Shown here: positions 1-64,000 of the stretch, piece by piece | How the letters are laid out: the number at the start of each line of letters is the position of its first letter | Position numbering within the stretch: the stretch's first letter is position 1 | DNA from: a virus | Virus genome (UHGV): UHGV-0039337 | Length of the DNA stretch: 64,000 nucleotides | Strand: one strand, 5' to 3' | Program-made: the position numbers and the translations under genes | Notes under the pieces: generated by a model | Databases searched by the model: none | What the model was told of the DNA's origin: nothing | The model's input: only the letters and a program-made list of their open reading frames with translations

Positions 1-32
1 ATCCATTAATAAATCTTCTTTATTTATTTCCA

Positions 33-299
33 TTATTCCATCAAATCCTCTTCTATATCTTCAAATGTATCTGCACAAGTAAATCCTATTATTCTTATAC
101 CATTAAATGATTTCAATATTAAATTATCGTCATAAGCATTTTTATAATAGTCTAACTTGTCATCAAAATTTTCTCTTCTATTTATTATTATTTCTGGTTT
201 TTCAAAACCTTGCATATCTATTTTGACTGCTACATATCTATATCCTATTCTTTTTGCAGATTTAAAACAATTCTCTAAGTTTTTTATTGTTAATTTCAA
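33..299 (-). CDS. hypothetical small protein (apparent TTG start)
   Basis: ORF track 88 aa. Start codon on plus reads caa (TTG on minus). No recognisable motif. Confidence 0.3.
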   Translation of the reverse strand: MKLTIKNLENCFKSAKRIGYRYVAVKIDMQGFEKPEIIINRRENFDDKLDYYKNAYDDNLILKSFNGIRIIGFTCADTFEDIEEDLME

Positions 300-326
300 T
301 ATATCACCTCATTTTATTTTAACTTC

Positions 327-1943
327 TTATAGTTTATCAAGATGGTCGGCATATCCTTTCTTCTTGTTAATAGATTTAAGCGCTATAATATCCCATGATT
401 CATCTGTTATAAGTTGATATATATAACTGATACGCGATACAGAATTAGCGCGCTTAACTCTACCTCTTCTCTGTGTTTGATCAGCATATGAATTAGCTGG
501 CTCATACTCTACTAGATAATGACAATGAGATAAAGATATACCTTCTTTTATTGCATTAGTAGCAACTAATACGTTTACGTTTCCGGTATCAAACTGGTTA
601 ATTGCTATCTCATATTTTTGTTCACTGGTCATAGAACCATTAACGTAAGAGCATTCGATATTAAATGTACTTTTAATGGCTTCAACTATTATATGCTGCA
701 TACGTTCATAACGTGTAAAGATACATACTTTATTATCTGATTCTATTATAGGTTCAATAATATCAAGTAAACTATTAAGTTTAGGACTAGTAGTGTCATA
801 TATATCAAACTCTTTAGTGAATGCATTATTTGTTTGTAGAAGTGCAATACTATCTGCTAATTCTTGTGCATAAGTTTGATATGCTTGTAGATTATTTTGC
901 GCCTTAATCCACCTTTCGTCTGTTTCTTCTACTCCTTGTCGATCTAGTTTATTCAATACAGTATTAAGTTCGTCTATATTGTTATTAATTATATCGTTTA
1001 TTTCTCTCATATTTTTAGTCATAATACATATAGTAGGCGGCATAACATAAAGTTCTGGTAGTTGTCCTGCTATGTCTGATTCATCTTTTTTAAAGATATA
1101 AGGCTTAACTTTATCTATCATTTCTTCTATGTTTTTTGCATAAGCTGGACGCTTATTTCTCCATACTATATAACGATTACTAAACTTAGAATATGATACG
1201 TATATATCTGGTTTAATCATATTGAATATGCTAAATAGATTCAAGGGATTATTAGTAATAGGTGTAGCTGTCAATCCTATCTTAAGCTCTAAGTCTTTAA
1301 ACTTTAATGCTGCTTTAGTGCGTGCTGATTTATAATTACCTATAGCTTGTACTTCATCGAATATTATTCCGTATACATTATGTTCACGTAGTTTTTCATA
1401 TACTTGATCATTTTTTAATGTCTCGTAGTTTAGGATATAAATTCTGCAGTTCTCGAACTGCTTGTTGAATCTCTTTCCTGCTTTGCTAGGGGTGTCAATG
1501 ATATTAGCAGGTAAGTCTGTAAATTTATTTACTTCTTGAAGCCAATTATGTTTTAGTGATGCTTTAGTGCATATAATGATAGGTTGTTCCTGATTACATT
1601 CTAGTACAATACCAGCTCCAATAGTAGATTTACCTGATCCAGTGGGGAGTATCAGTAGACTATTAGGATTATTAAGTGCATAATATATAGCCTCTTTCTG
1701 ATAAGGATAAGGTTGTAGCTTCATATCAGTACCTATAGAGTCCCAAGGATTAATCTTAATAGTGTATTCAAATTTAGATTTGATGTCCTCAAAGTGATCT
1801 TTGAATACTATCCATTCAGAACCTTTAAATTTTTTACGAGCTCCTATAGATACCATATATGATATAAATTTTTTACAATTTGCTAAATCATTCCCTATAT
1901 ATTTAACGCTTATATTTATACCTAAATCGTCTATTAAAACCAT
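327..1943 (-). CDS. SNF2/DEAD-like superfamily 2 helicase
   Basis: 538 aa. Walker A LLILPTGSGKS, DEVQ Walker B-like box, C-terminal helicase domain with QTQRRGRVKR arginine finger. Confidence 0.7.
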   Translation of the reverse strand: MVLIDDLGINISVKYIGNDLANCKKFISYMVSIGARKKFKGSEWIVFKDHFEDIKSKFEYTIKINPWDSIGTDMKLQPYPYQKEAIYYALNNPNSLLILPTGSGKSTIGAGIVLECNQEQPIIICTKASLKHNWLQEVNKFTDLPANIIDTPSKAGKRFNKQFENCRIYILNYETLKNDQVYEKLREHNVYGIIFDEVQAIGNYKSARTKAALKFKDLELKIGLTATPITNNPLNLFSIFNMIKPDIYVSYSKFSNRYIVWRNKRPAYAKNIEEMIDKVKPYIFKKDESDIAGQLPELYVMPPTICIMTKNMREINDIINNNIDELNTVLNKLDRQGVEETDERWIKAQNNLQAYQTYAQELADSIALLQTNNAFTKEFDIYDTTSPKLNSLLDIIEPIIESDNKVCIFTRYERMQHIIVEAIKSTFNIECSYVNGSMTSEQKYEIAINQFDTGNVNVLVATNAIKEGISLSHCHYLVEYEPANSYADQTQRRGRVKRANSVSRISYIYQLITDESWDIIALKSINKKKGYADHLDKL

Positions 1944-1971
1944 TAAAGCACTCCTTTTCGTTAAGTTGTTT

Positions 1972-3753
1972 CTAAAATCTAGTTATTAAATTAGGATCTA
2001 TTTCTTTTATAAATCTAGATATCTTAACATACTTAGATTGTCCATTTATTATTTGATTTTGTGGATATAACATAAATAAATAATCTTTAGCTCTTGTTGC
2101 AGCGACAAACATTAAACGTCTTTCTTCTTCTATTTCTTTAGGAGCAGTAGATCTAAAAGATGGTAAGCATCCTTCAGCTAAATCTATTATCATTACTGCA
2201 GTAAATTCTAATCCTTTAGATTTATGAATAGTAAGTAAGTTAACTGCGTCATCTTCATCTTCTAGTTCTTCTTTGTACAATGATGCTTGTATTACTAAAT
2301 CTTCTATTGTATCATACTCTTTAGCTACACTAACTAGTTCTTGTAGATTTTCTTCTCTATCTGTTAAGTCTTCTCCTTTGTATTGTTGTTTGAACCATGC
2401 ATAGTATCCTGTATTTAATAATATATATTGTATTAGTTCATATGGTTTCATTTCTGTAACAGCTTTTTCTAATTTATTTATTACATCAACATATTCATCT
2501 ATAGAATTCTTAGCTTTACCTTTTAACGGTAAATTCTTATGAATTATAGCATCACGTACATTTAAATTATTGTCTCTGCAAAAGTTTTCTATTTTTTGTA
2601 ATGATACATCGCCTATACTACGTTTAGGACATGATACACTACGTTTAAATGCTTGAAAATCATAAGGATTGACAAGTAGTCTAAGATAACTAAGTACGTC
2701 TTGTATTTCTGCTCTATTAAAGAAAGGAACACCACCAAATATTTTATATTTGATTTTGTTTTCCATTAATACTTTTTCTACATTACGTGATAAATAATTA
2801 TTTCTATATAATATTGCCATATCTTTATAATCTACGCCTTTACTGTGCATAGTTTTAATATATGCTACTGCCTTTTTAGCTTGTTCTTGTTGTGATTTAC
2901 ATGTAGTTACTACAGCATTCATGCCTTTTATATTACGACCACATGATACTTCTTTATCTATTTGATTACTATTATGAGATATTATAGATTTGCCTATATT
3001 AACTATTGTTTCTGTACTTCTATAATTGATTCCTAAGTTATACATTTTAAGATTAGGATAAATAGCTTTTAGATTTATCATATTGTCTACATCTGAGAAT
3101 CTAAAGCCATAGATAGCTTGATAATCATCACCAACAAAGAATATGTTATTATTTGGTCCACTTAATAAATAAGTTAGTCTAGTATCAGCTATAGACATAT
3201 CTTGGCTTTCGTCGCTACTTACATATTTCCATCTATTGTTTATAGTTTCTTTAATGTCTTCGTGTAGTTCTAATAATTTTATAGTATTAAATATTAAATC
3301 ATCAAAGTCCATAACCATTTGTCTTTTAAGTTCATCTTGATATTTTTCATACATATCAGCTACTTGTTTTTCTGTATCATTTGTAGCATTATTCATTGCT
3401 TGTTGAGGAGTTTGGTAATGTGCTTTAAATGCAGCTATAGATGTTTTTATAAGTCCAGCATCTATATTATAAGCTTTGCTTAATTGTTTTATTATCTTAT
3501 CACTATCATTTTCATCCACTATAGTAAATGTTTTAGTATATTCTAATCTATCTGCATATTGTCTTAGTATTCTATTACATATGCTATGATAAGTACCAAC
3601 AGTAATTCTTTTTCCTTTTTCTCCTACTTTATCTACTATACGTTCTTTCATTTCATTAGCTGCTTTATTTGTAAAAGTAGTTAATAATATATTTGCTGGA
3701 TCTATACCATTTAATATCATATATTGAGCTCTTGCTACTATGACTCTAGTTTT
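1972..3753 (-). CDS. UvrD/PcrA/Rep-like SF1 DNA helicase, exon 2
   Basis: The ORF extends in frame upstream of its first Met to ...SKTRVIVARAQYMILNGIDPANILLTTFTNKAANEM, matching UvrD motifs I/Ia (GKTRVLV, TFTNKAA). The Walker A glycine stretch is missing from this exon and is supplied by exon 1. Confidence 0.8.
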   Translation of the reverse strand, partial: KTRVIVARAQYMILNGIDPANILLTTFTNKAANEMKERIVDKVGEKGKRITVGTYHSICNRILRQYADRLEYTKTFTIVDENDSDKIIKQLSKAYNIDAGLIKTSIAAFKAHYQTPQQAMNNATNDTEKQVADMYEKYQDELKRQMVMDFDDLIFNTIKLLELHEDIKETINNRWKYVSSDESQDMSIADTRLTYLLSGPNNNIFFVGDDYQAIYGFRFSDVDNMINLKAIYPNLKMYNLGINYRSTETIVNIGKSIISHNSNQIDKEVSCGRNIKGMNAVVTTCKSQQEQAKKAVAYIKTMHSKGVDYKDMAILYRNNYLSRNVEKVLMENKIKYKIFGGVPFFNRAEIQDVLSYLRLLVNPYDFQAFKRSVSCPKRSIGDVSLQKIENFCRDNNLNVRDAIIHKNLPLKGKAKNSIDEYVDVINKLEKAVTEMKPYELIQYILLNTGYYAWFKQQYKGEDLTDREENLQELVSVAKEYDTIEDLVIQASLYKEELEDEDDAVNLLTIHKSKGLEFTAVMIIDLAEGCLPSFRSTAPKEIEEERRLMFVAATRAKDYLFMLYPQNQIINGQSKYVKISRFIKEIDPNLITRF

Positions 3754-4936
3754 CGAATTTGTTATCGTGAGGCTTTTTATCCTTCACTTCTACGGCTATT
3801 AACCGTAGTCCAGCATATTTTTTCGTGTGATTACTAACTGTGAACACGGTGCGGCCTCGTGGGTTCATTATACTCCTTACTTATAAGGTAAGGGATCAGA
3901 ACCTATGCGTTGCGCCTGGTCGATATTACTATCGTCGCTCACATTACTGCTCGCTAGCTTTTCAGCACCTTCGGTCTCGAGTAGGCTGTCTTTTGACTTT
4001 ACGCCATCCTCGCTTAATTCCGCACTAATACTCTCAGGATTTCTCACAGTCTTATCCTGAGACGGCAATATTCTAAATACTTATTATATTTTCTATCTAA
4101 ATAAACGGTAGCATCTTTATATATATAATCAAATATTTTTTTTAACGAATCAATTTTAAAAATATTTAACGAAGGAACTCTATTTTTATTATTATATATA
4201 TGAATATCATCTTCTTTTAATGTAGAAGTATTTATGATGGCGTTTTTTATATCTTCTAGTACTTGGAAATTATAAGAAACAATTGACCATTTGCAATTTC
4301 CTTTTGTTTTCTTTTTGCCAGATAAACTAAAAGATCCATCTCCATCAAAAACGCCTCTTATAAAATGATGCATAAATTCTTCTGGGATGTTTGGAATTTT
4401 CCATCCATAAGTTTTATTGTGCATTACACCGAGTTCTCTTAATCTATTTGCCATATATGGATCTTGAATAGTAAGTCTATAATATGCATATCCAGATACT
4501 ATCCTAGTGCTGATTTTATGTTCAGCTTCCATATCTGTTTTAAATTTTTCTATGTGTTCCTTATCTTTTATGCATACTTCTAAACTATTCTTTTTTGATA
4601 AATGACCATCAGCAAATATAAAGCCTAACCAATATGCACTTTTTTCATTCCATTCATCAAAGAATTTATTATTAAAATATTTTTTATTATGTTGTGCATG
4701 TTTGGTATTTATTCCTTTTTCGTTAAATTTTTTAGCTAAATAATTTCTATCTCTTTCTAATAATTCAGCTACTTTTGTTAAACTTAATCCATTATTATAT
4801 AATTTGATTGCTATGTTTAATTCTTCTTCAGATATTGATTTTCTAGGCATAGTTAAATTTCTCCTTTATAAAAATATATTTAACTATTTATTACCTAGAC
4901 ATGCCGTTTATTTATTTAAGCATTTAAAAATTATCT
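3754..4936 (-). mobile_element. group I intron (about 1.18 kb) interrupting the UvrD-like helicase within Walker A codons
   Basis: A split P-loop gene. A LAGLIDADG ORF starts about 86 nt into the insert, with its own RBS. A GC-richer structured block of about 290 nt (3754-4043) lies 3' of the ORF. The 5' exon ends in U (GGT) and the intron ends in G. The spliced product reads TATAGAG|KTRVIV, a valid [AG]x4GKT P-loop. Confidence 0.65.
4044..4850 (-). CDS. LAGLIDADG homing endonuclease (intron-encoded)
   Basis: 268 aa with two LAGLIDADG motifs (YWLGFIFADGHL and FIRGVFDGDGSF). Near-paralog of ORF 36563..37357. Confidence 0.85.
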   Translation of the reverse strand: MPRKSISEEELNIAIKLYNNGLSLTKVAELLERDRNYLAKKFNEKGINTKHAQHNKKYFNNKFFDEWNEKSAYWLGFIFADGHLSKKNSLEVCIKDKEHIEKFKTDMEAEHKISTRIVSGYAYYRLTIQDPYMANRLRELGVMHNKTYGWKIPNIPEEFMHHFIRGVFDGDGSFSLSGKKKTKGNCKWSIVSYNFQVLEDIKNAIINTSTLKEDDIHIYNNKNRVPSLNIFKIDSLKKIFDYIYKDATVYLDRKYNKYLEYCRLRIRL

Positions 4937-5038
4937 ACCTGCACCAGCAGTAGCAGTAGTTAAACTAGGTCCTTTTATATGCTTAACAGCTGCTTTTTGT
5001 CCGTCGTTTAATCCTTGCAGCAATTCTTCTGCATTCAT
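4937..5038 (-). CDS. UvrD-like helicase exon 1 (N-terminal about 34 aa)
   Basis: Translating the minus strand from ATG at about 5036-5038 (RBS GGAGG upstream) gives MNAEELLQGLNDGQKAAVKHIKGPSLTTATAGAG. This is the canonical UvrD N-terminus (L-N-x-x-Q-x-x-A-V ... AGAG). A stop follows 2 codons later inside the intron. Confidence 0.6.
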
Positions 5039-5081
5039 ACATTAATACCTCCTTTTAAATAATTTATTATACTATCACCTT

Positions 5082-5573
5082 CTAATAATGGTAATCTATT
5101 GTGTTTCCAAAATAATAAGTTATTTCTTTTGTGTCTGGCAAGTTTCTTACGAAGTTATCAATTGATCGTAAGACATTATTACAACAAATGTAAAATCCAA
5201 ATTTTTCATTTACTAATTGTTCTAAACTATATGCTGTAGTACTATTAATAAAATCATCTAGGTTCATTTCATCAACAGTTTGTTGTAATTTATTAAAGCG
5301 CTCGAAAAAATACATTCTTTTAAAATTTGGTGAAAATGTAATACTTTCTACTACTGTATCAGTACTATTTACCGTAAAGAATCTGTTGTATTCTTCCATG
5401 CATTCAAGAAACCATTCAATGTTTTCATTTCTATCTGTATTTTCATATACATAATCTGCTACTTGTCCAATAAACCATGCATGGTGGTTATCATAACCAA
5501 AATCATCCTCATCTAACCTATAATCATCTATGTTTCCTCTTGATTTTTCCAATTGAAATATTGTACTATGCAT
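5082..5573 (-). CDS. hypothetical protein
   Basis: 163-aa ORF, co-directional with neighbours. No motif recognised. Confidence 0.4.
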   Translation of the reverse strand: MHSTIFQLEKSRGNIDDYRLDEDDFGYDNHHAWFIGQVADYVYENTDRNENIEWFLECMEEYNRFFTVNSTDTVVESITFSPNFKRMYFFERFNKLQQTVDEMNLDDFINSTTAYSLEQLVNEKFGFYICCNNVLRSIDNFVRNLPDTKEITYYFGNTIDYHY

Positions 5574-5620
5574 AATTAATATAGCCAGTAGAATTAACTA
5601 CTGGCTCTCCTCCTCTTTTA

Positions 5621-5824
5621 TTAAAAATTGTTATTATTAGTAAGTTCATCCATAAGATCTCCACTATTATCATAATATTCAGGTTTTTCTGTTTGAGATT
5701 CTTCTACTCCTCCTACTGCTACTAATAATTCATTAAGAGTTTGTTCGCATACTCCTCCAGTAAAACCATTGGCTTCTAACTTAGCGTTACCATCTTTTCC
5801 TATTTTTACTTGTATAGTTCTCAT
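5621..5824 (-). CDS. DUF2997-like small protein
   Basis: 67 aa (MRTIQVKIGKDGNAKLEANGFTGGVCEQ...). Resembles the DUF2997 family (..IEI.VD..G...LE..GFTG..C..). Paired with the DUF1257-like ORF nearby. Confidence 0.4.
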   Translation of the reverse strand: MRTIQVKIGKDGNAKLEANGFTGGVCEQTLNELLVAVGGVEESQTEKPEYYDNSGDLMDELTNNNNF

Positions 5825-5847
5825 ATTAATTATTTCCTCCTTAAATT

Positions 5848-6075
5848 TTATAAAATATTTATATCATAAATTTTTGTTTTTCTAATTTCTATTGTATAAA
5901 GCATATCGTTTATTTCTGCATCAAAATAATTATTTTCATTTGCATTTGTTATATAACTAATTCCATTATCATCTAAGTATTTAATGTATTCTTCTTTTTT
6001 ATATCGTGCACTTTCTATATTAGCACATACGTCTACATTTATTTCGCCATCAAATGACTCTATTACTACATACAT
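5848..6075 (-). CDS. hypothetical protein
   Basis: 75-aa ORF. Confidence 0.3.
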   Translation of the reverse strand: MYVVIESFDGEINVDVCANIESARYKKEEYIKYLDDNGISYITNANENNYFDAEINDMLYTIEIRKTKIYDINIL

Positions 6076-6097
6076 TATATATTTCCTCCAGTTTTTA

Positions 6098-6119
6098 ATA
6101 AAAAATATAAGGGGCTAAT
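6098..6119 (-). terminator. rho-independent terminator (hairpin aaggggc/gcccctt plus T-run on minus strand)
   Basis: Perfect GC hairpin followed, on the minus strand, by ATATTTTTTATT. Lies downstream of ORF 6130..6531. Confidence 0.5.
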
Positions 6120-6129
6120 GCCCCTTATA

Positions 6130-6531
6130 CTAAAATTGTACTGCTGTTATTACTATTTCACCATTTTCATCAACTTCAACAGAATCTATATCAAATCCCA
6201 TATCTGTTAATCTATCTTGATATAATTCAGAATTATAATTTTGTGCTATTCTGTTCATTAATGCATCTTGTTTTCCGTCTCCTCCTAAGCCAGTTCCCCA
6301 AGTATCACCTACTAAAGTAACTCCGCCGTTGTCGTCAACTTTAACTCCTAAGCTTAAAACTTTACCGTCTTTAACAAATGCTGCTGAACATTCTTCATGT
6401 CCCCAAGAATTAGATATACTATTAACTGTATAATCTAAAGAAACACCCATTGATTCTAAACCTTTTTCTAACATTTCCATATCTACTGCTTTTTCCATAG
6501 TATTGTTTTTAACTGATTTCCAAATTGACAT
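6130..6531 (-). CDS. DUF1257-like protein
   Basis: 133-aa Gly-rich protein. Co-occurs with the DUF2997-like ORF, a pair known from cyanobacterial and phage genomes. Confidence 0.35.
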   Translation of the reverse strand: MSIWKSVKNNTMEKAVDMEMLEKGLESMGVSLDYTVNSISNSWGHEECSAAFVKDGKVLSLGVKVDDNGGVTLVGDTWGTGLGGDGKQDALMNRIAQNYNSELYQDRLTDMGFDIDSVEVDENGEIVITAVQF

Positions 6532-6613
6532 AATTTTACCTCTTTCTTTTTATGCATAACGCATATTCTGCTTTGACCTAGTGGTGCAGACAACCACTTT
6601 ATTTTTTAATATT

Positions 6614-7009
6614 TTAATTAATTTTTGATTTGTCTACATTTTCTAATAATGTAGTTCTTTTTTGTTCTATAAAATCTTGTGCTACTTGTTCAGTAGTGTC
6701 TAATACTTGTTGTGTTGTACGTATCATAGCATCTATATTTTCACCTAAAATTAAATCAGGTATAAAATCTCTGTATACTATTAATATATCTTTTAATGTT
6801 TTATTGTTTACGCCTGTAATAGATTCTCCTAGCGCATCATTTATTTCTATTAGTCTATCAATGCAAGTTAATGCTTCACTAGATAACTGTAAAGCTTTTT
6901 CCATTAAATTTACTACATATTGAGTATCATCATCTATACTTTCTGAATGCGCCGGAGACACCACGGCTTCTTTTTCAAACATATCTTCTTCAAAGATATC
7001 ATCACGCAT
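6614..7009 (-). CDS. hypothetical protein
   Basis: 131-aa ORF. Confidence 0.35.
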   Translation of the reverse strand: MRDDIFEEDMFEKEAVVSPAHSESIDDDTQYVVNLMEKALQLSSEALTCIDRLIEINDALGESITGVNNKTLKDILIVYRDFIPDLILGENIDAMIRTTQQVLDTTEQVAQDFIEQKRTTLLENVDKSKIN

Positions 7010-7045
7010 GCCTTCATCCTCCTTTTATAATTTATTTACATGCTA

Positions 7046-7618
7046 TTAATTATTTTTTGCTAATAATTTACTAGCAGATTGTACTGATTTAGTATTTATT
7101 TTTCTGTTAGATTTTTGTTTAGGTTCTTCTGATGCATATAATGCTCTACCTTTAGCCCATTCTTCTAAATCTTTTATCTTTTCTTGAGAAGATATAGTTA
7201 TAGGTATTACATCATTTTTAGCTGCTATTAAATCTGCTTTAGTTACTTCAAACTTCTTACCTTCTTTGGTACATCTTAAGAATGCTTTCTTCATGCTATT
7301 TTTAACTATTTGTTCTATTTCTGCTCCAGTATATCCTTGAGTTTCTACTGCTATATCTTTTATTATTTTTTCAGATACATCTAAACCTTTTTTGTTTATA
7401 TGGACTTTGAATATTTCTTTTCTTTCTTCTAAGTTCGGAGTATTGAAAAACCATATATTATCGACTCTACCGGCTCTAGTTAATTCTGGTGGTAAATCTT
7501 TTACATTATTACTAGTCATAATACAGAATATACCATTAGTATTATCATTTAACATTTCTAATATAGTTCCAAAGACTCTTGATAAAGTCCCTGAATCTGA
7601 AGCGTTTGAACTTGCATA
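7046..7618 (-). CDS. AAA+ ATPase, exon 2 (sensor-1, arginine finger, sensor-2 region)
   Basis: The in-frame upstream extension reads ...YASSNASDSGTLSRVFGTILEMLNDNTNGIFCIMTSNNVKDLPPELTRAGRVD. This is the AAA+ second-region-of-homology (EMDG-like, TSN sensor-1, RAGR arginine). Confidence 0.7.
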   Translation of the reverse strand, partial: YASSNASDSGTLSRVFGTILEMLNDNTNGIFCIMTSNNVKDLPPELTRAGRVDNIWFFNTPNLEERKEIFKVHINKKGLDVSEKIIKDIAVETQGYTGAEIEQIVKNSMKKAFLRCTKEGKKFEVTKADLIAAKNDVIPITISSQEKIKDLEEWAKGRALYASEEPKQKSNRKINTKSVQSASKLLAKNN

Positions 7619-8776
7619 CGTTTTGTTATCAATAGGCTTTTTATCCTATTTTCTGGGGCATTATACCCATTATGAACCTGTTAATTCAGGTTCCAGTCCA
7701 GCATATCTTTTCATGGATTAAATACCACACCATGGAACGGCCTCGTGGACACATTATATTCTACATAGTAGTTTCAGTGTCTATGCGTTGCGGCTGGTTA
7801 AGCTTTTAAACTTATCCTTCACCTCTGATTACGGACATTACCCGCTTTCCAGATTTTTTCCGTTCTAATAATTCTAAGACTTCTGTGGTTTCGTCTTAGA
7901 ACGGCTAATAAATCGTCCTTTTTCATCTCTTGAGATATATGGATGCTCAAGAGCATGACAGTCTTGACATAATGTGATTCCGTTATTAATATCATTAAAT
8001 TCTTTTGAATTTAATATCTTATCTATATTCATATCATATTTATTGCATATATCATATAATTGATTTACATGGTGAGCATGTAAGTTCTTTTTTGTTTTAC
8101 ATTTAGAACATTCATATTTGTCTCTTTTAAGGATCTTTGCTCTCCATTCATCATATTTTTCATGCGTGCGTAAATAATGCGAAATTTCTTTGTAAGTTTC
8201 TTTCTTATTGGTTCTATATTCATCATAGCATTCTTTACTACAAAAGTGCTTTTCGGCTCTATTATATGCATATTTATTTTTTTCAAATTCTTTATTACAA
8301 TTATCACATATTACAATTTGAGTTTCTTTTTTTGCATATTCAATTCTGCATTTTTTATTACAGAAATGCAGATTATGTTTATTTTTAACAGCTAGCACTT
8401 CTTTTCCACAATTATTACATTTAACAAATTCTTTATTTTTACGTTGTTCTGCTATTCTGCATTCAATAGAACAATATTTTGGAATTTGTCCACGCTTACT
8501 TTGTTTATTATAATATGATTCTTTAAGCTTAAAATTTTTACCACAATGTTGACAAATAAGCGAAATTTCTTTACTATATTTTACTTTTCCTTCTTGTTTT
8601 GCTAATTTAGCATGCTCTTTACAGCAATGAAATACTTTATTTTTGCTTTCATTGTATCTTGTAATGGTAATTTTAAACTCTTTATTACAATAATTGCATT
8701 TGACTATCATTATATATCACGTCCTTAATATATTTATTTATTAAGGTATTACCGTGAATGAACGATTTATTTATTT
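7619..8776 (-). mobile_element. group I intron (about 1.16 kb) in AAA+ ATPase gene between Walker B and sensor-1
   Basis: Exon 1 ends ...IDEVEKNLGG (GGT, ends in U). An HNH ORF starts about 66 nt into the insert. The 255-nt structured block 7619-7873 carries the same conserved core (ggcctcgtgg ... ctatgcgttgcg) as the UvrD and clpX introns. The intron ends in G (acG|TAT). Confidence 0.6.
7874..8710 (-). CDS. HNH homing endonuclease with multiple zinc-ribbon repeats (intron-encoded)
   Basis: 278 aa with repeated CxxC...CxxC modules. The C-terminus HAHHVNQ...N...LCQDCHALEH is an HNH motif. Confidence 0.75.
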   Translation of the reverse strand: MIVKCNYCNKEFKITITRYNESKNKVFHCCKEHAKLAKQEGKVKYSKEISLICQHCGKNFKLKESYYNKQSKRGQIPKYCSIECRIAEQRKNKEFVKCNNCGKEVLAVKNKHNLHFCNKKCRIEYAKKETQIVICDNCNKEFEKNKYAYNRAEKHFCSKECYDEYRTNKKETYKEISHYLRTHEKYDEWRAKILKRDKYECSKCKTKKNLHAHHVNQLYDICNKYDMNIDKILNSKEFNDINNGITLCQDCHALEHPYISRDEKGRFISRSKTKPQKS

Positions 8777-9811
8777 ACCTCCCAAGTTCTTCTCTACCTC
8801 ATCTATTAATAATACACAAGGAGCACAAGATTCAACTAAAGTTTTAACTTGAGCAATCTTTCTTTCTGATTCACCAACAAATTTAGTAAGGACAGAACTC
8901 ATATTTAATTTTAAAAATGGTACGTTTAATTCATTAGCTATAACTTCTGCCATATAACTTTTACTAGATCCTGGAACTCCTAATGCTAAATATCCTTTAG
9001 GCATATCAATACCTATTTCTCTAGCTTTAGGAGACATACATATTTTAGTTTCTTCGAACCATTCTTTAAATCTATGATTACCTCCTACATCATTCATTGT
9101 TGCTTTTGCCTCTTTGTAGTCTAACAAACCACTTGATTTTATCATAGATATTTTCTTTTCTTTTAACATTTCATAACTTAATTCATCATATTTAACATAT
9201 GATTCATCAAGAATTTCTATTATTTCTCTTCTACTATAACCTATAAAGTATTTATATACTTCTTCTGTATCTATTTCTTGATTTCTTACTTCAGCATAAT
9301 CATTTATTAATTCTTTTATATCTTCATCTGTTAATTCGTCATAATTTAATTCTTTAAACAAATGGTCTAATGTTGCATTTGATTGATGAGTAGGACTAAT
9401 AACTATAATAGGAGTATATATAGATTGTTTAAATTCTAATATTTCTCTGAATACTCTGGACCATGCATAATTTCCATATAATAAATCCATATCTTTTAAT
9501 ATGATAGCTGATAGTTCCATACTTTCTTTATCGCTTTGTATCTTATTATATAAAGATAATATAGCGGCACCACTAGTACCATTTTTAACTCCACTACTTT
9601 TATCTAGCATTTCTTTTACTATATTATTTTTACTATCAGTATTTAATTTATATATACCGGAAGATGGTTCAAAATCATATATAACATCTATACCTTCTTC
9701 TTTTAGAGTATTTATAACAGAAGCTACAACTTCTTTTTCTTGTTCAGATTTAATCCATATAGCTTCTTTTTTTATTTCTAATAATAAAGCTAATTCTTTA
9801 TTAAATTTCAC
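8777..9811 (-). CDS. AAA+ ATPase, exon 1 (N-domain plus Walker A/B)
   Basis: About 345 aa with Walker A GVPGSSKS, FVGESERKI, and Walker B VLLIDEVEK. Confidence 0.7.
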
Positions 9812-9829
9812 TTATTTATTTCATCTCCT

Positions 9830-10762
9830 TTAACTTAATAAATACTTATTAATATTTATTTTTACTATATTCATTCTTTTGTTTCGTTTACAACATTTTA
9901 TAAGAGTTTCTTGTTCATTGTTTTTAAGTAATTCTTCTATTAAATAACTAGTACTCATATCTTTATTTGGTAGTTTTAATCCTTTTAACTTAAGTTTTTC
10001 GGCATTATAGTTTTCTTCTTTAGATGGATTCTTTTTAGCTATTTTAGTATTATTTAAATCAAAACTACAGTATTTAATAGATTTTCCATTATTAGAATTT
10101 ATTTTTAAGCTTTTGAATATGATAGCTTCATTTTCATTTATTATTACTTTAGCATCTGTATTATCAAGAGAGTCTTCGGCGTTAAAAAGTATAACTTCAA
10201 ATAGTACCATAATATCATTTTGTATTAATAGTCTATTAGCTACTCCTATCATATTGTTAGTACCTGCTCTAAATATCTCTATTCTATAATTAAATAATTC
10301 ATTAGATAATAGTATATTTTCATTAAAAGCTTTGCTATACAAGTTTTCTTTTATTATATTTATTCCTTTAGTTATAATATTTAAGTTAGATACATTAACG
10401 TTTTTATTTTTATTATTTCTTAATGTAGTTAATATTTCTTCTACTAATTCATACAAATCTAACTCATAGTTATCAGAAAATAATACTTTATCTTTTTTAG
10501 TAACTGTACCAATTATAAATAATTTATTATCATTATCAGAGTCATATTTTAATTTAAACTTCATAACTATATCATTGTTATTATCTGTATTAAATGGAGT
10601 AAAAGTTTTCTCTAGTAATAAACCTTCCATAATATTATCTACTGCTATTGTTTCATTTGCTATTTTACTAAGATCTACGCTATCTATACTATAATCATTT
10701 TCTGTATCAATTATGGGTTCGTCTAAATACATTATTCCATTTTTAATTGTCGCTTTCATCAT
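9830..10762 (-). CDS. hypothetical protein
   Basis: 310-aa Asn/Lys-rich ORF. Confidence 0.4.
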   Translation of the reverse strand: MMKATIKNGIMYLDEPIIDTENDYSIDSVDLSKIANETIAVDNIMEGLLLEKTFTPFNTDNNNDIVMKFKLKYDSDNDNKLFIIGTVTKKDKVLFSDNYELDLYELVEEILTTLRNNKNKNVNVSNLNIITKGINIIKENLYSKAFNENILLSNELFNYRIEIFRAGTNNMIGVANRLLIQNDIMVLFEVILFNAEDSLDNTDAKVIINENEAIIFKSLKINSNNGKSIKYCSFDLNNTKIAKKNPSKEENYNAEKLKLKGLKLPNKDMSTSYLIEELLKNNEQETLIKCCKRNKRMNIVKININKYLLS

Positions 10763-11435
10763 TTTCTCCTTTCTTCAAATAGATTAAATTATTTTTATTA
10801 TCTAGTTTTAATCCTTCTATGTCTTTCATATATTTATAATTCATATTAGGTATATCCCATATCTTTTGATTTCCACTACCTATTGAACCATAAAATCCAT
10901 CTGATACGTCAGATTTATATAATTTTTGCGTAGCGTCAAATTCTCCATCTACTAATATATCTATATATTTTAATAGTTCGTCTACTTTACTTACTGATAC
11001 AGGATATTTATTATTGTTATCATTCAAATCTTTATTCATATATCCTTTACGTATTTTAAGTAAGTCATGCCAAGTATAGACAAATATATGATAATTATAT
11101 TTTGTTTTTAATTCTTTACACAATACTATTAAGTTATCAATTTGATCTAGAGGTTCACCTCCTCCTATAGTTATATATTTATTAGGAGTATTTTCATTTA
11201 GAAATGCTGCTAATTCTATAGGATCCCTAGTAAATTCTATTCTAGATGTATCCCATGTAATAGAGTTAAAGCATCCTGGACATTCGTCTCCATTCATTGC
11301 TTTTTTGCATCCTAATAAAAATATTTCTGTTCTTTTATTATTATCAGGAGATGGTCCTGCTGTAGTAGCTTCAAGTTTAATATCGAATATACTTAACCCT
11401 ACTTTTGGCGGTAATTTTCTCAACAATATTTTCAT
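10743..11435 (-). CDS. nrdG: anaerobic ribonucleotide reductase activating protein (NrdG-like radical SAM)
   Basis: Motifs GCKKAMNGDECPGCFNSITW, ITIGGGEPL, ILVDGEF and GSGNQKIW align with E. coli NrdG (GCVHECPGCYNKSTW, SLSGGDPL, LVDGKF, RGSSNQ). Confidence 0.7.
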   Translation of the reverse strand: MKILLRKLPPKVGLSIFDIKLEATTAGPSPDNNKRTEIFLLGCKKAMNGDECPGCFNSITWDTSRIEFTRDPIELAAFLNENTPNKYITIGGGEPLDQIDNLIVLCKELKTKYNYHIFVYTWHDLLKIRKGYMNKDLNDNNNKYPVSVSKVDELLKYIDILVDGEFDATQKLYKSDVSDGFYGSIGSGNQKIWDIPNMNYKYMKDIEGLKLDNKNNLIYLKKGENDESDN

Positions 11436-11451
11436 CTACCTTTCATTTTAT

Positions 11452-11489
11452 TTAAAAAAATATATGGCGATCTTTAAATCGCCATATAT
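11452..11489 (-). terminator. rho-independent terminator
   Basis: Hairpin atatggcgat/atcgccatat followed by an 8-9 nt T-run on the minus strand. Downstream of ORF 11493..11789. Confidence 0.55.
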
Positions 11490-11492
11490 CAA

Positions 11493-11789
11493 TCAATTAT
11501 TTTCTTTTATCCATTCTTCAATACAATCATATATATAATTATTATATTCGCTGAAATCATATTCCATTAAATCTTCTTTAACACTGATATATATATCTTC
11601 AATGTCTTTTTCAGATAATTTTTCATAGTTTTCTTCGTATCTAAAACAAGAATCTAATATATTATCTACATCATCTCTTAATCCTAAATCGTATACGATA
11701 TCAGTTATATTTTTATAATCAATATTATTATTTTTTAATATTCTTTTTACTTTTTCTATATCGTATTTGTCATTTATCTTTATGATCAT
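11493..11789 (-). CDS. hypothetical acidic protein
   Basis: 98-aa ORF. Confidence 0.35.
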   Translation of the reverse strand: MIIKINDKYDIEKVKRILKNNNIDYKNITDIVYDLGLRDDVDNILDSCFRYEENYEKLSEKDIEDIYISVKEDLMEYDFSEYNNYIYDCIEEWIKENN

Positions 11790-12037
11790 CCACGTGGCAC
11801 CACCTTTGGAGACATATTAGAATCAATTAACTTATTACATTTGGCACATCTAATGGCATATCTTCTTTCTGCTTCTACATAAGTAGTATCTAGAGATGTT
11901 ACGTTTTTATCTAACATGTATTCTACTCTTTCATAAAAATAAAGACTTCCACATTCAGGACATGATAATTCATTATCATCATCAAACATTAATCCCATAT
12001 TATTTATCACCTCCTGGATGTTGTAAATCTTTATCAT
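11786..12037 (-). CDS. small zinc-ribbon protein
   Basis: 83 aa with CPECGS ... CAKCNK. Confidence 0.35.
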   Translation of the reverse strand: MIKIYNIQEVINNMGLMFDDDNELSCPECGSLYFYERVEYMLDKNVTSLDTTYVEAERRYAIRCAKCNKLIDSNMSPKVVPRG

Positions 12038-12737
12038 TTTGCAATAATTCTATTAATTTATCCATATATTTAGGATCCATATATTCTATATCCTGTACTT
12101 CACCATCAGATGCTTCTGATATCCAATAAGCTAAATCATCTATGGAATATCCGTTTAATTCACATATTTGATTTATATAGTTAAATTGATCTGCATATTG
12201 TTCTTTTAACTCATCAGTCCATGCTTTAAATAACGAATCATTTATTTCATCAAAATAATCTTCTTCTGCACCACTTCTATATAATTCAAGTGCTATACCT
12301 AATAAAGTAGCTGCTTTTTTTAGTGCATCTGATTGTGCACCTTTGTATCCGTTAATAGACTGAACTGATTGATTACCATTTATTGCTTGAGAACCAAACG
12401 CTGATTTAGTAATAGTAAAATACTTGTTATTTTCGTCTTTAAGATTAACAGTTAGTTCTACTATACACCATGCAGTAGGTGGTTGTGGCACTGGTTCTTT
12501 ACCGTCTTTTTTAACGAATGGAGCAGGAATACCAGGTTCCATCCAATGGTCTACTATTCTCATAGACCAGTTATGTCCAAATATATTATTTAATATGTCT
12601 ATACAAGTATTAGCTGATATATATGATAAATCTGGCTTATTACCATACTGCGGTTTCTTTTTAATTAGTTTAGGGTCAAGATTTTTACTTAATTCTTTTC
12701 TAATATTTTTGTCTAACTTAATAGGTATAAGTGCCAT
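12000..12737 (-). CDS. Rad52/Sak-like single-strand annealing protein
   Basis: N-terminal DLSYISANTCIDILNNIFGHNWSMRIV fits the Rad52/22 family signature (Y+...+...LN..FG..W). C-terminus is acidic. Confidence 0.45.
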   Translation of the reverse strand: MALIPIKLDKNIRKELSKNLDPKLIKKKPQYGNKPDLSYISANTCIDILNNIFGHNWSMRIVDHWMEPGIPAPFVKKDGKEPVPQPPTAWCIVELTVNLKDENNKYFTITKSAFGSQAINGNQSVQSINGYKGAQSDALKKAATLLGIALELYRSGAEEDYFDEINDSLFKAWTDELKEQYADQFNYINQICELNGYSIDDLAYWISEASDGEVQDIEYMDPKYMDKLIELLQNDKDLQHPGGDK

Positions 12738-12750
12738 ATTTTACCTCCTT

Positions 12751-13626
12751 TTAATATGCTTTAGCTAATTCTAATTTAAATACAGAACCAAATGTAATTA
12801 ACATTTGTCTATTTATTTCTATTTCTTTAACAGCTGCTTCATAAAATTCTTGTCTTTCTCTATAGAATTTTAATAGTACAGTTAAATCTATTATAGATTC
12901 ATCATGTTCGTAATTTTTCATAGCATACATACCATTCATTTTTCTTTCTTCTGAATTAGTACCAGTACTACTAGCTATTCTAACTTCTTCCATAATATCT
13001 TTGAGATTAGCTAATGCTACTTTAGATTCTGTAGCTAATATTATTAATTCTCTCAATGTTGAAGACATGTCGGCTATTAATGATTTAACACTAGTAGGAT
13101 CAAGTTCTTCTGTGATAACTATTTTATTTAACATGCCATTTACTCTTTTTTTTTCTTCTGCCCATCCTTCAGCACATGGCATAATAGTATCAAGCATTAA
13201 TTCTTCAGCTTTTTCTAAATCAACAGCTTCTTTATTTTCTTTAGATTCTACTGATTCTTCTTTCTTTTTCCTTCTATTAGATTTCTTTTTAATAGGTTTT
13301 TCTTCTGACGTATCTTTTGATTTAGGTGCAGTATCTATTAATTTTTCTGTCTTATTTTCTTCTGATTCTTTATCTAATTTTTCAGTTACTTGTTTCTCTA
13401 TCTTTTCTTCTTCTATTTTTCCTTCTATTTTTTCTGTTACTTCATCAGTTATGATAGGCTCAGACTCTTCAGGAGTTTCTTCAATTTTTTCCTCTACTTC
13501 AGTTTTTTTTATTTCTTCAATTTTTTCTTCTTCGAATTTTGACTTTTCATCTAATTTGACTTCACTCATAGATTTTGCTGGTTTTAAAGGTCTTGGTGTT
13601 TTTACTTTTTTCATAAAATTAGCCAT
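12751..13626 (-). CDS. Lys/Glu-rich repeat protein with a C-terminal globular domain
   Basis: 291 aa with EEKIEE-type low-complexity repeats (periodic ttcttc repeats in DNA about 13250-13560). Confidence 0.4.
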   Translation of the reverse strand: MANFMKKVKTPRPLKPAKSMSEVKLDEKSKFEEEKIEEIKKTEVEEKIEETPEESEPIITDEVTEKIEGKIEEEKIEKQVTEKLDKESEENKTEKLIDTAPKSKDTSEEKPIKKKSNRRKKKEESVESKENKEAVDLEKAEELMLDTIMPCAEGWAEEKKRVNGMLNKIVITEELDPTSVKSLIADMSSTLRELIILATESKVALANLKDIMEEVRIASSTGTNSEERKMNGMYAMKNYEHDESIIDLTVLLKFYRERQEFYEAAVKEIEINRQMLITFGSVFKLELAKAY

Positions 13627-14180
13627 TATTTATCTCCTTTCGTTATTTTACATATAGTTTGCTTTATTGCAAATTCAATATCATAGTAATTATAGATATT
13701 TTCATGTTTTTCAGTTTCTTTGAAATATTTAAATTTTTGTTTGTCATCATTAATACGTCTTTCTATTTCCTTTGGATTATCTCCTCTATTTTTGAGTCTT
13801 AAATACAAATCGCCAATTTGAGAATTTACTAAAATCGGATGTAATCTATCAATTCCAAAATACTCTTTAAATGCTTTAAAACCATCAGTTTCTATAACTA
13901 TTAAATAGTCCTTATTTTTGTCTTTAAAATCGGATTTTTTATATCCGTATTTCCATACAGATCCGTCATATACGGTATATTCACGCATTTCGATAAAATC
14001 ATCAAAATTATCATCAAAGTGTTTATTGTCTACGTAATGATAATCTACATCTTTTATTTCTCCTGCTCTTATTGGTCTAGAAGTATAAGATACAATTAAA
14101 GGTATTTTAAGTCTTTTAGATACTTCACGGGCAATAGTTGTTTTTCCAGTACCTGACATGCCCATTATGCAATAAATCAT
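13626..14180 (-). CDS. guanylate kinase-like / dNMP kinase
   Basis: P-loop GMSGTGKTT and SYTSRPIRAGEIKDVDYHYV (guanylate kinase TTRP.R.GE.DG.DYHFV motif). Confidence 0.6.
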   Translation of the reverse strand: MIYCIMGMSGTGKTTIAREVSKRLKIPLIVSYTSRPIRAGEIKDVDYHYVDNKHFDDNFDDFIEMREYTVYDGSVWKYGYKKSDFKDKNKDYLIVIETDGFKAFKEYFGIDRLHPILVNSQIGDLYLRLKNRGDNPKEIERRINDDKQKFKYFKETEKHENIYNYYDIEFAIKQTICKITKGDK

Positions 14181-14192
14181 TATTTAACCTCC

Positions 14193-14420
14193 TTAAATAT
14201 CTTTTATTAGAAATTCTCTTTCATAATGTATAGTAAATTTATATCCTAATTTCTTAAGATAATGAATATACACTTTCTTTCTTCTAGGGTCTGACCATGC
14301 TACTACTATACGCTGTTTTTGATATGGATTTTCTTCTTTAATAAACTTTTCAAATGCTATAAGTCCATTTTTTGCCCAAATTAATCCTTCTAAGCCACAT
14401 GTTTCAGTTGTTATATCCAT
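14193..14420 (-). CDS. hypothetical protein
   Basis: 75-aa ORF. Confidence 0.3.
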   Translation of the reverse strand: MDITTETCGLEGLIWAKNGLIAFEKFIKEENPYQKQRIVVAWSDPRRKKVYIHYLKKLGYKFTIHYEREFLIKDI

Positions 14421-14434
14421 ACTTTTTTGTCCTT

Positions 14435-14623
14435 TTAGCCATTCCCAAATACGTTTTTTTTATTATTTATAACAAAAGATACATTCCATTCCCATGTTTT
14501 ACTAATCGTTTCTTTTCCAAGAAATAGGACTCCAGTTTGTCCATTTGAAAACTTTGTTTTTGTATAATATCCATAAAATATTTCGTTTTCTTCTAATCTT
14601 TCGAATTTATAGATAATTATCAC
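14435..14623 (-). CDS. hypothetical protein
   Basis: 62-aa ORF overlapping the next gene by 4 nt. Confidence 0.3.
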   Translation of the reverse strand: MIIIYKFERLEENEIFYGYYTKTKFSNGQTGVLFLGKETISKTWEWNVSFVINNKKNVFGNG

Positions 14624-15243
14624 TTCCTATTACTTATATATTCTTGAGCTTTATTAAAAGTATCTATTATGTCATCTATCTTGTCATCTATAGATTCATT
14701 AAGCTTGCTAAAATTAAAAATATCACGTACAGAATACGTGATCAATGTGTAAATACCTTTATAACATGTGTTTTTGTCTATATTTTCTAATATGTTTACA
14801 TTATCTGGTACATATTGATTAAGAGCAGTTGCGCCCATACTAATTATTATATCTGGCTTTACAAAATCTATTGTAAAGTCTGTATATTGTTTACAGTTCT
14901 TAAGTTCAGTATAGCTTGGTAATCTATATTCTCCATCACTACGTTTACATATACATTTAACAGCTGATGTTACAAATATATCAGACTGGTTTATTTTAGA
15001 ATAGTCAAGTAATTCTTGAAACATTTTTTTATATTCTTGAATATCTGTAGCATAATCGGTTATAATAAGAATACAAGCATTTGGATTACCATAACTTATG
15101 TCTCTCTTATTAGTGTTATTACATAATGTACATGTATTTACTTTTGTATTTAGTGTTTGCATATTATAGGGAGCCAATAATAATCTGGCAGTTTCTAAAG
15201 GGTTATTGCTCCCTATAATAGCTTTAAATGTTCTATTTTTCAT
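14620..15243 (-). CDS. uracil-DNA glycosylase superfamily protein (family 4/5-like, Fe-S type)
   Basis: CTLCNN...GNPNACILIITD...SAVKCICKR...C...IIISMGATAL follows the family-4 UDG layout (C..C, VKC, LG..A). The GEAPG catalytic box is replaced by ITDYAT. Confidence 0.45.
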   Translation of the reverse strand: MKNRTFKAIIGSNNPLETARLLLAPYNMQTLNTKVNTCTLCNNTNKRDISYGNPNACILIITDYATDIQEYKKMFQELLDYSKINQSDIFVTSAVKCICKRSDGEYRLPSYTELKNCKQYTDFTIDFVKPDIIISMGATALNQYVPDNVNILENIDKNTCYKGIYTLITYSVRDIFNFSKLNESIDDKIDDIIDTFNKAQEYISNRK

Positions 15244-15263
15244 ATCGCCAGTCCCTTTCTTAT

Positions 15264-15452
15264 TTAATTAAATATTTTTAATTTTTTACCACACATAGGA
15301 CAATATTTTATTTTACAATTTACACTTATATCGTTACCTTTTTTGTCTATACCATAAACTACTAAATATCTTGGTCCTAAATGTAATTCTAATCCTAATA
15401 CGTCTCTATTTTGTTTACAAATAGGTTCACCTTTTTCACAATATTTACACAT
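15264..15452 (-). CDS. small zinc-ribbon protein
   Basis: 62 aa with CKYCEKG ... CPMCGKK. Confidence 0.3.
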   Translation of the reverse strand: MCKYCEKGEPICKQNRDVLGLELHLGPRYLVVYGIDKKGNDISVNCKIKYCPMCGKKLKIFN

Positions 15453-15782
15453 TTATAGCACCAACTTTCCTTTGTAATGTATCATATTGTTTTCTTTTTT
15501 AGAGATATCTGTTACAGGCTCTATAATATGTCTTATTGAGCCTTTTGCTGTTGAATAAGTTATATATATAGTTTGAATATTAAAAGCATCAAATACTTCT
15601 TCTTTTGTTATTATCATGCCTTCTTCTTTTATTGCATCATAAGTTATGAATATTGCTGATATCGCTAATTCATTAGTAATTAATACTATTTTGCCTCCAT
15701 AGATTCCTCCTGCAAGTAAAAATTGAGGAGAACTATCTTCAGATGCTGCTATTTCTTCATCTAATAAGTTTACTTTTTCCAT
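15453..15782 (-). CDS. hypothetical protein
   Basis: 109-aa ORF. Confidence 0.35.
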   Translation of the reverse strand: MEKVNLLDEEIAASEDSSPQFLLAGGIYGGKIVLITNELAISAIFITYDAIKEEGMIITKEEVFDAFNIQTIYITYSTAKGSIRHIIEPVTDISKKENNMIHYKGKLVL

Positions 15783-16615
15783 TATTCGAAATCACTCGCC
15801 TTCTTAGGCTTTCCACAGCTCATATTACCTTCACCGCATTTACCATGAACACAATCTGGACCTGCATTTTTAAATAAAGCAGGAGCTATTTTCTTACATT
15901 CTTTTAGCATTTCGGTAGCCATTTCACGTATTTCCCATTGTGCTCTATTACAGCATCTTACATTAAAGAAATGCAAAAGCGATCTAGCATTCATGGTAAC
16001 TGCTATTTTAGTTTCACATGCATTAGGAAATACATATCTGGCATCTTCTATAGCTTGTTTTTCTGCTTTACTATAATCTTTAGGGAATTTTTCAGCATAT
16101 AAATTAAATACTTTTGACATGTTTGGTGCTTCATTAGGATTTTCCTTTAATATTTCTTTTATGCAACTACCAAAATCTGAAGCATGTTTATCGGTTAATA
16201 TGTCTTGCATTAATAAATCTACTAATTCGTTATATGCTTCTTGATCTCTTTTCATAGTTTCTATAAATATTTTTTTAGCTTCTGGATTATTTTTAATAGC
16301 AGGTGGTATTATATATTCAAATTGTTCTAATTTAACATATCTTTGTGATTGTTGAGAATAAGAAGCTATTCTATGTCTAACTAATTGATGCGTTAAACTT
16401 CTAGATACACCTTCTATTGCAAAAGTAAAGCTAGCATGTTCCAATGGTGATTCGTGACCTATATCTGCTAAATGGTTTACAAATTTATTTATAGACTCCG
16501 GAGTTAATTTTTCTGTTAATTCATCTACTCCTACAGCTGAATAGCATAATTTAGCAGCTTGTGCCGCCACTTTGTCTGGTTCTGGTGTGTAAGTTAGTAT
16601 TTTTACTTTTAACAC
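15782..16615 (-). CDS. thyX: flavin-dependent thymidylate synthase ThyX
   Basis: 277 aa with the ThyX signature [14 protein letters not shown] plus [12 protein letters not shown]. Confidence 0.85.
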
Positions 16616-16801
16616 TTAATCGCTCTCCTTGTTATTATTGTTAGATCTTATTATATATGGCTCATTTTTATTCACTGCATAATTTTCAGCATTTAAAGTC
16701 CATTCTATTTTTTCCCCTGTTTCAGGATTTGTAATAGAACATATAACTTTATTGTTTCTTTCTTTTTTAGACATTTTTTGTGAATCTTTTGATAATGTCA
16801 T
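16616..16801 (-). CDS. hypothetical small protein
   Basis: 61-aa ORF. Confidence 0.3.
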   Translation of the reverse strand: MTLSKDSQKMSKKERNNKVICSITNPETGEKIEWTLNAENYAVNKNEPYIIRSNNNNKESD

Positions 16802-16959
16802 TAGCTATTTTCAACTCCTATAACAATTGTGAATGTTTTGTTACAATTTCTACATAGATAAATATACTTTATATGTTTATTATCTGTATATTTTTCTATT
16901 AGCGTTAATTCTAAACCTTTACAATTTGGACATTTAATATCATCATACATATTATTCAT
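16801..16959 (-). CDS. small zinc-ribbon protein (below ORF-track cutoff)
   Basis: Manual translation gives MNNMYDDIKCPNCKGLELTLIEKYTDNKHIKYIYLCRNCNKTFTIVIGVENS with a GGAGG RBS. Its stop overlaps the next ATG (TAATG). Confidence 0.3.
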   Translation of the reverse strand: MNNMYDDIKCPNCKGLELTLIEKYTDNKHIKYIYLCRNCNKTFTIVIGVENS

Positions 16960-17040
16960 CCTCCTCTTTTTTTGTTGCGCTCACAATGTTTACATTTACA
17001 TTTATGATTAAAATTAAAGTCAAATATAAAAACTTTTTAG

Positions 17041-17463
17041 TTAATTCTTGTTTTTCTTTTCTTCAATATCATTATTCATTTTATTTGTATCTTCTTCAAG
17101 AGCTTCTTTTAAAGCATCTTCAAATTTGTCTATCATTTCTGCTATATATTTTTCATCAAATTCCATAAGAGAAATTCCTTCTCTGTTTAATTCTGTTTTT
17201 AATCCTTCATATAATTCAAGTACATATTCTTTATTATATTCACCTTTTATTTCCATGCTTTGAGTGGCAAATATTTCAGCTGTACTTGTTATTAAAGCAG
17301 CTTTGTTATTTAAATAATCATCTAAATCTTCTTGTAATACTTTTGTTCCTAAAGCAATATTAGCTTCATAAGATATACAGAACTTATAAGCTTCTATCCA
17401 ACTTTCAATTACTTCTTCATAACTCATTTTCTTTTTGCTCATTATCCATTTCTCCCTTTTCAT
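17041..17463 (-). CDS. hypothetical acidic protein
   Basis: 140-aa ORF. Confidence 0.35.
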   Translation of the reverse strand: MKREKWIMSKKKMSYEEVIESWIEAYKFCISYEANIALGTKVLQEDLDDYLNNKAALITSTAEIFATQSMEIKGEYNKEYVLELYEGLKTELNREGISLMEFDEKYIAEMIDKFEDALKEALEEDTNKMNNDIEEKKNKN

Positions 17464-17669
17464 ATTTCTTCTTTTTTATCATACATTAAACATGCATAGT
17501 TTGGATTATAATATAATTCGTCTTTATCCACATAATGCATTTCACCTGTTCTAATATGTGATATTTTAAATAGTAATTTATTTTTTTCTGACACTATACC
17601 TTTTATTTGACCTGCACTATATGGTTCTTTTGAATAATAAGCCAATACTTCTTTCATATTTTTCACCAC
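17460..17669 (-). CDS. hypothetical protein
   Basis: 69-aa ORF. Confidence 0.3.
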   Translation of the reverse strand: MVKNMKEVLAYYSKEPYSAGQIKGIVSEKNKLLFKISHIRTGEMHYVDKDELYYNPNYACLMYDKKEEI

Positions 17670-17670
17670 C

Positions 17671-17696
17671 TAAAAAAGGGTGTGTTAAACACCCTC
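17671..17696 (-). terminator. rho-independent terminator
   Basis: Hairpin agggtgtgtt/aacaccct followed by TTTTTT on the minus strand, immediately downstream of RNR exon 2. Confidence 0.6.
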
Positions 17697-17702
17697 TATT
17701 AT

Positions 17703-19595
17703 TTAATTACATTTACTGTATCCACAATTTACACAACTAATACATCCTTCAGTTTTTAATAGTGTTTTTTCTTCACATTCAGGGCATGTCATGTAATAAT
17801 CATTTGTTTCTTTAGCTGTTTCTGTTTTTTTAGTTTCTAATGGTTTAGACTTTTCTTTTTGTTGTATTGTTTTAATTTCTATTTCAGTATCATCATCAAA
17901 ATCTATAAATTCTTCCATGAATTGATTATGAGCATTTACTAATGCATAAGCTACTGCTGATGCACATGATGAACCTTTAGAAGTTGTTTTGTCTTTATAT
18001 TTAGAAATACTATATGATGGACATACTAAAGCTGATTCTAATTGATCTGCTATTTCTTCTACTGGTGCTCCTTTTCTTGCACATAGACTAGTAAGTCTAG
18101 ATACTGCATTTAATAAAGATAAACAACCACCTTTGCTTCCTTTATCTAAGAACACTTCACGTAATTCTCCAGTTTCAGGACAGAAATAGAAAGTACAATG
18201 CAAACTTCCACATCCAGTTTTAAGTTTTCTCTTAATACCGATTACGGAATCATCAACTAATATAGTATCTCCAAATTTAAGCATAGATTTAGCTTTTTCT
18301 ATTGGAGTTAGATTCGACTCTTTTTCTTCTTTTTCATTACTTACTGTAAGAATACCTGCTCTTTCACAGTTATTTCTATATATAGTTAATCCTTTAACTC
18401 CTTTTTCGGCACCATATAAATAAATTTCTTTTATTTGTTGTGGCGTAACATCTTCTGATAAATTGACTGTAGATGAAATCGATGCGTCTATATATTTTTG
18501 AATAGTAGCTTGTACATCTACTCTATTAAATGGATCTAATTGGTGTGTTGATATAAAGTATTCAGGTAAATCATTAGTATTACCTGTAACTTTTCTATAG
18601 TCTTCAACTATTTTAGCTTCTACTGTATAGTAAACATCTTCATCATGTAAGCTTTCAGTTTTTCTAGTATAACTATAAGCAAAATTAGGTTCTACTCCAT
18701 ATGAAGTATTAAGTAATCCAGCTACAGTTCCAGTAGGTGCTATTGTAGTTAATTGGCTATTAAATAGTCCATTTTGTAGCGCAGCTTTTAGTGTATTTGT
18801 TTCGTAATAATTTAGATTTCCAACTAAATTTTGTATTATATCTGATTTAAATGTTTTGTCTGCATCATAATTTTTAAATGGTGTGTTGCCTTCTATTTTT
18901 GCATAATCAGCACTAGCTATTATACTATTATATAATAAGGCAGTACCTATTGTTTCTATCACTAATAATGATTCTGACGAACCATAAGTTATTCCTAATT
19001 TTATTAAAGTATCTGCCAATCCCATTATTCCAAGTCCTATTTGTCTTAAATCGCCTACGGTTTTACGTTGTTCTTCTAATGGATGTAAAGGCATACCTTC
19101 TATTAATACATCATTTAATGCAAATATAGCTTTATGAATTACTTTTTTAAATTCATCGTAATCAAATCTAGCGTTTGGTGTAAATGGATCAATTATAAAC
19201 TCACTTAAATTAATAGCACCAAGCAAACATGAACCTCCTGCAGGAAGAGGTTCTTCAGCACATGGATTCACACCTACATAATTAAAATCATCATAATATT
19301 GCATTAAGTTATAATTTTGTATTTTATCCCAATAAAGAATTCCTGGTTCTGCCATTCTCCAATTGTTTAATGCTAGTTTATCCATGATTTTATTAGCGTC
19401 GATTAATTTTACTATAGTATTTCCATCTTCTAATTTAAATGTACAAGGATAACTCTCTTTATTTTTAACAGCTTCAATAAAATTACTATTTATCATAACT
19501 GAAATATTTGCTTTAGTTATGGCATTTAAATCTGTTTTTATATCTATAAATTCTTCAATGTCTGGGTGGCTTACATCCATGGATATCATGAGTGC
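17703..19595 (-). CDS. ribonucleotide reductase, class II-like (NrdJ-type) catalytic subunit, exon 2
   Basis: In-frame upstream extension ALMISMDVSHPDIEEFI (RNR RRGA-L-x-VxHPDI). Active-site finger NPCAEEPLPAGGSCLLGAINL. C-terminal CxxC...CxxC zinc ribbon and no RVCGY glycyl-radical motif, so not class III. Confidence 0.75.
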   Translation of the reverse strand, partial: ALMISMDVSHPDIEEFIDIKTDLNAITKANISVMINSNFIEAVKNKESYPCTFKLEDGNTIVKLIDANKIMDKLALNNWRMAEPGILYWDKIQNYNLMQYYDDFNYVGVNPCAEEPLPAGGSCLLGAINLSEFIIDPFTPNARFDYDEFKKVIHKAIFALNDVLIEGMPLHPLEEQRKTVGDLRQIGLGIMGLADTLIKLGITYGSSESLLVIETIGTALLYNSIIASADYAKIEGNTPFKNYDADKTFKSDIIQNLVGNLNYYETNTLKAALQNGLFNSQLTTIAPTGTVAGLLNTSYGVEPNFAYSYTRKTESLHDEDVYYTVEAKIVEDYRKVTGNTNDLPEYFISTHQLDPFNRVDVQATIQKYIDASISSTVNLSEDVTPQQIKEIYLYGAEKGVKGLTIYRNNCERAGILTVSNEKEEKESNLTPIEKAKSMLKFGDTILVDDSVIGIKRKLKTGCGSLHCTFYFCPETGELREVFLDKGSKGGCLSLLNAVSRLTSLCARKGAPVEEIADQLESALVCPSYSISKYKDKTTSKGSSCASAVAYALVNAHNQFMEEFIDFDDDTEIEIKTIQQKEKSKPLETKKTETAKETNDYYMTCPECEEKTLLKTEGCISCVNCGYSKCN

Positions 19596-20537
19596 CGATT
19601 GTACCGTTTCTTTCGAAATACTTTAACATCGTTTTATACGATCGGTCTAGACTATATCTTCAACTCATATTCTTTTACCGAATATGAGTTGCTTGGTACT
19701 TCCGGTCAGGATTTTCACCTAATTACCCGTACTCTACTCGGTTATTCTCTTAGATATTTCTTCTAAGATATCCTTTCGATAGTCGTTTGACTTTATTTTA
19801 TATTATATAGCTTCATAAGTTATTATATAGTTTTTTAATTTTCCTCTACTTGGCATAGGTTTTTTACCCTCTGCATATAATCCTAAAACCGTTATATTTC
19901 CCGCTGAATATCCAAAGTATCTTGCTAATTCTGATAGTGATACGAATTCTTTAATAAAGTTTCCTTCTCTATCATAAAGGTATACATGCTTATTGCAAGT
20001 ACAACAATCATCACCGTATGCTTGCTGTGTGTTTTCGGATATTGTGCCCCATTTTAGGTTTGTATAATGATTATTTAATTTATTGTTATCTAAATGTAAT
20101 ACTATAGGGTAATCATTTGGATTTTCTAAATAAGTCATAGCGACTAATCTATGCACCCTAAAATGTCTTCTTATTCCATCTTTACATACTAACAATAAAT
20201 CTTCATAACCATCTTTCATTATTCTTGTCGATAAAAACCTTTTTAATATTTTTGAATATATTTGCCCATCTTCGGTTATACTATAATAATCTTGTTTTAT
20301 ATTGAAGCAATCCAAATCTTTTATAAAAATCATCTCCTAATAATTTTTATAAGAAATGGCATAATATAAAATCTTAGCACAGGATTAGCATACCTATATG
20401 GCTTTAGCCTCCCCTGTTAGCACACTCATTAATAACCATTTCCTGTTATTACTAATATACGCTGAGTGTACACCCTAGTTTTTAGGTTCACCAAGTTTTT
20501 CATTATATATCACTATATAAAGGCGGCCGATATTTTA
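19596..20537 (-). mobile_element. group I intron (about 0.94 kb) in RNR gene at the RRG|A codons
   Basis: Exon 1 ends QKGRRG (GGT, U). Exon 2 begins ALMISMD after tcG. An HNH ORF lies in the middle, flanked by structured segments of about 205 nt (19596-19802 and 20334-20537). Confidence 0.65.
19803..20333 (-). CDS. HNH homing endonuclease (intron-encoded, HNH_3 type)
   Basis: 176 aa with RVHRLVAMTY...HLDNNKLNNHYTNLKWGTISEN, typical of phage HNH homing endonucleases. Confidence 0.75.
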   Translation of the reverse strand: MIFIKDLDCFNIKQDYYSITEDGQIYSKILKRFLSTRIMKDGYEDLLLVCKDGIRRHFRVHRLVAMTYLENPNDYPIVLHLDNNKLNNHYTNLKWGTISENTQQAYGDDCCTCNKHVYLYDREGNFIKEFVSLSELARYFGYSAGNITVLGLYAEGKKPMPSRGKLKNYIITYEAI

Positions 20538-20984
20538 ACCGCGTCTACCTTTTTGACCTATAAGTCCTGTTGTCATAGAATATAAATCCATAAAAGATAC
20601 TGCTCCTGATGTGGTTTTGGCTGCATTATGTACTGTAGCTTTATTTGGTCTAAGTTTTGATATATCAATTCCCACACCTCCACCATAGGAGAAAGTTCTA
20701 GCTAATTTTTTTGCCGTATCAAATATACTTTCTAAATTATCTTCAGGTGGTTCTAAAACATAACAATTAGAATAAGTTACTTTTGTTCCATTTTTTTGTA
20801 ATCCTCTATTAGCAAGTATTCTGCCTCCATATATAAATTTTTTATCAAGTATTAATTGCTGTACTTCTTTATCCCCGTTAGTTACTCTTTCTAAAAATTC
20901 ATCAAATGTTTCATTATTATATCTGTATTTTCTTTCATATTCACTTACAGATAGTTTTGATGTTAGCCATTCTTTTATATCCAA
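20538..20984 (-). CDS. ribonucleotide reductase exon 1 (N-terminal 149 aa)
   Basis: FSYGGGVGIDISKLRP ... SGAVSFMDLY ... QKGRRG are the conserved RNR N-terminal motifs. The ORF terminates right after RRG. Confidence 0.75.
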
Positions 20985-21039
20985 TATATCTACCTCTCTT
21001 TTATCCTTATATACTGTAATTAAATATTACTACACTTAG

Positions 21040-22419
21040 CTAGTCATATGACACATCATTTTTGTCATGTCTAAATCTTTTAAATCGTGGTAGTCTTATA
21101 CTAGTTAATCCAGTTTTTTCATCTTTTGTTTCTCCGAAATAAACTACTTCTATTAATTTACCTATATACTTATCTGAATTAGCCCATACTTCTTCTCTTA
21201 TAGCATCTGTTAGTCCAGATCCTACATGTACTAAATTATCTTTATATTCAATTATAAATGCACCTAATCTTCCAGCGTCTTTTCCTTTGCCTTCAATCAC
21301 ATCTACTACTTTAAAATCTCCTGATACTTCAGGCTTCATTTTAAACATACTAGTACCTTTAGCTCTTACATATGAAGCATCAGCTATATCTATTACTAGG
21401 CCTTCTTCACCTTCAGCTATAATTTCTTCATATGTTTCATATATATCTTGCATTAATTTTTCATCTACTTTTACATCATTATAATAAACCGGTACTGTTG
21501 TAATATGTGATATATCTAATTCTCTTATCATATTGACTATGTCTGCTAGTCTATTGCAACGTGGCACCTTATACTCTTCGTAGTTAAAGAAACCTTCAAT
21601 ATCTTCTAGATAATCGAATACTATGAAGTCAATACCTATTTTAGTATCATCCTTACCTAATATTTTAGTAGTAGCATTAAATCTAGTAGTAGAATCTTCG
21701 AATTCTCCATGAGCTATCATTTCACCATCGTATACACCATCTGGTAATAGTTTAGCTTCCTCTATTATTTCTACTAAATTATTATCTAGTTTACCGCTAG
21801 AAGTATATATATTTACATCGTCGTCTTGTTTAATTACTTTATATCTATAACCGTCTAGTTTTAATGTGACGGTTATATTCTTACCTAGTATTTTCTTAGT
21901 TTTAAGTTCACCAGTTTTATTATCAACTAAAGAATGGCCTTTACGTTCTCTCCAGTTTCTTTCTAATCCTGGTATATGACCATAAGCTGTAAGATCAGTA
22001 ACGCCACATTTAAAGTCTTTAGTTAATATATCTGATACAAACTGTCTCTCTTTTTTATCTTCTATGTTGTTTAAAAATCTTTGTGTATTGTATACATCTT
22101 GGTCTTTACCTGTATTGTTCTCTAATAAGAATTCTATTAATAGCTTTATACTAGTAAAGTTTACTTCAAAGAACTCTTTTGTGTCTTTGAATTGCTTTTT
22201 TAGTTTAGATTTTTTAATACCTGTAATTTTATTATCATTTAATAGATATTCTATTAGATAACAGAAATCAGGATCTGATGCGTATTCATCAAGAGTATCA
22301 AGTTTATCTTGTACTTTAGATTTAGATTTGAGATTTGTGAACTTATTATATAAATCAGTTATATTTTCCACTATACTAAACTCTCCTCCATAATTACAGC
22401 TTGTACTTCGCAACAGCAA
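21040..22419 (-). CDS. ATP-dependent DNA ligase
   Basis: 459 aa. Motif I TLKLDGYRY (KxDGxR), motif IV-like EGLVID, motif V FKMK. Confidence 0.75.
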   Translation of the reverse strand: MLLRSTSCNYGGEFSIVENITDLYNKFTNLKSKSKVQDKLDTLDEYASDPDFCYLIEYLLNDNKITGIKKSKLKKQFKDTKEFFEVNFTSIKLLIEFLLENNTGKDQDVYNTQRFLNNIEDKKERQFVSDILTKDFKCGVTDLTAYGHIPGLERNWRERKGHSLVDNKTGELKTKKILGKNITVTLKLDGYRYKVIKQDDDVNIYTSSGKLDNNLVEIIEEAKLLPDGVYDGEMIAHGEFEDSTTRFNATTKILGKDDTKIGIDFIVFDYLEDIEGFFNYEEYKVPRCNRLADIVNMIRELDISHITTVPVYYNDVKVDEKLMQDIYETYEEIIAEGEEGLVIDIADASYVRAKGTSMFKMKPEVSGDFKVVDVIEGKGKDAGRLGAFIIEYKDNLVHVGSGLTDAIREEVWANSDKYIGKLIEVVYFGETKDEKTGLTSIRLPRFKRFRHDKNDVSYD

Positions 22420-22772
22420 GTTTTATTAACTGGTAAAGAATCTATCCATTGGTCAAGTAACTCTAATTTGAGGTCTATATATTCATCTGTTATAACTACG
22501 GATTTATAATTATCTTCTTCTAAGTCTTCCATATATATAGCACATCTTTTATCATCGTGCTCATCACAATAGAACCATCCATGAGGTGATCCTATATTAT
22601 TATCTTCAATATCTATAGATGTACATACGTCAAATACTATATAGCCAAATATTGATCTCTCAGGATGTCCTGAACAACTAAATTCAGTTACATATCCTTT
22701 ATTATTAAGTTTTTTAATATGTGGTGCTATTTTTTCATCAACTTCAAATGTTTTTATTTGTTGCATTATCAT
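22371..22772 (-). CDS. hypothetical protein
   Basis: 133-aa ORF overlapping the ligase start by 49 nt. Confidence 0.3.
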   Translation of the reverse strand: MIMQQIKTFEVDEKIAPHIKKLNNKGYVTEFSCSGHPERSIFGYIVFDVCTSIDIEDNNIGSPHGWFYCDEHDDKRCAIYMEDLEEDNYKSVVITDEYIDLKLELLDQWIDSLPVNKTCCCEVQAVIMEESLV

Positions 22773-23379
22773 TATTTTTAACCACCTCTAATTCAGCTTT
22801 AAGCATATCAACTTCTGCTTGTAATTTAAGATTTTCTGCTTCTGTAAATATACGCTTTTTATCTGCTAAATTTATTCTATGCTGTGCTTCTTTTGCTGTT
22901 TTTCTATCTTCTGTCATAGTAGCTACTATGTCATTCATTTGCTGTTTATCTATTACCACATATTGTTGTTCGTCTGTATTTTTAAAACTAAATACTAAAT
23001 ACCAGAAGTCCATATTCTCAGCTGGCGCTTCTTTTGCAAGTTTATCTAACCATTCTTTCTTAATAGTAAATTGAGAATGACCACGTGCTCTTATTACTTC
23101 TTGTGTCTTTACTTCTTGCATAATATTAACAAGGCCAAGAATTTGTTCATCGCCTTTTATTTTGCCAGCACCAGAATTTGGTGTTAATCCTGTACTAATA
23201 GTAGCAACATTTGATTCATGGTTTATCATTTCTGCTTTAGAACCCATACGATTAGATTCTTTATTGTAATTCTTTTTTAACCCATATGTTTTCTTTTTTA
23301 TCTGTTCATATTTAGATCCATTTACGCACATTAGACACCTATTGGTGTCTAAGTGCTTACACATATTACAATCATGCAT
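22744..23379 (-). CDS. hypothetical protein with N-terminal Cys cluster and C-terminal coiled coil (possible nuclease)
   Basis: 211 aa with CNMCKH...CLMCVNG. The central GDEQILGLVNIMQEVK is faintly PD-(D/E)xK/VRR-NUC-like. Uncertain. Confidence 0.3.
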   Translation of the reverse strand: MHDCNMCKHLDTNRCLMCVNGSKYEQIKKKTYGLKKNYNKESNRMGSKAEMINHESNVATISTGLTPNSGAGKIKGDEQILGLVNIMQEVKTQEVIRARGHSQFTIKKEWLDKLAKEAPAENMDFWYLVFSFKNTDEQQYVVIDKQQMNDIVATMTEDRKTAKEAQHRINLADKKRIFTEAENLKLQAEVDMLKAELEVVKNNDNATNKNI

Positions 23380-23702
23380 TATTCTTTTTCTTCCTGTGTT
23401 TCAAGATTCATTATTTCTTTATGTTTTCCTTCTGTAGTTTCACATATTATATTGGTTATATCATGAAATAACTTATTCATTTTGTTTACGCTTCTTTCTA
23501 CTGCTTTAGTTTTTTTGATAAAAGCTACATATTTGTCTACAGTTTCTTCATCATTGACATCTCCATCATTATATTTTATTGCTGAATCTAGTGCTGCATT
23601 TAAAACTGAGGTTAAATATATATCATCTGTTCTATCATAAATACTATATGAAATTTTGTTTTGATCCAATATTTCTTTTGCAGAATCATCTACTACTAAC
23701 AT
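23379..23702 (-). CDS. hypothetical protein
   Basis: 107-aa ORF. Confidence 0.3.
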   Translation of the reverse strand: MLVVDDSAKEILDQNKISYSIYDRTDDIYLTSVLNAALDSAIKYNDGDVNDEETVDKYVAFIKKTKAVERSVNKMNKLFHDITNIICETTEGKHKEIMNLETQEEKE

Positions 23703-23715
23703 TCAATCACTCCTT

Positions 23716-24291
23716 TTATTCTATTAAAGATATAATTTGATTATTCATATTTCTATATTGATATATATTGCTTCTTGTCATGTTGTCTAAAGTATATAAA
23801 GTTACTTTTAAATCATCAAATGTAGTATATTCTAAATCGTCAATTTTCGGTATTTCTATTATTTCGTCTTCGTCATTCATTTCATAGAAATCTGCTTCGT
23901 TTCCTTCCCAAAAACATGAATTATCTATATCTTTGTCGTTCATATATACATGTATTTCTCCTTCAGCGTAATCTATATTAGTTAATCTTTGTTCCTCGGA
24001 AAGCGCTATTAATCCTCTATCTCTATCTAGATTATCTTCTAATGGTTTAAAACCTAATTGTTCATAAACATATTGTCTATCTTCTATATTTACTCTAGCA
24101 CCTATGTTTTCTAATGCTTTTATAATATTAGTTTCTAGCACTCTTGTTTTTGCAATAGAGTTATATGACCTTATAAAATCTTGAGCTTTGTAATATGCAG
24201 ATCTAGAATAAGCACTCCAATGATAATATACGTTTATGATAGGTGCTTCTCCTCTATTTTTATATATATTCATAATTAATCTTTGTCCCAT
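23716..24291 (-). CDS. hypothetical protein
   Basis: 191-aa ORF immediately downstream of the recombinase gene. Confidence 0.35.
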   Translation of the reverse strand: MGQRLIMNIYKNRGEAPIINVYYHWSAYSRSAYYKAQDFIRSYNSIAKTRVLETNIIKALENIGARVNIEDRQYVYEQLGFKPLEDNLDRDRGLIALSEEQRLTNIDYAEGEIHVYMNDKDIDNSCFWEGNEADFYEMNDEDEIIEIPKIDDLEYTTFDDLKVTLYTLDNMTRSNIYQYRNMNNQIISLIE

Positions 24292-24336
24292 AAGTTCACC
24301 TCTAAAAGAAATAAGCCTATAAACATAGGCTCATTA

Positions 24337-25545
24337 TTATTCTGTTATTGTTTCATCTAACATAGCTTCAAGTTTTTCCATTTCTTGTGCTTCACTTTCT
24401 GCTTGTTCTTTTAATTGCTTTACTTCATCTTCAGGTAAATCTTCTACAGCATAATTTCCTTCTACTTTAGATTTAAGATATTCAAAATATTCTGGATGTG
24501 CTTCTATATAGTTCATGAAAGCTGCTAGACCATTCCATTTAGCTACTGTACCATCTGGTAAAGTTCTTTCATTACCTTTTTCTTTTTCTCCAATTGCATT
24601 GTATTCTCTTATCCAAGCGCCTTTCTTTTCAACTATACCTGAATTAAATACTGCATCTATTATTTCTGGATTTCTATCTATACCACTTCCATATTTTACA
24701 TAGTATCCTATCTTAACATATGTATTTCTATCAGTGATACAATGGTTTTTAGTTACTTTTAAGTCTATTGTCATATATTGATCTTTTACGCTATATAGCA
24801 TATCTTTATTATCCATAAAACCTTTAGATAATTCTAAAGTAAGAACATTATTGTATCTTATTTGTTTACCGCCACCTATAAGTGCACCGGCTCTAGGACC
24901 TCCACCTATGTTGGTACTATAATGTTGAATAGTAATTAATGCAGTTCCTGAAGAGGCTATTATAGGTATAACCTTTCTCATAAATTTACTATTAACTCTA
25001 GCTTGTAATGCAACAGTATCATCTTTCATATCATTTTGAAACTCTTTAGTAGGAGTTAAACATTTTAGTGAGTTTATTACTATCATATCTACTCCAGTAT
25101 AAGCCATTCTTATAACATAATCCAGAACTTCTTCTGCTGTCATATCGTCAGTATTCATAAATATGAATCTGTCTTTTAAATCTTCATCGGTTATACCAAA
25201 CATTTTAATAGAAGTAGATTCTAATGAATTTTCACTTTCTATCCAACATCCAGTAAAATCAGGATCATTTTTAAGGTTATGCGCAATAGTTTCCAGCATC
25301 AGCATAGTTTTACCACTGTCAGGATTTCCTGCTACTAGAGTATATTTACTTCTAGGTATACCTCCACCTGTAGCTTCATTAACTCTCAATGATGGTGTAG
25401 GTATATATTCTATTACTAATTTTTCTGCTATGTCTTCATCATTAAGAGTACCTATGACTGTAGTACCTGCAGCTTTATTTATATCTTTAATAGCTTCTCC
25501 TATCAGTTTTTTTCTTTCTGCTAGGCTTTTACGTTTTATCGCCAT
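24337..25545 (-). CDS. RecA/UvsX-family recombinase
   Basis: 402 aa. IPTPSLRVNEATGGGIPRSKYTLVAGNPDSGKTMLMLE aligns with RecA ISTGSLSLD.ALG.GG.P.GRI.EI.GPESSGKT. Confidence 0.75.
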   Translation of the reverse strand: MAIKRKSLAERKKLIGEAIKDINKAAGTTVIGTLNDEDIAEKLVIEYIPTPSLRVNEATGGGIPRSKYTLVAGNPDSGKTMLMLETIAHNLKNDPDFTGCWIESENSLESTSIKMFGITDEDLKDRFIFMNTDDMTAEEVLDYVIRMAYTGVDMIVINSLKCLTPTKEFQNDMKDDTVALQARVNSKFMRKVIPIIASSGTALITIQHYSTNIGGGPRAGALIGGGKQIRYNNVLTLELSKGFMDNKDMLYSVKDQYMTIDLKVTKNHCITDRNTYVKIGYYVKYGSGIDRNPEIIDAVFNSGIVEKKGAWIREYNAIGEKEKGNERTLPDGTVAKWNGLAAFMNYIEAHPEYFEYLKSKVEGNYAVEDLPEDEVKQLKEQAESEAQEMEKLEAMLDETITE

Positions 25546-25562
25546 ATAATCTCTCCTTTCAA

Positions 25563-25910
25563 TTAATTAATTTTATTTATATAATCATTTAATGATTTTA
25601 TAAGCTCGTCTATTTCTTTTGTAAGAGATTCAGGTGGCGCTGAATTAAAACTTTTATAATAACTATCTACAATATTTTTTTTACGTTGTTCTAATATATA
25701 TACATTAGCTCTAAAAATTGGTTTTGCTGCATTCATATTTACGCTTTTATCTTCTGTCTCTATATATTGTATTAATTCTTCAAGGAAAAGAGCTACAACA
25801 TTACGTACAGCATCTTTTCCTTCATACATCGAAGAAGAAGCAGCTACGCCTATAAAATTAGTTATAGCTGCTCTTAATGATTCTTGTTCATTTGTATATG
25901 GTTTTGCCAC
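25563..25910 (-). CDS. hypothetical protein
   Basis: 115-aa ORF. Confidence 0.35.
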   Translation of the reverse strand: MAKPYTNEQESLRAAITNFIGVAASSSMYEGKDAVRNVVALFLEELIQYIETEDKSVNMNAAKPIFRANVYILEQRKKNIVDSYYKSFNSAPPESLTKEIDELIKSLNDYINKIN

Positions 25911-28342
25911 TATTCCTCTACCTCTTCTATTTGCTCTTCAGGTAAACAAGTAACAGCTACTACATAGTCGTCTTTATCTAAGTTAATTAATTTAGTGCCT
26001 GTAGTATGTCTACTAGAATGAGCAATATTATTCGCATCTATTCTTATAGTTTTGCCATTAGCTGTAGCTATAAGTATATTAGCATTATCTAATATAAACG
26101 CAGATACAACAGGACCTGTTTTATCACTTACTTTATGACAGAAAATACCTTTGCATCCTCTAGACTTAGAAGCAAATTCTTCTTCATTAGTTGCTTTAGC
26201 TATACCATATTTAGTTACAGTAACTACTTCTGTATTAGAATGCATAGATAATATACCTATTACTTCGTCACCTTCACTTAGTTTTATACCTTTAACACCT
26301 CTAGCTGATCTACCACTAGGTCTTACTGTATTAGAGTTGAATCTAGTAGATAAACTATTAGCAGTAAGTATCATAACTTCTTCGTCGTCTTTAGCTAATA
26401 AAGCTCCTACTACTTCATCATCATCTACTAATCCCATTACTTTAGTAACGTTAAATCTATTAGATAATTGTGCTAATGCTAAACGTTTTATTTGTCCTTT
26501 TTTACTTACAAGAACAAGATAGCGTTCTTTGTCATTAAGATTAGTAGCTAATGTTTTAATAGGATACTCTCCTTCTTCCATAGATACAAAGTTAGCTAAA
26601 TTTTTACCACGAGAGGACTTATTTACTTTAGGTATTTTATATGCTTTAACTGTATGACATCTACCTGTATTAGTTATAAATAATAAGTCATCTTTACTGT
26701 TAATAGTAAATAAATCTACTACTAATTCATCGTCTTTAGTATCGGCTCCTTTAGAACCTTTACCAGCTCTTCTTTGTTTATTATATTCATTAGTAGCTAC
26801 AGATTTTATATTTTGATCACTTGTAACAGTAACTATTAATTCTTCATCTTTAATTAGATCTACTAATTCTATTTCATCTTCTAGCTCTATTGCTGTACGT
26901 CTTTCATCTCCATATTTATTTTTCATTTCGGTAAATTCTTCTATTAATTGTTTTAATATTACTTCGTCGTCTTTTGTTAGGTTTATTAAATGAGGTAGTT
27001 GTTCATACATATTAGATAAATCTGTTTCTACTTTTTCTTCAGATACTTTAGACAATCTTGATATTTTCATATCATATACATATTTAGCTTGTTCTTCTTC
27101 TAAGTCAAGTTCATCTTGTAATGATTGTATAGGATTATCTTCTTCTCTTATAATATGAATAACTTTATCTATATTTTCTATAGCTTTTTGTACGCCTTCT
27201 AATATTAATATATTATGATTTAATTTAGTTAAATCATATTGAGAGCGTCTGCGTACTATTTCCATACTGTGTATAATAAATTGTTCAAGACAATCAAGTA
27301 TGCCGAATTCTTTAGGCATTCCGTCTAATAATGCTTTAACATTATAATTTATAGATATTTGTAAATCTGTTTTAGATAATAAATGTTTTATTACTAAATC
27401 TGGATTAGCACTTTTTTTAAGTTTAATTTGTATATTACAGTTTTCTGTACGTTTAGTTACATCTAAAACTTCACGTATGCCTTCTACTTTATTATCTATA
27501 CGTAAATCATCTATTTTGTTTACTAGTTTTAATTTATTTACTTGGTATGGTAGTTCTGTAATTCTAATTATTTTATTATGTCTTTTATCTTCTTCTATAT
27601 CGTATTTACATCTTAAAATTACTTTTCCTTTACCTTCGCTTATTATTTTAAGCCATTCTTTATTAGAAGTTATTATTCCCCCATCTGGAAAATCTGGGCC
27701 TTTTATTATTTTAGCTATATCACTACATTCATACTCTTCATCTTTTAATGCTTTATCTATCATAAATAATATCGCATCATATATTTCTGTTAAATTATGA
27801 GGTGGTACATAAGTAGACATAGACACGGCTATACCGTTTGTTCCATTAGCTAAAAAGTTAGGCAATAAAGATGGTAACGTCATAGGTTCTTTTAAAGTAT
27901 TGTCAAAGTTATCCATATAATTAACAGTATCTTTTTCTATATCTTTACATACAGCATCTCCATATTTAGATAAATGACATGTAGTATATCTATAAGCGGC
28001 AGCTTTAAATCCATCTCTATTACCAAATGAAGTAGTTGTATCTATTAAAGGATATCTCATTACCCAATTTTGTCCTAATCTGGTAAGCGCATCATATAAT
28101 GAGATATCGCCGTGTGGATATGTCGTTGCTAATACTGAACCTACTACTTTTGCACATTTTTTTTCTGGATCTGTACTTTTCATTCCATGAGTATACATAT
28201 CCCATATTATTTTTCTACCTGATGGTTTTAATCCCGTATTTACATCAGGTATTGCTCTATCTCCTATAACAGCTAATGCATAAGCTTTATATCTAGGAGC
28301 TAGAGCGTCGCCTACTGATTTTTCTATAATATGTTCAGCCAC
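25910..28342 (-). CDS. gyrA: type II topoisomerase subunit A (GyrA-like, with C-terminal beta-pinwheel region)
   Basis: 810 aa. AIPDVNTGLKPSGRKIIWDMY and VVGSVLATTYPHGDISLYDALTRLGQNWVMRYPLID match the GyrA signatures (R.LPDVRDGLKP..R, HPHGD). Confidence 0.8.
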   Translation of the reverse strand: MAEHIIEKSVGDALAPRYKAYALAVIGDRAIPDVNTGLKPSGRKIIWDMYTHGMKSTDPEKKCAKVVGSVLATTYPHGDISLYDALTRLGQNWVMRYPLIDTTTSFGNRDGFKAAAYRYTTCHLSKYGDAVCKDIEKDTVNYMDNFDNTLKEPMTLPSLLPNFLANGTNGIAVSMSTYVPPHNLTEIYDAILFMIDKALKDEEYECSDIAKIIKGPDFPDGGIITSNKEWLKIISEGKGKVILRCKYDIEEDKRHNKIIRITELPYQVNKLKLVNKIDDLRIDNKVEGIREVLDVTKRTENCNIQIKLKKSANPDLVIKHLLSKTDLQISINYNVKALLDGMPKEFGILDCLEQFIIHSMEIVRRRSQYDLTKLNHNILILEGVQKAIENIDKVIHIIREEDNPIQSLQDELDLEEEQAKYVYDMKISRLSKVSEEKVETDLSNMYEQLPHLINLTKDDEVILKQLIEEFTEMKNKYGDERRTAIELEDEIELVDLIKDEELIVTVTSDQNIKSVATNEYNKQRRAGKGSKGADTKDDELVVDLFTINSKDDLLFITNTGRCHTVKAYKIPKVNKSSRGKNLANFVSMEEGEYPIKTLATNLNDKERYLVLVSKKGQIKRLALAQLSNRFNVTKVMGLVDDDEVVGALLAKDDEEVMILTANSLSTRFNSNTVRPSGRSARGVKGIKLSEGDEVIGILSMHSNTEVVTVTKYGIAKATNEEEFASKSRGCKGIFCHKVSDKTGPVVSAFILDNANILIATANGKTIRIDANNIAHSSRHTTGTKLINLDKDDYVVAVTCLPEEQIEEVEE

Positions 28343-28356
28343 GCTATCTTCCTCCC

Positions 28357-28752
28357 CTATAATATCGTATAATCTTCTTCAGACATTATATATTGTCTTT
28401 TTTCTGTATTCATTACTTTGCTATTCATACACATAGAAACTATTTTATTAGCTTCTTCTGCGTCTTCAATTGTTATTTTAATTAGTGTTCTATGTTCTGG
28501 ATTCATAGTTGAATCCCATAAACCTTCTGCTGATAATTCACCTAATCCTTTTAAATAAGTTATATTTAATTTTTTATTAGGATATTGTTGTTTAATAGAA
28601 TTTAATTCAGCATCATCTATAGCATATAACGTAGTATTTTTATCTACTATAATCTTATATAATGGTGGGCATGATAAATATAAATAACCTTCTTCTATTA
28701 TAGGTCTAAAATATCTATAAAATAATGTTATATACAAAGTAGCTATATGATA
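28357..28752 (-). CDS. gyrB: type II topoisomerase subunit B (GyrB-like), exon 3 (C-terminal about 131 aa)
   Basis: In-frame extension GYHIAMYITLFYRYF...LSCPPLYKI...YLKGLGELSAEGLW matches the GyrB C-terminus (GSHIRTLLLTFFYR ... PPLYK ... YKGLGEM). Confidence 0.75.
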   Translation of the reverse strand, partial: YHIATLYITLFYRYFRPIIEEGYLYLSCPPLYKIIVDKNTTLYAIDDAELNSIKQQYPNKKLNITYLKGLGELSAEGLWDSTMNPEHRTLIKITIEDAEEANKIVSMCMNSKVMNTEKRQYIMSEEDYTIL

Positions 28753-30013
28753 ACCCGATTACACCCTCGGTTTCCCGATATTTATCAGGGGTCTAGACTA
28801 TACCTTCGCCATTTCAGGCGCACTGAACGTAGTCGTTGGACTCCTCCTGTTCGGAGTCGGCTGCTGATTTTCCATTAATTCACCCTTAGCACGTATTTAA
28901 TAATACGCTTTTGTCTCAGCTTAGGTAATCCTCAATACTTTTTTCTGCTTTCGCAACATTCATATAAGTTTGTTTCATCTTATATTGTAGTGATTAAGGC
29001 TTTAGGAATTCCCAGCAAGCGGTCAGTGTAATAATCCTATAGGTTATTATTCCCTATAAGACGACTATATTTATAAATTAATTATATTTTAAATAGAGAT
29101 TTAAATAACGTTCAAATTTGCGTTCCATATATATAGTACAATCTAAATATAACCAACTCATTATTTGATATACTTGATTATCACCACATAATCTTAAACT
29201 TTGAACGTTTCCGTCTCCGTTTTTATGTCTTTTTTGTAATTTTACATTCTCTTTATTTAAAATTGTTTTAAGCGTTTCTAAAAATTCTGTAGTACCTAAT
29301 ATACTAATATCATAAGTATGATATTTTTTATCTCCTGATATTGACAGAGATCCATCTCCATCAAAATATCCTCTAATAAAATGTCTTTGTAATTCTTTTG
29401 GTACTATATCCTCTGAAGGAAATAAACAATGATTGGTTTTATCAAGGCTAAAACCTTTATTAACTAAATCTTGATACATCTTTTTGCTAGTTATAACCAT
29501 TTTTGACTCTCTTGTAATACAATCAAAACTTTTATTGTAATGTTCATAATCTCTTATTGGATACGTAGAGTCTATATCTTTTTTAAATTTTTCTATCATA
29601 TTACGATCTTTTGTGGCTAACGTTAATCCTATTTCATTCCCTCTATTTGTTATATATCCATCAGCCATTAAAAAACCCAACCAATAAGCTTTATGTTCTG
29701 TATCAATAACTTCAAAGTAATTATCATTTACTTTATTTCTTCTTAAATCATCAGGACTTTTCTTTTGATATAGTCCTGCTTTAATTAAAACTGGATAAAT
29801 AGTTTGAGGTTTTCTATCTTTTAACGATTCTTTATTCTCACAAATCCATTTTACGCTATGTCCCTCTTTATATTTATTGCATATCCATTTTTTATCTTCT
29901 TCAGAAAATGATTTTCTTATTCTTTTTGTCAATATATTCACCCCAATATTTAGTTTCTTTATCTAAATATTACGGTGAACGTAGACGCTTATAATAATTA
30001 TTTATAAATCTTA
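28753..30013 (-). mobile_element. group I intron (about 1.26 kb) in gyrB at the Toprim DxDxD|G codons
   Basis: Exon 2 ends DADVD (GAT, U) followed directly by a stop. Exon 3 begins GYHI after tcG. A LAGLIDADG ORF starts about 72 nt into the insert. A 325-nt structured block 28753-29077 lies 3' of it. Confidence 0.65.
29078..29941 (-). CDS. LAGLIDADG homing endonuclease (intron-encoded)
   Basis: 287 aa with YWLGFLMADGYI and FIRGYFDGDGSL. Same family as the UvrD- and clpX-intron HEGs. Confidence 0.85.
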   Translation of the reverse strand: MNILTKRIRKSFSEEDKKWICNKYKEGHSVKWICENKESLKDRKPQTIYPVLIKAGLYQKKSPDDLRRNKVNDNYFEVIDTEHKAYWLGFLMADGYITNRGNEIGLTLATKDRNMIEKFKKDIDSTYPIRDYEHYNKSFDCITRESKMVITSKKMYQDLVNKGFSLDKTNHCLFPSEDIVPKELQRHFIRGYFDGDGSLSISGDKKYHTYDISILGTTEFLETLKTILNKENVKLQKRHKNGDGNVQSLRLCGDNQVYQIMSWLYLDCTIYMERKFERYLNLYLKYN

Positions 30014-31194
30014 ATCAACATCGGCATCGCTCATTATTATTATCTTATGATATCGTAAGTTATCTATATTAAAATCTTCACCTATACCACACTCTAAACT
30101 ATATAATATATCTTTTAATTTATCAGATGATAATACTTTATCTAAAGTCATTTCTTCTACATTTGGTATTTTCCCGAATACAGGTAATATTGCTTGAGTA
30201 TTCTTGTCACATGCGGTAGTTGCTGTAGAAGCTGCACTATCACCTTCAACTAAAAATATTTCGCAAGCTTCAGGATCTTTACTAGCACATTTTACTAATT
30301 TTTCAACTTTTTTATTAGCGAAATTTTTATTCTTTCTTGCAGCTTCTTTTGCTTTATAGGCGGCTTCTCTGATCTTGTTTGATTCAATAACTTTATTAAG
30401 TATATTATCTTTATCATTCGGTAGTTTATCAAATTGATCTTCACAAAACTCCTTTACTTCACTATACAATATGCTTGCTATTACAGGCATATTTAAATAA
30501 TCTTTTCCTTGTCCTATATAGTTAGGATCTGGTACCTTGACACTAACTACTGCTATTATACCTTCACGTGTGTCTTCTGCTGTTAATTGTGTTTTAGATT
30601 TAGGATATTCATTTTCAAAGCAATCTTTAACAGCTGTAGCTATACCACGTTTAAATCCTGTTATATTAGAAGATTTACCATCGGTATTTATAACATTATT
30701 AGTAAACGCTATTATATTATCACTATAAGCCTGAGTCCAAGCAAAAGCTACAGATATTTCACACGATTTATCATTATCCATTTCAACTGATTTAGTTAAG
30801 AACCAAGGATCATGAATACTTTCTTTGTTAGCTGTAAGTTCTTCAACATATGCTTTAACACCCTCTGGATAATTATAGATTTCATGTATGTTATAGTCCC
30901 CATATTCTATATCTACTTTAATAGTAAGTTCAGGATTAAGATAGCATATTTGTTTCATTCTGCTATTAATAGCTGGTATATTAAAATCATCTTTATCAGC
31001 CCATATTTCAGGATCTGGTTCACATTGTATAAGAGTCATAGTAAAGTCTTCACGTGATATTTCTTCTACTTCGTGTAATTTATGAGTCACTAATCCTTGT
31101 TCAAATTCCATATCATATACTTTACCACCAGTATATATTTCAACATGGAACCATTTAGATAAGAAGTTTATACATGATGCTCCTACGCCATTTA
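30014..31194 (-). CDS. gyrB: GyrB-like subunit, exon 2 (ATPase C-part, transducer, Toprim start)
   Basis: The frame extends upstream of the first Met to NGVGASCINFLS (GyrB HGVGVSVVNALS). Contains EGVKAYVE, DTREGIIAVVSVKVPDPNYIGQGKD, and Toprim EIFLVEGDSA ... KIIIMSDADVD. Confidence 0.75.
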
Positions 31195-31869
31195 CAATAG
31201 TTCACATAGGTTCGCTATTCCTATGCCGCACTATTACGTGCAGCCTCTAGTTTTCACTAGGGATCGGACTATATCATCACCCTTTAATAAGGGGTTCTCC
31301 ATTTCCATTTAATAGGTAATTAAGAGCCTTATTACGGCTCACCTAACCGCTTGGCTGTACTCTACTCACTTCTGTTACTATCAGAATCGCTTTCGATAGT
31401 CTCTGAACTTTCATTTATTCCATTTAAATAACCAAATTCTTGTTCTTTTTCTCTTCTAAAATCAATACACATCTGTTTAGCTTGTTCATAACCATATTTT
31501 TTACACGATCTTGATATTCTACATTTTTTATGTTCATTATCTTTTATTTCTGCAATCCAAGAATCTCTACTTTTATCATATCTTACACCTTTTATTCCGC
31601 TTGTGTTACATTCTCTTAATGATGTATTTTTTAAATTTTCGTGTCTTGTTGTTATTCTTAAATTGTTTTTACGATTATCCAGACCGTTATGATTTAAATG
31701 ATCTACAACAATGTCGTAACCTTCTACGTCTAATATTAATCTGTGCAAATATATTGGTTATATAAAATAAATGTTTAGCTGCTGATTGCCATATGCTTAT
31801 GCACTTAGGTTTCCAGCAATTAAAAGAATTTTTCGATACACATTACTGCGTAAAGGGACTAAATAGTTA
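31195..31869 (-). mobile_element. group I intron (about 0.68 kb) in gyrB ATPase-domain codons (..SAGL|NGVG..)
   Basis: Exon 1 reads K-S-A-G-L then a stop 2 codons later. Splicing GGAT|TAAATGGC restores AGLNGVGAS, which is colinear with GyrB GGLHGVGVS. The 5' exon ends in U and the intron ends in G. An HNH-AP2 ORF sits in the middle, with structured flanks 31195-31361 and 31749-31869. Confidence 0.6.
31362..31748 (-). CDS. HNH homing endonuclease with AP2-like DNA-binding domain (intron-encoded)
   Basis: 128 aa. DHLNHNGLDNRKNNLRITTRHENLKN (HNH_3) followed by GVRYDKSRDSWIAEI (AP2-like). Confidence 0.7.
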   Translation of the reverse strand: MHRLILDVEGYDIVVDHLNHNGLDNRKNNLRITTRHENLKNTSLRECNTSGIKGVRYDKSRDSWIAEIKDNEHKKCRISRSCKKYGYEQAKQMCIDFRREKEQEFGYLNGINESSETIESDSDSNRSE

Positions 31870-32236
31870 ATCCAGCTGATTTAACACCTTCTTCAAATTT
31901 AGTACCAGCTTTTAATCTAGACATACATAATTCAGCTATGGTACATCCTGGTATTTCATCTGATTCTTCTGTAGGTAACGCACCTGCGCTATCTGTTACT
32001 GTTATCCATCCTTGTTTATCTATATTTACTGTTATCTCTTTCTTGGTATATAAATGACTACTTTCGTCATTAACTAGAATATCTACACCATTATCTACTA
32101 ATTCATATATACAATAGTCTTTATTTGGTATATACATTCCCGGTCTAAGTCTTACGTGTTCTCTGTCGTCGAGAAGTTTAAAATCATCTGCTTGTCTTAC
32201 TTTTTTAACCATTTTAGGTTTTTTAATTTTACTCAA
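31870..32236 (-). CDS. gyrB: GyrB-like subunit, exon 1 (N-terminal ATP-binding about 122 aa)
   Basis: DDFKLLDDREHVRLRPGMYI, ELVDNGVD, ITVTDSAGALP, AELCMSRLKAGTKFEEGVKSAGL match the GyrB N-terminal motifs (RKRPGMYIG, E.VDN..DE, V.DNGRGIP, HAGGKFD..YKVSGGL). Confidence 0.75.
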
Positions 32237-32251
32237 TCTATCACCTCATAA

Positions 32252-32527
32252 CTATATATCTTGTTCTAACCATTTTGAATAATCAAACATTTTACTACTA
32301 TCGTGATTTATTTCTAATAATATTTTTTTAAAATATTTATATAATGCATATTCATCATATTCATTTAATATAACAACAGGTATATTTACTATTTTGTATT
32401 CCACTTTATTTATTGTTAATTCTATATGAAAAAATTCTACACCTTTTTCTTTTAACAATTCTTTCATAAAGTTAGTATCTAATTCAGTATATTCTCCTGA
32501 TATTGTTTTTGTATATGTTCTAATCAT
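32252..32527 (-). CDS. hypothetical protein
   Basis: 91-aa ORF. Confidence 0.3.
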   Translation of the reverse strand: MIRTYTKTISGEYTELDTNFMKELLKEKGVEFFHIELTINKVEYKIVNIPVVILNEYDEYALYKYFKKILLEINHDSSKMFDYSKWLEQDI

Positions 32528-33312
32528 TTATTAAACACTTCTTTAAATGCTTTATGATTTTCTGAACTTTTATTTGGTATAGCAAATACTATAGTCTTAA
32601 ATAACTTAGGATATTTATCTAATATTTCTTTAAAGATTTTGGCTACTTCATATGGATCTTGTCCAAATACACCGCATCCATAAGCTCCTAGTATTAAAGT
32701 ATTTACATCATTCTTTACAGCCATGTCTATTATAAATTTTATTCTGCTTTTTAATACTTTATAATTTTCTTTGTTAGATACATTGCAATATTTCTGTGCT
32801 GCAGTTTTATTAGGCGCTGCACATGTTATAACATCACAATATACATATCTATCTTCTCTTTTAAATAATACATCTGGAGTGTATAATCCTCTGTTAAGAT
32901 ATAATGCTTTGTTCTTATGTTGATTATTCAATGAATAAAAGTCAGGTATTTCTTTTAATACATTATACAAATATGATTCATGACATAAGCATTCTTCTTG
33001 TGCTTTTGATCCTTTTAAAAACATACCGCCTGGATTCTTATATGAAGAAAAATTTAACACTGCAGTTATTTCATCTTTGTATTCAAATATTGCAGTTACA
33101 CTATCAAGATCACATATTATAATGTCAGCGTTTTTATCACGATTATTGTATTTTTCTAGTTCCATATTAAAACCTGTATTATATAAGTATGTCTCATCTA
33201 TACAGTCTTTAATTTCTTCTTTAAATTTTTCTTCCATTTGTTCAGTATGTTTTTTTGCTACTTGTGCTCTTTGTTCTTTATTGATCCAATATTGAGAAGT
33301 ATTATAAGCCAT
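32524..33312 (-). CDS. macrodomain protein of the microbial PARG-like family (DUF2263 / TIGR02452-like)
   Basis: 262 aa. LNFSSYKNPGGMFLKGSKAQEECLCHESYLY ... CAAPN ... LILGAYGCGVFGQDP fits the DUF2263 signature (NFAS..NPGGGFL.G..AQEE.LCR.S.LY ... AAPN ... LVLGAWGCGVFGNDP). Confidence 0.6.
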   Translation of the reverse strand: MAYNTSQYWINKEQRAQVAKKHTEQMEEKFKEEIKDCIDETYLYNTGFNMELEKYNNRDKNADIIICDLDSVTAIFEYKDEITAVLNFSSYKNPGGMFLKGSKAQEECLCHESYLYNVLKEIPDFYSLNNQHKNKALYLNRGLYTPDVLFKREDRYVYCDVITCAAPNKTAAQKYCNVSNKENYKVLKSRIKFIIDMAVKNDVNTLILGAYGCGVFGQDPYEVAKIFKEILDKYPKLFKTIVFAIPNKSSENHKAFKEVFNK

Positions 33313-33478
33313 TACTTATCGCACCTTTCTATTTTATATTCTATTATTTTTCTGGCATATTTATCATTTAGAAGTAATGAATCACGGATTAATTCATGAA
33401 TATATTTTATAGGTCCCATACCATAAAATTTATATTCATTACTATTGTCATATCTCAAATATATTCTGTACATCATTA

Positions 33479-33904
33479 TTAATTACCTTCATCATCTATT
33501 TCGTCTATTAAGATTGTACCTTTAATAGTTGATATTGCTGCTGTTATTAAAGTTTGTACAGTTTCTTCTCTTGTAAATTGCCCTTCTAAAGGTGCAGAAT
33601 ATTTAGCTGGTCTATATTGTTTGCCTTGTATTTTATTAGCGTCTTCCATATGATATACGTTGATTACGAATATATTTACTATCGGAGTACCATTTTTATG
33701 ATCTATGCTTTGCCCGTCATATATAAATACATATGGTTCTTCATCTCCGTGTTCATTAACTATATATTCTTCTATTTTGCCTTCCCACATAAGTCTGTTA
33801 GCTAATTCTTTAGCTACTGCTCTTATTTCTTCATGCATTTTTATATCGCTGTCTATTTCAGCCCATCCAGCTTTTAAAATTTTATTAATAGTTTCATTAT
33901 CCAT
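33479..33904 (-). CDS. hypothetical protein
   Basis: 141-aa ORF. Confidence 0.35.
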   Translation of the reverse strand: MDNETINKILKAGWAEIDSDIKMHEEIRAVAKELANRLMWEGKIEEYIVNEHGDEEPYVFIYDGQSIDHKNGTPIVNIFVINVYHMEDANKIQGKQYRPAKYSAPLEGQFTREETVQTLITAAISTIKGTILIDEIDDEGN

Positions 33905-33971
33905 TATATCACTCCTTTAAAAAGATAATTAAGGCATAGACAACGCAGTGTCATCTATGCCTGTTTAGCCA

Positions 33972-34406
33972 TTATTTAGCTACAGCTGGTTTCTTTATTC
34001 CTGGTTTACCTGGTTTAGAAGGTTTAGTAGCTGCTGGTTTAGTAGCTCTATGACGTTCTGTTGTAGGTGCTTCTCCATTATCAGTAGTTTTAGCACTATC
34101 TAAAACATTTAAAGTATTTACATGACATTTAGTAAATGTTCTATTTTCTCCTTCTTCGTTTTGATATTGGTCTACTCTCATTTCACCATCTATTTCTACT
34201 AATCTTCCTTTAGTTACATAGTTACTTATGAATTCAGCAGTTTTTCCAAATGCTTCACATGGTATAAAGTCAGCTGGTCTATTACCATCTTTATCTTTAT
34301 AGTTTCTATTTACTGCAACAGTAAATTTAGCTACCATATTATTTTCTCCTATTGCTTTCACTTCTGGGTCTTTACAAAATCTTCCAGTTAATACTAATTT
34401 ATTCAT
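33972..34406 (-). CDS. ssb: single-stranded DNA-binding protein (SSB, OB-fold)
   Basis: MNKLVLTGRFCKDPEVKAIGENNMVAKFTVAVNR...DFIPCEAFGKTAEFISNYVTKGRLVEIDGEMRVDQYQNEEGENR is the canonical SSB OB-fold pattern. Confidence 0.75.
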   Translation of the reverse strand: MNKLVLTGRFCKDPEVKAIGENNMVAKFTVAVNRNYKDKDGNRPADFIPCEAFGKTAEFISNYVTKGRLVEIDGEMRVDQYQNEEGENRTFTKCHVNTLNVLDSAKTTDNGEAPTTERHRATKPAATKPSKPGKPGIKKPAVAK

Positions 34407-34559
34407 TTTAAATCTCCTTATATTTGCAGGGCGTCACCTGCTACCTTTAATTATTTTTTTATTTTTTACATTAAAAAAGCCACCATGGGCTTGTCCATTT
34501 AAGCAAAATTTACTAAGGCTGGACCTTGCCTATTTTATTACATGTATAATATATGCTTC

Positions 34560-35222
34560 TTATTCTTCATCGTCATTAGGGAATATAAAATCAAATAAAG
34601 CTTCTGCATTAGCATCATCTATAAAATCTGTGCTATGCTCTATAGCATTTATTTCAAGATTACTAAAGTCTACTATATATGCTATTAATTGTTGTTCTGT
34701 TAATACAGTTGCCATACATGCAGCATATGCTCTAGGTAATCCTGGATTCATGTAATTAAATTTTTCTTTATATGCTTCAAAACATTCATTTTCTGTTAAA
34801 TATAATCCTATAGAATCAGCTGTATTTTCATCTAATCCTTCATCTTTTAATTCATTATAAGCATCTGTTATATCTACTTCTTCATCGTTGTCATTTAACA
34901 CTACTCTTACAACTTCTGCATCTTCAAATATTTTATCAGCATTTTTAACATTAGTAGAATCTTCTTCTACTGTTTCAGTCTCAGCAGTTACATCTTCAGG
35001 TTCTTCTACGTCTTCAACTATAGATTCTTCTATTTCATCTTCTGCTAATTCTTCTTCGTGTACTATACCAGTTGGTATATTTGATACAGTGCACATATCA
35101 ATGAATATTTCAATGTACTTACCTCTAAGTTCTGCTCTCTTAGCAACATCTTCTACGCTTTCTAATTCTTCTGCCATTTTGTCTAGTTGGCTAACTATAT
35201 AATCTTTTTGTTTTTTATTCAT
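34560..35222 (-). CDS. hypothetical highly acidic protein
   Basis: 220 aa with a Glu/Asp-rich central repeat. Confidence 0.35.
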   Translation of the reverse strand: MNKKQKDYIVSQLDKMAEELESVEDVAKRAELRGKYIEIFIDMCTVSNIPTGIVHEEELAEDEIEESIVEDVEEPEDVTAETETVEEDSTNVKNADKIFEDAEVVRVVLNDNDEEVDITDAYNELKDEGLDENTADSIGLYLTENECFEAYKEKFNYMNPGLPRAYAACMATVLTEQQLIAYIVDFSNLEINAIEHSTDFIDDANAEALFDFIFPNDDEE

Positions 35223-35341
35223 TAATCATTTCTCCTTTTATTATATAATATTATTTTTTTACTAGATTTTTTTATCATTATAGTGTATCATAATAGTATA
35301 ATCCCTTTTAAGTGATTACATTACTCCATACTATAATAATA

Positions 35342-35378
35342 AGGGGCGATCCGTTTTGCGGTCGCCCCTCTCTCTTTC
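35342..35378 (-). terminator. GC-rich hairpin terminator downstream of clpX exon 2
   Basis: aggggcgatccg/cggtcgcccct perfect hairpin. T-rich sequence follows on the minus strand. Confidence 0.45.
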
Positions 35379-35380
35379 TA

Positions 35381-36250
35381 TTATTCAATTGCTTCTTTTG
35401 CTGTTTCTCTTAATATATCTACTGTTAAATCTTCACGTACTATTACTTTTTTTACTGTAGGATCTCCTGGAACCTCAAATTTGGTTTCAAATAATATATC
35501 TTCCATTACTGTTCTTAATGCTCTAGCACCCATTTTTCTTTCTTTTGCTTTTTGTGCTATTTTAGGCAATGCACCTTCTTCTATGTCAAAATCTATACCA
35601 TCCATTTTAAATTCTTCTTTATATTGTTTTAATAAAGCATGTTTAGGTTGAGTTAGAATCTTAACCATGGCTTCTTCACTTAATTCATGATATACAGCTA
35701 ATAATGGACATCTGCCTATAACTTCTGGTATTATACCAAATTCTACTAAATCATCTGGTATGACTTGAGATATAACATTATTATAATCCATTTCTCCTTT
35801 TGATTCTGGCTTACCATTAAACCCTATGCCTACAGATCCTTTTTTAAGTCTTTTATTTATTATTTCTTCTAGACCTACAAATGCTCCACCTAATATAAAT
35901 AATATATTAGTAGTGTCTATTTTAACGCTTTTAGAATCTAATTTATTTAATTTAACGTCCATTTCGCAGCCTTCAATCATTTTTAGTATAGATTGTTGTA
36001 CTGCTTTACCGTTAACATCTTTGTTATCTCCTCTTGCATCAGATGCTTTAATTTTGTCAAATTCATCTATAAATACTATTCCTTTTTGTGTTTTTTCTAC
36101 GTCTCTACCTGCTGCGATATATAAATCTTTTATCATATCCTCTGTATCACGTCCAACATATCCTGTGCTTGAGAAAGAACTGGCGTCTTGTATAGTAAAT
36201 GGTATATCCATACAAGAACATATAGCTCTTATGGTTTCACTTTTCCCACT
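35381..36250 (-). CDS. clpX: ClpX ATPase, exon 2
   Basis: In-frame extension SGKSETIRAICSCMDIPFTIQDASSFSSTGYVGRDTE...GIVFIDEFDKI aligns with ClpX [37 protein letters not shown]...GIVYIDEIDKI. Confidence 0.8.
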   Translation of the reverse strand, partial: SGKSETIRAICSCMDIPFTIQDASSFSSTGYVGRDTEDMIKDLYIAAGRDVEKTQKGIVFIDEFDKIKASDARGDNKDVNGKAVQQSILKMIEGCEMDVKLNKLDSKSVKIDTTNILFILGGAFVGLEEIINKRLKKGSVGIGFNGKPESKGEMDYNNVISQVIPDDLVEFGIIPEVIGRCPLLAVYHELSEEAMVKILTQPKHALLKQYKEEFKMDGIDFDIEEGALPKIAQKAKERKMGARALRTVMEDILFETKFEVPGDPTVKKVIVREDLTVDILRETAKEAIE

Positions 36251-37441
36251 CGTTCGTTATTAGCGCATAGTTTTTTATCTATGCCTCTGGGCCATTACAG
36301 CCATTTTCATCGGTGTGTTAATTCACACTCAGTCTAGCGTACTTGTTTACGTAATTTACTTGGACAAAACGTAGGACGGCCTCTTGGTGCATTATTTCAG
36401 CACTACGCGTTGCGCCTGACGTGTTGACATATCAACACTCACTATATCACTATAGCTTATCCACTTTTATAGTGGCGCCTTCGGGCTCGAATACACTGTA
36501 TGCAATTTACAATCATACTTTACGTGATCTTCGCTTAATTCCATCCTCATAATCTAGAGTCTTCATTGTCCTTTTGGCTCTAGACGGCAGTAATCTAAGT
36601 ATTTTTTATATTTTCTATCTAAATATATTGTAGCATCTTTATATAACCATTTTAAAAATGCTTCTAACGCTTTAGTACTTGATATATTTAATTCAGGTAT
36701 TTTATAGTCATATTCATAAATTCTAATATGATCTATGGTTTCTTCAACATTATATTTAATAGTTTCTATTAATGATTCTAAAACTGTTCTATCATAGCAT
36801 ATAATTCTAAAAGTAGTACTACCTTTAGTTCTTATGTTTAGGTTTCCATCTCCATCGTATAATCCTCTTATAAAATGATTCATATATTCATTAGGTATAT
36901 CTGGAACAACCCATCCATATGTTTTGTTATGCACTACTCCTAGTTCTTTTAATTTTGTTGCTATAATTTTATCTCTTATATTTATTCTATAATAATCAGT
37001 TCCATTTATTGTTTTTATTCCTACTTTGTGGCTGCTTTCTATATCTGCTTTAAATTTTTCTATGTGTTCTTTATCTTTTATACATATGTCGAGTCCTCCA
37101 TCTTCTGATAAATATCCATCAGCAAATATAAAACCTAACCAATAAGCACTTTTTTCATTCCATTCATTAAAGAAATTACTATTAACTGATTTTTTATTAT
37201 AATGTTGAACTATATTAACACCTGCGGCTTTCATTCTAATAGAAAGCGTACCTCTGTCTCTTTTTAACTGTTTTGCTATTTTAGTAATACTTAAGCCTTC
37301 ATTAAACATATTAGTGGCTTGTTGTATCTCTTCATCTGATATCCTCAAGATAATCACTCCATATTGTGTATTTATCTCTATATTACCGCTACCAGATGAT
37401 CTAATAGAAAATATTGTAAATTTTACTTAGATTATTTGTTT
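36251..37441 (-). mobile_element. group I intron (about 1.19 kb) in clpX inside the Walker A codons (GPTG|SGKS)
   Basis: Exon 1 ends GPTG (GGT, U) then KQII-stop. A LAGLIDADG ORF starts about 84 nt into the insert. The 312-nt structured block 36251-36562 shares the core (ggacggcctcttggtg ... ctacgcgttgcgcctg) with the UvrD and AAA+ introns. Exon 2 begins after acG. Confidence 0.65.
36563..37357 (-). CDS. LAGLIDADG homing endonuclease (intron-encoded)
   Basis: 264 aa with YWLGFIFADGYL and FIRGLYDGDGNL. Over half its residues look identical to ORF 4044..4850 by eye. Confidence 0.85.
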   Translation of the reverse strand: MIILRISDEEIQQATNMFNEGLSITKIAKQLKRDRGTLSIRMKAAGVNIVQHYNKKSVNSNFFNEWNEKSAYWLGFIFADGYLSEDGGLDICIKDKEHIEKFKADIESSHKVGIKTINGTDYYRINIRDKIIATKLKELGVVHNKTYGWVVPDIPNEYMNHFIRGLYDGDGNLNIRTKGSTTFRIICYDRTVLESLIETIKYNVEETIDHIRIYEYDYKIPELNISSTKALEAFLKWLYKDATIYLDRKYKKYLDYCRLEPKGQ

Positions 37442-37843
37442 ACCGGTTGGGCCTAAGAATATAATATTTGATTTATCTATTCTTAATTTATTAGATGCAC
37501 TAGGATCTTCTTCTAATCTTTTTATTCTTTTAGTATGAGAATATAGTTCTGTTGCTATAGTTACTTTAGGTCTTTCTTGTTCTATAACCCAATCATCAAG
37601 ATATTTCTTTATATCTCTTGGAGTATTTATTTCAGTTTTTGCTTGTTCACTATCTTTTTCTAATAAAACTTTTTGTCTTTCTTCAAATTTTTCATATCCT
37701 AATTTTAAACAATTAGAACATATTCTTATCTTTTTGCCATCTACATTTGCTTTAGATTTGTATAAAACAATACCTTTTTCACTTAATTCTTCTTCAGTAT
37801 ATTCTTTACCACAGAAATTACATTTTTTAGTATTCTCAGCCAT
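37442..37843 (-). CDS. clpX: ClpX ATPase, exon 1 (zinc-binding N-domain to Walker A start)
   Basis: CNFCGK...CSNC zinc finger. RDIKKYLDDWVIEQERPKVTIATELYSHTKRIKRL...KSNIIFLGPTG aligns with ClpX PKEI...LD.YVIGQE.AKK.L.VAVYNHYKRL...KSNILLIGPTG. Confidence 0.8.
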
Positions 37844-37871
37844 TATTAATCACTCCCTTTATTTTTATTTA

Positions 37872-38489
37872 TTATATATCATTTCTTGAACTTATTATTT
37901 TATCTACTAAACCCATTTCTAAAGTTTCTTCGGCATTTAACCATGTGTCTAATTTCATCATTTGTCTAAAGTTTTCTAATGATACTTTTCTTGTGTAATC
38001 TGGGTTTAATCTGCTATATAATTTTTCTGCTAATATTTTATTTAAATATTTACTGTGCTCAAAACTAGCTTCCATGTCGTGAACTTTTCCTTGACTGCCT
38101 GAAGATACTTCATGGACCATTACAGAAGATGTAGGTAATATAAATCTTTTACCTGGTGCTCCTTGTGATAATAGGAACGCACCCATAGATGCACTCATAC
38201 CCATACATAAAGTACCTACGTCACAAGATATAAAGTTCATAGTATCGGCTATTGCTAAACCATCGTGTACGCTTCCTCCTGGTGAGTTTATATATAAGAA
38301 TATGTCTTTTTTAGGATCTTCTGCTTCTAAAAATAATAATTGTGCACATATTAAGTTTGAGCTTACATTTGTTACTTCGTCGCCTAAAAATACTATTCTG
38401 TCTTTTAATAGTCTAGAATATATGTCATATGCTCTTTCGCCTTTATTTGTTTGTTCTATTACAGTTGGTATTAATGCCATAAAAAACAC
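37872..38489 (-). CDS. clpP: ATP-dependent Clp protease proteolytic subunit ClpP
   Basis: [33 protein letters not shown]...YINSPGGSV...[12 protein letters not shown]...HEVSSGSQG is canonical ClpP. Confidence 0.85.
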
Positions 38490-38494
38490 TCTCC

Positions 38495-39310
38495 TTATTT
38501 ATTTAATTCTTTTATTATTTTTAAATAATCGTCATTTGTAATTCTCGATCTCATAAATTGTTTGGCTCTTTTCAATTGTCGTGATACCCACGTTTTATTT
38601 CTTTTATATTTTTTGGCTATTTCTACTTGTGTTAAATCTTTGAAATAATGCATCATTACTATGTCGTATGCTAATTCATCATATTCTTTTAATAATTGTA
38701 ATTTTTGCTTAACAAATTCTTTAGCTTCAAATAAAACTATATCTTTTTCTTCATAGTCTTGACACACTGCATCTGTCACTTTACTTTTAGATGCAGAGCT
38801 TGTCATTTGATTAATAGAATTAGAGTGCGCTGACTCTATATACATTGCGTTTACACTTAAGCCATTATGCTTTTGATTTATTTGTCTAGTAAGTTTTACA
38901 TAATGTTGATACATTAAAGTAGATGCGTATGCTATAAATCCTGCATTTCCTTTTACAATACTATATGTGTTAACGGCTTTTAACCAGCCTAATCTTATTC
39001 TAGCAAATAATTCTGTATTTTCTTTATCAACACTATTACTGTACTCAGCTTTATAAAAATCATTAGCATATTTATTGATACAAAAATGTATACTATTTTT
39101 AGTTTTATTATACAATGCAGTCCAATATTCATCTTCATTATATTTTTGACACAATAGAACTAATTGTTCATTTGATAGAAGGCTAGGTTCAATTTGTGAA
39201 TCATGTATATCTGTTATTCTTTTATCTATTGCATCAAGATAACGTTGGTCATTGGTTTTATTGTATAATTTAACGATTTGCAACTCTGTTAAGCTATTTA
39301 ACTCTTCCAA
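38495..39310 (-). CDS. sigma-70 family RNA polymerase sigma factor
   Basis: 271 aa. C-terminal region-4 [35 protein letters not shown]. Region-2-like segment mid-protein. Confidence 0.6.
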
Positions 39311-39347
39311 TATTATCCCTCAATTATAAAGCAAAAAAGAAGCTGGT

Positions 39348-40169
39348 TTATTTCAGCTTCTTTAATGTCTCTATTATAAAATCCTTAAACTCTATAGGCA
39401 CTACTATTTCATTCTTTTCATCCATAATAATTAATGTACCGTTATCTTTTTCTATAGTAATCATATTATTGCTATTTGCATATGAATATACCTCATAATC
39501 ACCTTTGTCTTTAGACATTGGTAAAATACAAGATAATGGAGCTTCTTTTAGATCTATTGATAACAATCCTTCATCGTCTTCATCTTCGTCATCATTTATT
39601 TCATCTGTTCCTAAAACGGCTTTTAATAAATCTGATATAGCTTTATTAGCTTCTTCTTCAATACTAGAAGAGAATCCATTATCCTCTGTATCTTTTGACA
39701 GAGATTTTTCAAATTCCTTTTTAAAATTTTCTTTATATTCTTTCCATTCTTCATCTGTTAATAATACATTTTCTTCACTATCCATATAAATAGTAAAGTT
39801 TGTATATTTTCTTGCATCTGATATTACATTTATAGAATATATTTTATCAGATTTATTTGCTAGTTTTACTATATGATTACGTACATAATCTAAATCTACA
39901 TCAAAACCATTTACTATTATAGTATTCGTTATTTCAGTATCATTTATTTCTGTTAATACATTAAGTAAATTACTTTCTTTAGTGAATTTAAAATTATCTT
40001 CATCTATATCATCACCGTATATTTCTGTTTCTATTCCTAATTCCATGTTAGCATTAAAAACTACAATAGGATCTATTATTATATCTGATTTTGATAATTT
40101 AACTCCACTTTCAAATATGCTTCTTTCTATATTTTCTTTTGGTACTATAGTATACTTAATCCTGCTCAT
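39348..40169 (-). CDS. hypothetical acidic protein
   Basis: 273-aa ORF. Confidence 0.35.
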   Translation of the reverse strand: MSRIKYTIVPKENIERSIFESGVKLSKSDIIIDPIVVFNANMELGIETEIYGDDIDEDNFKFTKESNLLNVLTEINDTEITNTIIVNGFDVDLDYVRNHIVKLANKSDKIYSINVISDARKYTNFTIYMDSEENVLLTDEEWKEYKENFKKEFEKSLSKDTEDNGFSSSIEEEANKAISDLLKAVLGTDEINDDEDEDDEGLLSIDLKEAPLSCILPMSKDKGDYEVYSYANSNNMITIEKDNGTLIIMDEKNEIVVPIEFKDFIIETLKKLK

Positions 40170-40237
40170 TTATTTATATCCTCCCGATTTATATATATTT
40201 GAATATAATATATACTTATTTATCGGTTTAGTTATCG

Positions 40238-41494
40238 TTATTGTAAATCTGCAAATATTTTAGACATTTCACTTCTTACATCTACAGGTAGATACATAAC
40301 TCCGACTAATGGCTCGTTTTTTGATTGATCTATAAAAGCACTAAGTCCATTGTCTATTTTATATCTTTTTTCTGTTTGATTTTTTATATCGCCCATCATA
40401 ACAAACATAGAACCTTTACCTATTCTAGTACCTGCTACTTTTATAAGTTTTAACGATAAGTCTTCGGCTTCATCAAGTATAACTATAGTTCTATCTACTG
40501 ATACACCTTTTAAGTTTTGTACTATATCCATATCTAATTGATATCCTCTTCTTTTAGCTGCATCTTCATTTGTTGGATCAAATGCTTCTTTTACATCATA
40601 CATTGAATCATTAGTTAAGTATTGAGTCATAGGAGTGAAAAAGTGACCTAATTTTGCATAAAAGTCTCCAGGTAAATATCCTATCTCTGTTTCATCAACA
40701 GCTATTGGATTTCTTAGTAATAGCATTTTATCATATAATCCTGAATAAATTCTTTCTTCCATCATGTTTACGGCAAGTCGGCTTTTACCAGCACCATACG
40801 TACCTGCTATTACTTTTATAGGTACTTTATCATTATATAATAAATCCATAGCACAAGCTTGATATATGTTTAGTGGTTTTACTCTGGCGCTTTTATAATG
40901 TATGTCTACAAATTCTTCTGTATTTGCGTCCCAACGAACTGCTGATTCAGTATTAGTATCTGTATCATGTATTATTATATATTCATTAGCATATGGTCTT
41001 TTAGTTTCTAGCATGGCATACAATGCTTCATCATTTTCTTCTTCTGTACCATATAGTTCTATATAGCCTTTGTAGTCTTCTTCTTCATCTTCATCTTTAA
41101 TAGATATGGTAGGTATTTCTAATAGTTTAGCTTTTGCTTTCATACCATTATCATATGTTAATAGTTTTATGTCTACATTTTTTAAAGTGTTTTTCATGGA
41201 TACTAAACATGCTAATATTTTATTATCAGGTATTTTCATATTAAAATTATCTGGTAATGTTGCATTTTCTTGTATCGCTATTAAAATTCTATCTTCTTCT
41301 TCTAACTTATTTAATAATTTAAAAGCTTGACGTGCTTTATAATTTTTTTCTCCGTCTCCGAAATCTTTATGATTGTCAAGTTCATCAAGTACTACAGAAC
41401 ATACTAAAGCTGTTGCATTTTCTCTTTCTAATAATTTATCTACTCCCTCTGGGCTTTGCATAAGCGCTGAAGTATCACAGAATACATATTTCAT
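40238..41494 (-). CDS. phoH: PhoH-like ATPase with N-terminal PIN domain (YlaK-like)
   Basis: N-terminal FCDTSALM ... SVVLDELD (PIN acidic residues). Walker A VIAGTYGAGKSRLA. PhoH C-terminal DEAEDLS / MMGDIKNQ. Confidence 0.7.
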   Translation of the reverse strand: MKYVFCDTSALMQSPEGVDKLLERENATALVCSVVLDELDNHKDFGDGEKNYKARQAFKLLNKLEEEDRILIAIQENATLPDNFNMKIPDNKILACLVSMKNTLKNVDIKLLTYDNGMKAKAKLLEIPTISIKDEDEEEDYKGYIELYGTEEENDEALYAMLETKRPYANEYIIIHDTDTNTESAVRWDANTEEFVDIHYKSARVKPLNIYQACAMDLLYNDKVPIKVIAGTYGAGKSRLAVNMMEERIYSGLYDKMLLLRNPIAVDETEIGYLPGDFYAKLGHFFTPMTQYLTNDSMYDVKEAFDPTNEDAAKRRGYQLDMDIVQNLKGVSVDRTIVILDEAEDLSLKLIKVAGTRIGKGSMFVMMGDIKNQTEKRYKIDNGLSAFIDQSKNEPLVGVMYLPVDVRSEMSKIFADLQ

Positions 41495-41544
41495 ATATAT
41501 CTCCCACTTTCTCTATATTTGTAGTTCTGTACAGATATTACTTA

Positions 41545-42021
41545 TTATAAGACTTCATATTTAGTTTTAACTTGTAATTGTTTTAGCATGTATACTTTTG
41601 GAGTTACAACTAAATGTAATTTTGCTATATGTTCATTTAATTCTGCTTTAGTACCAACGAATACATCAAAATCTTTTTCAGAATAATCTCCTATTACTAT
41701 TAAATATTCTCCAAAGTCTTTTGCTTCTAAATGATGCTTAATATCATCTGCTACTTCTATAGGTTCTGATTCATTTAAATCGTGATCATAATCAGGTGCT
41801 GCTTTAAATGTATATTCTTCTTTAGTTGTTTTAACTTTTTCTTCTGGTACATATATATCATTTTTTATATATGCTTTAGAAGCATCTTCTAGTATTTCTT
41901 GTGGTCCAAATTTTATTTGCATACATTCTCCTGTTGCTTTATTAACTACTGCTATATCTCCTTCTTTTGAAAAAACATATCCTGCAGTTTCATCTAATGT
42001 ACTGTTAAATATTTTAGGCAT
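41545..42021 (-). CDS. hypothetical protein
   Basis: 158-aa ORF. Confidence 0.35.
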   Translation of the reverse strand: MPKIFNSTLDETAGYVFSKEGDIAVVNKATGECMQIKFGPQEILEDASKAYIKNDIYVPEEKVKTTKEEYTFKAAPDYDHDLNESEPIEVADDIKHHLEAKDFGEYLIVIGDYSEKDFDVFVGTKAELNEHIAKLHLVVTPKVYMLKQLQVKTKYEVL

Positions 42022-42024
42022 TGA

Positions 42025-42489
42025 TTAATCCTCCTTCAAATTTTTAATATATTTATAAATCCACGTACATGTGAATTCATTAGCTTGATCAAAATATAAT
42101 TCATACTCATTCTGATATTTCTTTATTACAGAGAACTTAGCCATCTTTCTTATACATATTAAAGGATCTATTGTACAATAATCTTGAGTTTCTCCACTTC
42201 CTCCTAATCTAATAGAAGTACAGCCAAAATGTTTTATAATTTCATCAACTATTAGGGAAGCTTCAAAGATATTATTATAATATATTTTTTCTTCTTTTAG
42301 ATCCAATCTCATATCTGATAATTCTAGGTCTATATCTAATATTTCTATTAAGTATTTTTCAATTGCGTTTTTCATTTCTTCATTAGACATTGTGATTTTA
42401 TACATAATATTATTTGATATATTATCCAATGCTACTATAAGACTAGAATCTGTATAATCTATGTTATCTAATTCAACTTTAAAATTCAT
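42025..42489 (-). CDS. hypothetical protein
   Basis: 154-aa ORF. Confidence 0.35.
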   Translation of the reverse strand: MNFKVELDNIDYTDSSLIVALDNISNNIMYKITMSNEEMKNAIEKYLIEILDIDLELSDMRLDLKEEKIYYNNIFEASLIVDEIIKHFGCTSIRLGGSGETQDYCTIDPLICIRKMAKFSVIKKYQNEYELYFDQANEFTCTWIYKYIKNLKED

Positions 42490-42509
42490 ATTAATTCCTT
42501 TCTATAAAC

Positions 42510-42545
42510 AAAAAATACCCAGAGTATAGGGGATTCTACTCTGGG
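42510..42545 (-). terminator. rho-independent terminator
   Basis: 9-bp hairpin cccagagta/tactctggg followed by TATTTTTTGTTT on the minus strand. Downstream of ORF 42634..43182. Confidence 0.55.
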
Positions 42546-42633
42546 CTTGTAAATAATTTTTACTATCGGGAGCGATAATAACAAATTGTAAATTATTTAT
42601 TTGAATATAATATATTACAATCAGCTTAATCAA

Positions 42634-43182
42634 TTACATATTATTGAATATTTTTTTATTTAAATCTTCTTCGGCTTTCTTAATTAATCTATTGTGTAAT
42701 CTGTTGTATATAGCACGACCATAATCCATTTCTTCTTTGTTGTATTTAAATACTTTAACTTCGAATAATTTAGTTTGATACCAGTTTATTTTAGTAAATA
42801 CTTCTTTGTATAATTGTACAAATATTCTCCATTGCTCAATTTCTTTAGTTGCCAAGATATTACCACTTTGAGTTTTGCCATTTTCTACCCAGAATTTATA
42901 CTTTCCAGTATTTATTTTACTATACAAAGAAGGATTAATATATATCTTTATTTGATTATAATCCTTCTTGTTTTCAATTATTTTAGATAAGTATCTATTA
43001 AGAATGTACAAAGCATTAGTGTCTTTGGCATATAATTCTGAATTAGTACATGGAAGTTTTTTACTAGTAAATCTTTCTAATGTACAATTAGCATAATTTT
43101 TAGCATCTTCTTTGCTATAACATGCAGTAAATATATTTCTTACATCACCATCAATTATAATGTTTTCAAATTTTTTATTCAT
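42634..43182 (-). CDS. hypothetical protein
   Basis: 182-aa ORF. Confidence 0.35.
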   Translation of the reverse strand: MNKKFENIIIDGDVRNIFTACYSKEDAKNYANCTLERFTSKKLPCTNSELYAKDTNALYILNRYLSKIIENKKDYNQIKIYINPSLYSKINTGKYKFWVENGKTQSGNILATKEIEQWRIFVQLYKEVFTKINWYQTKLFEVKVFKYNKEEMDYGRAIYNRLHNRLIKKAEEDLNKKIFNNM

Positions 43183-43204
43183 AAAATCCTCTCCTTTTAT
43201 TTAA

Positions 43205-43441
43205 TTAATATAATAAGTTTTCAGGCCATAGCCATTCTTTATTGTCTACATTTAATAAATATCTTTTAGTATCATTTCCTGCAAATCTTGCTATTACTAT
43301 ACTATACATACCTGCGTATTCTAACATTTCAGGAGTAATGTCTTCTCCATTATCTTTAAATTCTTGTAGATTTTCTACTATTTTTACTCTATCACCTATA
43401 TAATACATAAATATTTTAACACCTCCATATTTATTTTTCAT
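43205..43441 (-). CDS. hypothetical protein downstream of hicA-like gene
   Basis: 78 aa, overlaps the HicA-like ORF by 11 nt. No HicB (RNase H-like/RHH) features recognised. Confidence 0.3.
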   Translation of the reverse strand: MKNKYGGVKIFMYYIGDRVKIVENLQEFKDNGEDITPEMLEYAGMYSIVIARFAGNDTKRYLLNVDNKEWLWPENLLY

Positions 43442-43682
43442 ATAGAAACTGGGCCAGTTTTTCTCTACTAGACCCAGTTTGCTTTAATATTTTACTTACA
43501 GTACCTTGACATAGAGTACCTTTTTTATTCGGAACCGGCACGGATATACCTTTGTTATTTTTAAATATGATATGTGTACTATTAGAATGTCTAGTTTCTA
43601 CATATCCTATATGATTAAGGAATTTTCGTATATCTTTATATTTAATCCTTATCCTATTGTTTGTTTTAATGTTGTCACTCAC
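43431..43682 (-). CDS. HicA-like (YcfA family) small RNA-binding/toxin-domain protein
   Basis: 83 aa. IRKFLNHIGYVETRHSNSTHIIFKNNKGISVPVPNKKGTLCQGTVSKILKQTG fits the HicA pattern (L...G....R..GSH.....+.....+P.H.+..+..G.+..IL+Q.G). Confidence 0.55.
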   Translation of the reverse strand: MSDNIKTNNRIRIKYKDIRKFLNHIGYVETRHSNSTHIIFKNNKGISVPVPNKKGTLCQGTVSKILKQTGSSREKLAQFLYEK

Positions 43683-43694
43683 GATTATACAAAT

Positions 43695-43940
43695 CTATTT
43701 AACTGATTTTGCTATGCTCCCTTCATTTGCTTTATCTTCTAATTCTTTATGATATTTTCTCTTTTTAATTCTTGTTCCGTTTACTACTCTACATACTATT
43801 TCTTCTTCATGTTTATTTATATTTTCTTTGTGTCTTTCTGCTCTTTTTATAATGTCATTGCCTTTTCTTATTTGTTGTTTAGTTGGTTTTTGATTTTGTG
43901 TTCCTAAAGTTATTTTAGTTAATAGTTCTGAAAAATACAT
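43695..43940 (-). CDS. hypothetical basic protein
   Basis: 81 aa, Lys/Arg-rich. Confidence 0.3.
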   Translation of the reverse strand: MYFSELLTKITLGTQNQKPTKQQIRKGNDIIKRAERHKENINKHEEEIVCRVVNGTRIKKRKYHKELEDKANEGSIAKSVK

Positions 43941-43979
43941 ACATACATCATCCCTTCATTATTATAAAATATTTTTATT

Positions 43980-44063
43980 TGGAGCCAATAGTAGGAATTG
44001 AACCTGCATCTGTAAAGATAAAATAAATTATTTTTACCGTTCTTACAATTGAACTATATCGGC
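43980..44063 (-). tRNA. tRNA-like gene with encoded CCA and atypically expanded anticodon arm (identity undetermined)
   Basis: The minus strand reads GCCGATA-TA-GTTC-AATTGTAA-GAAC-G-[GTAAA-16nt-TTTAC]-AGAT-GCAGG-TTCAATT-CCTAC-TATTGGC-T-CCA. The acceptor, D-arm and T-arm (GTTCAATTC T-loop) are good. The anticodon region is 26 nt instead of 17. Confidence 0.5.
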
Positions 44064-44070
44064 AAAAAAA

Positions 44071-44128
44071 GACCACTTACTTTTGCTGTCCATAAAAGGT
44101 CAGGTTTTGTAAGTGGTTAAAATTTAGG
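44071..44128 (-). terminator. rho-independent terminator immediately upstream of the tRNA
   Basis: Long imperfect hairpin (accacttac ... gtaagtggt) followed by TCTTTTTTTG on the minus strand. Confidence 0.45.
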
Positions 44129-44185
44129 GGGTCTATTATGAAAAATACATTTATATAAACTCAGTTTACCAGACTGAGGATATAC

Positions 44186-44234
44186 CAAAAAAGTTAGCTG
44201 ATGGAAAACTAGAGGTGATCTAAAACCATCAGCT
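44186..44234 (-). terminator. hairpin plus T-run (putative terminator)
   Basis: agctgatgg/ccatcagct 9-bp stem with a 21-nt loop, followed on the minus strand by AACTTTTTT. Confidence 0.35.
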
Positions 44235-44257
44235 TTAAAAAAAGGGGGTTGTATTAT

Positions 44258-44301
44258 GCCGTCCTTGTGGAATCGAACCACGGCATGTACCTGTAGGACG
44301 G
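44258..44301 (-). ncRNA. tRNA-like minihelix / truncated tRNA remnant (acceptor stem plus T-arm only)
   Basis: The minus strand reads CCGTCCT-ACAGGTACATG-CGTGG-TTCGATT-CCACA-AGGACGG-C. It has a canonical T-loop and a 7-bp acceptor pairing but no D or anticodon arm and no CCA. A 7-bp hairpin (gtcccag/ctgggac, 44310-44336) lies adjacent. Confidence 0.35.
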
Positions 44302-44396
44302 ATATTAAGGTCCCAGGTTTCTAAAGTTTCTGGGACATTAATTAATAAACTATTTTTAACTAAAAGAATTACTGCTCTAGATTAATAAATTAGTAA

Positions 44397-44816
44397 TTAT
44401 TTTTGTTCTTCAACAGGTTCTTTTTCAGGGTCTTCACCTGGATCGAAATTAACACCCATTAAAGGATATTCATCAGCTTGAGTTTCTCCAGTGTCTACTT
44501 TGATATTAGTTCTATTTAATTTTTCTGGAACTTTAGCTTCAGGATGTTCAGGAAGTTCTTTTTTAGGTTTATCGTAACGTTTAGCTTCTCCACCTTCCAT
44601 GCAAACATGAACATCGTATGGTCTTTCCATTTCTTGTGCTTTATCAGCTTCAGCTTTAGCTGGAAAATCTACATTTTTGTCTCCTTGCAACGTACCTCTT
44701 CTTAAATATAATTGTTCTTCATGTTGTGGTATTACTTTAGCTATAACTTCTTTATCATCTACCATATGAGTTATAACTAATCTACCTTTTTCGTCTCTTT
44801 TCATTGCCATTAGCAT
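44397..44816 (-). CDS. hypothetical protein (locally elevated GC, charged C-terminal tail)
   Basis: 139 aa. Codon composition is visibly GC-richer than neighbours. No confident family assignment. Confidence 0.4.
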   Translation of the reverse strand: MLMAMKRDEKGRLVITHMVDDKEVIAKVIPQHEEQLYLRRGTLQGDKNVDFPAKAEADKAQEMERPYDVHVCMEGGEAKRYDKPKKELPEHPEAKVPEKLNRTNIKVDTGETQADEYPLMGVNFDPGEDPEKEPVEEQK

Positions 44817-44830
44817 ATCCTCCTTAAAAA

Positions 44831-45373
44831 TTAACTTTCTCTTTTATCAGTTCCTTTTTTGATTCCATATTGTCTACGCATAGACATTTCATAATCAAAT
44901 TTTAATAAAGCCGCTGGATCTTTGCTTGCTATTTTAGCACGCGATAAATTATAATTCCATAAATCTTCTTCTTCTTGTTGTTCATATTCAAATTCATCTA
45001 GGAATTTTCTTGCTCTAAAATCATTTATTTTATTAGCATAATTATTTATTTCTCTTATCTTTCTTGAAGTAAGATCTTCTGCAGCTACAGCTTTTTCAAA
45101 CACGTCTTCTATTGATTTAAATTTATTTAGTTTGGAAAGATCCTCTATTCCTGTAATGTTACAAGTCCCTCCGTTTTCATCTATATAATTATAAAATCTC
45201 TCAAAGTGTGTTTTTTCTTCTGCAGCATGCAATTTGAAATAAGAACTCATTCCTTCTAGATCCATAGAATCAAAATATGCGGCACCTGCTAAATAAAAAG
45301 TTTCATTAAATCTTTCATGATTCATATGATTATTTAGCATTTGTTCTAGTTTTTTATCTATCAATATCTCCAC
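44831..45373 (-). CDS. ferritin-like protein (non-heme ferritin family)
   Basis: LNNHMNHERFNETFYLAGAAYFDSMDLEGMSSYFKLHAAEEKTHFERFYNYIDENGG matches the ferritin ferroxidase-centre pattern (LN.Q.N.E..S...Y ... A.EE..H ... GG). Confidence 0.65.
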   Translation of the reverse strand: MEILIDKKLEQMLNNHMNHERFNETFYLAGAAYFDSMDLEGMSSYFKLHAAEEKTHFERFYNYIDENGGTCNITGIEDLSKLNKFKSIEDVFEKAVAAEDLTSRKIREINNYANKINDFRARKFLDEFEYEQQEEEDLWNYNLSRAKIASKDPAALLKFDYEMSMRRQYGIKKGTDKRES

Positions 45374-45426
45374 CTCATATAAAATTGATCTAATATTATA
45401 TTACGTATTAACAGTATATTATTACT

Positions 45427-45726
45427 TTAAATACCGCCATTATCTATAAAAGTATTAATTTTCTTTTCTAATGCTTTATGGTCATCGTAAGATATATACT
45501 TTGTGGTTTCTTCATTTTGAGTATTAGGAAATATGACAGGATAATATCCTTTTGATTTTGAATTATATGAAGTTATAGAATCTATAAACTGATTTATTAT
45601 CACTCTCAAAGATTCATGACACTCTTTACATATTTGTTTAGTAGTATATTGATTACTACTATTAGGATAGCTAAAATTGTATCTTTTATTGCAATCGACA
45701 CCACATATTTCACAAGTCACAGCCAT
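45427..45726 (-). CDS. small zinc-finger protein
   Basis: 99 aa with CEICGVDC ... CKEC. Confidence 0.3.
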   Translation of the reverse strand: MAVTCEICGVDCNKRYNFSYPNSSNQYTTKQICKECHESLRVIINQFIDSITSYNSKSKGYYPVIFPNTQNEETTKYISYDDHKALEKKINTFIDNGGI

Positions 45727-45730
45727 TTAA

Positions 45731-46360
45731 TCACCTCACGTTAATATAATCTTTATTAGCTAAATTACTAGCATCATATAATATTTTATATAGTTTACTT
45801 TTCTTTGATTTTATGCAATTAAGAATATTTGTCCAATACATATTATATATATATTTGGTTTCTATATCTAAATTGTCATAATTATCTTTAAATAATTCAT
45901 CTAAAAGATTTGTGTCTATATTACGTATTATTGATGCTACTATTAATATATCATGTTCATTTTCTGTTAGTTCACGTGATTGAGATAATGCATGTGCTAT
46001 TTTTGTTGTAGCTATAAGATGTGTATTTTTTTCATTTAATATTTCTGATGTTTCTGATATTATATAACGAACAAATGTCTTAAATGATTTTTCTTTTAAT
46101 AGTTTTATTTCATTTTCAAAGTCATAATTATTATTTTCAGTATAATTTTTGTTTACTCCTGGTTCATATATAACTTCTGATTCGTCAAACATATCAATAA
46201 GTCTGTTAAGATACTTATACGGTATGGTCCATATTTTACCTTCATTTTTGTGATATTTTCTACCAGGAATTTTCTTTATTTTTCCAATAGTAAGTTCATC
46301 ATATTCTGCTTTTACTTTTAAGGTTTTTGGTTCCTTTTCGTATAAGGCTATTCTTATCAT
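45731..46360 (-). CDS. hypothetical protein
   Basis: 209-aa ORF. Confidence 0.35.
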   Translation of the reverse strand: MIRIALYEKEPKTLKVKAEYDELTIGKIKKIPGRKYHKNEGKIWTIPYKYLNRLIDMFDESEVIYEPGVNKNYTENNNYDFENEIKLLKEKSFKTFVRYIISETSEILNEKNTHLIATTKIAHALSQSRELTENEHDILIVASIIRNIDTNLLDELFKDNYDNLDIETKYIYNMYWTNILNCIKSKKSKLYKILYDASNLANKDYINVR

Positions 46361-46371
46361 TAATTCACCTC

Positions 46372-46845
46372 CTATTTTATATTAATTTCTAATTCTTTAA
46401 AATTCATTACGTATTTATAATTGACTTTTAAATATTGTATTTGATTATTCCAATTATCTGCTGGTACTCTTTCTATTTCAAATGTTTTTAGATCTACTAA
46501 AAAACATTCTTTATCTTCATCAATAGCCTTTTTTTCATAATTTGCTACTGTTATTACTCCATAATAGTTATGAGTAAGATTATTTTTGACTATCATTCCG
46601 ACTATAAATTTATTTATGTCTGTTGTTGTTTTTTCTTTGGTATTTTGTTTTACTGCTTCTAATATTGGTAAGTCTAATATGTTTAATTTTAAATCTTTAT
46701 ATTCATCATTTATTGTAGTTTCAAATTCATTTTTTCTGTTAAGAGAATTAATGTTTAAAAATAAGAATTTCTCCCTATATTTTATAGTTATATAGGGAGT
46801 TTCATATAGGCTTCCATAAAATTTTACTATTTGTCCATGTTCCAT
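46372..46845 (-). CDS. hypothetical protein
   Basis: 157-aa ORF. Confidence 0.35.
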   Translation of the reverse strand: MEHGQIVKFYGSLYETPYITIKYREKFLFLNINSLNRKNEFETTINDEYKDLKLNILDLPILEAVKQNTKEKTTTDINKFIVGMIVKNNLTHNYYGVITVANYEKKAIDEDKECFLVDLKTFEIERVPADNWNNQIQYLKVNYKYVMNFKELEINIK

Positions 46846-46980
46846 AATAATTGTCCGTCATTTAACACATTAGATACTACACCAAAAGAAAAGCCCGCAA
46901 TAGCTGAATCTATTACAGGCCCAAAAATCATATTCATACATAAATTTAATAATAAACTTAGCATATATATATTCACTCCT

Positions 46981-47355
46981 TTATTCTTCTATAGCTGTTA
47001 CTTTAAATGTACCTCTTAATGTTTGTATAACAGCTTTACCTTTACCTTTTTTTATTCTACTATATAATGTATCTCTATTAACTCCTATAGCTTTAGCTGC
47101 ATCTGCTCTACTACTATATACATAAGGAGTTCTATTATAATTAGCACCAGTAATATTTTGTACTTGAGTTTTCTTACGTGGATAAGGTATATATTCATGT
47201 TCATATACTTTTTCTTCTACTTCTGTTTTTGTGGTATTTTTTAATATATTATCTGGTATTTCATATATTACTTTTATTTTATTATTATCGATTATTTCTA
47301 TACTGTAAATATATTTACTTATATCAATATTATCTATTATTTTTTCTACTTTCAT
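46981..47355 (-). CDS. DNA-binding protein with C-terminal HTH (NUMOD1/IENR1-like)
   Basis: C-terminus YSSRADAAKAIGVNRDTLYSRIKKGKG resembles the HTH modules appended to homing endonucleases and regulators. Confidence 0.35.
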   Translation of the reverse strand: MKVEKIIDNIDISKYIYSIEIIDNNKIKVIYEIPDNILKNTTKTEVEEKVYEHEYIPYPRKKTQVQNITGANYNRTPYVYSSRADAAKAIGVNRDTLYSRIKKGKGKAVIQTLRGTFKVTAIEE

Positions 47356-47984
47356 TATTTGATTCCCCCTAGTTTAGCTTTTGCTTCTTTTAATCTATGA
47401 CAATCATCTAAATCTTGATGTTTAAATTCAAATCCTTTATAATATTTAGCAACTCTAAATACTCTTATTGTATTATTGTTTATATAAGCTCTTTTGCTTA
47501 TATATTTGTAAGCTTTTTCTTCTGAATCGTATAATCTAGTACATACAAATTTATTATCTTTATTGCTTAATGCAAATGCTATATAGCCTACAACTTCTTT
47601 ATGAGATCTTTGTTTATATAAATGCATATCTTCTTTATGCACTTTATTTAGAGTTTTTAATGCATTATCTAAACCAAATGCATTTGCTACATTTCCTTCA
47701 ATATCTTCTATTAAAAATACTCCATCATATTGATTAGTAGTTTTTTCTTTATTAACTATTACAGTTCTTATACCTTCTTTATTAAGTTTTCTTTGTTCTG
47801 TTAATGCTTTCTTTTCTGTACTATAAGTTCCATGTCTTTCTAACTTTTTAGTTTTATTATTCTTAACGAAAATCATATATTCTCTATTAGTTACAATCTT
47901 TTTAAGAGCGTCAGCTTTAACTGGTACACAGTATTCTATTTCTATAACATTTTCTTTTCTTTCTGGTTTAAATATTTTATTCAT
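47355..47984 (-). CDS. hypothetical protein
   Basis: 209-aa ORF. Confidence 0.35.
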   Translation of the reverse strand: MNKIFKPERKENVIEIEYCVPVKADALKKIVTNREYMIFVKNNKTKKLERHGTYSTEKKALTEQRKLNKEGIRTVIVNKEKTTNQYDGVFLIEDIEGNVANAFGLDNALKTLNKVHKEDMHLYKQRSHKEVVGYIAFALSNKDNKFVCTRLYDSEEKAYKYISKRAYINNNTIRVFRVAKYYKGFEFKHQDLDDCHRLKEAKAKLGGIK

Positions 47985-48072
47985 ATCTTTTCTCTCCCTT
48001 ATTTTTAATATTTTTTTAACTCCATACTCATTTTATTAATTAGATATGCCGTATTTTCATATTTTAACCTCC

Positions 48073-48101
48073 ATAAAAAAAGGTGGGGTTTTAACCCACC
48101 T
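48073..48101 (-). terminator. rho-independent terminator overlapping the stop codon
   Basis: Hairpin ggtggg/cccacc with the TAA stop in the loop, followed by a 9-nt T-run on the minus strand. Confidence 0.5.
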
Positions 48102-48513
48102 TAATTCTTTTATTATAATACAATCTTAATCTGTTTAAATAATAAGTATATTCTTCACATTTACTATTCATTCTATATTGATTGATTATATATAAGTCTA
48201 TTTTGTTTCTGTTACAGATTGATACTATTTTTTGTACTTCTGATATTACTTTATCAGTATTGTGTTCTTTGTTAGTAAGCATAGGTAAAGAATCTATTAT
48301 AATAATATCTATAGATCCTGCTAACCTATTTGCTGCATCTTTAATAATTGATACATCATTACTATTAAGTATATACAAACTAGAATCTATTATATTGTCT
48401 TGTAGTTGAAAGTCTGCATTAACGTATAGGCACAATTTATTTTCTTTTTGTATTTTGTTTAAGATATAGCTACTTTTACCAACATCAGGATTACCGTATA
48501 TTTCATATATCAT
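48091..48513 (-). CDS. small P-loop NTPase (RecA-like fold)
   Basis: 140 aa with Walker A GNPDVGKSS and Walker B-like IIIIDSL. Confidence 0.4.
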   Translation of the reverse strand: MIYEIYGNPDVGKSSYILNKIQKENKLCLYVNADFQLQDNIIDSSLYILNSNDVSIIKDAANRLAGSIDIIIIDSLPMLTNKEHNTDKVISEVQKIVSICNRNKIDLYIINQYRMNSKCEEYTYYLNRLRLYYNKRIKVG

Positions 48514-48686
48514 TTATCTATTATTATATCCTGGAAAATTTGATGGTCCTATTATGCCACCTCTGGCTCCTGGTTGCAATGTTTCTTTACTTTGTGTTTT
48601 TGCTAATTTAGTATTAGTTTTTTTGGTAGTAGCTTTCTTCTTTGTTTTAGTTTTACTTTTTTTAGATTTTGCCATAATAACATCTC

Positions 48687-48953
48687 CTATACGTATGATT
48701 CATCATCTTTATGTTTATCATAATATTCATCATATTCAGATATATACTTTAATGTTCCTGTATTATAATTGCTTAAAGCATATAGTTTATTGTCTGCGCT
48801 ATATTTTAATATATATACATTTCCATTTTCTGCTTCACCTACAACTTCTGATTCTCTTAATAGTCTTTGACATTCCACTACTTCTTCTGTTAATTCAATA
48901 GAACCATTGTTATATTGTTCTACTAACTCAAGCACTTCTTTTAAAGATTTCAT
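48687..48953 (-). CDS. hypothetical protein
   Basis: 88-aa ORF. Confidence 0.3.
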   Translation of the reverse strand: MKSLKEVLELVEQYNNGSIELTEEVVECQRLLRESEVVGEAENGNVYILKYSADNKLYALSNYNTGTLKYISEYDEYYDKHKDDESYV

Positions 48954-49196
48954 ACTTATCTCTCCTTTAATAAAATATTTTTTATTTACTGTACATTATG
49001 TACATTACTAATATATATTATATTCAAAAGATAAGCTTAATCTTTTTAATTTTCCTTTCATTATTTTTTAATATTTATTTTTTACTCAATCTCCTTATTT
49101 TATGAGTCCCTACGGTGATCGACTAAACCGTAGGGATTTTTATTTGTCCATAATAATCACCACCATAAAAAAAATAAGCTGATAAATTATATCAGC

Positions 49197-50351
49197 TTAT
49201 AGAAAACCAATTGGTTTTGTTTCTTTATCTTTTTTATTTAGCATTTTATTTAATGTATGTGTTATATGCTCATAGTTAGTTTTTTTAGCTCCATGATCTA
49301 CTGCATATATACCAGCATGATTACAACAAGCAGCTATAAATGCTCCTGTTTTTTCTTCTGTTTGTTCTGCTAATGCTAAATAATCTATATCATCTTCATG
49401 TTTTAATTTTCCTACGTATAATTCAAATAATTTAATTCTTGATTCATAATTAGGAAGTGGTATATTTATTATTTTATCTATACGTCCTTCTCTTATTAAT
49501 GCAGGATCTAATTGTTCTTTTATATTAGTAGCACATATTACTATTATATTTTTTTCTGATGCAGTTGCCATACAATCAAGTAATTTATTTAATGCTGCTC
49601 TATATTCTTTATTTTCATCACTACTACTTCTTTGTACTCCTATGGCATCTATTTCATCTATAAATAAAACACCTCCACCTTCTTTGGCTAGGTCATCAAA
49701 TTCTTTACCTATACGTTTAGCACTATCGCCTACATATTTTTGTATTAAATCTGATGCTACTATGCCTTTATAATTCATATTAGTTTCATTTGCTATTGTT
49801 TTAGCTATTAGCGTTTTACCAGTACCTGGGCTTCCTTCTAATAATATACCAGCTGGTACGTCTACTCCCATTTCTAAATATTCGTCCATTCTTTTTACAA
49901 AGTTTATAGTGCTTAGTATATCTTCTTTTGTATCTTCTTCTAATATTACATTTTCAAGTTTACATTCTTGTATTTCTTTAGGTCCTTCTTTAGCTTTTTT
50001 TCTAGCTATTATTTCTTGCCATTTTTCATAAGCTCTAGGATATGTTTCAAAATGTGATACTATTACTCTCTTATTTGAGTCGTATTTGAAACTTAGTATT
50101 TGTCGTGTTAATCCCATACAACAATTTACTATTCTTATTTTTTCTAGATTACTCATTTCATCTTTATTGGTGAAACTGTTTGCTGTTAGATTATTAGACA
50201 TTACTACATAATCTGTTATAATAACGTCTTCTGTACTTTCTTCACTTAATACATATAAATTCATTGTCATTTGTTCAAAATTGACTGCTAACTCATATAA
50301 TAAGCCATCTACCAAATAATACTTAGTCCTTCTATTTTCTTTATCTTCCAA
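49197..50351 (-). CDS. AAA+ ATPase (classic AAA clade, no protease domain)
   Basis: LLEGSPGTGKTLIAKTIANE, VLFIDEIDAIG, ATNIKEQLDPALIREGRIDKII. Confidence 0.7.
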   Translation of the reverse strand: MEDKENRRTKYYLVDGLLYELAVNFEQMTMNLYVLSEESTEDVIITDYVVMSNNLTANSFTNKDEMSNLEKIRIVNCCMGLTRQILSFKYDSNKRVIVSHFETYPRAYEKWQEIIARKKAKEGPKEIQECKLENVILEEDTKEDILSTINFVKRMDEYLEMGVDVPAGILLEGSPGTGKTLIAKTIANETNMNYKGIVASDLIQKYVGDSAKRIGKEFDDLAKEGGGVLFIDEIDAIGVQRSSSDENKEYRAALNKLLDCMATASEKNIIVICATNIKEQLDPALIREGRIDKIINIPLPNYESRIKLFELYVGKLKHEDDIDYLALAEQTEEKTGAFIAACCNHAGIYAVDHGAKKTNYEHITHTLNKMLNKKDKETKPIGFL

Positions 50352-50368
50352 TTTTACACCAACTCCTA

Positions 50369-50575
50369 TTATCTTTTTTCTATAGTAACAATAATATTAC
50401 TATTATCTAATAATGTTAAAGTAACATTATTGTTTTCTGAATATTTGAAATATTTTACATTCTTATTATAAGTAAGTTGATTGAAGCTATTAACACTTAT
50501 TTTATTATCATATGCTAATAGCTCTCTAATCATTGTAGTACTTAATTCAGTATAATTAACATTTTCTGTATTCAT
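50369..50575 (-). CDS. hypothetical protein
   Basis: 68-aa ORF. Confidence 0.3.
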   Translation of the reverse strand: MNTENVNYTELSTTMIRELLAYDNKISVNSFNQLTYNKNVKYFKYSENNNVTLTLLDNSNIIVTIEKR

Positions 50576-50588
50576 ACATACACCACCT

Positions 50589-51242
50589 TTAATCTAATTC
50601 TAATCCTGTATTATCGAGCATTTCATGGAGAAATTTTGCTATATCTTTTAAAGATTCTCCATCATTTAATAGTTCTATAGCTTCATCAGCTAATTGTCTC
50701 ATTTGTTCGTCATAATCATGTAGTTCATTAATGTTAGTTTTAACGACTATAAATTTAGTAGCTAGATGTTTTTGATAGTAATATACTTGCAATATACGCA
50801 TATTATCTTTTAATATAGGGATAAGCTTGTTTTTAACATTCGTACAAGCTGCATAAGCTATTTCTTCATCTCCAGCTAAAAATATATCATGACTATCAGA
50901 AGATAAATGATAGGAATACTCTTTTTTTAATTGGTCATATGATATATTCATATCTATAGTTTTGCAATAAAGAATATCCTTTTCTTTTGGTGGATTATAT
51001 TGTTTATAGATATTTTCATTATTAAAGCTTTCTATAGTTATTATACTGTAAGTATTGTCGTCGTCATCATCTTCGTCATCGCTTCTATTTCTTTCTAAAT
51101 CTGCTTTATGAATCCATGCTGCAGTTTTTAAAGCATCTTCATAATCTTTAGTTATATAAACTATCTCTTCATTATCGTCAAAGTCGAAGTCGTCTATATA
51201 TGGATAGTATCTTCTTAATATATAATATTCGCTATTATTCAT
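50589..51242 (-). CDS. hypothetical acidic protein
   Basis: 217-aa ORF. Confidence 0.35.
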   Translation of the reverse strand: MNNSEYYILRRYYPYIDDFDFDDNEEIVYITKDYEDALKTAAWIHKADLERNRSDDEDDDDDNTYSIITIESFNNENIYKQYNPPKEKDILYCKTIDMNISYDQLKKEYSYHLSSDSHDIFLAGDEEIAYAACTNVKNKLIPILKDNMRILQVYYYQKHLATKFIVVKTNINELHDYDEQMRQLADEAIELLNDGESLKDIAKFLHEMLDNTGLELD

Positions 51243-51561
51243 TATTCTCTTCTTCCTTTTTTTGTTTTTTAACTATTTCTTCGGCTACTTTATTTATTGT
51301 ATTGGCTACTATTTCATTATCTATTACACACATTAATATTATTGCTAAGGAAAACATTAAATTAAATACTGGCATAAATAAGCATGCAGCTATTGATATT
51401 ATAATATCTTTTTTTGAGCTTTGTTTAATTTGTAATATAGTAAAAATATCTAATTTATCTAATAGTGATTTTACTTTAAAAACATATAAAGCCATACACA
51501 CTATAGATAACATTATTGAAAGTGTATAAAAATTTAATAAAAAAGTTATAATTGTCTGCAT
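51235..51561 (-). CDS. small membrane protein (2-3 predicted TM helices)
   Basis: 108 aa. Hydrophobic N-terminal two thirds, charged C-terminus. Confidence 0.35.
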   Translation of the reverse strand: MQTIITFLLNFYTLSIMLSIVCMALYVFKVKSLLDKLDIFTILQIKQSSKKDIIISIAACLFMPVFNLMFSLAIILMCVIDNEIVANTINKVAEEIVKKQKKEEENNE

Positions 51562-51595
51562 AAAAATTACTCCTTTATAATTTTGTATTAAAATA

Positions 51596-51613
51596 GGGAG
51601 TCCGTAGACTCCC
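51596..51613. terminator. GC hairpin (gggagtc/gactccc) flanked by T-rich tracts on both strands
   Basis: Perfect 7-bp stem with a 4-nt loop inside the 484-nt non-coding region. Confidence 0.3.
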
Positions 51614-52045
51614 TTTATATTAACAGATAGCTTTTCATTAAGTTATATCTTCAAACAATTTATAATAAATAGAATAAATCTATCAATTGTTCTGTTTTTA
51701 ATTAGTTTTCAACTAATAATCCAATATTATATGGCGCTGATCGTTTCGTATTTCGTGTTTTTGTATTATAGAATTATCGTACTATAGAATTAATGTAAGT
51801 AAGAGTGTCGGTTAGCGCTTCGCTTACTGCTTATCGTATGTGGTAGCCATACAGGCTCTTTGATTTATTATATATATGTAAACTTACATATTCATAATCA
51901 TCCATACCTAGGACAAAGGCAGTATTGTTTTATATATTATAGCGTATAATTTAATACATCTATATAATATAAATTTGTAGTTATACTTCACTACGAGAAG
52001 CGTTTGACAGATATAATTAATGAAAAGCTAATACTGGCTAATATG

Positions 52046-52654
52046 CTATTCTAATTCTAACATGTCTTCTAATGTATCAGATATGTTCCATTTAGGTGTA
52101 AATATTACTTCTTTATTTATTTGGGTTTTATCTATTAATGTACTCATTTCTTCGCATTCGTTCTTTATTGCTTTATATATACGTTTTATTTTATTTCTAT
52201 CATAGTTTATTGTAGTTACTTCTTTAACTGTATAGTAAAAAGGTACTTGATTTCCTTCATTGTTTATCATGTATGCTGTTTCTCGTTTTTCTTTTTCTTT
52301 TGCTTTAAGATCTATTAATCTTTTTAATATTACAGCTTGTTTCTGTTTTGCTTTATTCATACTAATAGCATGATCTATGTTTATTTCTGCTTTATTTTTT
52401 GCCTCATATATTGCTTTGCTCAATTCAGCTTTTTCTTGCATTACTTTATCCATAAAATCTATAAGTTCTATTGCTGTATATTCTAAGTCAGGTTTTATTT
52501 CTTTTTCTTCATCAGTGAAAACAGGATTAACTGCTGCTTTTAAATGTGTTTCTTTAATAGTTACTACGTTTTTTGTATCACGTAATATCCATTCTATTTG
52601 TTCCAATTTTTCATCTAGAAAATTCATGTATTGAAAACTTTCTCTTAGATTCAT
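52046..52654 (-). CDS. hypothetical protein
   Basis: 202-aa ORF with coiled-coil-like composition. Confidence 0.35.
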   Translation of the reverse strand: MNLRESFQYMNFLDEKLEQIEWILRDTKNVVTIKETHLKAAVNPVFTDEEKEIKPDLEYTAIELIDFMDKVMQEKAELSKAIYEAKNKAEINIDHAISMNKAKQKQAVILKRLIDLKAKEKEKRETAYMINNEGNQVPFYYTVKEVTTINYDRNKIKRIYKAIKNECEEMSTLIDKTQINKEVIFTPKWNISDTLEDMLELE

Positions 52655-52726
52655 TACACATCACTCCTTAGCATTTATATTATATATCTATTATCTTACA
52701 TAATTGCATATCATTAATAGCAATTC

Positions 52727-52927
52727 TTATTTTCTTATTATTTTTACTTTTCTTGATAATATCTCATATTCTTTTCCGTTAATAGTAACTATGTCATGTT
52801 TATTGTAAACTAACATATGTTTACGTATTAAACGTTTTTTATTAAATTCTTCTATTTCACATGCTATTACCGATATAATTATAATTAATAATGTTAGTGC
52901 ACCTATTATAGCACAAAAATTATACAA
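52727..52927 (-). CDS. small membrane protein
   Basis: 66 aa with a hydrophobic N-terminus. Confidence 0.3.
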   Translation of the reverse strand: MYNFCAIIGALTLLIIIISVIACEIEEFNKKRLIRKHMLVYNKHDIVTINGKEYEILSRKVKIIRK

Positions 52928-52947
52928 TATTTAAAGCACCTCCATAT

Positions 52948-53238
52948 CTAAATTTCTTTAAATTCTATTTTGTCTCCATCAATGAATTCTACACTATAAT
53001 GTTTAGTATTAGACGATTGAGTTCTTTCTTGTACTACTTTATATATTATATCATATTCTTTTCTTTCTATATCATCTAATAGTTTTTTAAACTCTTTATA
53101 CATTATGTTATTTAAATTTATATTGTCTAAATTTAATGGACATCTTGCTTCCAATTCATCCAAATTATTACAATCATATCTTTCATATAAATATTCTAAT
53201 ATACTCATAAAAACACTCTCCTTATAAAAATACATCAT
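52948..53238 (-). CDS. hypothetical protein
   Basis: 96-aa ORF. Confidence 0.3.
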   Translation of the reverse strand: MMYFYKESVFMSILEYLYERYDCNNLDELEARCPLNLDNINLNNIMYKEFKKLLDDIERKEYDIIYKVVQERTQSSNTKHYSVEFIDGDKIEFKEI

Positions 53239-53755
53239 AATTATAATATAATTCTTCTATTCCATTTATATAGAACTTTATAGTATTGAAATCTATAGGT
53301 GTAAAATTATGACAATCAGCACCTACATTTAGTCCATATTTCTTTACCATACATAACTTATGTATGTGTCCAAATAAGTTTATAATGTTACTTTCTGTTA
53401 GATGTCTTTTATCTTTTATTTTGTGAGGTTCATGCTGCATAGTTACAATATTATTATTATATTTAATAGAATATGAGCCTCTATGCACTTCGTTGAATCC
53501 ATAAGCTAATAATTCTTCATCTGTTAATCTATCTTCATAATTGCCACATATTAATATTATTTTGCCATTTAAATGTTTACGTAAATTGTAATCTCCAAAA
53601 TCACCTAAATGGAATACAATATCATCTGGCTTTACTGTTTCGTTCCATTTATTAATCATGTCTTTTGTCATTTCTTCTACTGAATTGTAAGGTCTTTTAG
53701 ATAATACTCTCGTACGTTCTTGCCCGAAAGTGAGTATCTGATATAAAAAAGACAC
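53222..53755 (-). CDS. metallophosphoesterase (calcineurin-like)
   Basis: FHLGDFGDY, ICGNYED, QHEPH, GHIHK match the MPP motifs (GD.xD, GNHE, H, GH.H). Confidence 0.6.
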   Translation of the reverse strand: MSFLYQILTFGQERTRVLSKRPYNSVEEMTKDMINKWNETVKPDDIVFHLGDFGDYNLRKHLNGKIILICGNYEDRLTDEELLAYGFNEVHRGSYSIKYNNNIVTMQHEPHKIKDKRHLTESNIINLFGHIHKLCMVKKYGLNVGADCHNFTPIDFNTIKFYINGIEELYYNYDVFL

Positions 53756-53763
53756 TCATAGCA

Positions 53764-54429
53764 TCACTCTCCTATAAATTTTATAGAATTATTGTTTACT
53801 AACATACCTTCACTATCTGATAGGGCTACTAACATTATATCTTTATTACTTATAGACATTTCTTCAACTATTTCATCTGTAATACGCTGAAATACTTCAT
53901 GATGTTTGTCATAATCATCATGATAATGTACTATAAGTCTTAAGTTTTTTATTAGTCCTAATCCATTATATATTTCGTAATAGTCATAATCTTTATCTAT
54001 ATATGGTGTTACGTTATATTGATCTAATTGAATTAAAGCTCCGGCAGATACTCCTATTATATGCTTATCATATATCTTTAGTAAGTTCCATACTTCAAAT
54101 TGTTTAAGTATATATTCTAATACTGACATATGTCCACCTGCTAAAAATATTATATCACAATTATGTAGCCTGCTTTTAATAGTATCTTTATCATCTTGAG
54201 GTTTTACTATATAGAAATGATCTTCTGTTATGCTTAAATCTTTAAATGGTTCATATTGTTCTTTATAATATCTACCACCTTGAGATAATTCTTTAGTATT
54301 TTCTATTTGCCACTCATAATCAGAACCACTAAAGCATAATACTTTAGAATTTGAAGTCATTATCTTTTGCATTTCTTTCTTTGCTATTAAATTAAAGTTA
54401 TTGTTTGAAAAGAGGTATAACAATTTCAT
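53764..54429 (-). CDS. peptidase S51-like / class I glutamine amidotransferase-like protein
   Basis: IIFLAGGHMSVLEYIL ... IIGVSAGALIQ resembles the dipeptidase E (S51) nucleophile-elbow region. Tentative. Confidence 0.35.
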   Translation of the reverse strand: MKLLYLFSNNNFNLIAKKEMQKIMTSNSKVLCFSGSDYEWQIENTKELSQGGRYYKEQYEPFKDLSITEDHFYIVKPQDDKDTIKSRLHNCDIIFLAGGHMSVLEYILKQFEVWNLLKIYDKHIIGVSAGALIQLDQYNVTPYIDKDYDYYEIYNGLGLIKNLRLIVHYHDDYDKHHEVFQRITDEIVEEMSISNKDIMLVALSDSEGMLVNNNSIKFIGE

Positions 54430-54618
54430 TTTTCTCCTTTAAATATATCAGTAATTCTATCCAATGTAATACCAATAGTCATACATATGGCTATTATATT
54501 TAATTGTGTACTATCATTGAATTGCATAACAAACTTAGTATTAAATAATAGATAGAAACTAATTAATAGTATAATAGTTTGCTTAATAAGCTTTTTTATT
54601 TTGTCAATATTTCACTTC

Positions 54619-54960
54619 CTATTCTTTATCTTTCTTTTTTATTATATCTTTTTGCTTACGATATTTACATAAATTTAAATATTCTTGTATTTCTTCTCTT
54701 GTTTGTATTTCATCTGGAAATCTAAAGTCTGGATCATGTCTACGTTTGTTTCTTGTACTTAAGCATCTATAACATTCATTGCTTAAACCATCATAACGAT
54801 CTTTCTTTTTATTGAATTCTGTTAATTCTTTATATTCTCTACATCTACTACATTTCTTTTTTTCTATTCCGTCTTCAAATATATGATTTATTCTTTTTTT
54901 TGCCATGTTAACATCACTCCTTGTAATATTATTACCAAGTGATGTCTTATAAAATATCAT
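54619..54960 (-). CDS. hypothetical Cys-containing basic protein
   Basis: 113-aa ORF. Confidence 0.3.
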   Translation of the reverse strand: MIFYKTSLGNNITRSDVNMAKKRINHIFEDGIEKKKCSRCREYKELTEFNKKKDRYDGLSNECYRCLSTRNKRRHDPDFRFPDEIQTREEIQEYLNLCKYRKQKDIIKKKDKE

Positions 54961-55079
54961 TTAAAATTTTAAGAATTAAACATGCTAATACAAATAAGCC
55001 TATAAAAAAATACATATCTTCATCTCCTTTCTTTTATAAGGTATATATTATATTCAAATATTTAATGGGAGTGATATTA

Positions 55080-55754
55080 ATGAATGTTACAACGAAAACA
55101 CATGCACTATATGGTAATGTAAGATTTATAAAAGATTATGATGGTATATATAAACCAATAGCTGGTGATATATTAAATATTACAGGCAATAATACAATTG
55201 AAAAATATAATAATGAATCATTACTTGAAAAACGTGAATTACATAGACTAATGGAATCTAGTACTGATAATATAGATTTATTTAAAGAATGGGTAAATAA
55301 TAACTATAATAGATTAAATAATATTAGTAATAACAGAGCTTTAATATTTAAAAATGAATCTGAAATATTAAATACAATAACTCTTGATGATTTTGTTGCA
55401 ATAGATATACATCCTTTTAGTTGTAATCAAATGTATTGTGCTAATAGAAATAAGATAGAAAGAACTAATCAGTACGATAATTGGTGGCGTAATTTTCCTG
55501 TTGAGAATCTTATAAAGTTTAAGGATATAAATTTTAATAAGCCAGTATTTGTTTGGTACTATTTCTTGCATCTTAAAAGTTATGATACAGAGAATCTATT
55601 AAAACCTACCAGTGATAGATTATGTGATTTCTTAGCTACTGATGATAAATACTTTAAACATTTTAGAATTGATGGCGAATATGTTAATAAATATAACGAA
55701 GGAAAGATATACATATTTATATGCAATATAGAAGAAGCAGGACCATTTAATTAA
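55080..55754 (+). CDS. RusA-like Holliday junction resolvase (only convincing plus-strand gene)
   Basis: Internal ATG at 55080 with a GGGAG RBS. DTENLLKPTSDRLCDFLATDDKYFKHFRIDGEYV fits the RusA motif DxDNLxKxxxDaL...DDxxV. The ORF-track start at 54939 is probably an artefactual upstream extension. Confidence 0.5.
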   Translation: MNVTTKTHALYGNVRFIKDYDGIYKPIAGDILNITGNNTIEKYNNESLLEKRELHRLMESSTDNIDLFKEWVNNNYNRLNNISNNRALIFKNESEILNTITLDDFVAIDIHPFSCNQMYCANRNKIERTNQYDNWWRNFPVENLIKFKDINFNKPVFVWYYFLHLKSYDTENLLKPTSDRLCDFLATDDKYFKHFRIDGEYVNKYNEGKIYIFICNIEEAGPFN

Positions 55755-55766
55755 TGGCCTGCTTTT
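55737..55766 (+). terminator. plus-strand rho-independent terminator for the RusA-like gene
   Basis: Hairpin gcaggacc/ggcctgc enclosing the stop codon, followed by TTTTATTA. Confidence 0.5.
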
Positions 55767-55767
55767 A

Positions 55768-56460
55768 TTATGCATTAAATATTATTTCTATACGTTGTTT
55801 ATATCCTAATTCTCTTAATAATTCAGTTATAGCTGTTTTAGTTCTTGATTTCAATATATTACTTTTATTCTTTAGGTTGTAATATTCTTTTATATATTCT
55901 AGTCCTTTCTTATCAAAAGTATCTTCCCATTGTCTTGTTGTTGTTTCTGCATCATTTTTATTTGACATTATATTAGCTGTACATTCATCGTCTAGTCTAT
56001 AGAATGTATTGCTTACTCTATGACAACTTTCTTTATCAAGTCTTGGCTTGTCTATTGATATTTTAAGTTTATCTTTATTTGCTTCTATTATTTCATAAGA
56101 TGATAAATTTACAACATAAGAATAATAAAAGTCTGCAGTACCTGTTAATTGATAACGTGATTTAAGTCCTAGTATACTATCACGTTCATAATGATATGAA
56201 TGTTTAATATTTATTGTACTATTAAGTATTTCGTATTTCTTTTCATTGTTAAATTTTTCTTTTATTGTTGATGTATCTATTGTCGTTTCGGTATAATTCT
56301 GTCGTTGTTCTGTTGCTTGTGTTTGTATATATAAGTCTCTTTTAAGATTGTTGATTTTATTATGTTGTCCTATAAAAATAGAAGTAAGTAAAATACTTAC
56401 TCCTAATAGTATACCTATTACTATTTTACGTGCTTTACTACTTATTCGTTGATTAAGCAT
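55768..56460 (-). CDS. membrane-anchored protein (N-terminal TM helix)
   Basis: 230 aa with KIVIGILLGVSILLTSIFIG. Adjacent to the amidase. Confidence 0.35.
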   Translation of the reverse strand: MLNQRISSKARKIVIGILLGVSILLTSIFIGQHNKINNLKRDLYIQTQATEQRQNYTETTIDTSTIKEKFNNEKKYEILNSTINIKHSYHYERDSILGLKSRYQLTGTADFYYSYVVNLSSYEIIEANKDKLKISIDKPRLDKESCHRVSNTFYRLDDECTANIMSNKNDAETTTRQWEDTFDKKGLEYIKEYYNLKNKSNILKSRTKTAITELLRELGYKQRIEIIFNA

Positions 56461-57192
56461 CTAATCACCTTCCTTAAGAATTTTATATATTTCGTCAGCT
56501 AATGCTTTACTTACTGACTTTATAACATTTCTACTTGTTATAGCTTGTAAATCTCCGTCTATATCAGAGAAAAAGCCGAGTTCAGCAAGCACGGCTATAG
56601 TATCTGTACCTTTGAATTCATTTAATTCTCCGATATATGCTTTATTATTTCTTAAGTTAGGTGCGTTACTTCTTTGTCTTACTGGTGTTACATCTTTAAT
56701 AGAATTTGATAATCTTTTAGCTATATTCATACTGACTGCATCACTATTATTGTACATAAATAAATATCCGTTAGCTCCTGGACAATAGTTATGATGTATT
56801 GATAAATATATCTTAGGATTTTTAGCTTTTGCTATACGACCAGCAGCATTTAAATCCTGTGCTTTAGATGTAGCAATTTGTAAATCAGCATCTATTCCTT
56901 TTTCTTTAAGATTTTTATAAACTTCCTTAGCTATTGCCATATTAATGTCCCATTCATGAATGTAATAGCCAGTTTTATCTTTTCTGATTCTTAAATTAGT
57001 ATTTATACAATCTCTCTCATTTAAGTATATTCTTTTACCAGGTTTAACAACTTCATTATATGGAGTTCCCCATTCTCCAGCTCTTATTACTACATCTGTG
57101 TCTGCAAATGAAGTTATAGGATTCAATAACATAGTTGCTATTAATAAACCATACAAAACTTTTCTAAACTTTTTGATTAATATTCCTAACAT
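56461..57192 (-). CDS. N-acetylmuramoyl-L-alanine amidase (Amidase_3/CwlD-like), probable endolysin
   Basis: N-terminal signal/TM segment. YLSIHHNY and the surrounding pattern match the Amidase_3 zinc-site region. Confidence 0.55.
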   Translation of the reverse strand: MLGILIKKFRKVLYGLLIATMLLNPITSFADTDVVIRAGEWGTPYNEVVKPGKRIYLNERDCINTNLRIRKDKTGYYIHEWDINMAIAKEVYKNLKEKGIDADLQIATSKAQDLNAAGRIAKAKNPKIYLSIHHNYCPGANGYLFMYNNSDAVSMNIAKRLSNSIKDVTPVRQRSNAPNLRNNKAYIGELNEFKGTDTIAVLAELGFFSDIDGDLQAITSRNVIKSVSKALADEIYKILKEGD

Positions 57193-57285
57193 AAAATAAT
57201 TCCCCCGAATTATTAACTCTCTTTATATTATTATCTTTAGTTTATTAAACATATTTAAGAGTAATTTACCATATTACTCTTATGC

Positions 57286-57561
57286 TTAGTCTTTAGTTTT
57301 ATAATTTTTAATAAATGATTCTTTATCAATACGCTTAATATCGTATGATGAATATTTTTTATTTTTTTGTGTGCGTTCTGCTATTATTAATACTATCATT
57401 CCAATAAATCCAGTTATACTTGCTATTAGTATACATAGAAGCATAACTAGTATTTCTGAATATTGTGTTAATCCATATAAACAATGATACCAAAAGGAAC
57501 TATTAATACTAATTATAATAGTTCCTATGGTGGTTCCTATTAGAAAGCCGTAGTACTTCAT
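57286..57561 (-). CDS. small two-TM membrane protein (holin candidate)
   Basis: 91 aa with two hydrophobic helices and a charged C-terminus, upstream of the amidase. Confidence 0.35.
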   Translation of the reverse strand: MKYYGFLIGTTIGTIIISINSSFWYHCLYGLTQYSEILVMLLCILIASITGFIGMIVLIIAERTQKNKKYSSYDIKRIDKESFIKNYKTKD

Positions 57562-57848
57562 ATTTCTTTATTCTCTATTTTCTTTGATCCTATGAAGTTG
57601 CAAAGATTAACATCGAGTTTTTCTTGGAACTTATTTAGTATTTCTTTTGGATCTATGCTGTCACTAAATACATAACCATTAATTAAAAACACATTAAAGG
57701 TTTTATCTACAGCTACTTCTCCTATAAAATACAGATCTTCTTTTTGTATGAAATCAAAAAATAGATTGCCTACATTATCTTCATTTGATATATGACCATT
57801 TAATACTAGTACATCTCTTCTCATTTTATTCCTCCTTAAATTTTGCAT
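57558..57848 (-). CDS. hypothetical protein
   Basis: 96-aa ORF. Confidence 0.3.
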   Translation of the reverse strand: MQNLRRNKMRRDVLVLNGHISNEDNVGNLFFDFIQKEDLYFIGEVAVDKTFNVFLINGYVFSDSIDPKEILNKFQEKLDVNLCNFIGSKKIENKEI

Positions 57849-58719
57849 AATAATTCATTATATAATCTATAGCAAATACTATTTTACAATCTTTACATGG
57901 TGTTTTACCGTCGATAAGACCTCTGTTATAATCTTTATATTTACACTCTTCACGATCATGTTGTTTTAATTTACTAGGGCAATAATGATTTAGGCAATAT
58001 CCTTCATATTCTTTTAATGCTTTTTCATATGTGTTTTTCATTAATTCCTCCTTATGCTCATTTCTTTTTAACCAATTATTAAATTCACATTCTTTACAGA
58101 AATAATCAAAATCTTTATCTATTTCTTCTTCATGGTCTTCTACATATTCCATTGCATCTAATAATGCATCTTCGTCATCTAATAACCAATCTATAAATAA
58201 TTCTTTTTCTATTACTATTATATCTGTATTTGTATCTGATTTACTTTTAAAATATTCTATTGTATCACTATACTCTGCTGAATAACGACACATTATATCA
58301 CCAGGTTGATCATTATCTACTATTGATATAGCACATTCTAGGACATTGTTATAGTGTTCTTCATCTGTTATAAATATATCTTTATATGTCTCATAAAAAT
58401 GTCTAGTTATAAGTATAATATTTGGAACTAATAGAGTATCTAATTCAAAATTTATAACTGCTTCTATTAATACAGCATAAGGATATGTTTCTTTGCTACG
58501 TTCTAAATATAAATTTGTATCACCTAAGTCTGCTTCTTTTATTTCTACGCCATCTATTTCATCTGCAAATTCATCTGATTTACTGAATTCTTCATAATGA
58601 TATTCGTTTAATAGAATATTTTTAGGTTCTTCGTTCGTTAGTTTTTTCATTAAATCTATAGCACGTCTTATTATTTCAGTATAATATTCATCCATATAAA
58701 TCATCTCCTTAATAGACAA
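57826..58719 (-). CDS. hypothetical acidic protein with C-terminal Cys cluster
   Basis: 297-aa ORF. Confidence 0.35.
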   Translation of the reverse strand: MSIKEMIYMDEYYTEIIRRAIDLMKKLTNEEPKNILLNEYHYEEFSKSDEFADEIDGVEIKEADLGDTNLYLERSKETYPYAVLIEAVINFELDTLLVPNIILITRHFYETYKDIFITDEEHYNNVLECAISIVDNDQPGDIMCRYSAEYSDTIEYFKSKSDTNTDIIVIEKELFIDWLLDDEDALLDAMEYVEDHEEEIDKDFDYFCKECEFNNWLKRNEHKEELMKNTYEKALKEYEGYCLNHYCPSKLKQHDREECKYKDYNRGLIDGKTPCKDCKIVFAIDYIMNYYAKFKEE

Positions 58720-58738
58720 AATAATAGAGTAAGTATTT

Positions 58739-58933
58739 CTACTTACTCTCTATTAAAGCATATAGTTTTTTATAATCAGCTTGCAAATCTTCTGCTTTTA
58801 AATAATCAAAACCATATCTTACAGAACCTATATTAAGTATAAGTTTATTATTATTTAGGTCTATTGCTGATGGATTAATTAATGGAATTTTATCTGTATT
58901 AATTGCTGTACCATTAACATCGTTTAGTTTCAT
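58739..58933 (-). CDS. hypothetical protein
   Basis: 64-aa ORF. Confidence 0.3.
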   Translation of the reverse strand: MKLNDVNGTAINTDKIPLINPSAIDLNNNKLILNIGSVRYGFDYLKAEDLQADYKKLYALIESK

Positions 58934-59005
58934 TATGGTATCCTCCTTATATATTATTTTATTCAGTTATAATAACTTCATCTTCTTTCAAGCATTGATC
59001 TGTTT

Positions 59006-59500
<495 letters not shown>

Positions 59501-59503
59501 CTT

Positions 59504-60061
59504 TTAGAATAAGTCTACATCAAAGTCATTGTCTTTATCGTTATTATCAATAACATCATCTTCTAACATATTACTTATATCTATTTCGTATAATTCTTTC
59601 ATAGATTCTTTAAATATTTCTATAGTAGATTCTACAAAATTTATTCCACTAGCTTTACTTAATTCTTTAACTAAATTAACGTCATTGTCGTCACTAGTTT
59701 CTATTTCTTCTAATACTTTTTTAAATTCACATACAATGGAATATACTGCTTCTTCTTTTGTTTCATTATTTAAAAATATGTTATCTTCATTTTTTTCCAT
59801 CATAAGATCTAATGTTTCATTTATCTTTTCGTCTTTTGATACATTTTCTATAATATCTACCATTTCAATATAAGCTTCTTCTGTTGATCCTGGCATTGCT
59901 GCAGCAAATAAACCAACTTCTCCAGATACAGCTTCTAATAATTCATCTAAACGATTTATATTTTCTATTGTACTTTCTCCTTCATTTTCTTTATTATTAG
60001 GCGTTGCTATAAAAGAAAATAAGTCTATATCAGCTTCATATATAATATTAATCATAATCAT
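59504..60061 (-). CDS. hypothetical highly acidic protein
   Basis: 185-aa ORF. Confidence 0.35.
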   Translation of the reverse strand: MIMINIIYEADIDLFSFIATPNNKENEGESTIENINRLDELLEAVSGEVGLFAAAMPGSTEEAYIEMVDIIENVSKDEKINETLDLMMEKNEDNIFLNNETKEEAVYSIVCEFKKVLEEIETSDDNDVNLVKELSKASGINFVESTIEIFKESMKELYEIDISNMLEDDVIDNNDKDNDFDVDLF

Positions 60062-60071
60062 TTCTCCTTTC

Positions 60072-60341
60072 TTATAACAAAGTATCTTCCTCTTCTTCTC
60101 TTAATCTTGCAATAGAGCTGTCCATGATTTCTTCATTCTTTAATGCATTTATAAACGTTTTAGTTAATTCCTCGTATGACACTTCAAATTTTTTTGACAT
60201 AGCCTTTAAAGATAACAGTGTAGTTATAATGAAATCTTGTGGATTATAAGCTTGTATTTCTATTTTTGAATATTCTGTTCCTTTTTCTGATGGTTCAACA
60301 TTAATTTTCACATATCTTCTATCTGCTTTTTCCTTTTCCAT
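60072..60341 (-). CDS. hypothetical protein
   Basis: 89-aa ORF. Confidence 0.3.
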   Translation of the reverse strand: MEKEKADRRYVKINVEPSEKGTEYSKIEIQAYNPQDFIITTLLSLKAMSKKFEVSYEELTKTFINALKNEEIMDSSIARLREEEEDTLL

Positions 60342-60354
60342 AATATTATCTCCT

Positions 60355-60603
60355 TTACATTCTATCTAATACTCTTATTAAAGTATCTCTTTGTTCACAT
60401 ACTTTGTCATATTCTTTTAATAATAAGTCATATCTATCTCTTATTGATTCTAACGCTTCACATTGTTGTCTCAATTCATCTACTTCTCTCATAAGATCTG
60501 TTTTTTCTTGTGCATGCTCTTTTAGTAATAAATCATATTCATTAGCTGTTAAATCCTCTCTTTTTGATAATTTGTCATAAGCTTTTTGTAATTTATCTTC
60601 CAT
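60355..60603 (-). CDS. coiled-coil protein
   Basis: 82 aa with heptad-like Leu/Glu/Arg content. Confidence 0.3.
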   Translation of the reverse strand: MEDKLQKAYDKLSKREDLTANEYDLLLKEHAQEKTDLMREVDELRQQCEALESIRDRYDLLLKEYDKVCEQRDTLIRVLDRM

Positions 60604-60957
60604 TTATTCCAACTCCTTTAATAATTCAATATTTGCGTATAATATAATTGGCGAAAAAGGCTTATTGCTTACAGCCATTATTTTTACTTCTTGACCATTA
60701 TATTTATTTATAATAATTGAGTTTTTATCTGTGCTAATTACAGTTCCAGAGAGTATTTTGTGTATACTTAACTCTAACGATGATACTAAATACGTAGTAT
60801 ATTTACTGTTTATAGTATTGATTTTCTTTTTTAATAAACTTTCTTTATTTCCTATAACATCTATTGAATCTAACGTATTAAATAGACTGTTAATTGATAT
60901 AGGTATGTTATTTTCGCAATAATCTTTTATAAGATTCATAAAATCATCATATGTCAT
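60604..60957 (-). CDS. member of paralog family with N-terminal ..NxPIxxNSLxNTx motif
   Basis: 117 aa. N-terminus NIPISINSLFNTL resembles TPVNLKSLLNTI and IPINLKSLINTI of ORFs 63170..63670 and 62592..63182. Confidence 0.4.
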   Translation of the reverse strand: MTYDDFMNLIKDYCENNIPISINSLFNTLDSIDVIGNKESLLKKKINTINSKYTTYLVSSLELSIHKILSGTVISTDKNSIIINKYNGQEVKIMAVSNKPFSPIILYANIELLKELE

Positions 60958-60973
60958 ATATTAACTCTCCTTT

Positions 60974-61213
60974 CTAAATTAAGTGATACAATAGTACTAA
61001 TGCTATTAATAATATTATCAGTACTATTGTTACTGATATATACTCGACTGTATATTCATCATCAATGAAATGTCTTAATATTTCCATTAATCCATAACAA
61101 ATAACTAATCCTAATATCACGCCTATGAAAATCCCTACTATAGAAAGTAATACTTCTATAAACATGTAAAACATTCCTCCTTTAAAAATATTATAAAGTA
61201 TGCTTACTGGCAT
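60974..61213 (-). CDS. small membrane protein (2 TM)
   Basis: 79-aa strongly hydrophobic ORF. Confidence 0.35.
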   Translation of the reverse strand: MPVSILYNIFKGGMFYMFIEVLLSIVGIFIGVILGLVICYGLMEILRHFIDDEYTVEYISVTIVLIILLIALVLLYHLI

Positions 61214-61784
61214 AATAGTGTTATCTTTTTTTATAACTTATATATAATATACATGAATAAATAAATAAGATTAGAAGTTAAGTAGTGGTTAGGTAAGTAC
61301 ACATTGCGTGTGTGTGGTCACTATAAAATATAACCAAGGGTCATGACCTTCAAATCCATGTAATTTAAATCTTAATTTCAAACTAGAGAAGCCGATACTC
61401 TAGTATAAATAAGATACGATAGGTGAACTGTAGCCAATGCTAAAAAATACAGTGGAAGTAATAATATATATGCCATAGCTACAGACATATATTACTTACC
61501 TCAACTGGGAGAGCTTGAGCAAGCTTAACCCTGATACGTTGTATCAAAAAACAAAAAATGCAAGGATGGATTGCCTGGTAGTTTGTTAACTACGCCTAGT
61601 GAAAAGTATTATGTTTGAATGTGTGGGCAGGATGCACATGAGTAATACTAGTAGCCACAATTGATGGAACCTATACTGGATTCAAATTGTTTCTCTATAT
61701 TTAATAGGGATATTATAGGCCTGTTTTAAGGCCTAACTATGTCTAAAACATAGCACTTTTACCCTACCTGGGCTTTAACTTTGT

Positions 61785-62177
61785 TTAATTCGTATAGCTT
61801 ACAACAACTGCTAATAGTGGCTTTGTTGGATAATATGGTGTAAAGTCATCAGGAAGCTCTTCTTCTAGCTTACTGTTAAACTCTGTTAGAAATGTTTCTC
61901 CTCCAAGTATTTTACTTAATCCTCGGATTAATACGTATTTCTCATCATAGAAGCAGAAGTATAGATAATAACTGTAGTATACTGAATCTTTTCTCAATAG
62001 AACTAACTTAAAGCATGGATAACTCATAAATCTTAACTCTGATATAGTATTTTTAACTTCTATATCATGAGCCGATAAAATATTAAGCAATTTATCTAGC
62101 TCTATCAATATTTCCTTATTATATATAGTTGATAGTATATTATTTAGTTCTTTATTTATTTCGTTATTCTTTTTCAT
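61785..62177 (-). CDS. hypothetical protein, tandem paralog A
   Basis: 130 aa. The whole protein is near-identical in layout to ORF 62206..62589 (YPCF+L+L.RK.SVYYSY.LYFCFY.EK..LI.GL..I.GGE.FLTEFN..LEE..P.DFTPY). Confidence 0.45.
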   Translation of the reverse strand: MKKNNEINKELNNILSTIYNKEILIELDKLLNILSAHDIEVKNTISELRFMSYPCFKLVLLRKDSVYYSYYLYFCFYDEKYVLIRGLSKILGGETFLTEFNSKLEEELPDDFTPYYPTKPLLAVVVSYTN

Positions 62178-62205
62178 ATTTCCTCCTTATATTATTCTAG
62201 ACTTA

Positions 62206-62589
62206 TTAATGATAATCTCTTGGACAGTATGGTGTAAAATCATTAGGAGGATCTTCTTCTAATCTATTATTAAATTCTGTTAAAAATACTTCTCCTCCAC
62301 TTATTCCTTCTAGTCCTTGGATTAATATACATTTTTCATTATAAAAGCAGAAGTATAAAAAATAGCTATAGTATACTGAATTTTTTCTTGATAAAATTAA
62401 TCTAAAACATGGATACTTTACACATTGATGATACTTTGTAATTTTTGCTTCTAATATGTCTTCTTCAATAGTTACATTGTGACTCGATAAAATCTTTACT
62501 AGCTCATTTAGTTCTATTAATATTTTTTTATGATATATGGTTAATAATATATTATCTAATTCTTTATTCATTTCAATACTCTTTTTCAT
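62206..62589 (-). CDS. hypothetical protein, tandem paralog B
   Basis: 127 aa. See paralog A. Confidence 0.45.
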   Translation of the reverse strand: MKKSIEMNKELDNILLTIYHKKILIELNELVKILSSHNVTIEEDILEAKITKYHQCVKYPCFRLILSRKNSVYYSYFLYFCFYNEKCILIQGLEGISGGEVFLTEFNNRLEEDPPNDFTPYCPRDYH

Positions 62590-62591
62590 TT

Positions 62592-63182
62592 TTACTCCTC
62601 GTATTGTTCTAATAGTTTATCGTTCTTTTTTATTGCGTTTTCGTAATGTTCTTTAAAGTCATGTAACTGTGTTTTTAGTAAACTGTTAGGATGTATGAAT
62701 TTATTATTATCATCATTAAATAGATTCATTTCAGCCACAAGTGAATTGTTATAAGTAAAAGTAAGTATGATTATATCGTCGTTAATATTTATATTGTATG
62801 GATCCATATAACATAGCTCATATTCATTGTATGAACTTACTTTTAAGTATTCTTCTTTTGAATATTGCATTTCTAATTTAAACCAATCATTGTAGGTATT
62901 GTCGTATACATCGAAAGTTATACAGTTATAATTAAAAAATGTTGGACTTATAGATGCATCATAAGTGGTTGTATAAAGACAAGATCCAAAAAATAAACTG
63001 TAGTATTCAGTTTCTATTTTTGCATACATATCATTTAAAGAGTCACGATCTCTATAATTTCTTATTCTTAAATTATGATCATAATAGATTGTATTTATTA
63101 GAGATTTTAGATTAATAGGAATGCTATATTTACACATTTCATATAATGTTTTAACTATTTCATGCATTATTAAACCCTCCAA
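62592..63182 (-). CDS. member of NLKSLxNT paralog family
   Basis: 196 aa with N-terminal IPINLKSLINTIY. Confidence 0.4.
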   Translation of the reverse strand: MEGLIMHEIVKTLYEMCKYSIPINLKSLINTIYYDHNLRIRNYRDRDSLNDMYAKIETEYYSLFFGSCLYTTTYDASISPTFFNYNCITFDVYDNTYNDWFKLEMQYSKEEYLKVSSYNEYELCYMDPYNININDDIIILTFTYNNSLVAEMNLFNDDNNKFIHPNSLLKTQLHDFKEHYENAIKKNDKLLEQYEE

Positions 63183-63670
63183 GCAGAACTTTCAATATCT
63201 GTAAGTTTCTTTCTTTTAATGTATTTCCATTTTTCATCACCTGGATATTGTGATATATCTATATTAGCTATATCGCCATAATCATGTACTTTATTCGTCT
63301 TAGTGATGCATAGTATATAAACTTCATCATTAATATTTACAGTACAATTATTCTTTACAGTATAGTCTATATCATCAAGAATATTTATACATACTAAGTC
63401 AGTACGCGTAAAGAATAAATAATATTTTATATTTTCCCAACGTTCTTTTATTGTTATTATTGAAGTATTATTAGCATATATTTCTGTATCTGATTGCTCA
63501 TCTATATAAAGATCTAGACTGCATGGCTCTTTATATTCTCTAGTATTTTTTGATGCTAATACATATTCTTTATCTTCATTTATAGTATTTAATAAACTCT
63601 TTAAATTAACGGGAGTATTATTATTACATAAATTGATTAGCTGTATTATTAAATCTTCTTTATAACTCAT
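63170..63670 (-). CDS. member of NLKSLxNT paralog family
   Basis: 166 aa with N-terminal TPVNLKSLLNTIN. Confidence 0.4.
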   Translation of the reverse strand: MSYKEDLIIQLINLCNNNTPVNLKSLLNTINEDKEYVLASKNTREYKEPCSLDLYIDEQSDTEIYANNTSIITIKERWENIKYYLFFTRTDLVCINILDDIDYTVKNNCTVNINDEVYILCITKTNKVHDYGDIANIDISQYPGDEKWKYIKRKKLTDIESSAWRV

Positions 63671-64000
63671 AGCTTATACTTCTTTCTGTTTCATTAATAG
63701 AGTTAATAGCTTGAATTATAGCATTAGCGATTGTTTCAGCCATTTCAATTATGAAATCTAATTGTACATTACTTAGAGATTCTATCGTTTCCATATAATC
63801 ATTTTTTCCTATACTTACTATTCCTTTTATTGAATAGTCACCTATACTTTCTAATTTTTTATTGACTCCAGATCCTGGTCTAATAGGTCCACTATTTATT
63901 CTGATGGTTCCTACTTCAAATAAACAACTTGTAGCGGCATCTATTGCTAATATAGTAGAATCTTTATGCTTTCTTTTTATTTCAGGTATTTTTTCAGATA
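63660..64000 (-). CDS. partial ORF running off the window edge (C-terminal about 110 aa)
   Basis: Manual minus-strand translation has no stop from the window end to about 63660 (...TILAIDAATSCLFEVGTIRINSGPIRPGSGVNKKLESIGDYSIKGIVSIGKNDYMETIESLSNVQLDFIIEMAETIANAIIQAINSINETERSISYEL). Function unknown. Confidence 0.3.
   Translation of the reverse strand, partial: SEKIPEIKRKHKDSTILAIDAATSCLFEVGTIRINSGPIRPGSGVNKKLESIGDYSIKGIVSIGKNDYMETIESLSNVQLDFIIEMAETIANAIIQAINSINETERSISYEL

What the first reader, a model, noticed from the sequence alone, without database searches (positions are those of the whole stretch)
3754..37441. Six HEG-bearing group I introns in five essential genes within 34 kb
Splice-site positions follow the group I rule (5' exon ends in U, intron ends in G), and each junction regenerates a universally conserved motif: the P-loop of UvrD, Walker B to sensor-1 of an AAA+ protein, RRGA of RNR, the GyrB ATPase and Toprim DxDxD, and the P-loop of ClpX. 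About 7 kb of 34 kb is intron. I am not aware of introns previously noted in clpX or in a PIN-less AAA+ gene of this type.
Basis: partly seen in the sequence, partly recalled or inferred. Interest (0 to 1): 0.85.

Follow-up and report, generated by a model that had tools for sequence, protein, structure and literature searches.

The report
Six mobile group I introns confirmed
Five replication and housekeeping genes of an uncultured human-gut jumbo phage are interrupted by six self-splicing-type (group I) introns carrying homing endonuclease genes; this is real and well supported, but such intron-rich phages are already known.

Summary
On the minus strand, uvrD, an AAA+ ATPase gene, a class II ribonucleotide reductase gene, gyrB (twice) and clpX are interrupted by inserts of 675-1258 nt, 6,407 nt in all. 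Each follows an exon T, ends in G and carries a LAGLIDADG or HNH endonuclease ORF. In-silico splicing gives stop-free proteins. Intron-less alleles in sister phages match every junction: clpX is 100% identical in protein and differs at 2 of 1272 nt; the AAA+ protein is 99% identical; gyrB and RNR are colinear.

The ribozyme cores form two families. I3, I4 and I5 are T4-td-like and match Rfam Intron_gpI at 26-41 bits (below the gathering score of 50), and only when short stretches are searched. I1, I2 and I6 get no Rfam match. They belong to a widespread phage intron family that includes the annotated AR9 gyrA introns. Its P3-P9 fold, including the P3/P7 pseudoknot, is supported by covariation (92% of cells paired against 70% when shuffled). 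A model built without the window sequences finds exactly these three.

Intron content differs between near-identical strains, and five or more RNR sites are used across them. Splicing itself was not tested. These are new members of a known kind; the clpX and AAA+ sites appear to be unreported. Interest is moderate to low.

The parts
3754..4936 (-). I1: group I intron (family A) in uvrD, between G and K of the P-loop (TATAGAG|KT), 1183 nt
   Evidence: Boundaries. The intron-less uvrD of relatives L124/L125 reads TATAGAGKTRVI. The core matches model R1 at 138.5 bits, E 1e-39.
4044..4850 (-). I1 homing endonuclease ORF, LAGLIDADG, 268 aa. It lies in the P1 loop and its 3' end overlaps the guide sequence (GCC at 4066-4064) and the P2 hairpin (4060-4031).
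   Evidence: Pfam LAGLIDADG_3 at 33.2 bits against a cut-off of 22.5. 51% identical to the I6 endonuclease. Sequence; guide-sequence logic.
3754..4027 (-). I1 ribozyme core, from the P3 5' strand to the terminal G (P3-P4-P5-P6-P7-P7.1-P3'-P8-P7'-P9-terminal hairpin)
   Evidence: Full-length match to R1 and covariation counts on alignment A2. Rfam gave no hit.
1972..3753 (-). uvrD exon 2
   Evidence: the UvrD-helicase domain covers residues 10-264, spanning the junction at residue 34.
4937..5038 (-). uvrD exon 1 (34 codons)
7619..8776 (-). I2: group I intron (family A) in the AAA+ ATPase gene, between Walker B and sensor 1 (LGG|YAS), 1158 nt
   Evidence: The intron-less allele P0001 (535 aa, 99% identical) reads ...EKNLGGYASSNAS. 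L154 DNA is colinear across the junction. R1 scores 152.1 bits, E 1e-43, over 7617-7867.
7874..8710 (-). I2 endonuclease ORF, 278 aa, with zinc-finger repeats and a C-terminal HNH-like motif. Its 3' end overlaps the guide sequence GCC (7905-7903).
   Evidence: Pfam HNH_2 scores only 19.8 bits, below the cut-off of 21. The HAHH...CQDCHALEH motif was read.
8777..9811 (-). AAA+ exon 1
7046..7618 (-). AAA+ exon 2
19596..20537 (-). I3: group I intron (td-like family B) in the class II RNR gene at GRRG|A, 942 nt. The guide sequence GCCGC (20527-20523) pairs with exon GCGGU.
   Evidence: Rfam Intron_gpI matches 19789..19626 at 25.9 bits, E 2.5e-4. The site is uninterrupted in L166.
19803..20333 (-). 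I3 endonuclease ORF, 176 aa, HNH_3 + NUMOD1, placed after P6
   Evidence: HNH_3 27.0 bits against cut-off 24.8; NUMOD1 35.5 bits against cut-off 22.8.
20538..20984 (-). RNR exon 1
17703..19595 (-). RNR exon 2
28756..30013 (-). I4: group I intron (family B core) in gyrB Toprim at DADVD|G, 1258 nt. The proposed guide sequence GUCG (29065-29062) pairs with exon UGAU.
   Evidence: Rfam Intron_gpI matches 29085..28773 at 35.2 bits, E 1.5e-7, over the full model. gyrB is uninterrupted in L159. Guide sequence.
29078..29941 (-). I4 endonuclease ORF, LAGLIDADG, 287 aa
   Evidence: Pfam LAGLIDADG_3 at 49.5 bits. 31% identical to the I1 endonuclease.
31195..31869 (-). I5: group I intron (family B) in the gyrB ATPase domain at SAGL|NGVG (splitting the Leu codon), 675 nt. 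P1 is GGAU|UAA paired with UUAGUCC, with U.G at U31870. A 6-bp P10 is possible.
   Evidence: Rfam Intron_gpI matches 31879..31660 at 41.5 bits and 31439..31245 at 36.4 bits. P1/P10. gyrB is uninterrupted in L159.
31362..31748 (-). I5 endonuclease ORF, 128 aa, HNH_3 (matching only the 3' part of the profile) + AP2. It has a TTG start and no clear ribosome-binding site, so it may be truncated.
   Evidence: HNH_3 profile positions 19-45 of 46; AP2 at 51.7 bits.
31870..32236 (-). gyrB exon 1
30014..31194 (-). gyrB exon 2
28357..28755 (-). gyrB exon 3
36251..37441 (-). I6: group I intron (family A) in the clpX P-loop at GPTG|SGKS, 1191 nt. The guide sequence GCCG (36588-36585) pairs with exon CGGU.
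   Evidence: P0121 is 100% identical to the predicted spliced ClpX. The intron-less clpX in L157 differs at 2 of 1272 nt. R1 scores 78.4 bits, E 9e-22, over 36251-36548.
36563..37357 (-). I6 endonuclease ORF, LAGLIDADG with an N-terminal HTH, 264 aa (261 aa if it starts at the TTG at 37348)
   Evidence: Pfam LAGLIDADG_3 at 29.3 bits. Paralogue of the I1 endonuclease, 51% identical, E 2e-97.
37442..37843 (-). clpX exon 1
35381..36250 (-). clpX exon 2

Best explanation
The six inserts are mobile group I introns, each carrying its own homing endonuclease gene, in an uncultured human-gut jumbo phage of about 270-278 kb and 27.6% GC.

Inferred mechanism. Each host gene is transcribed through its intron. 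The intron RNA folds into the group I core. P1 presents the exon-terminal U, paired to a G of the internal guide sequence. An exogenous guanosine attacks the 5' splice site, and the freed exon then attacks after the terminal G. The exons are joined to give the intact UvrD, AAA+, RNR, GyrB and ClpX reading frames.

At the DNA level, the endonuclease cuts intron-less alleles of co-infecting relatives. Repair copies the intron together with some flanking exon sequence. This would explain why intron content differs between near-identical strains and why synonymous differences cluster at some junctions.

Two ribozyme lineages are present.
- I3, I4 and I5 have the classical P/Q/R/S core, like T4 td. 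In I3 and I5 the ORF lies after P6.
- I1, I2 and I6 belong to an IA-like family with an extra hairpin between P7 and P3'. In these, and in I4, the ORF lies in the P1 loop and its last codons overlap the guide sequence and P2.

Shown here: boundaries, folds, endonuclease families and strain polymorphism. Inferred: actual splicing, homing and endonuclease activity.
For: Junctions. All six show U...G boundaries and stop-free spliced ORFs. Domain and PDB alignments are continuous across each junction. Intron-less alleles match:
- AAA+: P0001, 99% identical over 535 aa, with L154 DNA colinear.
- clpX: P0121, 100% identical to the predicted product; L157 differs at 2 of 1272 nt.
- gyrB: uninterrupted in L159, L160 and L162.
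- RNR: the I3 site is uninterrupted in L166.
- uvrD: uninterrupted in L124 and L125.

Fold. Rfam RF00028 matches I4 (35.2 bits, E 1.5e-7), I5 (41.5 and 36.4 bits) and I3 (25.9 bits). For family A, on a MAFFT alignment of 45 sequences:
- 51 proposed pairs are 92.4% paired, against 70% when shuffled and 32-42% when slid.
- 39 pairs show compensatory changes.
- P3 is 100% paired, though the sequences were chosen for a P3 complement.
- P7 is 98% paired with an AU/GC swap, and P3 and P7 form the pseudoknot.
Model R1, built from 35 IMG/VR sequences and no window sequence, hits only I2, I1 and I6 in the window, at 152, 138.5 and 78 bits, all full length. R1 also hits the two AR9 gyrA introns, which are annotated as a 3-piece join, at 132 and 126 bits.

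P1. I3 pairs GCGGU with GCCGC. I5 pairs GGAU with GUCC and has a possible 6-bp P10. In family A the guide sequence (U)GCCG lies just 5' of P2 and pairs with exon GGU. It covaries with the exon in relatives: CACGGU/GCCGUG, AAGUGGU/GCCGCUU, and in I4 UGAU/GUCG.

Exon -1 base. It is T in all intron-bearing alleles. It is C or A in intron-less alleles at the I5, I3 and gyrA sites.

Endonucleases. Pfam LAGLIDADG_3, HNH_3 + NUMOD1 and HNH_3 + AP2 all score above their cut-offs.
Against: - There are no RNA data, so splicing is not shown.
- Every Rfam score is below the gathering score of 50. I1 gets no Rfam match at all, and the whole-window Rfam runs found nothing.
- P1 of I1 and I2 has only 3 contiguous exon pairs.
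- The I2 endonuclease is below the Pfam HNH threshold, and the I5 endonuclease looks truncated.
- The only intron-less uvrD alleles found are in distant relatives (56% amino-acid identity).
Confidence: 0.9

Rival explanations
1. The genes are truly split. Free-standing endonuclease genes inserted into them, and the halves are translated separately and assemble into working enzymes, as in nrdA split by mobE in Aeromonas phage Aeh1 or T4 gp39/gp60 (recalled from knowledge).
For: ORF lists show separate ORFs with possible internal start codons, for example ATG at 3720 in uvrD and ATG at 36211 in clpX.
Against: A group I core with an exact U...G boundary lies next to every endonuclease ORF. The breaks fall inside P-loops and a DxDxD motif. 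The downstream ATGs lie 11-13 codons past the junction, so the conserved residues KTRVIVARAQY and SGKSETIRAICSC would be lost. Intron-less alleles are exactly colinear.
Confidence: 0.03
2. The inserts descend from group I introns but no longer splice, or only some of them do, so one or more host genes are inactive in this strain.
For: P1 is short for I1 and I2. The I5 endonuclease looks truncated. Rfam scores are below the gathering score.
Against: The same intron-bearing arrangement recurs in several independent assemblies of 111-278 kb. Core helices are intact and score highly against the family model. The exons carry no disabling mutations. Endonuclease decay with a retained ribozyme is a normal stage of the homing cycle and does not block splicing (established knowledge).
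Confidence: 0.06
3. The inserts are inteins, group II introns or another kind of mobile element, not group I introns.
For: LAGLIDADG and HNH endonucleases also occur in inteins and in some group II introns (knowledge). Group II introns were recently reported in phages (PMC12350094, title and abstract only).
Against: The inserts have stop codons and are out of frame with their hosts, so they are not inteins. The structured parts are about 250-320 nt with P3-P9 topology and P/Q/R/S elements. No group II family was matched in Rfam.
Confidence: 0.01

Closest known systems
T4 td / nrdB / nrdD introns and the introns of SPO1-like and K-like (Herelleviridae) phages: phage group I introns with classical P/Q/R/S cores
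   Same: I3, I4 and I5 carry AAUCAGCAGC (Q), CAACGACUA (R) and GAUAUAGUC (S). They match Rfam Intron_gpI. The I4 core resembles unannotated gaps in Staphylococcus, Enterococcus, Listeria and Brochothrix myophages. In I3 and I5 the endonuclease ORF lies after P6, as in td (the td arrangement is from knowledge). RNR is a classical intron host.
   Different: The host-gene sites differ (class II RNR at RRG|A; gyrB ATP-lid and Toprim). Scores are below the Rfam gathering score. In I4 the ORF lies in the P1 loop. Subgroup (IA2?) was not tested because no subgroup models were available.
Bacillus jumbo phage AR9 / PBS1 / Goe21 gyrA introns (annotated as a 3-exon join in KU878088)
   Same: They belong to the same ribozyme family as I1, I2 and I6. 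Model R1 scores 132 and 126 bits on AR9 and 141 bits on Goe21. They share the GGU| 5' splice site, the UGCCGU guide sequence and the GAUAACA...G 3' end. Goe21 has the same layout of exon, endonuclease ORF, core and exon.
   Different: The AR9 copies lack endonuclease ORFs. The host genes here are uvrD, an AAA+ ATPase gene and clpX. The phage is only distantly related (GyrA at most about 35% identical to any record in the phage collection).
Intron-rich gut phages: Jug jumbo phages and crAss-like phages
   Same: Many group I introns and endonucleases interrupt essential genes, and content varies between close genomes. Jug phages average 18.5 introns per genome, and splicing was confirmed by metatranscriptome reads for 37 of 76 predicted introns (PMC12880540). 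A family A core is present next to terL in crAss-like phage cr7_1.
   Different: This is a different phage lineage, about 270 kb and 27.6% GC (Jug phages are 360-402 kb and infect Bacteroides). Different genes are hit. Here most introns keep full endonuclease ORFs.

Membership tests
Group I intron | The 5' exon ends in U, which pairs with a G of an internal guide sequence (P1) | tested here: met
   All six exons end in T. I3: GCGGU/GCCGC. I5: GGAU/GUCC, also seen in the Rfam alignment. I4: UGAU/GUCG. I6: CGGU/GCCG. I1 and I2: GGU/GCC, only 3 contiguous pairs. The guide sequence covaries with the exon in relatives.
Group I intron | The intron ends in G (omega G) | tested here: met
   All six end in G. 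The boundaries are fixed by intron-less alleles.
Group I intron | Conserved core: P4-P6 and P3-P8 domains with the P3/P7 pseudoknot | tested here: met
   Family A: 9 helices, 92.4% of cells paired, 39 of 51 pairs with compensatory change, P3 and P7 crossing. P3 pairing is partly by selection of the sequences, but its position is constant in 59 of 60 loci. Family B: Rfam alignments cover P1-P9.
Group I intron | Guanosine-binding site in P7 (a G-C pair next to a bulged nucleotide) | tested here: inconclusive
   P7 is GCAUA/UAUGC, with invariant G160-C290 next to a one-base bulge (C159 or U291, depending on register). The function cannot be read from sequence.
Group I intron | Score at or above the Rfam RF00028 gathering threshold (50 bits) | tested here: not met
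   I5 41.5 and 36.4 bits; I4 35.2; I3 25.9. E-values of 4e-9 to 2.5e-4 apply only to the short stretches searched. I1 has no hit. I2 and I6 were not searched alone. The whole-window runs were empty. This reflects the limited reach of one general model for IA-type phage introns with ORF insertions, so it does not count against the fold.
Group I intron | Precise excision that restores the host reading frame | tested here: met
   Done in silico only, and matched to natural intron-less alleles.
Group I intron | GTP-dependent self-splicing of the RNA | not testable with these tools
   Needs in vitro transcription and splicing, or RNA-seq.
Family A phage introns (AR9 gyrA type) | Full-length match to a covariance model built from independent members | tested here: met
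   R1 scores I2 at 152.1, I1 at 138.5 and I6 at 78.4 bits, over model positions 1-214.
LAGLIDADG homing endonuclease | Pfam LAGLIDADG domain above the curated cut-off | tested here: met
   I1 33.2, I4 49.5 and I6 29.3 bits against a cut-off of 22.5. Two LAGLIDADG-like motifs are visible in each protein.
HNH homing endonuclease | Pfam HNH domain above the curated cut-off | tested here: inconclusive
   I3 HNH_3 27.0 and I5 HNH_3 25.6 bits against a cut-off of 24.8, so both are met; the I5 match covers only profile positions 19-45. I2 HNH_2 at 19.8 bits is below the cut-off of 21.
Intein | In-frame insertion with no stop codons, translated together with the host protein | tested here: not met
   Stop codons follow each 5' exon within 0-4 codons.

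The most novel reading that the evidence does not exclude
I1, I2 and I6 may represent a large and under-catalogued lineage of IA-like phage group I introns. The pattern search stopped at its limit with at least 120 IMG/VR contigs. Members occur in crAss-like, Aeromonas, Bacillus and gut jumbo phages. The Rfam model does not detect the lineage, and neither would databases seeded from that model. Most members with known junctions use a near-constant guide sequence (U)GCC(G) and so sit after GGU glycine codons. That would bias the lineage towards glycine-rich nucleotide-binding loops, and could explain the apparently unreported jumps into the P-loops of uvrD and clpX and next to Walker B of an AAA+ ATPase.
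Probability: 0.3. Interest if true: 0.5.

Novelty: new member of a known kind. Interest (0 to 1): 0.35.

Why it matters
Practical value. Gene callers split these five genes into 11 fragments plus six endonuclease ORFs. Recognising the introns restores full-length UvrD, AAA+, RNR, GyrB and ClpX, and shows that this phage encodes an intact ClpXP pair.

It also shows that the standard Rfam group I model, run genome-wide, misses all six introns. Three of them belong to a family it does not score at all, so intron counts in phage metagenomes are probably underestimates.

The near-isogenic strains with and without each intron form a natural data set for studying homing, exon co-conversion and target-site immunity in gut phage populations. 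clpX, for example, differs at 2 of 1272 nt apart from the 1.2-kb intron.

None of this changes what is known about how group I introns work.

Tried and rejected
- Rfam on the whole window (gathering threshold), and on 1-40000 at E<=10, found no intron. Hits appeared only when stretches of 350-970 nt were searched, so the speed filters were the cause. The I1 core alone still gave nothing.
- Megablast of 3000-9000 against the phage collection found no match.
- The search for related loci with the spliced ClpX and AAA+ proteins found no confirmed relatives in IMG/VR. They were replaced by protein searches and exact-protein contig look-ups.
- An exact look-up of the 140-aa ORF at 17041-17463 failed, probably because the gene caller used a different start.
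- I first read ACGGCA...UGCCGU as a P2 stem enclosing the endonuclease ORF. I dropped this because ORF-less relatives (AR9, L132) lack the 5' partner, and because UGCCGN covaries with the exon end, which makes it the guide sequence.
- I considered that family A always follows GGU. This is refuted as a rule by the second RNR intron of L164, which follows GCU.
- A scan for the S element AGATATAGTC found only the I3, I4 and I5 cores above chance, and R1 found no fourth family A copy. No further introns were detected in the window.
- The GC-richer gap at 61213-61785 has no Rfam match.

Full report
**What is in the sequence.** All genes in 1-40 kb lie on the minus strand. Five genes are broken by inserts that contain an endonuclease ORF and a GC-richer block of 250-320 nt (0.40-0.46 GC against 0.276 for the window). 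Reading the frames on either side gives these boundaries:

| Intron | Host gene | Coordinates (minus strand) | Length |
|---|---|---|---|
| I1 | uvrD | 4936..3754 | 1183 nt |
| I2 | AAA+ ATPase | 8776..7619 | 1158 nt |
| I3 | class II RNR | 20537..19596 | 942 nt |
| I4 | gyrB Toprim | 30013..28756 | 1258 nt |
| I5 | gyrB ATPase domain | 31869..31195 | 675 nt |
| I6 | clpX | 37441..36251 | 1191 nt |

The total is 6,407 nt. In each case the exon ends in T and the insert ends in G.

**The junctions restore the proteins.** The joined exons are stop-free and in frame.
- One Pfam domain spans each junction: UvrD-helicase 10-264, AAA 275-403, Ribonuc_red_lgC 72-555, Toprim 434-534, AAA_2 124-316.
- Alignments to solved structures run through GPTG|SGKS (ClpX), SAGL|NGVG and DADVD|G (GyrB) and RRG|A (RNR) without gaps.
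- The AAA+ junction lies in a variable loop, with a 2-residue gap against VAT.

**Natural intron-less alleles confirm every junction.**
- AAA+: a 535-aa protein 99% identical to the predicted AAA+ product exists, reading ...EKNLGGYASSNAS.... Its contig (L154) is about 94-96.5% identical to the window in DNA and lacks exactly I2.
- clpX: a 423-aa ClpX 100% identical to the predicted product occurs on contigs of up to 278 kb. In L157 the uninterrupted clpX differs from the window exons at 2 of 1272 nt.
- gyrB: uninterrupted in L159, L160 and L162, and identical across both junctions.
- RNR: the I3 site is uninterrupted in L166.
- uvrD: uninterrupted only in more distant relatives (56% identity), reading TATAGAGKTRVI.
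- The base before the junction is T in all intron-bearing alleles. It is C (I5 site) or A (I3 site) in the intron-less alleles. The window's own intron-less gyrA has GGC where strain L158 has GGT followed by an intron.
- Synonymous differences cluster around the I2, I5 and I3 junctions. This is what exon co-conversion or selection on the endonuclease target would produce; that reading is an inference.

**The ribozymes: family B (I3, I4, I5).** These carry the classical Q, R and S elements (AAUCAGCAGC, CAACGACUA, GAUAUAGUC).
- Rfam Intron_gpI was silent in the whole-window runs but matches when short stretches are searched.
- I4: full model, 35.2 bits, E 1.5e-7.
- I5: two halves on either side of the ORF, 41.5 and 36.4 bits.
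- I3: the 3' half, 25.9 bits.
- All are below the gathering score of 50.
- The I4 core resembles unannotated gaps in many Herelleviridae genomes.

**The ribozymes: family A (I1, I2, I6).** The I1 core gets no Rfam match, but the three cores align with each other.
- A motif taken from them (GCAACGCRTAG...CCANGAGGCC) occurs in at least 120 IMG/VR contigs.
- A MAFFT alignment of the three cores with 42 such sequences supports nine helices in group I order: P3, P4, P5, P6, P7, an extra hairpin (P7.1), P3', P8, P7', P9 and a terminal hairpin.
- 92.4% of cells are paired, against 70% when shuffled and 32-42% when the partners are slid. 39 of 51 pairs show compensatory changes. P3 and P7 cross, forming the pseudoknot.
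- Caveat: the sequences were chosen for having a P3 complement, so the 100% pairing of P3 is partly by construction. However, the complement sits at the same place next to the J3/4 AAUUAAGC in 59 of 60 loci.
- A covariance model built from 35 IMG/VR sequences only finds exactly three places in the window: I2 at 152 bits, I1 at 138.5 bits and I6 at 78 bits. All are full length and end at the predicted 3' splice sites.
- The same model hits the two gyrA introns of Bacillus phage AR9, annotated as a three-piece join, and also Goe21 gyrA, Aeromonas phage CF8 and a crAss-like phage. Family A is therefore a known phage intron type that Rfam misses.

**P1 and the position of the ORFs.**
- I3 and I5 have the guide sequence at intron nt 11 (GCGGU/GCCGC; GGAU/GUCC with a possible 6-bp P10), and their ORFs lie after P6.
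- In family A, the conserved (U)GCCG just upstream of the P2 hairpin pairs with the exon end GGU. It extends and covaries in relatives: CACGGU/GCCGUG in L158 gyrA, AAGUGGU/GCCGCUU in L132 uvrD. In I4 the pair becomes UGAU/GUCG.
- The ORFs of I1, I2, I4 and I6 therefore lie in the P1 loop, and their last codons overlap the guide sequence and P2.
- P1 of I1 and I2 has only three contiguous exon pairs. This is the weakest point of the model.

**The endonucleases.**
- I1, I4 and I6 encode LAGLIDADG proteins. Those of I1 and I6 are 51% identical, so the two introns are sister elements now sitting in the P-loops of two different ATPases.
- I3 encodes HNH_3 + NUMOD1.
- I5 encodes a short HNH_3 + AP2 protein that may be truncated.
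- I2 encodes a zinc-finger protein with an HNH-like motif that scores below the Pfam cut-off.

**Population context.** The window matches ENA contig ERZ27287489:k141_249877. Sister assemblies of 270-278 kb come from human gut samples. No cultured relative is close: GyrA is at most about 35% identical to any record in the phage collection. Strains sharing identical ThyX or ClpX proteins differ in intron content:
- clpX occurs with and without I6.
- gyrB occurs with both introns or with none.
- gyrA has an intron only in L158.
- RNR has introns at RRG|A (the window), AEP|G (L154), NPCA|E (L164 and L168) and apparently YGG|R and |GVGIDIS (L166).

**Comparison with what is known.** Phage group I introns with endonucleases are classical. 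Introns in gyrB and gyrA are reported for S. aureus jumbo phages and for AR9 (bioRxiv 10.1101/2020.12.14.422802). Gut Jug phages carry 18.5 group I introns per genome on average, with splicing seen in metatranscriptomes (PMC12880540). More than half of viral group I introns are classed as IA2 (PMC11835236). A text search found no report of an intron in clpX. That is absence of a hit in one library, not proof.

**Verdict.** The observation and the interpretation are both right. The finding adds new insertion sites and a well-documented polymorphic population, not a new kind of element. Splicing remains to be shown experimentally.

Noticed in passing
window 43983-44063 (-): A tRNA-like gene scores 47.7 bits with Rfam but is not called by ARAGORN. 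It has a normal acceptor stem, D arm and T arm, and an encoded CCA. Its anticodon loop region is 16 nt (AAUAAUUUAUUUUAUC) instead of 7. It could be a tRNA with a 9-nt insert or a tRNA mimic.
   Followed up: partly
window 61213-61785: A 570-nt stretch has no ORF of 70 aa or more and is GC-richer than its surroundings (0.35). It has no Rfam match and no match to the family A model. Its nature is unknown.
   Followed up: partly
window 15163-15219: A near-perfect inverted repeat (UAGGGAGCCAAUAA...UUAUUGCUCCCUA) scored weakly on both strands as a plastid psbA 3'UTR hairpin. It is probably just a strong hairpin or terminator between or inside small ORFs.
   Followed up: no
L154 1-560; L164 4305-5378; L166 2902-4967; L158 16455-17936: Sister strains carry other introns that the window lacks: RNR at AEP|G, NPCA|E, YGG|R and before GVGIDIS, and gyrA after HG. 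Across strains, RNR is hit at five or more different sites.
   Followed up: partly
window 8711-8776 (I2, upstream of the endonuclease start): A long hairpin (CACGGUAAUACCUUAAU...AUUAAGGACGUG) contains the AAGGA ribosome-binding site of the endonuclease ORF. It could limit endonuclease translation from the precursor RNA.
   Followed up: no
window 35381-38489: clpP (37872-38489) lies directly upstream of the interrupted clpX, so the phage encodes its own ClpXP pair. The window also holds a PARG-like macrodomain gene (32524-33312) and a PIN-PhoH gene (40238-41494).
   Followed up: no
window 30200-30300 (gyrB exon 2): Relative to strain L159, the window's GyrB lacks about 25 residues in a variable region after ...HDPWFL. 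This indel is unrelated to the introns.
   Followed up: no

Follow-up and report, generated by a model that had tools for sequence, protein, structure and literature searches.

The 64,000-nucleotide stretch of viral DNA analyzed here, referred to as the window, carries two ATPase genes that are interrupted within their Walker A codons, a UvrD/PcrA-like helicase gene by intron I1 and clpX by intron I2. We consider I1 and I2 to be, in all likelihood, mobile group I introns that belong to a single ribozyme family and have a LAGLIDADG homing endonuclease gene (HEG) in the P1 loop. The two introns are anciently diverged paralogues and not a donor-recipient pair. At the level of the family, a comparison of related sequences suggests that such introns have probably moved repeatedly among the Walker A codons of non-orthologous ATPase genes.

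Interrupted helicase and clpX genes

All the genes, exons and introns studied lie on the minus strand of the window. Exon 1 of the helicase gene (4937-5038, read directly from the sequence) comprises 34 codons and ends with ..A-T-A-G-A-G, GGT being the last codon, and exon 2 (1972-3753) starts with K-T-R-V-I-V-A-R... The 1,183-nt intron I1 (3754-4936), which is IA-like, splits the Walker A motif between Gly and Lys (G|KT), with the junctions ..GCTGGTGCAGGT|AGATAA...AAATTCG|AAAACTAGA and an in-frame stop one codon past the 5' splice site (AGA TAA). The spliced helicase is collinear with residues 3-297 of PcrA (2pjr_A, E=2.1e-56), without gaps over the junction (..TATAGAGKTRV.. for ..MAGAGSGKTRV.. 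in PcrA), and its Walker A motif is whole once I1 is removed.

The clpX gene, with clpP directly upstream, is organized in the same way. Exon 1 (37442-37843) encodes a zinc-ribbon N-domain and ends with G-P-T-G, again with GGT as last codon, and exon 2 (35381-36250) starts with S-G-K-S-E-T-I-R... The 1,191-nt intron I2 (36251-37441) has the junctions ..CCAACCGGT|AAACAA...GAACG|AGTGGGAAAAGT and interrupts GPTG|SGKS two codons upstream of the P-loop position of I1. Spliced clpX is collinear with residues 32-409 of ClpX (8e91_A, E=1.9e-88), and its gap-free junction, ..GPTGSGKS.. for the reference ..GPTGSGKT.., restores the Walker A motif. Both 5' exons end in U and both introns end with ..CG| (omega-G). 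The I1 core and I2 match the same ribozyme-family profile (E=4.9e-62 and E=3.9e-62), and both introns are predicted to self-splice at these junctions.

A third intron, I3 (7619-8776; profile E=1.4e-46), belongs to the same ribozyme family and interrupts an AAA-ATPase gene outside the P-loop, after ..EKNLGG (..GGAGGT|). Its ORF (7874-8710) is of the HNH/zinc-ribbon type in place of LAGLIDADG. Since I3 shares the architecture and the GGT site of I1 and I2, this architecture is not peculiar to the pair.

Ribozyme fold and internal guide sequence

The I1 ribozyme core spans positions 3754-4025, with the omega-G at 3754. We placed P3 at 4020-4025/3849-3854, P4 at 4009-4012/3978-3981, P5 at 3984-4005, P6 with P6a at 3915-3974, P7 at 3904-3908/3813-3817, P7.1/7.2 at 3862-3903, P8 at 3824-3848, P9 at 3790-3808 and P9.x at 3767-3787, two offsets in these coordinates having been set by hand. 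In I2, P3 lies at 36541-36547/36373-36379 and P7 (GCGUA/UACGC) at 36404-36408/36337-36341. RNAalifold, applied to 33 family members, recovered P3, P4, P6, P7.1, P8, P9 and P9.x, with compensatory changes in 30 of 36 pairs. When the named structure and the P7 pseudoknot were scored over the same number of members, 97.8% of cells were paired and 31 of 41 pairs had changed on both sides; slid structures reached only 31-40% pairing, and none of 500 shuffles equaled the observed values. J3/4 reads AAUUAA or AAAAAA, and J8/7 AAAAGA or similar. The P7.1/7.2 helix (alignment columns 173-177/210-214) stands directly 3' of P7 with compensatory changes in all five pairs, and from its position between P7 and the P3 3' strand the I1/I2 ribozyme is assigned to an IA-like subgroup. 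An early model of P6 as a local ACC-GAA-GGU hairpin was abandoned, as the covariation favors CC/GG (or GU/GC) closing a longer P6a.

The internal guide sequence of I1, UUGCCG, was located at positions 4063-4068, within the HEG1 codons ..Y-C-R-L, and that of I2, ACUGCCG, at 36585-36591. Its GCC is complementary to the exon GGU, with a U.G pair at the splice site, and its UU pairs either with the first intron bases (P1) or with the first 3'-exon bases AA (P10). Since the guide, (UU)GCCG, lies within the last HEG codons, the HEG ORF sits in the P1 loop. The pairing is ..GGU|AG.. with UUGCC in I1 and ..CGGU|A with UGCCG in I2; P1 of the UvrD introns is short (GGUAG/UUGCC, 5 bp including 2 wobbles) and their P10 has only 2 bp. 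The guide motif was found at the ORF 3' end of nearly all ORF-bearing members inspected, the exceptions being L136 and L047, where no GCCGT was found. In the ORF-less introns of L022, L017 and L191 a distance of 8-25 nt separates the guide and the 5' splice site, and the minimum free energy fold of the first two forms GGUAA/UUGCC. Compensatory changes were seen in P10 (ACU/AGU, UGU/ACA, GAU/GUC); P1 shows no covariation, the 5'-exon partner of the guide being invariably GGU. A brute-force search for a guide near the intron 5' end returned only noise. An early "P2", in which GGUA of the 5' segment paired with UGCC at the ORF end, was rejected because this UGCC is the guide, found 8-25 nt from the splice site in ORF-less relatives. 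The P2 hairpin retained for I1, UCUCAGGAU..AUCCUGAGA (4032-4062), covers the HEG1 stop codon (4044-4046), and I2 has a compensatory version, UCUAGAG/CUCUAGA. A miRNA match on the I1 hairpin was spurious.

Mobile group I introns of subgroup IA with intron-encoded homing endonucleases are known from phages of Gram-positive bacteria and from T4 (td, nrdB, SPO1/SPbeta, Twort, Bacillus recA/nrdE; Hausner, Hafez & Edgell 2014, PMC3984707). I1 and I2 resemble these introns in their P1-P10 fold, in their location in conserved codons of DNA-metabolism genes, in the in-frame stop just inside the intron, in the HEG within a peripheral loop, in the existence of empty, ORF-less and occupied alleles, and in the separability of HEG and ribozyme. 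By contrast, the ORF here occupies the P1 loop, which places the guide within the HEG reading frame (..Y-C-R-L), at a distance of about 870 nt from the 5' splice site, and a single ribozyme family, undetected by Rfam, is found at the Walker A Gly|Lys of at least five ATPase families.

LAGLIDADG endonucleases and a putative target mimic

HEG1 (4044-4850), in the P1 loop of I1, encodes a 268-aa double-motif LAGLIDADG protein. HEG2, the LAGLIDADG ORF of I2 (36563-37357), encodes 264 aa when read from a GTG, but the more likely start is a TTG with a GGAG ahead of it, at about 37348. Both proteins have an N-terminal HTH and match Pfam LAGLIDADG_3 (33.2 bits for HEG1, 29.3 bits for HEG2; cutoff 22.5), and HEG1 also matches LAGLIDADG_1 above its cutoff (26.7 bits). 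The two motifs read YWLGFIFADGH and HFIRGVFDGDGS, and D81/G82 and D171/G172, which include the catalytic Asp of each motif, are invariant among 9 homologues. The dN/dS values range from 0.08 to 0.35 across the HEGs, with 0.075 between HEG1 and its 96% identical orthologue, and the HEGs are under purifying selection. By these features HEG1 and HEG2 belong to the monomeric two-motif LAGLIDADG homing endonucleases, and they would be expected to cleave intron-less alleles site-specifically.

Nucleotide searches against 50,697 phage records yielded nothing closely related, and in protein searches the best identity was 43% for the helicase and 35% for the HEG. The relatives compared here are mostly short metagenomic contigs that are not assigned to a genome. 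The closest relatives of HEG1 (96% and 68% identity) reside in UvrD genes of other phages, and those of HEG2 (63-94% identity in the trimmed alignment, 94% for P0007) in ClpX genes at GPTG|x; the latter share 51-55% identity with HEG1. These HEGs form a monophyletic clade, with bootstrap values of 99% for the Clp clade and 100% for the UvrD clade, whose members reside in Walker A codons of UvrD, ClpX and ClpB/C-NBD2, three genes that are not orthologous.

Upstream of HEG1, we observed a degenerate Clp-P-loop-like sequence, ACGGCATGTCTAGGTAATAAATAG (4884-4907), a putative target mimic which is followed by a hairpin holding the HEG1 ribosome binding site and start codon (4849-4887); the corresponding mimic of I2 lies at 37378-37399. 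The likeness has p=0.026 in I1, and of 11 Clp introns 7 reach p<=0.005. A Clp-like mimic accompanies the I1/I2 HEG lineage only, introns with other HEG lineages being without it. We discarded the notion of a mimic matched to the exon of its own intron, non-cognate scores being as high as cognate ones. The td intron reportedly has an I-TevI operator, and homing-site-like intron sequences are reported to flank HEG ORFs (Edgell et al. 2004; Loizos et al. 1994). The likeness lies in an intronic sequence that resembles the exon target of the endonuclease and stands a short way upstream of the HEG ORF. The enzyme here is, however, LAGLIDADG and not GIY-YIG, and the putative mimic is Clp-P-loop-like even in UvrD introns and can pair with the intron's own guide. 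Such a mimic may act as a switch or operator coupling endonuclease translation, splicing and self-immunity.

Distribution among P-loop sites and possible routes of spread

Two insertion registers were distinguished, GxxG|xGK (register A) and GxG|K[ST] (register B). Register A is occupied in ClpX only, where the I2 guide ACU-GCCG matches AGU, and register B in UvrD (I1), ClpX, ClpB/C-NBD2 and AAA+ ATPases. Members of the HEG clade were found in UvrD (I1, L132 and L121), in ClpX at register A (I2, L123, L124, L133, L181 and L182) and at register B (L127 and L179), and in ClpC-NBD2 at register B (L129, L180 and L131). The same ribozyme family also occupies GxG|K[ST] in three AAA+ ATPases, another ClpB/C, another UvrD-like helicase and a TGxGKTRS protein, and ORF-less introns of 261 and 315 nt occupy GxG|KT in L022 and L017. 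GGT precedes every one of the 30-odd mapped members, irrespective of gene and ORF, including the non-P-loop cases I3 and L068 (..TATGGT|).

Intron-less homologs, whose comparison the earlier note had proposed, were found for both genes. The UvrD allele of L183 is naturally empty (ACTGCAACTGCAGGTGCTGGT|AAAACTAGAGTCATA) and matches the I1 exon junction at 33 of 36 positions. Register A of ClpX is empty in L127 and L179, and register B in the ClpX of the window and of 5 relatives. At the UvrD site, L191 carries an ORF-less intron that has its first 19 nt and its guide in common with ORF-bearing introns, and L136 an intron with a different LAGLIDADG (38% identity). Together with the low dN/dS of the HEGs, these alleles speak for an element that is still active.

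Close ribozymes were observed at non-allelic sites. The core of L121 (UvrD) is 88% identical to that of L127 (ClpX) and 85-86% to those of L129 and L180 (ClpC), all inserted at GxG|KT; L121 and L127 have their first 20 nt in common, and all four share the 3' end CGATAACAA.ACTG. The core identity of 85-88% across sites implies that these events were comparatively recent. The register-B target consensus is aC.GGt.ctGGT|AAaAC, and the I1 site matches the ClpC site of L131 at 17 of 24 positions, a score that none of 468 random GGT sites reached; this similarity is largely imposed by protein coding and therefore cannot alone prove HEG recognition as its cause. The HEGs of L121, L127 and L129 are only 46-52% identical, against 85-88% for their cores, and between the UvrD introns I1 and L121 the identity is 69% for the HEGs but only 63% for the cores. 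Given this discordance, HEG and ribozyme behave as separable modules; either the unit has not always moved whole, or the cores have been homogenized by recombination. The earlier note saw one element invading non-allelic GxxGxGK-coding sites, and such spread is supported at the family level, with cores 85-88% identical across genes, though not for I1 and I2 as copies of each other.

In the explanation that we favor, P-loop DNA would be a permissive landing site for two reasons. The guide, (UU)GCC(G), would pair with ..GGU|AA.., the invariant Gly-Lys codons (GGU-AAA/G) of an AT-rich genome, which would allow clean splicing out of any such P-loop. In addition, the endonuclease would be expected to read about 20 bp that are fixed by the coding of GxxGxGK[ST], and a tolerant enzyme could then reach near-cognate sites in further ATPase genes. 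After a jump, the intron would be kept up by ordinary allelic homing between related phages, while endonuclease cassette and ribozyme could be exchanged independently. I1 is a register-B intron whose ribozyme is nearest to the Clp register-B introns of other phages, and a direction from Clp to UvrD appears plausible, as does this molecular route of the ectopic events. More tentatively, the lineage could be doubly pre-adapted, through a guide complementary to GGU|AA and an enzyme that reads the P-loop DNA around it, to the Walker A Gly-Lys as the most conserved codon pair in biology. On this same tentative reading, it might hop between UvrD, ClpX, ClpB/C and AAA+ genes, in one phage or from phage to phage, and would be the RNA counterpart of P-loop inteins. 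Those inteins bear HEGs and cluster in the Walker A of non-orthologous ATPases, with the classic site between Lys and Thr/Ser, and the usual rationale is that invariant codons provide a stable homing site (Novikova et al. 2016, PMC4760082; Kelley et al. 2016, PMC5050341). In both cases, the P-loops of unrelated ATPases (UvrD, helicases, AAA+) are repeatedly home to selfish elements that bear an endonuclease of LAGLIDADG type. Here, however, splicing is by an RNA ribozyme instead of a protein, the insertion lies one codon further upstream (G|K versus K|T), and complementarity of the guide to Gly-Lys would be a second, independent reason for preferring P-loops. This RNA-level reason complements the intein literature.

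Alternatively, ORF-less ribozymes could have settled in each ATPase gene first, and a LAGLIDADG cassette (mimic, hairpin with ribosome binding site, and ORF) could have invaded their P1 loops later, so that the paralogy of I1 and I2 would chiefly be that of their HEGs. HEG invasion of introns is an accepted pathway according to a figure legend of one review (PMC3984707, Fig. 5). The ORF-less intron at exactly the UvrD site in L191, those of L022 and L017 at GxG|KT, the unrelated LAGLIDADG at the UvrD site of L136, the HNH ORF carried by the I3 core, the discordant HEG and core distances and the confinement of the mimic to the I1/I2 HEG lineage are all consistent with this order of events. However, ORF-less ribozymes must still reach many P-loops, so that ectopic movement is merely uncoupled from the HEG, and recent cross-gene co-movement of the RNA parts is suggested by L121, L127 and L129, whose 5' ends and cores are nearly identical. 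Overall, we consider this alternative unlikely, although it deserves to be taken seriously.

An RNA route, by reverse splicing into mRNA or ssDNA at GGU|AA followed by reverse transcription and recombination, with the HEG serving later allelic homing only, seems to us rather improbable as well. It would account for the insertion of all 30-odd mapped members after GGT, non-P-loop I3 and L068 included, for the conserved guide complementary to GGU|AA and for the ORF-less members in P-loops (L022, L017 and L191), and reverse splicing requires just 4-6 nt of complementarity (PMC3984707; PMC2504315). Yet no reverse transcriptase is in view, and reviews stress the absence of direct evidence (PMC3984707). 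Moreover, the coding strand of the window holds 468 GGT sites, but insertions cluster in conserved motifs, as would fit HEG or selection filters, and a GGT preference is also expected if only GGT sites can be spliced. Related group I introns at different rDNA sites are regarded as the best circumstantial case for reverse splicing as a means of ectopic spread (Bhattacharya et al. 2005, PMC1299323, cited in PMC3984707). As in that case, close ribozymes occupy non-allelic sites with a short guide match as the sole common feature; unlike it, the family studied here targets protein-coding genes, has a phage as host and includes HEGs. Ectopic group I transposition is widely assumed on thin evidence, mostly from rDNA, and relaxed HEG specificity and reverse splicing are both accepted hypotheses for it, direct proof being lacking (PMC3984707). 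To this question the family contributes 85-88% identical ribozymes in three protein-coding genes, a GGU|AA guide-target rule, HEGs under purifying selection and natural empty sites, and both routes become directly testable in vitro.

Recent copying of one intron-HEG unit between clpX and uvrD of this genome, via cross-recognition, is very improbable and close to refuted. I1 and I2 are co-resident, share one ribozyme family and HEG clade, and both follow a Walker A GGT. The architecture described in the earlier note is indeed similar, the ORF being preceded by 86 nt in I1 and 84 nt in I2 and followed by 290 and 312 nt, and a conserved core is shared, the 3' cores being homologous (z=9.9 versus shuffles, about 62% identity). 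The 5' segments, however, are alike only at the shuffled level (z=0.1), and the HEGs, previously called near-identical, show 50.8% identity by tblastn and 49% in the trimmed alignment, with a dS of about 0.77. The split after a Walker A GGT was correctly seen in both genes, with P-loops restored by splicing, but the registers differ (A-T-A-G-A-G|K-T versus G-P-T-G|S-G-K-S). Aligned by P-loop register, the exons match at 13 of 24 positions (p ~0.005), but the insertion points then lie 6 nt apart. Aligned at the insertion point, where the targets had been thought alike, they match at 8 of 24 positions (5 of 21 outside GGT), below the mean of 9.2±2.2 for the 468 random GGT sites of the window against the I1 site, 78% of which score at least as high as the I2 site. 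Nothing is thus shared by this pair beyond GGT, an observation that the earlier note had itself named as counting against its model. Furthermore, the register-B position of the window clpX reads GGG and not GGT, and the G at -1 means that no U.G pair is possible there. Orthologues of I1 and of I2 occupy the respective sites in uncultured relatives of the phage, so neither intron was recently copied from the other, and the I1 core is closest to ClpC/ClpX register-B introns (84% with L131, ClpC) and not to I2.

That these elements are no introns at all but pseudogenes, inteins or genes interrupted by free-standing endonuclease genes, as the lack of an Rfam group I match and the splitting of exons into separate ORFs by gene callers on related contigs might suggest, can be dismissed, since exact U|...G| boundaries restore Walker A and full-length collinear alignments, the 3' segment of about 300 nt is GC-rich (42-43% versus 27.6%) with strong helix covariation including the P3/P7 pseudoknot, and the HEG ORFs do not share the reading frame of the exons and come after stop codons, and hence are not inteins. 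Rfam RF00028 (Intron_gpI) gave nothing at the gathering score or at E<=10 for the whole window and the isolated cores, only chance matches. The model also missed two classical-looking gyrB introns of the window, so its silence reflects model sensitivity and ORF insertions and is not evidence against group I. An Rfam tRNA match was unsupported by ARAGORN. Five introns in 64 kb escape Rfam and gene callers, so that in AT-rich phages of this kind the genes for ATPases, helicases and gyrases are systematically annotated wrongly, as fragments.

Introns of the window and their predicted fold

GC content is low across the window (27.6%) but rises to 41-43% in five islands that mark structured RNA, and all the genes discussed lie on the minus strand. 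The first intron, I1 (3754..4936, minus strand), interrupts a UvrD/PcrA-like helicase gene, with sense boundaries ..ACTGCTGGTGCAGGT|AGATAATTT.. and ..GATAACAAATTCG|AAAACTAGAGTC.. read directly from the sequence. Joining exons 4937..5038 and 1972..3753 gives a 616-aa protein whose residues 1-298 align without gaps to PcrA (2pjr_A, E=2e-56), placing the P-loop ..TATAGAGKTRV.. over ..MAGAGSGKTRV.. of PcrA. The second intron, I2 (36251..37441, minus strand; boundaries ..GGCCCAACCGGT|AAACAAATA.. and ..AATAACGAACG|AGTGGGAAAAGT..), lies in clpX, directly downstream of clpP, and the joined exons encode a 423-aa ClpX (8e91_A, E=1.9e-88) with the P-loop ..GPTGSGKS... In both introns, the last base of the 5' exon is U, the last intron base is G and an in-frame stop occurs at most five codons from the splice site. 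The ribozyme family has a third member in the window, I3 (7619-8776, minus strand; ribozyme profile E=1.4e-46), which is inserted outside the P-loop of an AAA-ATPase gene, after ..LLIDEVEKNLGG (GGT|TAT; ..EKNLGG), and carries an HNH/zinc-ribbon ORF (7874-8710, minus strand) where I1 and I2 have a LAGLIDADG ORF. The 5' segment and 3' half of I3 resemble I1 more than I2 does. Two group I introns with classical P/Q/R/S-type cores were found in the gyrB-like topoisomerase gene (28756-30013 and 31195-31869, minus strand), with ORFs for a LAGLIDADG (29078-29941) and an HNH-AP2 protein (31362-31748), both on the minus strand; splicing in silico restored ..SDADVD|GYHI.. and ..KSAGL|NGVGAS... Rfam matched none of these five introns of the 64-kb window.

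Rfam searches of the window and of isolated cores gave no group I match at the gathering score or at E<=10. Relatives were gathered using a 16-nt motif (CAGSCGCAACGCRTAG) that matched viral contigs, at least 120 of them. With a profile built from the 3' segments, 135 copies were detected among the collected loci, and the window gave exactly three (I1, I2 and I3). Run on 33 non-redundant cores, RNAalifold gave an independent prediction of P3, P4, P6/P6a, P8, P9 and a terminal hairpin, as well as a helix between P7 and P3' corresponding to P7.1/7.2, a hallmark of group I subgroup IA, with compensatory changes in 30 of 36 pairs. The P7 pseudoknot (GCAUA/UAUGC), in which A-U becomes G-C in six sequences including I2, was added to this fold. 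With P7, we observed standard pairs in 97.8% of cells compared to 31-40% in slid controls, and changes on both sides in 31 of 41 pairs; none of 500 shuffles reached these values. By their predicted fold, I1 and I2 are group I introns, despite the Rfam miss.

Relationship between the helicase and clpX introns

The endonuclease ORFs of I1 and I2, HEG1 (4044..4850, minus strand, 268 aa) and HEG2 (36563..37357, minus strand, 264 aa), encode LAGLIDADG proteins that have two motifs and a helix-turn-helix at the N-terminus; they score 33.2 and 29.3 bits, respectively, against Pfam LAGLIDADG_3 (cutoff 22.5). At the sequence level they are clearly paralogues, at 50.8% identity in tblastn and 49% after alignment trimming, far from the near-identity claimed in an earlier note; the third LAGLIDADG of the window (29078..29941) is 31% identical. 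Within sites, seven comparisons gave HEG dN/dS values of 0.08-0.35, which show purifying selection and mark the element as live.

Both introns split Walker A after GGT, as that note stated, but in registers two codons apart (A-T-A-G-A-G|K-T in UvrD, G-P-T-G|S-G-K-S in ClpX). Aligned at the insertion point, the supposedly similar targets match at 8 of 24 positions (5 of 21 outside GGT), a score equalled or exceeded by 78% of the 468 GGT sites of the window used as background (average 9.2 ± 2.2). After a 6-nt shift to the P-loop register, they match at 13 of 24 positions (p about 0.005), and the insertion points then differ. The shared conserved core was confirmed (about 62% identity), but this likeness is not special to the pair, which is no closer than either intron is to I3; the 5' segments of I1 and I2 are unrelated (z=0.1). 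The nearest relatives of HEG1 (L132 and L121, 96% and 68%) occupy the same site in UvrD genes, and those of HEG2 (P0007 at 94%, others at 72-76%) are in ClpX at GPTG|x. Leaving aside its orthologue L132, the I1 core is nearest to the intron of L131 in the second nucleotide-binding domain (NBD2) of ClpC (84% of aligned positions), and the I2 core to ClpX orthologues (87-92%). Judged from these comparisons, I1 and I2 are not copies of each other. The observation of that note is partly confirmed and its interpretation partly supported, since spread among non-allelic P-loop targets finds support for the family but not for the window pair.

Guide sequence and distribution over P-loops

The last ORF codons contain ..U(U)GCCGU.. 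in nearly all ORF-bearing members checked. Next in the 3' direction come P2, a hairpin across the stop codon, and P3. GCCGT was not found in two of the ORF-bearing members searched (L136 and L047). For three relatives that have no ORF, L022 (261 nt), L017 (315 nt) and L191, the distance between GCCG and the 5' splice site is 8-25 nt, and in the minimum-energy fold of L022 and L017, UUGCC pairs with exon GGU plus AA. Therefore, GCC(G) is the internal guide and the ORF lies in the P1 loop, the guide codons reading ..Y-C-R-L in frame. The bases 5' of GCCG match the 3'-exon start (P10) with compensatory changes: ACU/AGU in I2 and L181, UGU/ACA in L124, GAU/GUC in L182, and UUU(U)/AAA or AAGA in L179, L129 and L180. 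Because the guide pairs with exon GGU, GGT precedes the insertion in all mapped family members, including ORF-less members and those at non-P-loop sites, and the Walker A codons for Gly-Lys, GGU|AA, are the complement of UUGCC. This universal GGT rule shows that the RNA constraint on the insertion site is real, and that insertions are concentrated in invariant motifs is consistent with filtering by the HEG and by selection.

The HEG clade is monophyletic against outgroups, with members 48-55% identical to HEG1, and occupies three host genes: UvrD at GxG|KT, ClpX at GPTG|xGK (register A) or GPTGxG|KT (register B; L127, L179), and ClpB/C-like proteins at GxG|KT of the second nucleotide-binding domain (L129, L180, L131). 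In ClpX, a filled register B goes with an empty register A, and vice versa. The core of L121 (UvrD) is 88% identical to that of L127 (ClpX) and 85-86% to those of L129 and L180 (ClpC); all four terminate in CGATAACAA.ACTG, and L121 and L127 have their first 20 nt in common. Register-B targets have the common consensus aC.GGt.ctGGT|AAaAC, and the I1 site matches the ClpC site of L131 at 17 of 24 positions, a score reached by none of the 468 GGT sites. Beyond this clade, the same ribozyme family was found at GxG|K[ST] in three AAA+ ATPases (L047, L159, L170), another ClpB/C (L135) and another UvrD-like helicase (L090 group), in a TGxG|KTRS protein (L022, L017), and at GyrA, GyrB and Walker-B-type sites.

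We infer that these introns self-splice and that their HEGs cleave a target of roughly 20 bp with the insertion point at its centre. New P-loops would have been colonised along one of two routes: the HEG may cut near-cognate P-loop DNA and the break be repaired illegitimately, or the intron may reverse-splice at GGU|AA. The literature treats both routes as plausible but unproven (PMC3984707; PMC2504315).

Every intron of the HEG clade holds a copy of the ClpX-type P-loop target (CCWACTGGTnnnGGTAATA) 30-65 nt from its 5' end, at 4884-4907 in I1 and 37378-37399 in I2 (both minus strand) and in the 5' segments of L123, L124, L127, L179, L131 and L182. This copy is significant in 7 of 11 Clp introns, and degenerate in UvrD introns; relatives without an ORF and introns carrying other HEG lineages lack it. 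The GGUAAUA of the copy is predicted to be able to pair with the guide UAUUGCC, and the copy may serve as an operator or a switch, or may be a relic.

As LAGLIDADG-bearing group I introns of phages, inserted in conserved genes of DNA metabolism, I1 and I2 are ordinary in kind. The family-level pattern runs parallel to that of P-loop inteins, about 70% of inteins being in ATP-binding proteins with K|T as the 'classic' insertion site (PMC5050341, PMC4760082); in contrast to these, the present family is RNA with its own guide complementary to the Gly-Lys codons. A full-text literature search found no paper on group I introns in clpX or at P-loop codons. The nearest cultured phage helicase, PcrA of Bacillus phage 0305phi8-36 (43%), is uninterrupted.

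Allele states, modularity and other features

Besides that of I1, four states of the UvrD site were observed in related phages. The site is empty in L183 (66% protein identity; junction ACTGCAACTGCAGGTGCTGGT|AAAACTAGAGTCATA), L191 has an intron without an ORF, the intron of L136 carries a different LAGLIDADG (38% identity), and L185 and L186 (IMG/VR contigs of 185-187 kb) have a +1 frameshift at about UvrD codons 30-36. The frameshift results from a one-base insertion (GGTGCCAGGTAAAAC vs GGTGCTGGTAAAAC) within a few bases of where the intron inserts; it may be a scar left by repair at the homing site, a pseudogene that is resistant, or an error in the assembly. In the ClpX relative L182 (2784-3768 and downstream), the register-A intron is accompanied by a second intron of the family about 40 codons downstream, after ..FSATG, with a different LAGLIDADG ORF and a 3' end again reading ..GCCGTCTCAGG.. 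then GTGCGGAATTAAGCGGGG.

HEG and core distances disagree: identities are 50% and 88%, respectively, between L121 and L127, and 69% and 63% between I1 and L121. Across L121, L127, L129 and L180, in three host genes, HEGs are 46-52% and cores 85-88% identical, loops included. The ribozyme and the endonuclease cassette therefore have histories that are partly separate, and the mismatch among these four loci suggests cassette replacement or core homogenisation by recombination.

At 43983-44063 (minus strand), the Rfam tRNA model scored 47.7 bits with an anticodon-loop region of 16 nt, not 7, and ARAGORN detected no tRNA in the window; this may be an interrupted or degenerate tRNA. Within helicase exon 2, 2060-2157 (minus strand) gave a weak, sub-threshold Rfam match to 'Clostridioides difficile sRNA included into helicase gene' (31 bits; gathering score 65). 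Conservation of the helicase coding sequence is the probable reason, and the match may be a hint of a clostridial host range.

Follow-up and report, generated by a model that had tools for sequence, protein, structure and literature searches.

In the 64,000-nt stretch of viral DNA analysed here (the window), positions 7619-8776 of the − strand are a group I intron of 1158 nt, interrupting the gene for a phage AAA+ ATPase. The explanation that fits best, and in which we have high confidence, is a mobile phage IA-type group I intron carrying an HNH homing endonuclease gene (HEG) in L1, the loop of its extended P1 helix, with a HEG history separate from that of the ribozyme.

An interrupted AAA+ ATPase gene

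The intron and its flanking exons are arranged as follows.

8777..9811, − strand: AAA+ exon 1 (from the ORF list), with Walker A and Walker B; ends …DEVEKNLGG, last codon GGU
7619..8776, − strand: AAA+ group I intron; the exon ends in U (8777) at the 5' splice site and the intron in G (7619)
7046..7618, − strand: AAA+ exon 2, starting YASSNASDSGTLSRVFG…; sensor and lid domains

A preliminary description of the sequence had placed the intron at these limits, and they prove correct: the spliced protein (Pfam AAA, E = 6e-25) equals its intron-less homologues at the junction, residue for residue. Specifically, the predicted junction (…LLIDEVEKNLGG|YASSNASDSG…) is uninterrupted in intron-less homologues, and LLIDEVEKxLGGYxSSNASDSG runs across the splice site in the intron-less P0042 (78% identical), P0044, P0048, P0049 and P0051. 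In line with a group I intron, the insert ends in G (7619) and ligation of the exons at the predicted junction restores the frame. The exon 1 RNA ends in …GGA GGU, and exon-frame stop codons follow immediately in the insert. The contigs compared for this intron are metagenomic; megablast of the whole AAA+ gene against 50,697 phage records gave no match, and the spliced protein found no related locus in IMG/VR. The host of the intron is a large phage of about 250-265 kb. In related contigs, gene callers give two separate AAA products.

RNA structure and core family

The window has two further introns with cores of the AAA+ core's family; each interrupts a Walker A motif and carries a LAGLIDADG ORF.

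3754..4936, − strand: intron in a UvrD-like helicase gene (Walker A …AGAG|KT…); core sub-variant B
4044-4850, − strand: HTH-LAGLIDADG ORF of the UvrD intron
36251..37441, − strand: intron in a ClpX-like gene (Walker A …GPTG|SGKS…); core sub-variant B
36563-37357, − strand: HTH-LAGLIDADG ORF of the ClpX intron

The preliminary description had reported a conserved core block shared by the three introns. This block is present, and the similarity spans the entire core instead of an isolated short match. Its two motifs (RNA version on the − strand, CGCAACGCAUAG…CCACGAGGCC) are GGCCTCGTGG, at 7739-7748, 3853-3862 and, with one mismatch, 36378-36387 (3 matches versus 0.10 expected; at least 3 in 0/100 shuffles), and CTATGCGTTGCG, at 7781-7792, 3903-3914 and, with one mismatch, 36403-36414. 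An nhmmer profile gives exactly three full-length matches in the 64 kb (7695-7866, 3807-4026 and 36331-36547, all on the − strand). A covariance model (R1), built on 32 introns from other phages and none from the window, finds the same three − strand places only, the next match having E = 0.33. The AAA+, UvrD and ClpX introns score E = 7e-36 (AAA+ core), 4e-27 and 4e-20, with 140.5, 107.8 and 81.8 bits over the full model length. Because one model finds all three, and because P3, P4, P6, P7, P7.1 and P8 are common to them with covariation, the likeness is not a short chance match between differing structures. The core family is widespread among phages and includes, besides the UvrD and ClpX introns, two gyrA introns of phage AR9.

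The Rfam group I model (Intron_gpI, RF00028) gave no match at its gathering score in the window, at E < 10 in 7400-9000, or at E < 1 in six loci of ORF-less relatives; therefore, the group I assignment rests on the structure derived here and not on a curated model. The only Rfam match in the window at gathering score was tRNA-like, and ARAGORN gives no support for a tRNA. At E < 10 in 7400-9000, Rfam also returned RAGATH-22 (21.6 versus 120 bits, E = 0.21), which we take as chance or a distant echo; no mention of RAGATH-22 was found in the literature. Rfam and GISSD models are documented to miss parts of phage introns (PMC11878797).

The elements 5' of the core surround or overlap the ORF.

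8757..8771, − strand: 5' strand of the P1 extension (AAUAAAUCGU…), pairing with 7907-7921 across the ORF
8718..8757, − strand: HEG leader hairpin (UCACG…CCUUAAUA/UAUUAAGG…CGUGA; fold −13.1 kcal/mol, z = −1.8)
7874..8710, − strand: putative HNH homing-endonuclease ORF, 278 aa
7903..7905, − strand: guide sequence GCC inside the last ORF codons, pairing with the exon-final GGU, with U•G at the splice site
7872..7901, − strand: P2 hairpin (UUCUAAGAC/GUCUUAGAA), an inverted repeat, also in the minimum free energy (MFE) fold of the ORF-deleted intron

The pairing of 8757-8771 with 7907-7921 is the longest inverted repeat within the intron, and the UvrD and ClpX introns, like the orthologues L023, L048 and L049, have an equivalent P1-extension helix of differing sequence. 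The exon codon GGU precedes each of the three window introns, and the guide GCC is conserved in 3/3. Exon and guide covary further in relatives (CACGGU/GCCGUG in L043; CAUGGU/GCCAUG in L012). The AAA+ intron thus has a P1 with U•G at its 5' splice site, in which the exon contributes just 3 bp (GGU/GCC), as in the other window introns, and a 10-15 bp intron-intron helix extends the pairing. ACCUU, GUUC and similar sequences of the 5' leader were dropped as guides in favour of the conserved GCC 3' of the ORF body. Each of the three window introns has its ORF in L1, with the guide and P2 located 3' of the ORF body, where they overlap the final ORF codons; in the AAA+ intron, the stop codon UAG (7874-7876) falls within the P2 3' strand. 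Accordingly, the preliminary placing of the HEG start at about 66 nt into all three introns holds in number for the AAA+ intron only (86 nt for UvrD, 84 nt for ClpX), whereas the structural position is indeed the same. An AAGGA ribosome-binding site, 9 nt ahead of the AUG, is enclosed in the AAA+ leader hairpin; L048 (z = −3.5) and the UvrD intron (z = −3.1) have equivalent hairpins. The leaders of the three window introns have a GGUAAUA motif and an A-rich start in common. The endonuclease gene in the P1 loop is the one unusual anatomical feature of the AAA+ intron.

The core and the 3' part are composed of the following elements.

7700..7865, − strand: catalytic core (covariation over 35 cores; covariance-model match as above)
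7860-7865 with 7735-7740, − strand: P3
7850-7853 with 7824-7827, − strand: P4
7831-7845, − strand: P5
7796-7817, − strand: P6
7782-7788 with 7700-7705, − strand: P7 (A[C]GCAUA/UAUGCU), in a pseudoknot with P3
7748-7781, − strand: P7.1/P7.2, between P7 and the P3 3' strand
7741-7747, − strand: conserved CACGAGG
7712-7734, − strand: P8
7706-7711, − strand: J8/7 (AAAAGA)
7619..7699, − strand: P9 domain and tail (MFE fold), with hairpins GGAACCUGAAUUAACAGGUUC, GGGUAUAAUGCCC and AUAGGAUAAAAAGCCUAU, and tail GAUAACAAAACG with the terminal G as its end

Across 35 cores, the 32 pairs of P3, P4, P6, P7, P7.1 and P8 are paired in 93.8% of cells, versus 72.3% in shuffled alignments, and the covariation score is 0.564, versus 0.156 after shuffling and ~0.07 with partners slid. 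P5 was omitted from these counts and from the covariance model because no single register fits sub-variants A and B. P3, P7.1 and P8 are 97-100% paired, with both-side changes in four or five pairs each; P7.1, of 5 bp, is 99.4% paired with both sides changed in four pairs. The inner stem of P7.2 (CUAC/GUAG) is present in the AAA+ intron and in part of the family. Five of the six P7 pairs are invariant and therefore provide no covariation evidence, while an A-U to G-C switch occurs in three sequences. The P7 3' strand lies outside P3 with P8 between them, which gives the P3/P7 pseudoknot. P7 with its bulge and J8/7 fit a guanosine site by sequence, and AAAAGA followed by UAUGCU resembles the Tetrahymena counterpart, AAGAUAUAGUC. 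A different P7, CCAGC/GCUGG, was rejected: its 3' partner varies in the family, whereas GCAUA/UAUGC is invariant save for the compensated switch. The 3' tail GAUAAAAAGCC…GAUAACA…G is conserved family-wide, and the ORF-deleted intron folds as extended P1, P2 and P3-P9 (MFE). As part of our preferred explanation, we assign the AAA+ intron with high confidence to the phage IA type of group I introns, the P7.1/P7.2 insertion being located between P7 and P3'.

We propose that this RNA is self-splicing. The 10-15 bp helix closing the loop would bring the 5' splice site (GGU|A) to the guide GCC, about 870 nt downstream, and two guanosine-dependent transesterifications would then excise the intron and restore …EKNLGG-YASSNASDSG…. 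Because the guide and P2 are encoded by the last ORF codons, translation of the ORF end and formation of P1 and P2 should be mutually exclusive on one transcript, and the two processes may be coupled. This overlap is an inbuilt and testable conflict between HEG translation and splicing. Additionally, the leader hairpin may have a regulatory role, as it would mask the ORF ribosome-binding site.

The endonuclease gene and its history

The HNH gene is the only ORF in the AAA+ intron, and neither the ORF list nor Pfam or PHROG shows a reverse-transcriptase ORF. The protein had been described as an HNH enzyme with four or more zinc-ribbon repeats, which agrees with what we observe. Four CxxC…CxxxC zinc fingers (residues about 5-33, 53-84, 98-121 and 135-161) are followed by a zinc-bearing HNH domain (C201, C204, H213, H214, N243, C248, C251, H252 and H256) that has its own CxxC/CxxC pair beyond the four N-terminal fingers. 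C201, H213, H214, N243, H252 and H256 do not vary, and conservation is at least 90% for C204, C248 and C251. In line with this, the ORF matches PHROG 1271 (E = 4e-19), and the best Foldseek match of its AF2 model (pLDDT 87.6) is the GVE2 HNH protein 5h0m, at probability 1.0; Pfam HNH_2 lies slightly under its cut-off (19.8 versus 21 bits). The UvrD and ClpX intron ORFs match LAGLIDADG_3 (E = 6e-8 and 1e-6; 33.2 and 29.3 bits, with the cut-off at 22.5) and PHROG 4645 (E = 4e-52 and 6e-46). The HNH product is probably a homing endonuclease, which presumably nicks or cuts the intron-less AAA+ gene near the insertion site, and repair would then copy the intron in. As far as could be ascertained, the four-finger enzyme has no published biochemical characterisation; it may be of interest for target-recognition studies.

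The preliminary suggestion of independent HEG invasion or replacement is supported by three lines of evidence: the variety of HEG classes in L1, HEG polymorphism, and a mismatch between HEG and core divergence. First, L1 of related cores in other phages holds a LAGLIDADG gene (in both sub-variants), a Zn-finger-HNH gene or nothing, and other HNH and LAGLIDADG genes are located in P5 or P8 of related cores. Second, intron-less alleles occur at the fixed AAA+ site, and orthologous introns in 250-265 kb phages have a HEG that is full (L055), internally deleted (L053 and L056) or absent (L054). Third, the HEG module (HEG plus leader) is 92-94% identical to that of L055 at the DNA level, and the HEG coding part 94%, whereas identity is 73-75% in the flanking AAA+ exons and 53% in the P3-P7' core. 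Protein conservation, rather than co-conversion, may account for the high identity in the last 40 nt of exon 1.

This mismatch could also arise if intron and HNH gene had always travelled as one unit and differed in substitution rate rather than in history, an explanation that we consider unlikely. The HNH family is strictly tied to the AAA+ gene and site, and stems can change fast by compensation, as the compensatory differences of P2 and P3 from L055 illustrate. Vertical co-inheritance, however, predicts a synonymous divergence of the HEG at least as large as that of the exons, and the HEG is the more conserved part although the exons on either side belong to an essential gene. Moreover, the AAA+ and L055 cores differ not by scattered changes but by the entire P6 domain and a coordinated A/B signature (J3/4, the P4-P6 segment and J6/7), and the HEG is truncated or missing in orthologous introns.

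More improbable still is a replacement within this genome, in which the AAA+ intron would be a copy of a UvrD/ClpX-type intron with LAGLIDADG exchanged for HNH. The common L1 position of the three ORFs, the shared leader motif and A-rich start, and the exon GGU before each intron are what such a copy would display, and the preliminary description had likewise assigned the three introns to one lineage. The three cores are indeed of one family, but the AAA+ core, by its J3/4, P4-P6 and J6/7, is of sub-variant A and is not closest to its neighbours. It is 64% identical to the UvrD core and 55% to the ClpX core. In the core tree, the latter two are mutual nearest neighbours, and the AAA+ core groups with sub-variant A cores of other phages (nearest, L028, 79% identical). 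Additionally, a Zn-finger-HNH gene occupies the same AAA+ site in other phages, with HEG identity between 92% and 32%; the lowest value in syntenic contigs is 44%, and L023 has the 32%. The association therefore predates this genome. The preliminary description is accordingly corrected in two respects: the AAA+ core is not derived from the neighbouring UvrD or ClpX introns, and the Zn-finger-HNH gene, which is tied to the AAA+ site throughout a wide lineage of phages, did not come from another intron of this genome. It is highly improbable that the locus is two genes around a free-standing HNH gene, an intein or a group II intron, as the two AAA products called in related contigs and the lack of an Rfam intron match might suggest, given that intron-less homologues run without a break across the exact junction, a covarying group I core with a P3/P7 pseudoknot lies between ORF and exon 2, the exon-frame stops directly after GGU exclude an intein, and the sole intron ORF is HNH, with no reverse-transcriptase ORF.

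We therefore retain the explanation of a mobile intron whose HEG has its own history. In this phage intron family, endonuclease genes of different classes have come in, degenerated and been swapped without the ribozyme taking part; the HNH gene would have arrived either by invading an empty intron or by replacing an earlier HEG. That HEGs and the ribozymes sheltering them evolve as separate modules is an old idea, of which the AAA+ intron is a clear but ordinary illustration. The window and its metagenomic relatives display the stages of the cycle, namely intron-less, ORF-less, full HEG and decaying HEG, and one HEG is common to two different core variants. On the practical side, three essential phage genes in the window are liable to be mis-annotated as split or truncated because the Rfam group I model misses this intron family, and R1 with its annotated alignment can be used for annotating it. 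A bolder proposal, which we put forward only tentatively and think more likely wrong than right, is that the family is a distinct, widespread group I subgroup missed by curated models, with the P1 loop as a docking site at which cores exchange endonuclease cassettes of unrelated classes, the four-finger HNH enzyme as a natural zinc-finger nuclease whose array reads a long target in modular fashion, and the A/B switch as the mark of two interchangeable versions of the triple-helix scaffold.

Comparison with known systems

By blastn, the core is linked to the ORF-less gyrA introns of Bacillus phage AR9/PBS1 (KU878088), in which AR9_g044 is annotated as a CDS joined from three pieces. Both AR9 introns, which are included in the alignment behind R1, are members of this core family, with 72% identity across 79% of the 3' core. 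They have CGCAACGCAUAG…CCAMGAGRCC, J8/7 AAAAGAUAUGCU, the tail GAUAAAAAGCC…AAUAAC…G, a guide GCC after exon GGU, and a P2 hairpin. Unlike the AAA+ intron, they are about 350 nt long, with a plain L1 hairpin and no endonuclease gene, are of sub-variant B, and reside in another host gene of another host phage.

The orf142 introns of Staphylococcus phage Twort, of subgroup IA2 (ribozyme crystal structure 1Y0Q), are similar by eye in a GCAACG element before P7, a P7-P3' insertion, J8/7 GAUAU-P7'-GAAC and a 3' tail ending …GUAACAUAAUUG. However, none was found by the nhmmer profile at E < 10 or by R1 at E < 1, and what they share with the AAA+ intron is subgroup architecture, not family. The three Twort introns compared have no ORF, unlike the AAA+ intron.

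The GVE2 HNH protein (5h0m) shares the C-terminal ββα-metal HNH with structural zinc (Foldseek TM 0.63 on the target) but has no finger array. The HNH proteins of PHROG 1271 include the 'five-Zn-finger' HNH protein of Haloferax tailed virus 1 (HFTV1): alignments with the HFTV1 and Halorubrum virus proteins cover 72-77% of the length, fingers included, yet these haloviral proteins are just 23-26% identical to the AAA+ ORF product.

The ORFs of T4 introns are located in P6 or P9, whereas the AAA+ HEG lies in L1 with the guide 3' of the ORF body. In the T4 td, nrdB and sunY introns and in phage introns of the SPO1/SP82/Bastille type, related group I cores carry endonuclease genes of different families, HEG mobility is independent of the core and HEG colonisation is mosaic (Bell-Pedersen et al. 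1990, cited in PMC12908238; survey of Bastillevirinae, PMC11878797). HNH HEGs of Bastillevirinae have NUMOD-type modules (PMC11878797), in place of which the AAA+ enzyme has a four-zinc-finger array. The AAA+ intron is thus a further example of an already documented phenomenon, the mosaic colonisation of phage group I introns by HEGs.

The interrupted AAA+ gene and the shared intron core

The AAA+ ATPase gene of the window is split into two exons by a group I intron:

8777-9811, minus strand: exon 1, ending …CAPCVLLIDEVEKNLGG with GGU as its last codon and stop codons directly after
7619-8776, minus strand: intron carrying the HNH homing-endonuclease gene (HEG)
7046-7618, minus strand: exon 2, starting YASSNASDSGTLSRVFG…

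The spliced protein matches Pfam AAA (E = 6e-25) and AAA_lid_3. A junction-spanning query retrieved many homologues, and the uninterrupted ones (P0042, 78% identical, P0044, P0048, P0049 and P0051) read LLIDEVEKxLGGYxSSNASDSG, the same as the predicted ligation product. The intron therefore occupies 7619-8776, the limits proposed in the preliminary description; it is preceded by U and its final base is G. A search of 50,697 deposited phage records gave no close match to the window. Its relatives L053-L056 (related intron loci) lie on metagenomic contigs of 249-264 kb, and the window is therefore probably a member of a jumbo phage lineage lacking such a match. Elsewhere in the window, Rfam places a tRNA at 43983-44063 (minus strand; 47.7 bits) with an encoded CCA end and a 16-nt segment replacing the 7-nt anticodon loop; ARAGORN called no tRNA at this position, which could hold a pseudo-tRNA or a tRNA bearing a short insert.

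The core block that the AAA+ intron was said to share with the UvrD and ClpX introns is indeed common to them. Specifically, GGCCTCGTGG and CTATGCGTTGCG occur in identical order and strand in 3/3 interrupted genes of the window, with three matches to GGCCTCGTGG against 0.10 expected, and the similarity extends beyond the motifs, the aligned post-ORF regions showing 66% mean column identity. A short chance match between differing structures, the alternative raised in the preliminary description, does not account for this likeness, as a covariance model (R1) trained on 32 introns from outside the window matches all three at full length.

Matches of R1 in the window
7695-7866, minus strand: AAA+ intron, 140.5 bits, E = 7e-36, full model length
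3807-4026, minus strand: UvrD intron, 107.8 bits, E = 4e-27, full model length
36331-36547, minus strand: ClpX intron, 81.8 bits, E = 4e-20, full model length

The best R1 match after these has only E = 0.33, and an nhmmer profile of 35 cores gives exactly three matches in the window. A pattern derived from the motifs retrieved 43 loci from IMG/VR, and distant blastn relates the core to two ORF-less introns in gyrA of Bacillus phage AR9/PBS1, whose record annotates the gene as a three-piece CDS join. Rfam RF00028 left the intron family undetected, ORF-less members included. RAGATH-22 of Rfam weakly matches the 3' half of the AAA+ intron (7626-7758, minus strand; E = 0.21; 21.6 bits, with a gathering score of 120), the two having in common GUGUCC-GAGGCC and the hairpin loop UGAAUUAACA; this match is probably due to chance, though a piece of a related intron could underlie RAGATH-22. 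None of the papers searched mentions RAGATH-22.

Core structure and sub-variants

We scored 32 pairs on a 35-sequence alignment, comprising P3 (6 bp), P4 (four positions, with conserved pairs at three), P6, P7, P7.1 (5 bp) and P8 (5 bp). Standard pairs fill 93.8% of cells (72.3% when shuffled), both-sided changes occur in 22/32 pairs, and the covariation score is 0.564, compared with 0.156 for shuffled data and 0.04-0.09 with partners slid by 1-3 columns. Pairing reaches 100% in P3, where four pairs covary, 99.4% in P7.1 and 97% in P8. P7 (A[C]GCAUA/UAUGCU), set down as a pseudoknot with P3, varies only in ClpX, L038 and L044, where a compensated switch replaces A-U by G-C. From 5' to 3', P3 surrounds P4-P6 and the P7 5' strand, followed by the P3 3' strand, P8, J8/7 and the P7 3' strand, the layout of a group I core. 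A P7.1/P7.2 insertion, a mark of subgroup IA, is located between P7 and P3'. The motif CGCAACGCAUAG runs from the terminal part of J6/7 through the P7 5' strand to the opening base of P7.1, and CCACGAGGCC runs from the closing base of P7.1 through CACGAGG, which is conserved and single-stranded, into the beginning of P3'. Twort IA2 introns resemble the window core by eye; neither the nhmmer family profile nor R1 detects them.

Between the window and its closest relatives (L055, L046 and L048), P3 shows a clean compensatory change, GAACGG/CCGUUC versus GAAGGG/CCCUUC (7860-7865/7735-7740). Additionally, the internal guide sequence (IGS) region GCCGUUCUAA (7896-7904) repeats the P3 3' strand sequence GGCCGUUC and is therefore able to form 9 bp with the P3 5' strand UUAGAACGG (7860-7868), a pairing that would take the place of P2 and P3. 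The ClpX intron has a comparable alternative pairing, and such a pairing could act as a folding switch or trap.

The cores fall into two sub-variants, which switch jointly at three places.

Core sub-variants
Sub-variant A: J3/4 AAAAAAU; between P4 and P6 GAGGUGAAGG; J6/7 CCAGC; window member, AAA+ intron
Sub-variant B: J3/4 AAUUAAG; between P4 and P6 GAGNCCGAAGG; J6/7 UCAGG; window members, UvrD and ClpX introns

The UvrD and ClpX cores, which the core tree joins as sisters, are 64% and 55% identical, respectively, to the AAA+ core, whose nearest relative is L028 (79%), an ORF-less intron of another phage. In family alignments A3 and A8, the joint switch (window 7853-7859, 7819-7826 and 7793-7797) extends to orthologues sharing one insertion site, of which the window and L048 have A and L046, L055 and L049 have B. 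It may reflect coupled tertiary contacts (a triple-helix scaffold) or patchy recombination.

The UvrD (3754-4936, minus strand) and ClpX (36251-37441, minus strand) introns both split Walker A (P-loop) codons of unrelated ATPases, at …AGAG|KT… and …GPTG|SGKS…, respectively, and their cores are 67% identical. The shared target, the sister cores and the 51% identity of their HEGs suggest that transposition into a similar site gave rise to one of them from the other. Close relatives differ in whether they have the UvrD intron: L046 and L055 have an unbroken helicase, and a LAGLIDADG ORF occupies this position in L047, L053, L054 and L056. Among L053-L056 this pattern is opposite to that of the full-length HNH gene, found only in L055; L046 and L047 both have an HNH gene.

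Position of the ORF in an extended P1

A guide sequence within the 66-nt leader was rejected, as a conserved GCC downstream of the ORF body pairs with the exon GGU. This GCC, conserved in 3/3 window introns, lies just 3' of the ORF body within the last ORF codons, and it covaries with the exon in compact relatives (CAUGGU/GCCAUG in L012; CACGGU/GCCGUG in L043). Read off the sequences of six introns, the strand directly 5' of GCC pairs with intron nucleotides ~6-19.

Pairing in the P1 extensions
AAA+ (window): AAUAAAUCGU/ACGAUUUAUU
UvrD (window): UUUUAAAUGCUU/AAGUAUUUAGAA, including G•U pairs
ClpX (window): AAUCUAAGUA/UACUUAGAUU
L048: AUAAGUCGU/ACGAUUUAU
L049: UUGUCCUUU/AAAGGACAA
L023: AUUAAAUAAUAA/UUAUUAUUUAAU

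In the AAA+ intron the extension (7907-7921 with 8757-8771) is the longest inverted repeat. Because this pairing spans the ORF, the ORF sits in the loop of the extended P1 (L1), a loop that is a short hairpin in the AR9 introns and L054. P2 directly follows the guide sequence and contains the ORF stop codon, and the predicted fold of the AAA+ intron without its ORF consists of the P1 extension, P2 and P3-P9. In each of the three window introns a predicted leader hairpin masks the ribosome-binding site or start codon, from which we infer a possible regulatory role.

The C-terminal tail of the intron-borne HNH proteins (…RDEKGRFISRS…, last ~20 residues; 7874-7930) is highly conserved in homologue alignment A6 despite low predicted-structure confidence. 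Since the tail codons also make up the 3' strand of the P1 extension, the guide sequence and P2, its conservation probably stems from RNA constraint on a dual-use sequence.

Endonuclease turnover and comparison with known introns

The AAA+ intron ORF encodes 278 aa with four CxxC…CxxxC fingers followed at the C-terminus by an HNH domain whose zinc site is CxxC/CxxC, and it matches PHROG 1271 (E = 4e-19), in agreement with the HNH enzyme with at least four zinc repeats described earlier; Pfam HNH_2 and zf-FCS each score slightly under cut-off. Across 27 homologues, H213, H214, N243, H252, H256 and most cysteines are invariant or nearly so, and many homologues have a fifth finger. The AlphaFold model has a pLDDT of 87.6 and a pTM of 0.51, the latter fitting a protein predicted to resemble beads on a string. 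In the structure search it is closest to the GVE2 HNH endonuclease (5h0m, probability 1.0); Cas5-HNH, T5 SciA and T4 endonuclease VII rank next, and the fingers are YacG-like. The UvrD and ClpX intron ORFs are HTH-LAGLIDADG proteins of PHROG 4645.

Across the family, LAGLIDADG genes occupy L1 of both B cores (L005, L010, L013, L015, L038) and A cores (L018, L019), and zinc-finger HNH genes occupy that of L023 and L034. Other insertions are a different HNH gene in P5 of L033, an ORF with an HNH-like motif in P5 of L014 (without Pfam hit) and L021, and a LAGLIDADG remnant in P8 of L043; many members are ORF-less. On syntenic contigs, all homologues with 44-92% identity to the window HNH protein are flanked by the two parts of this AAA+ gene, and the HNH genes of L023 and L034 (32% identical) occupy the same site. 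Among L053-L056, contigs with an identical exon-2 protein, L055 has a full HEG (280 aa), L053 and L056 retain only the leader fused to ~130 nt from the ORF's 3' end, and in L054 a clean short hairpin replaces the ORF.

Nucleotide identity between the window and L055
Exon 1 (9080-8820): 72.8%
Last 40 nt of exon 1: 92.5%
Intron leader: 92.4%
HEG: 94.0%
P1-extension 3' strand, IGS and P2: 77.6%
Core, P3 to P7' (sub-variant A versus B, with different P6): 52.6%
P9 to intron end: 84%
Exon 2: 74.6%

The HEG is far more alike than the exons or the core, and the HEG module therefore has a much more recent common origin than either the host gene or the ribozyme. The HEG and the core have had separate histories. 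The proposal of independent HEG invasion or replacement within one intron lineage is thus upheld as to these differing histories; the AAA+ core is nevertheless nearest L028, not UvrD or ClpX, and the HNH gene has long been tied to the AAA+ site.

That related introns carry unrelated HEG families, that HEGs move independently of cores, and that they invade, decay and are lost are long-established ideas, and Stoddard reportedly made the same points in 2014. For phage group I introns they are found in Bell-Pedersen 1990 and the SPO1/SP82 work, according to passages of PMC12908238 citing them. A 2025 survey of Bastillevirinae describes a mosaic of HEG colonisation and a heterogeneous IA2 subgroup, with parts of phage introns missed by Rfam and GISSD models (PMC11878797). 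Added here are a well-defined intron family with a usable covariance model, an ORF in L1 whose end is overlapped by the guide sequence and P2, and a putative four-finger HNH enzyme, which extend an already known kind of system with new members and details.
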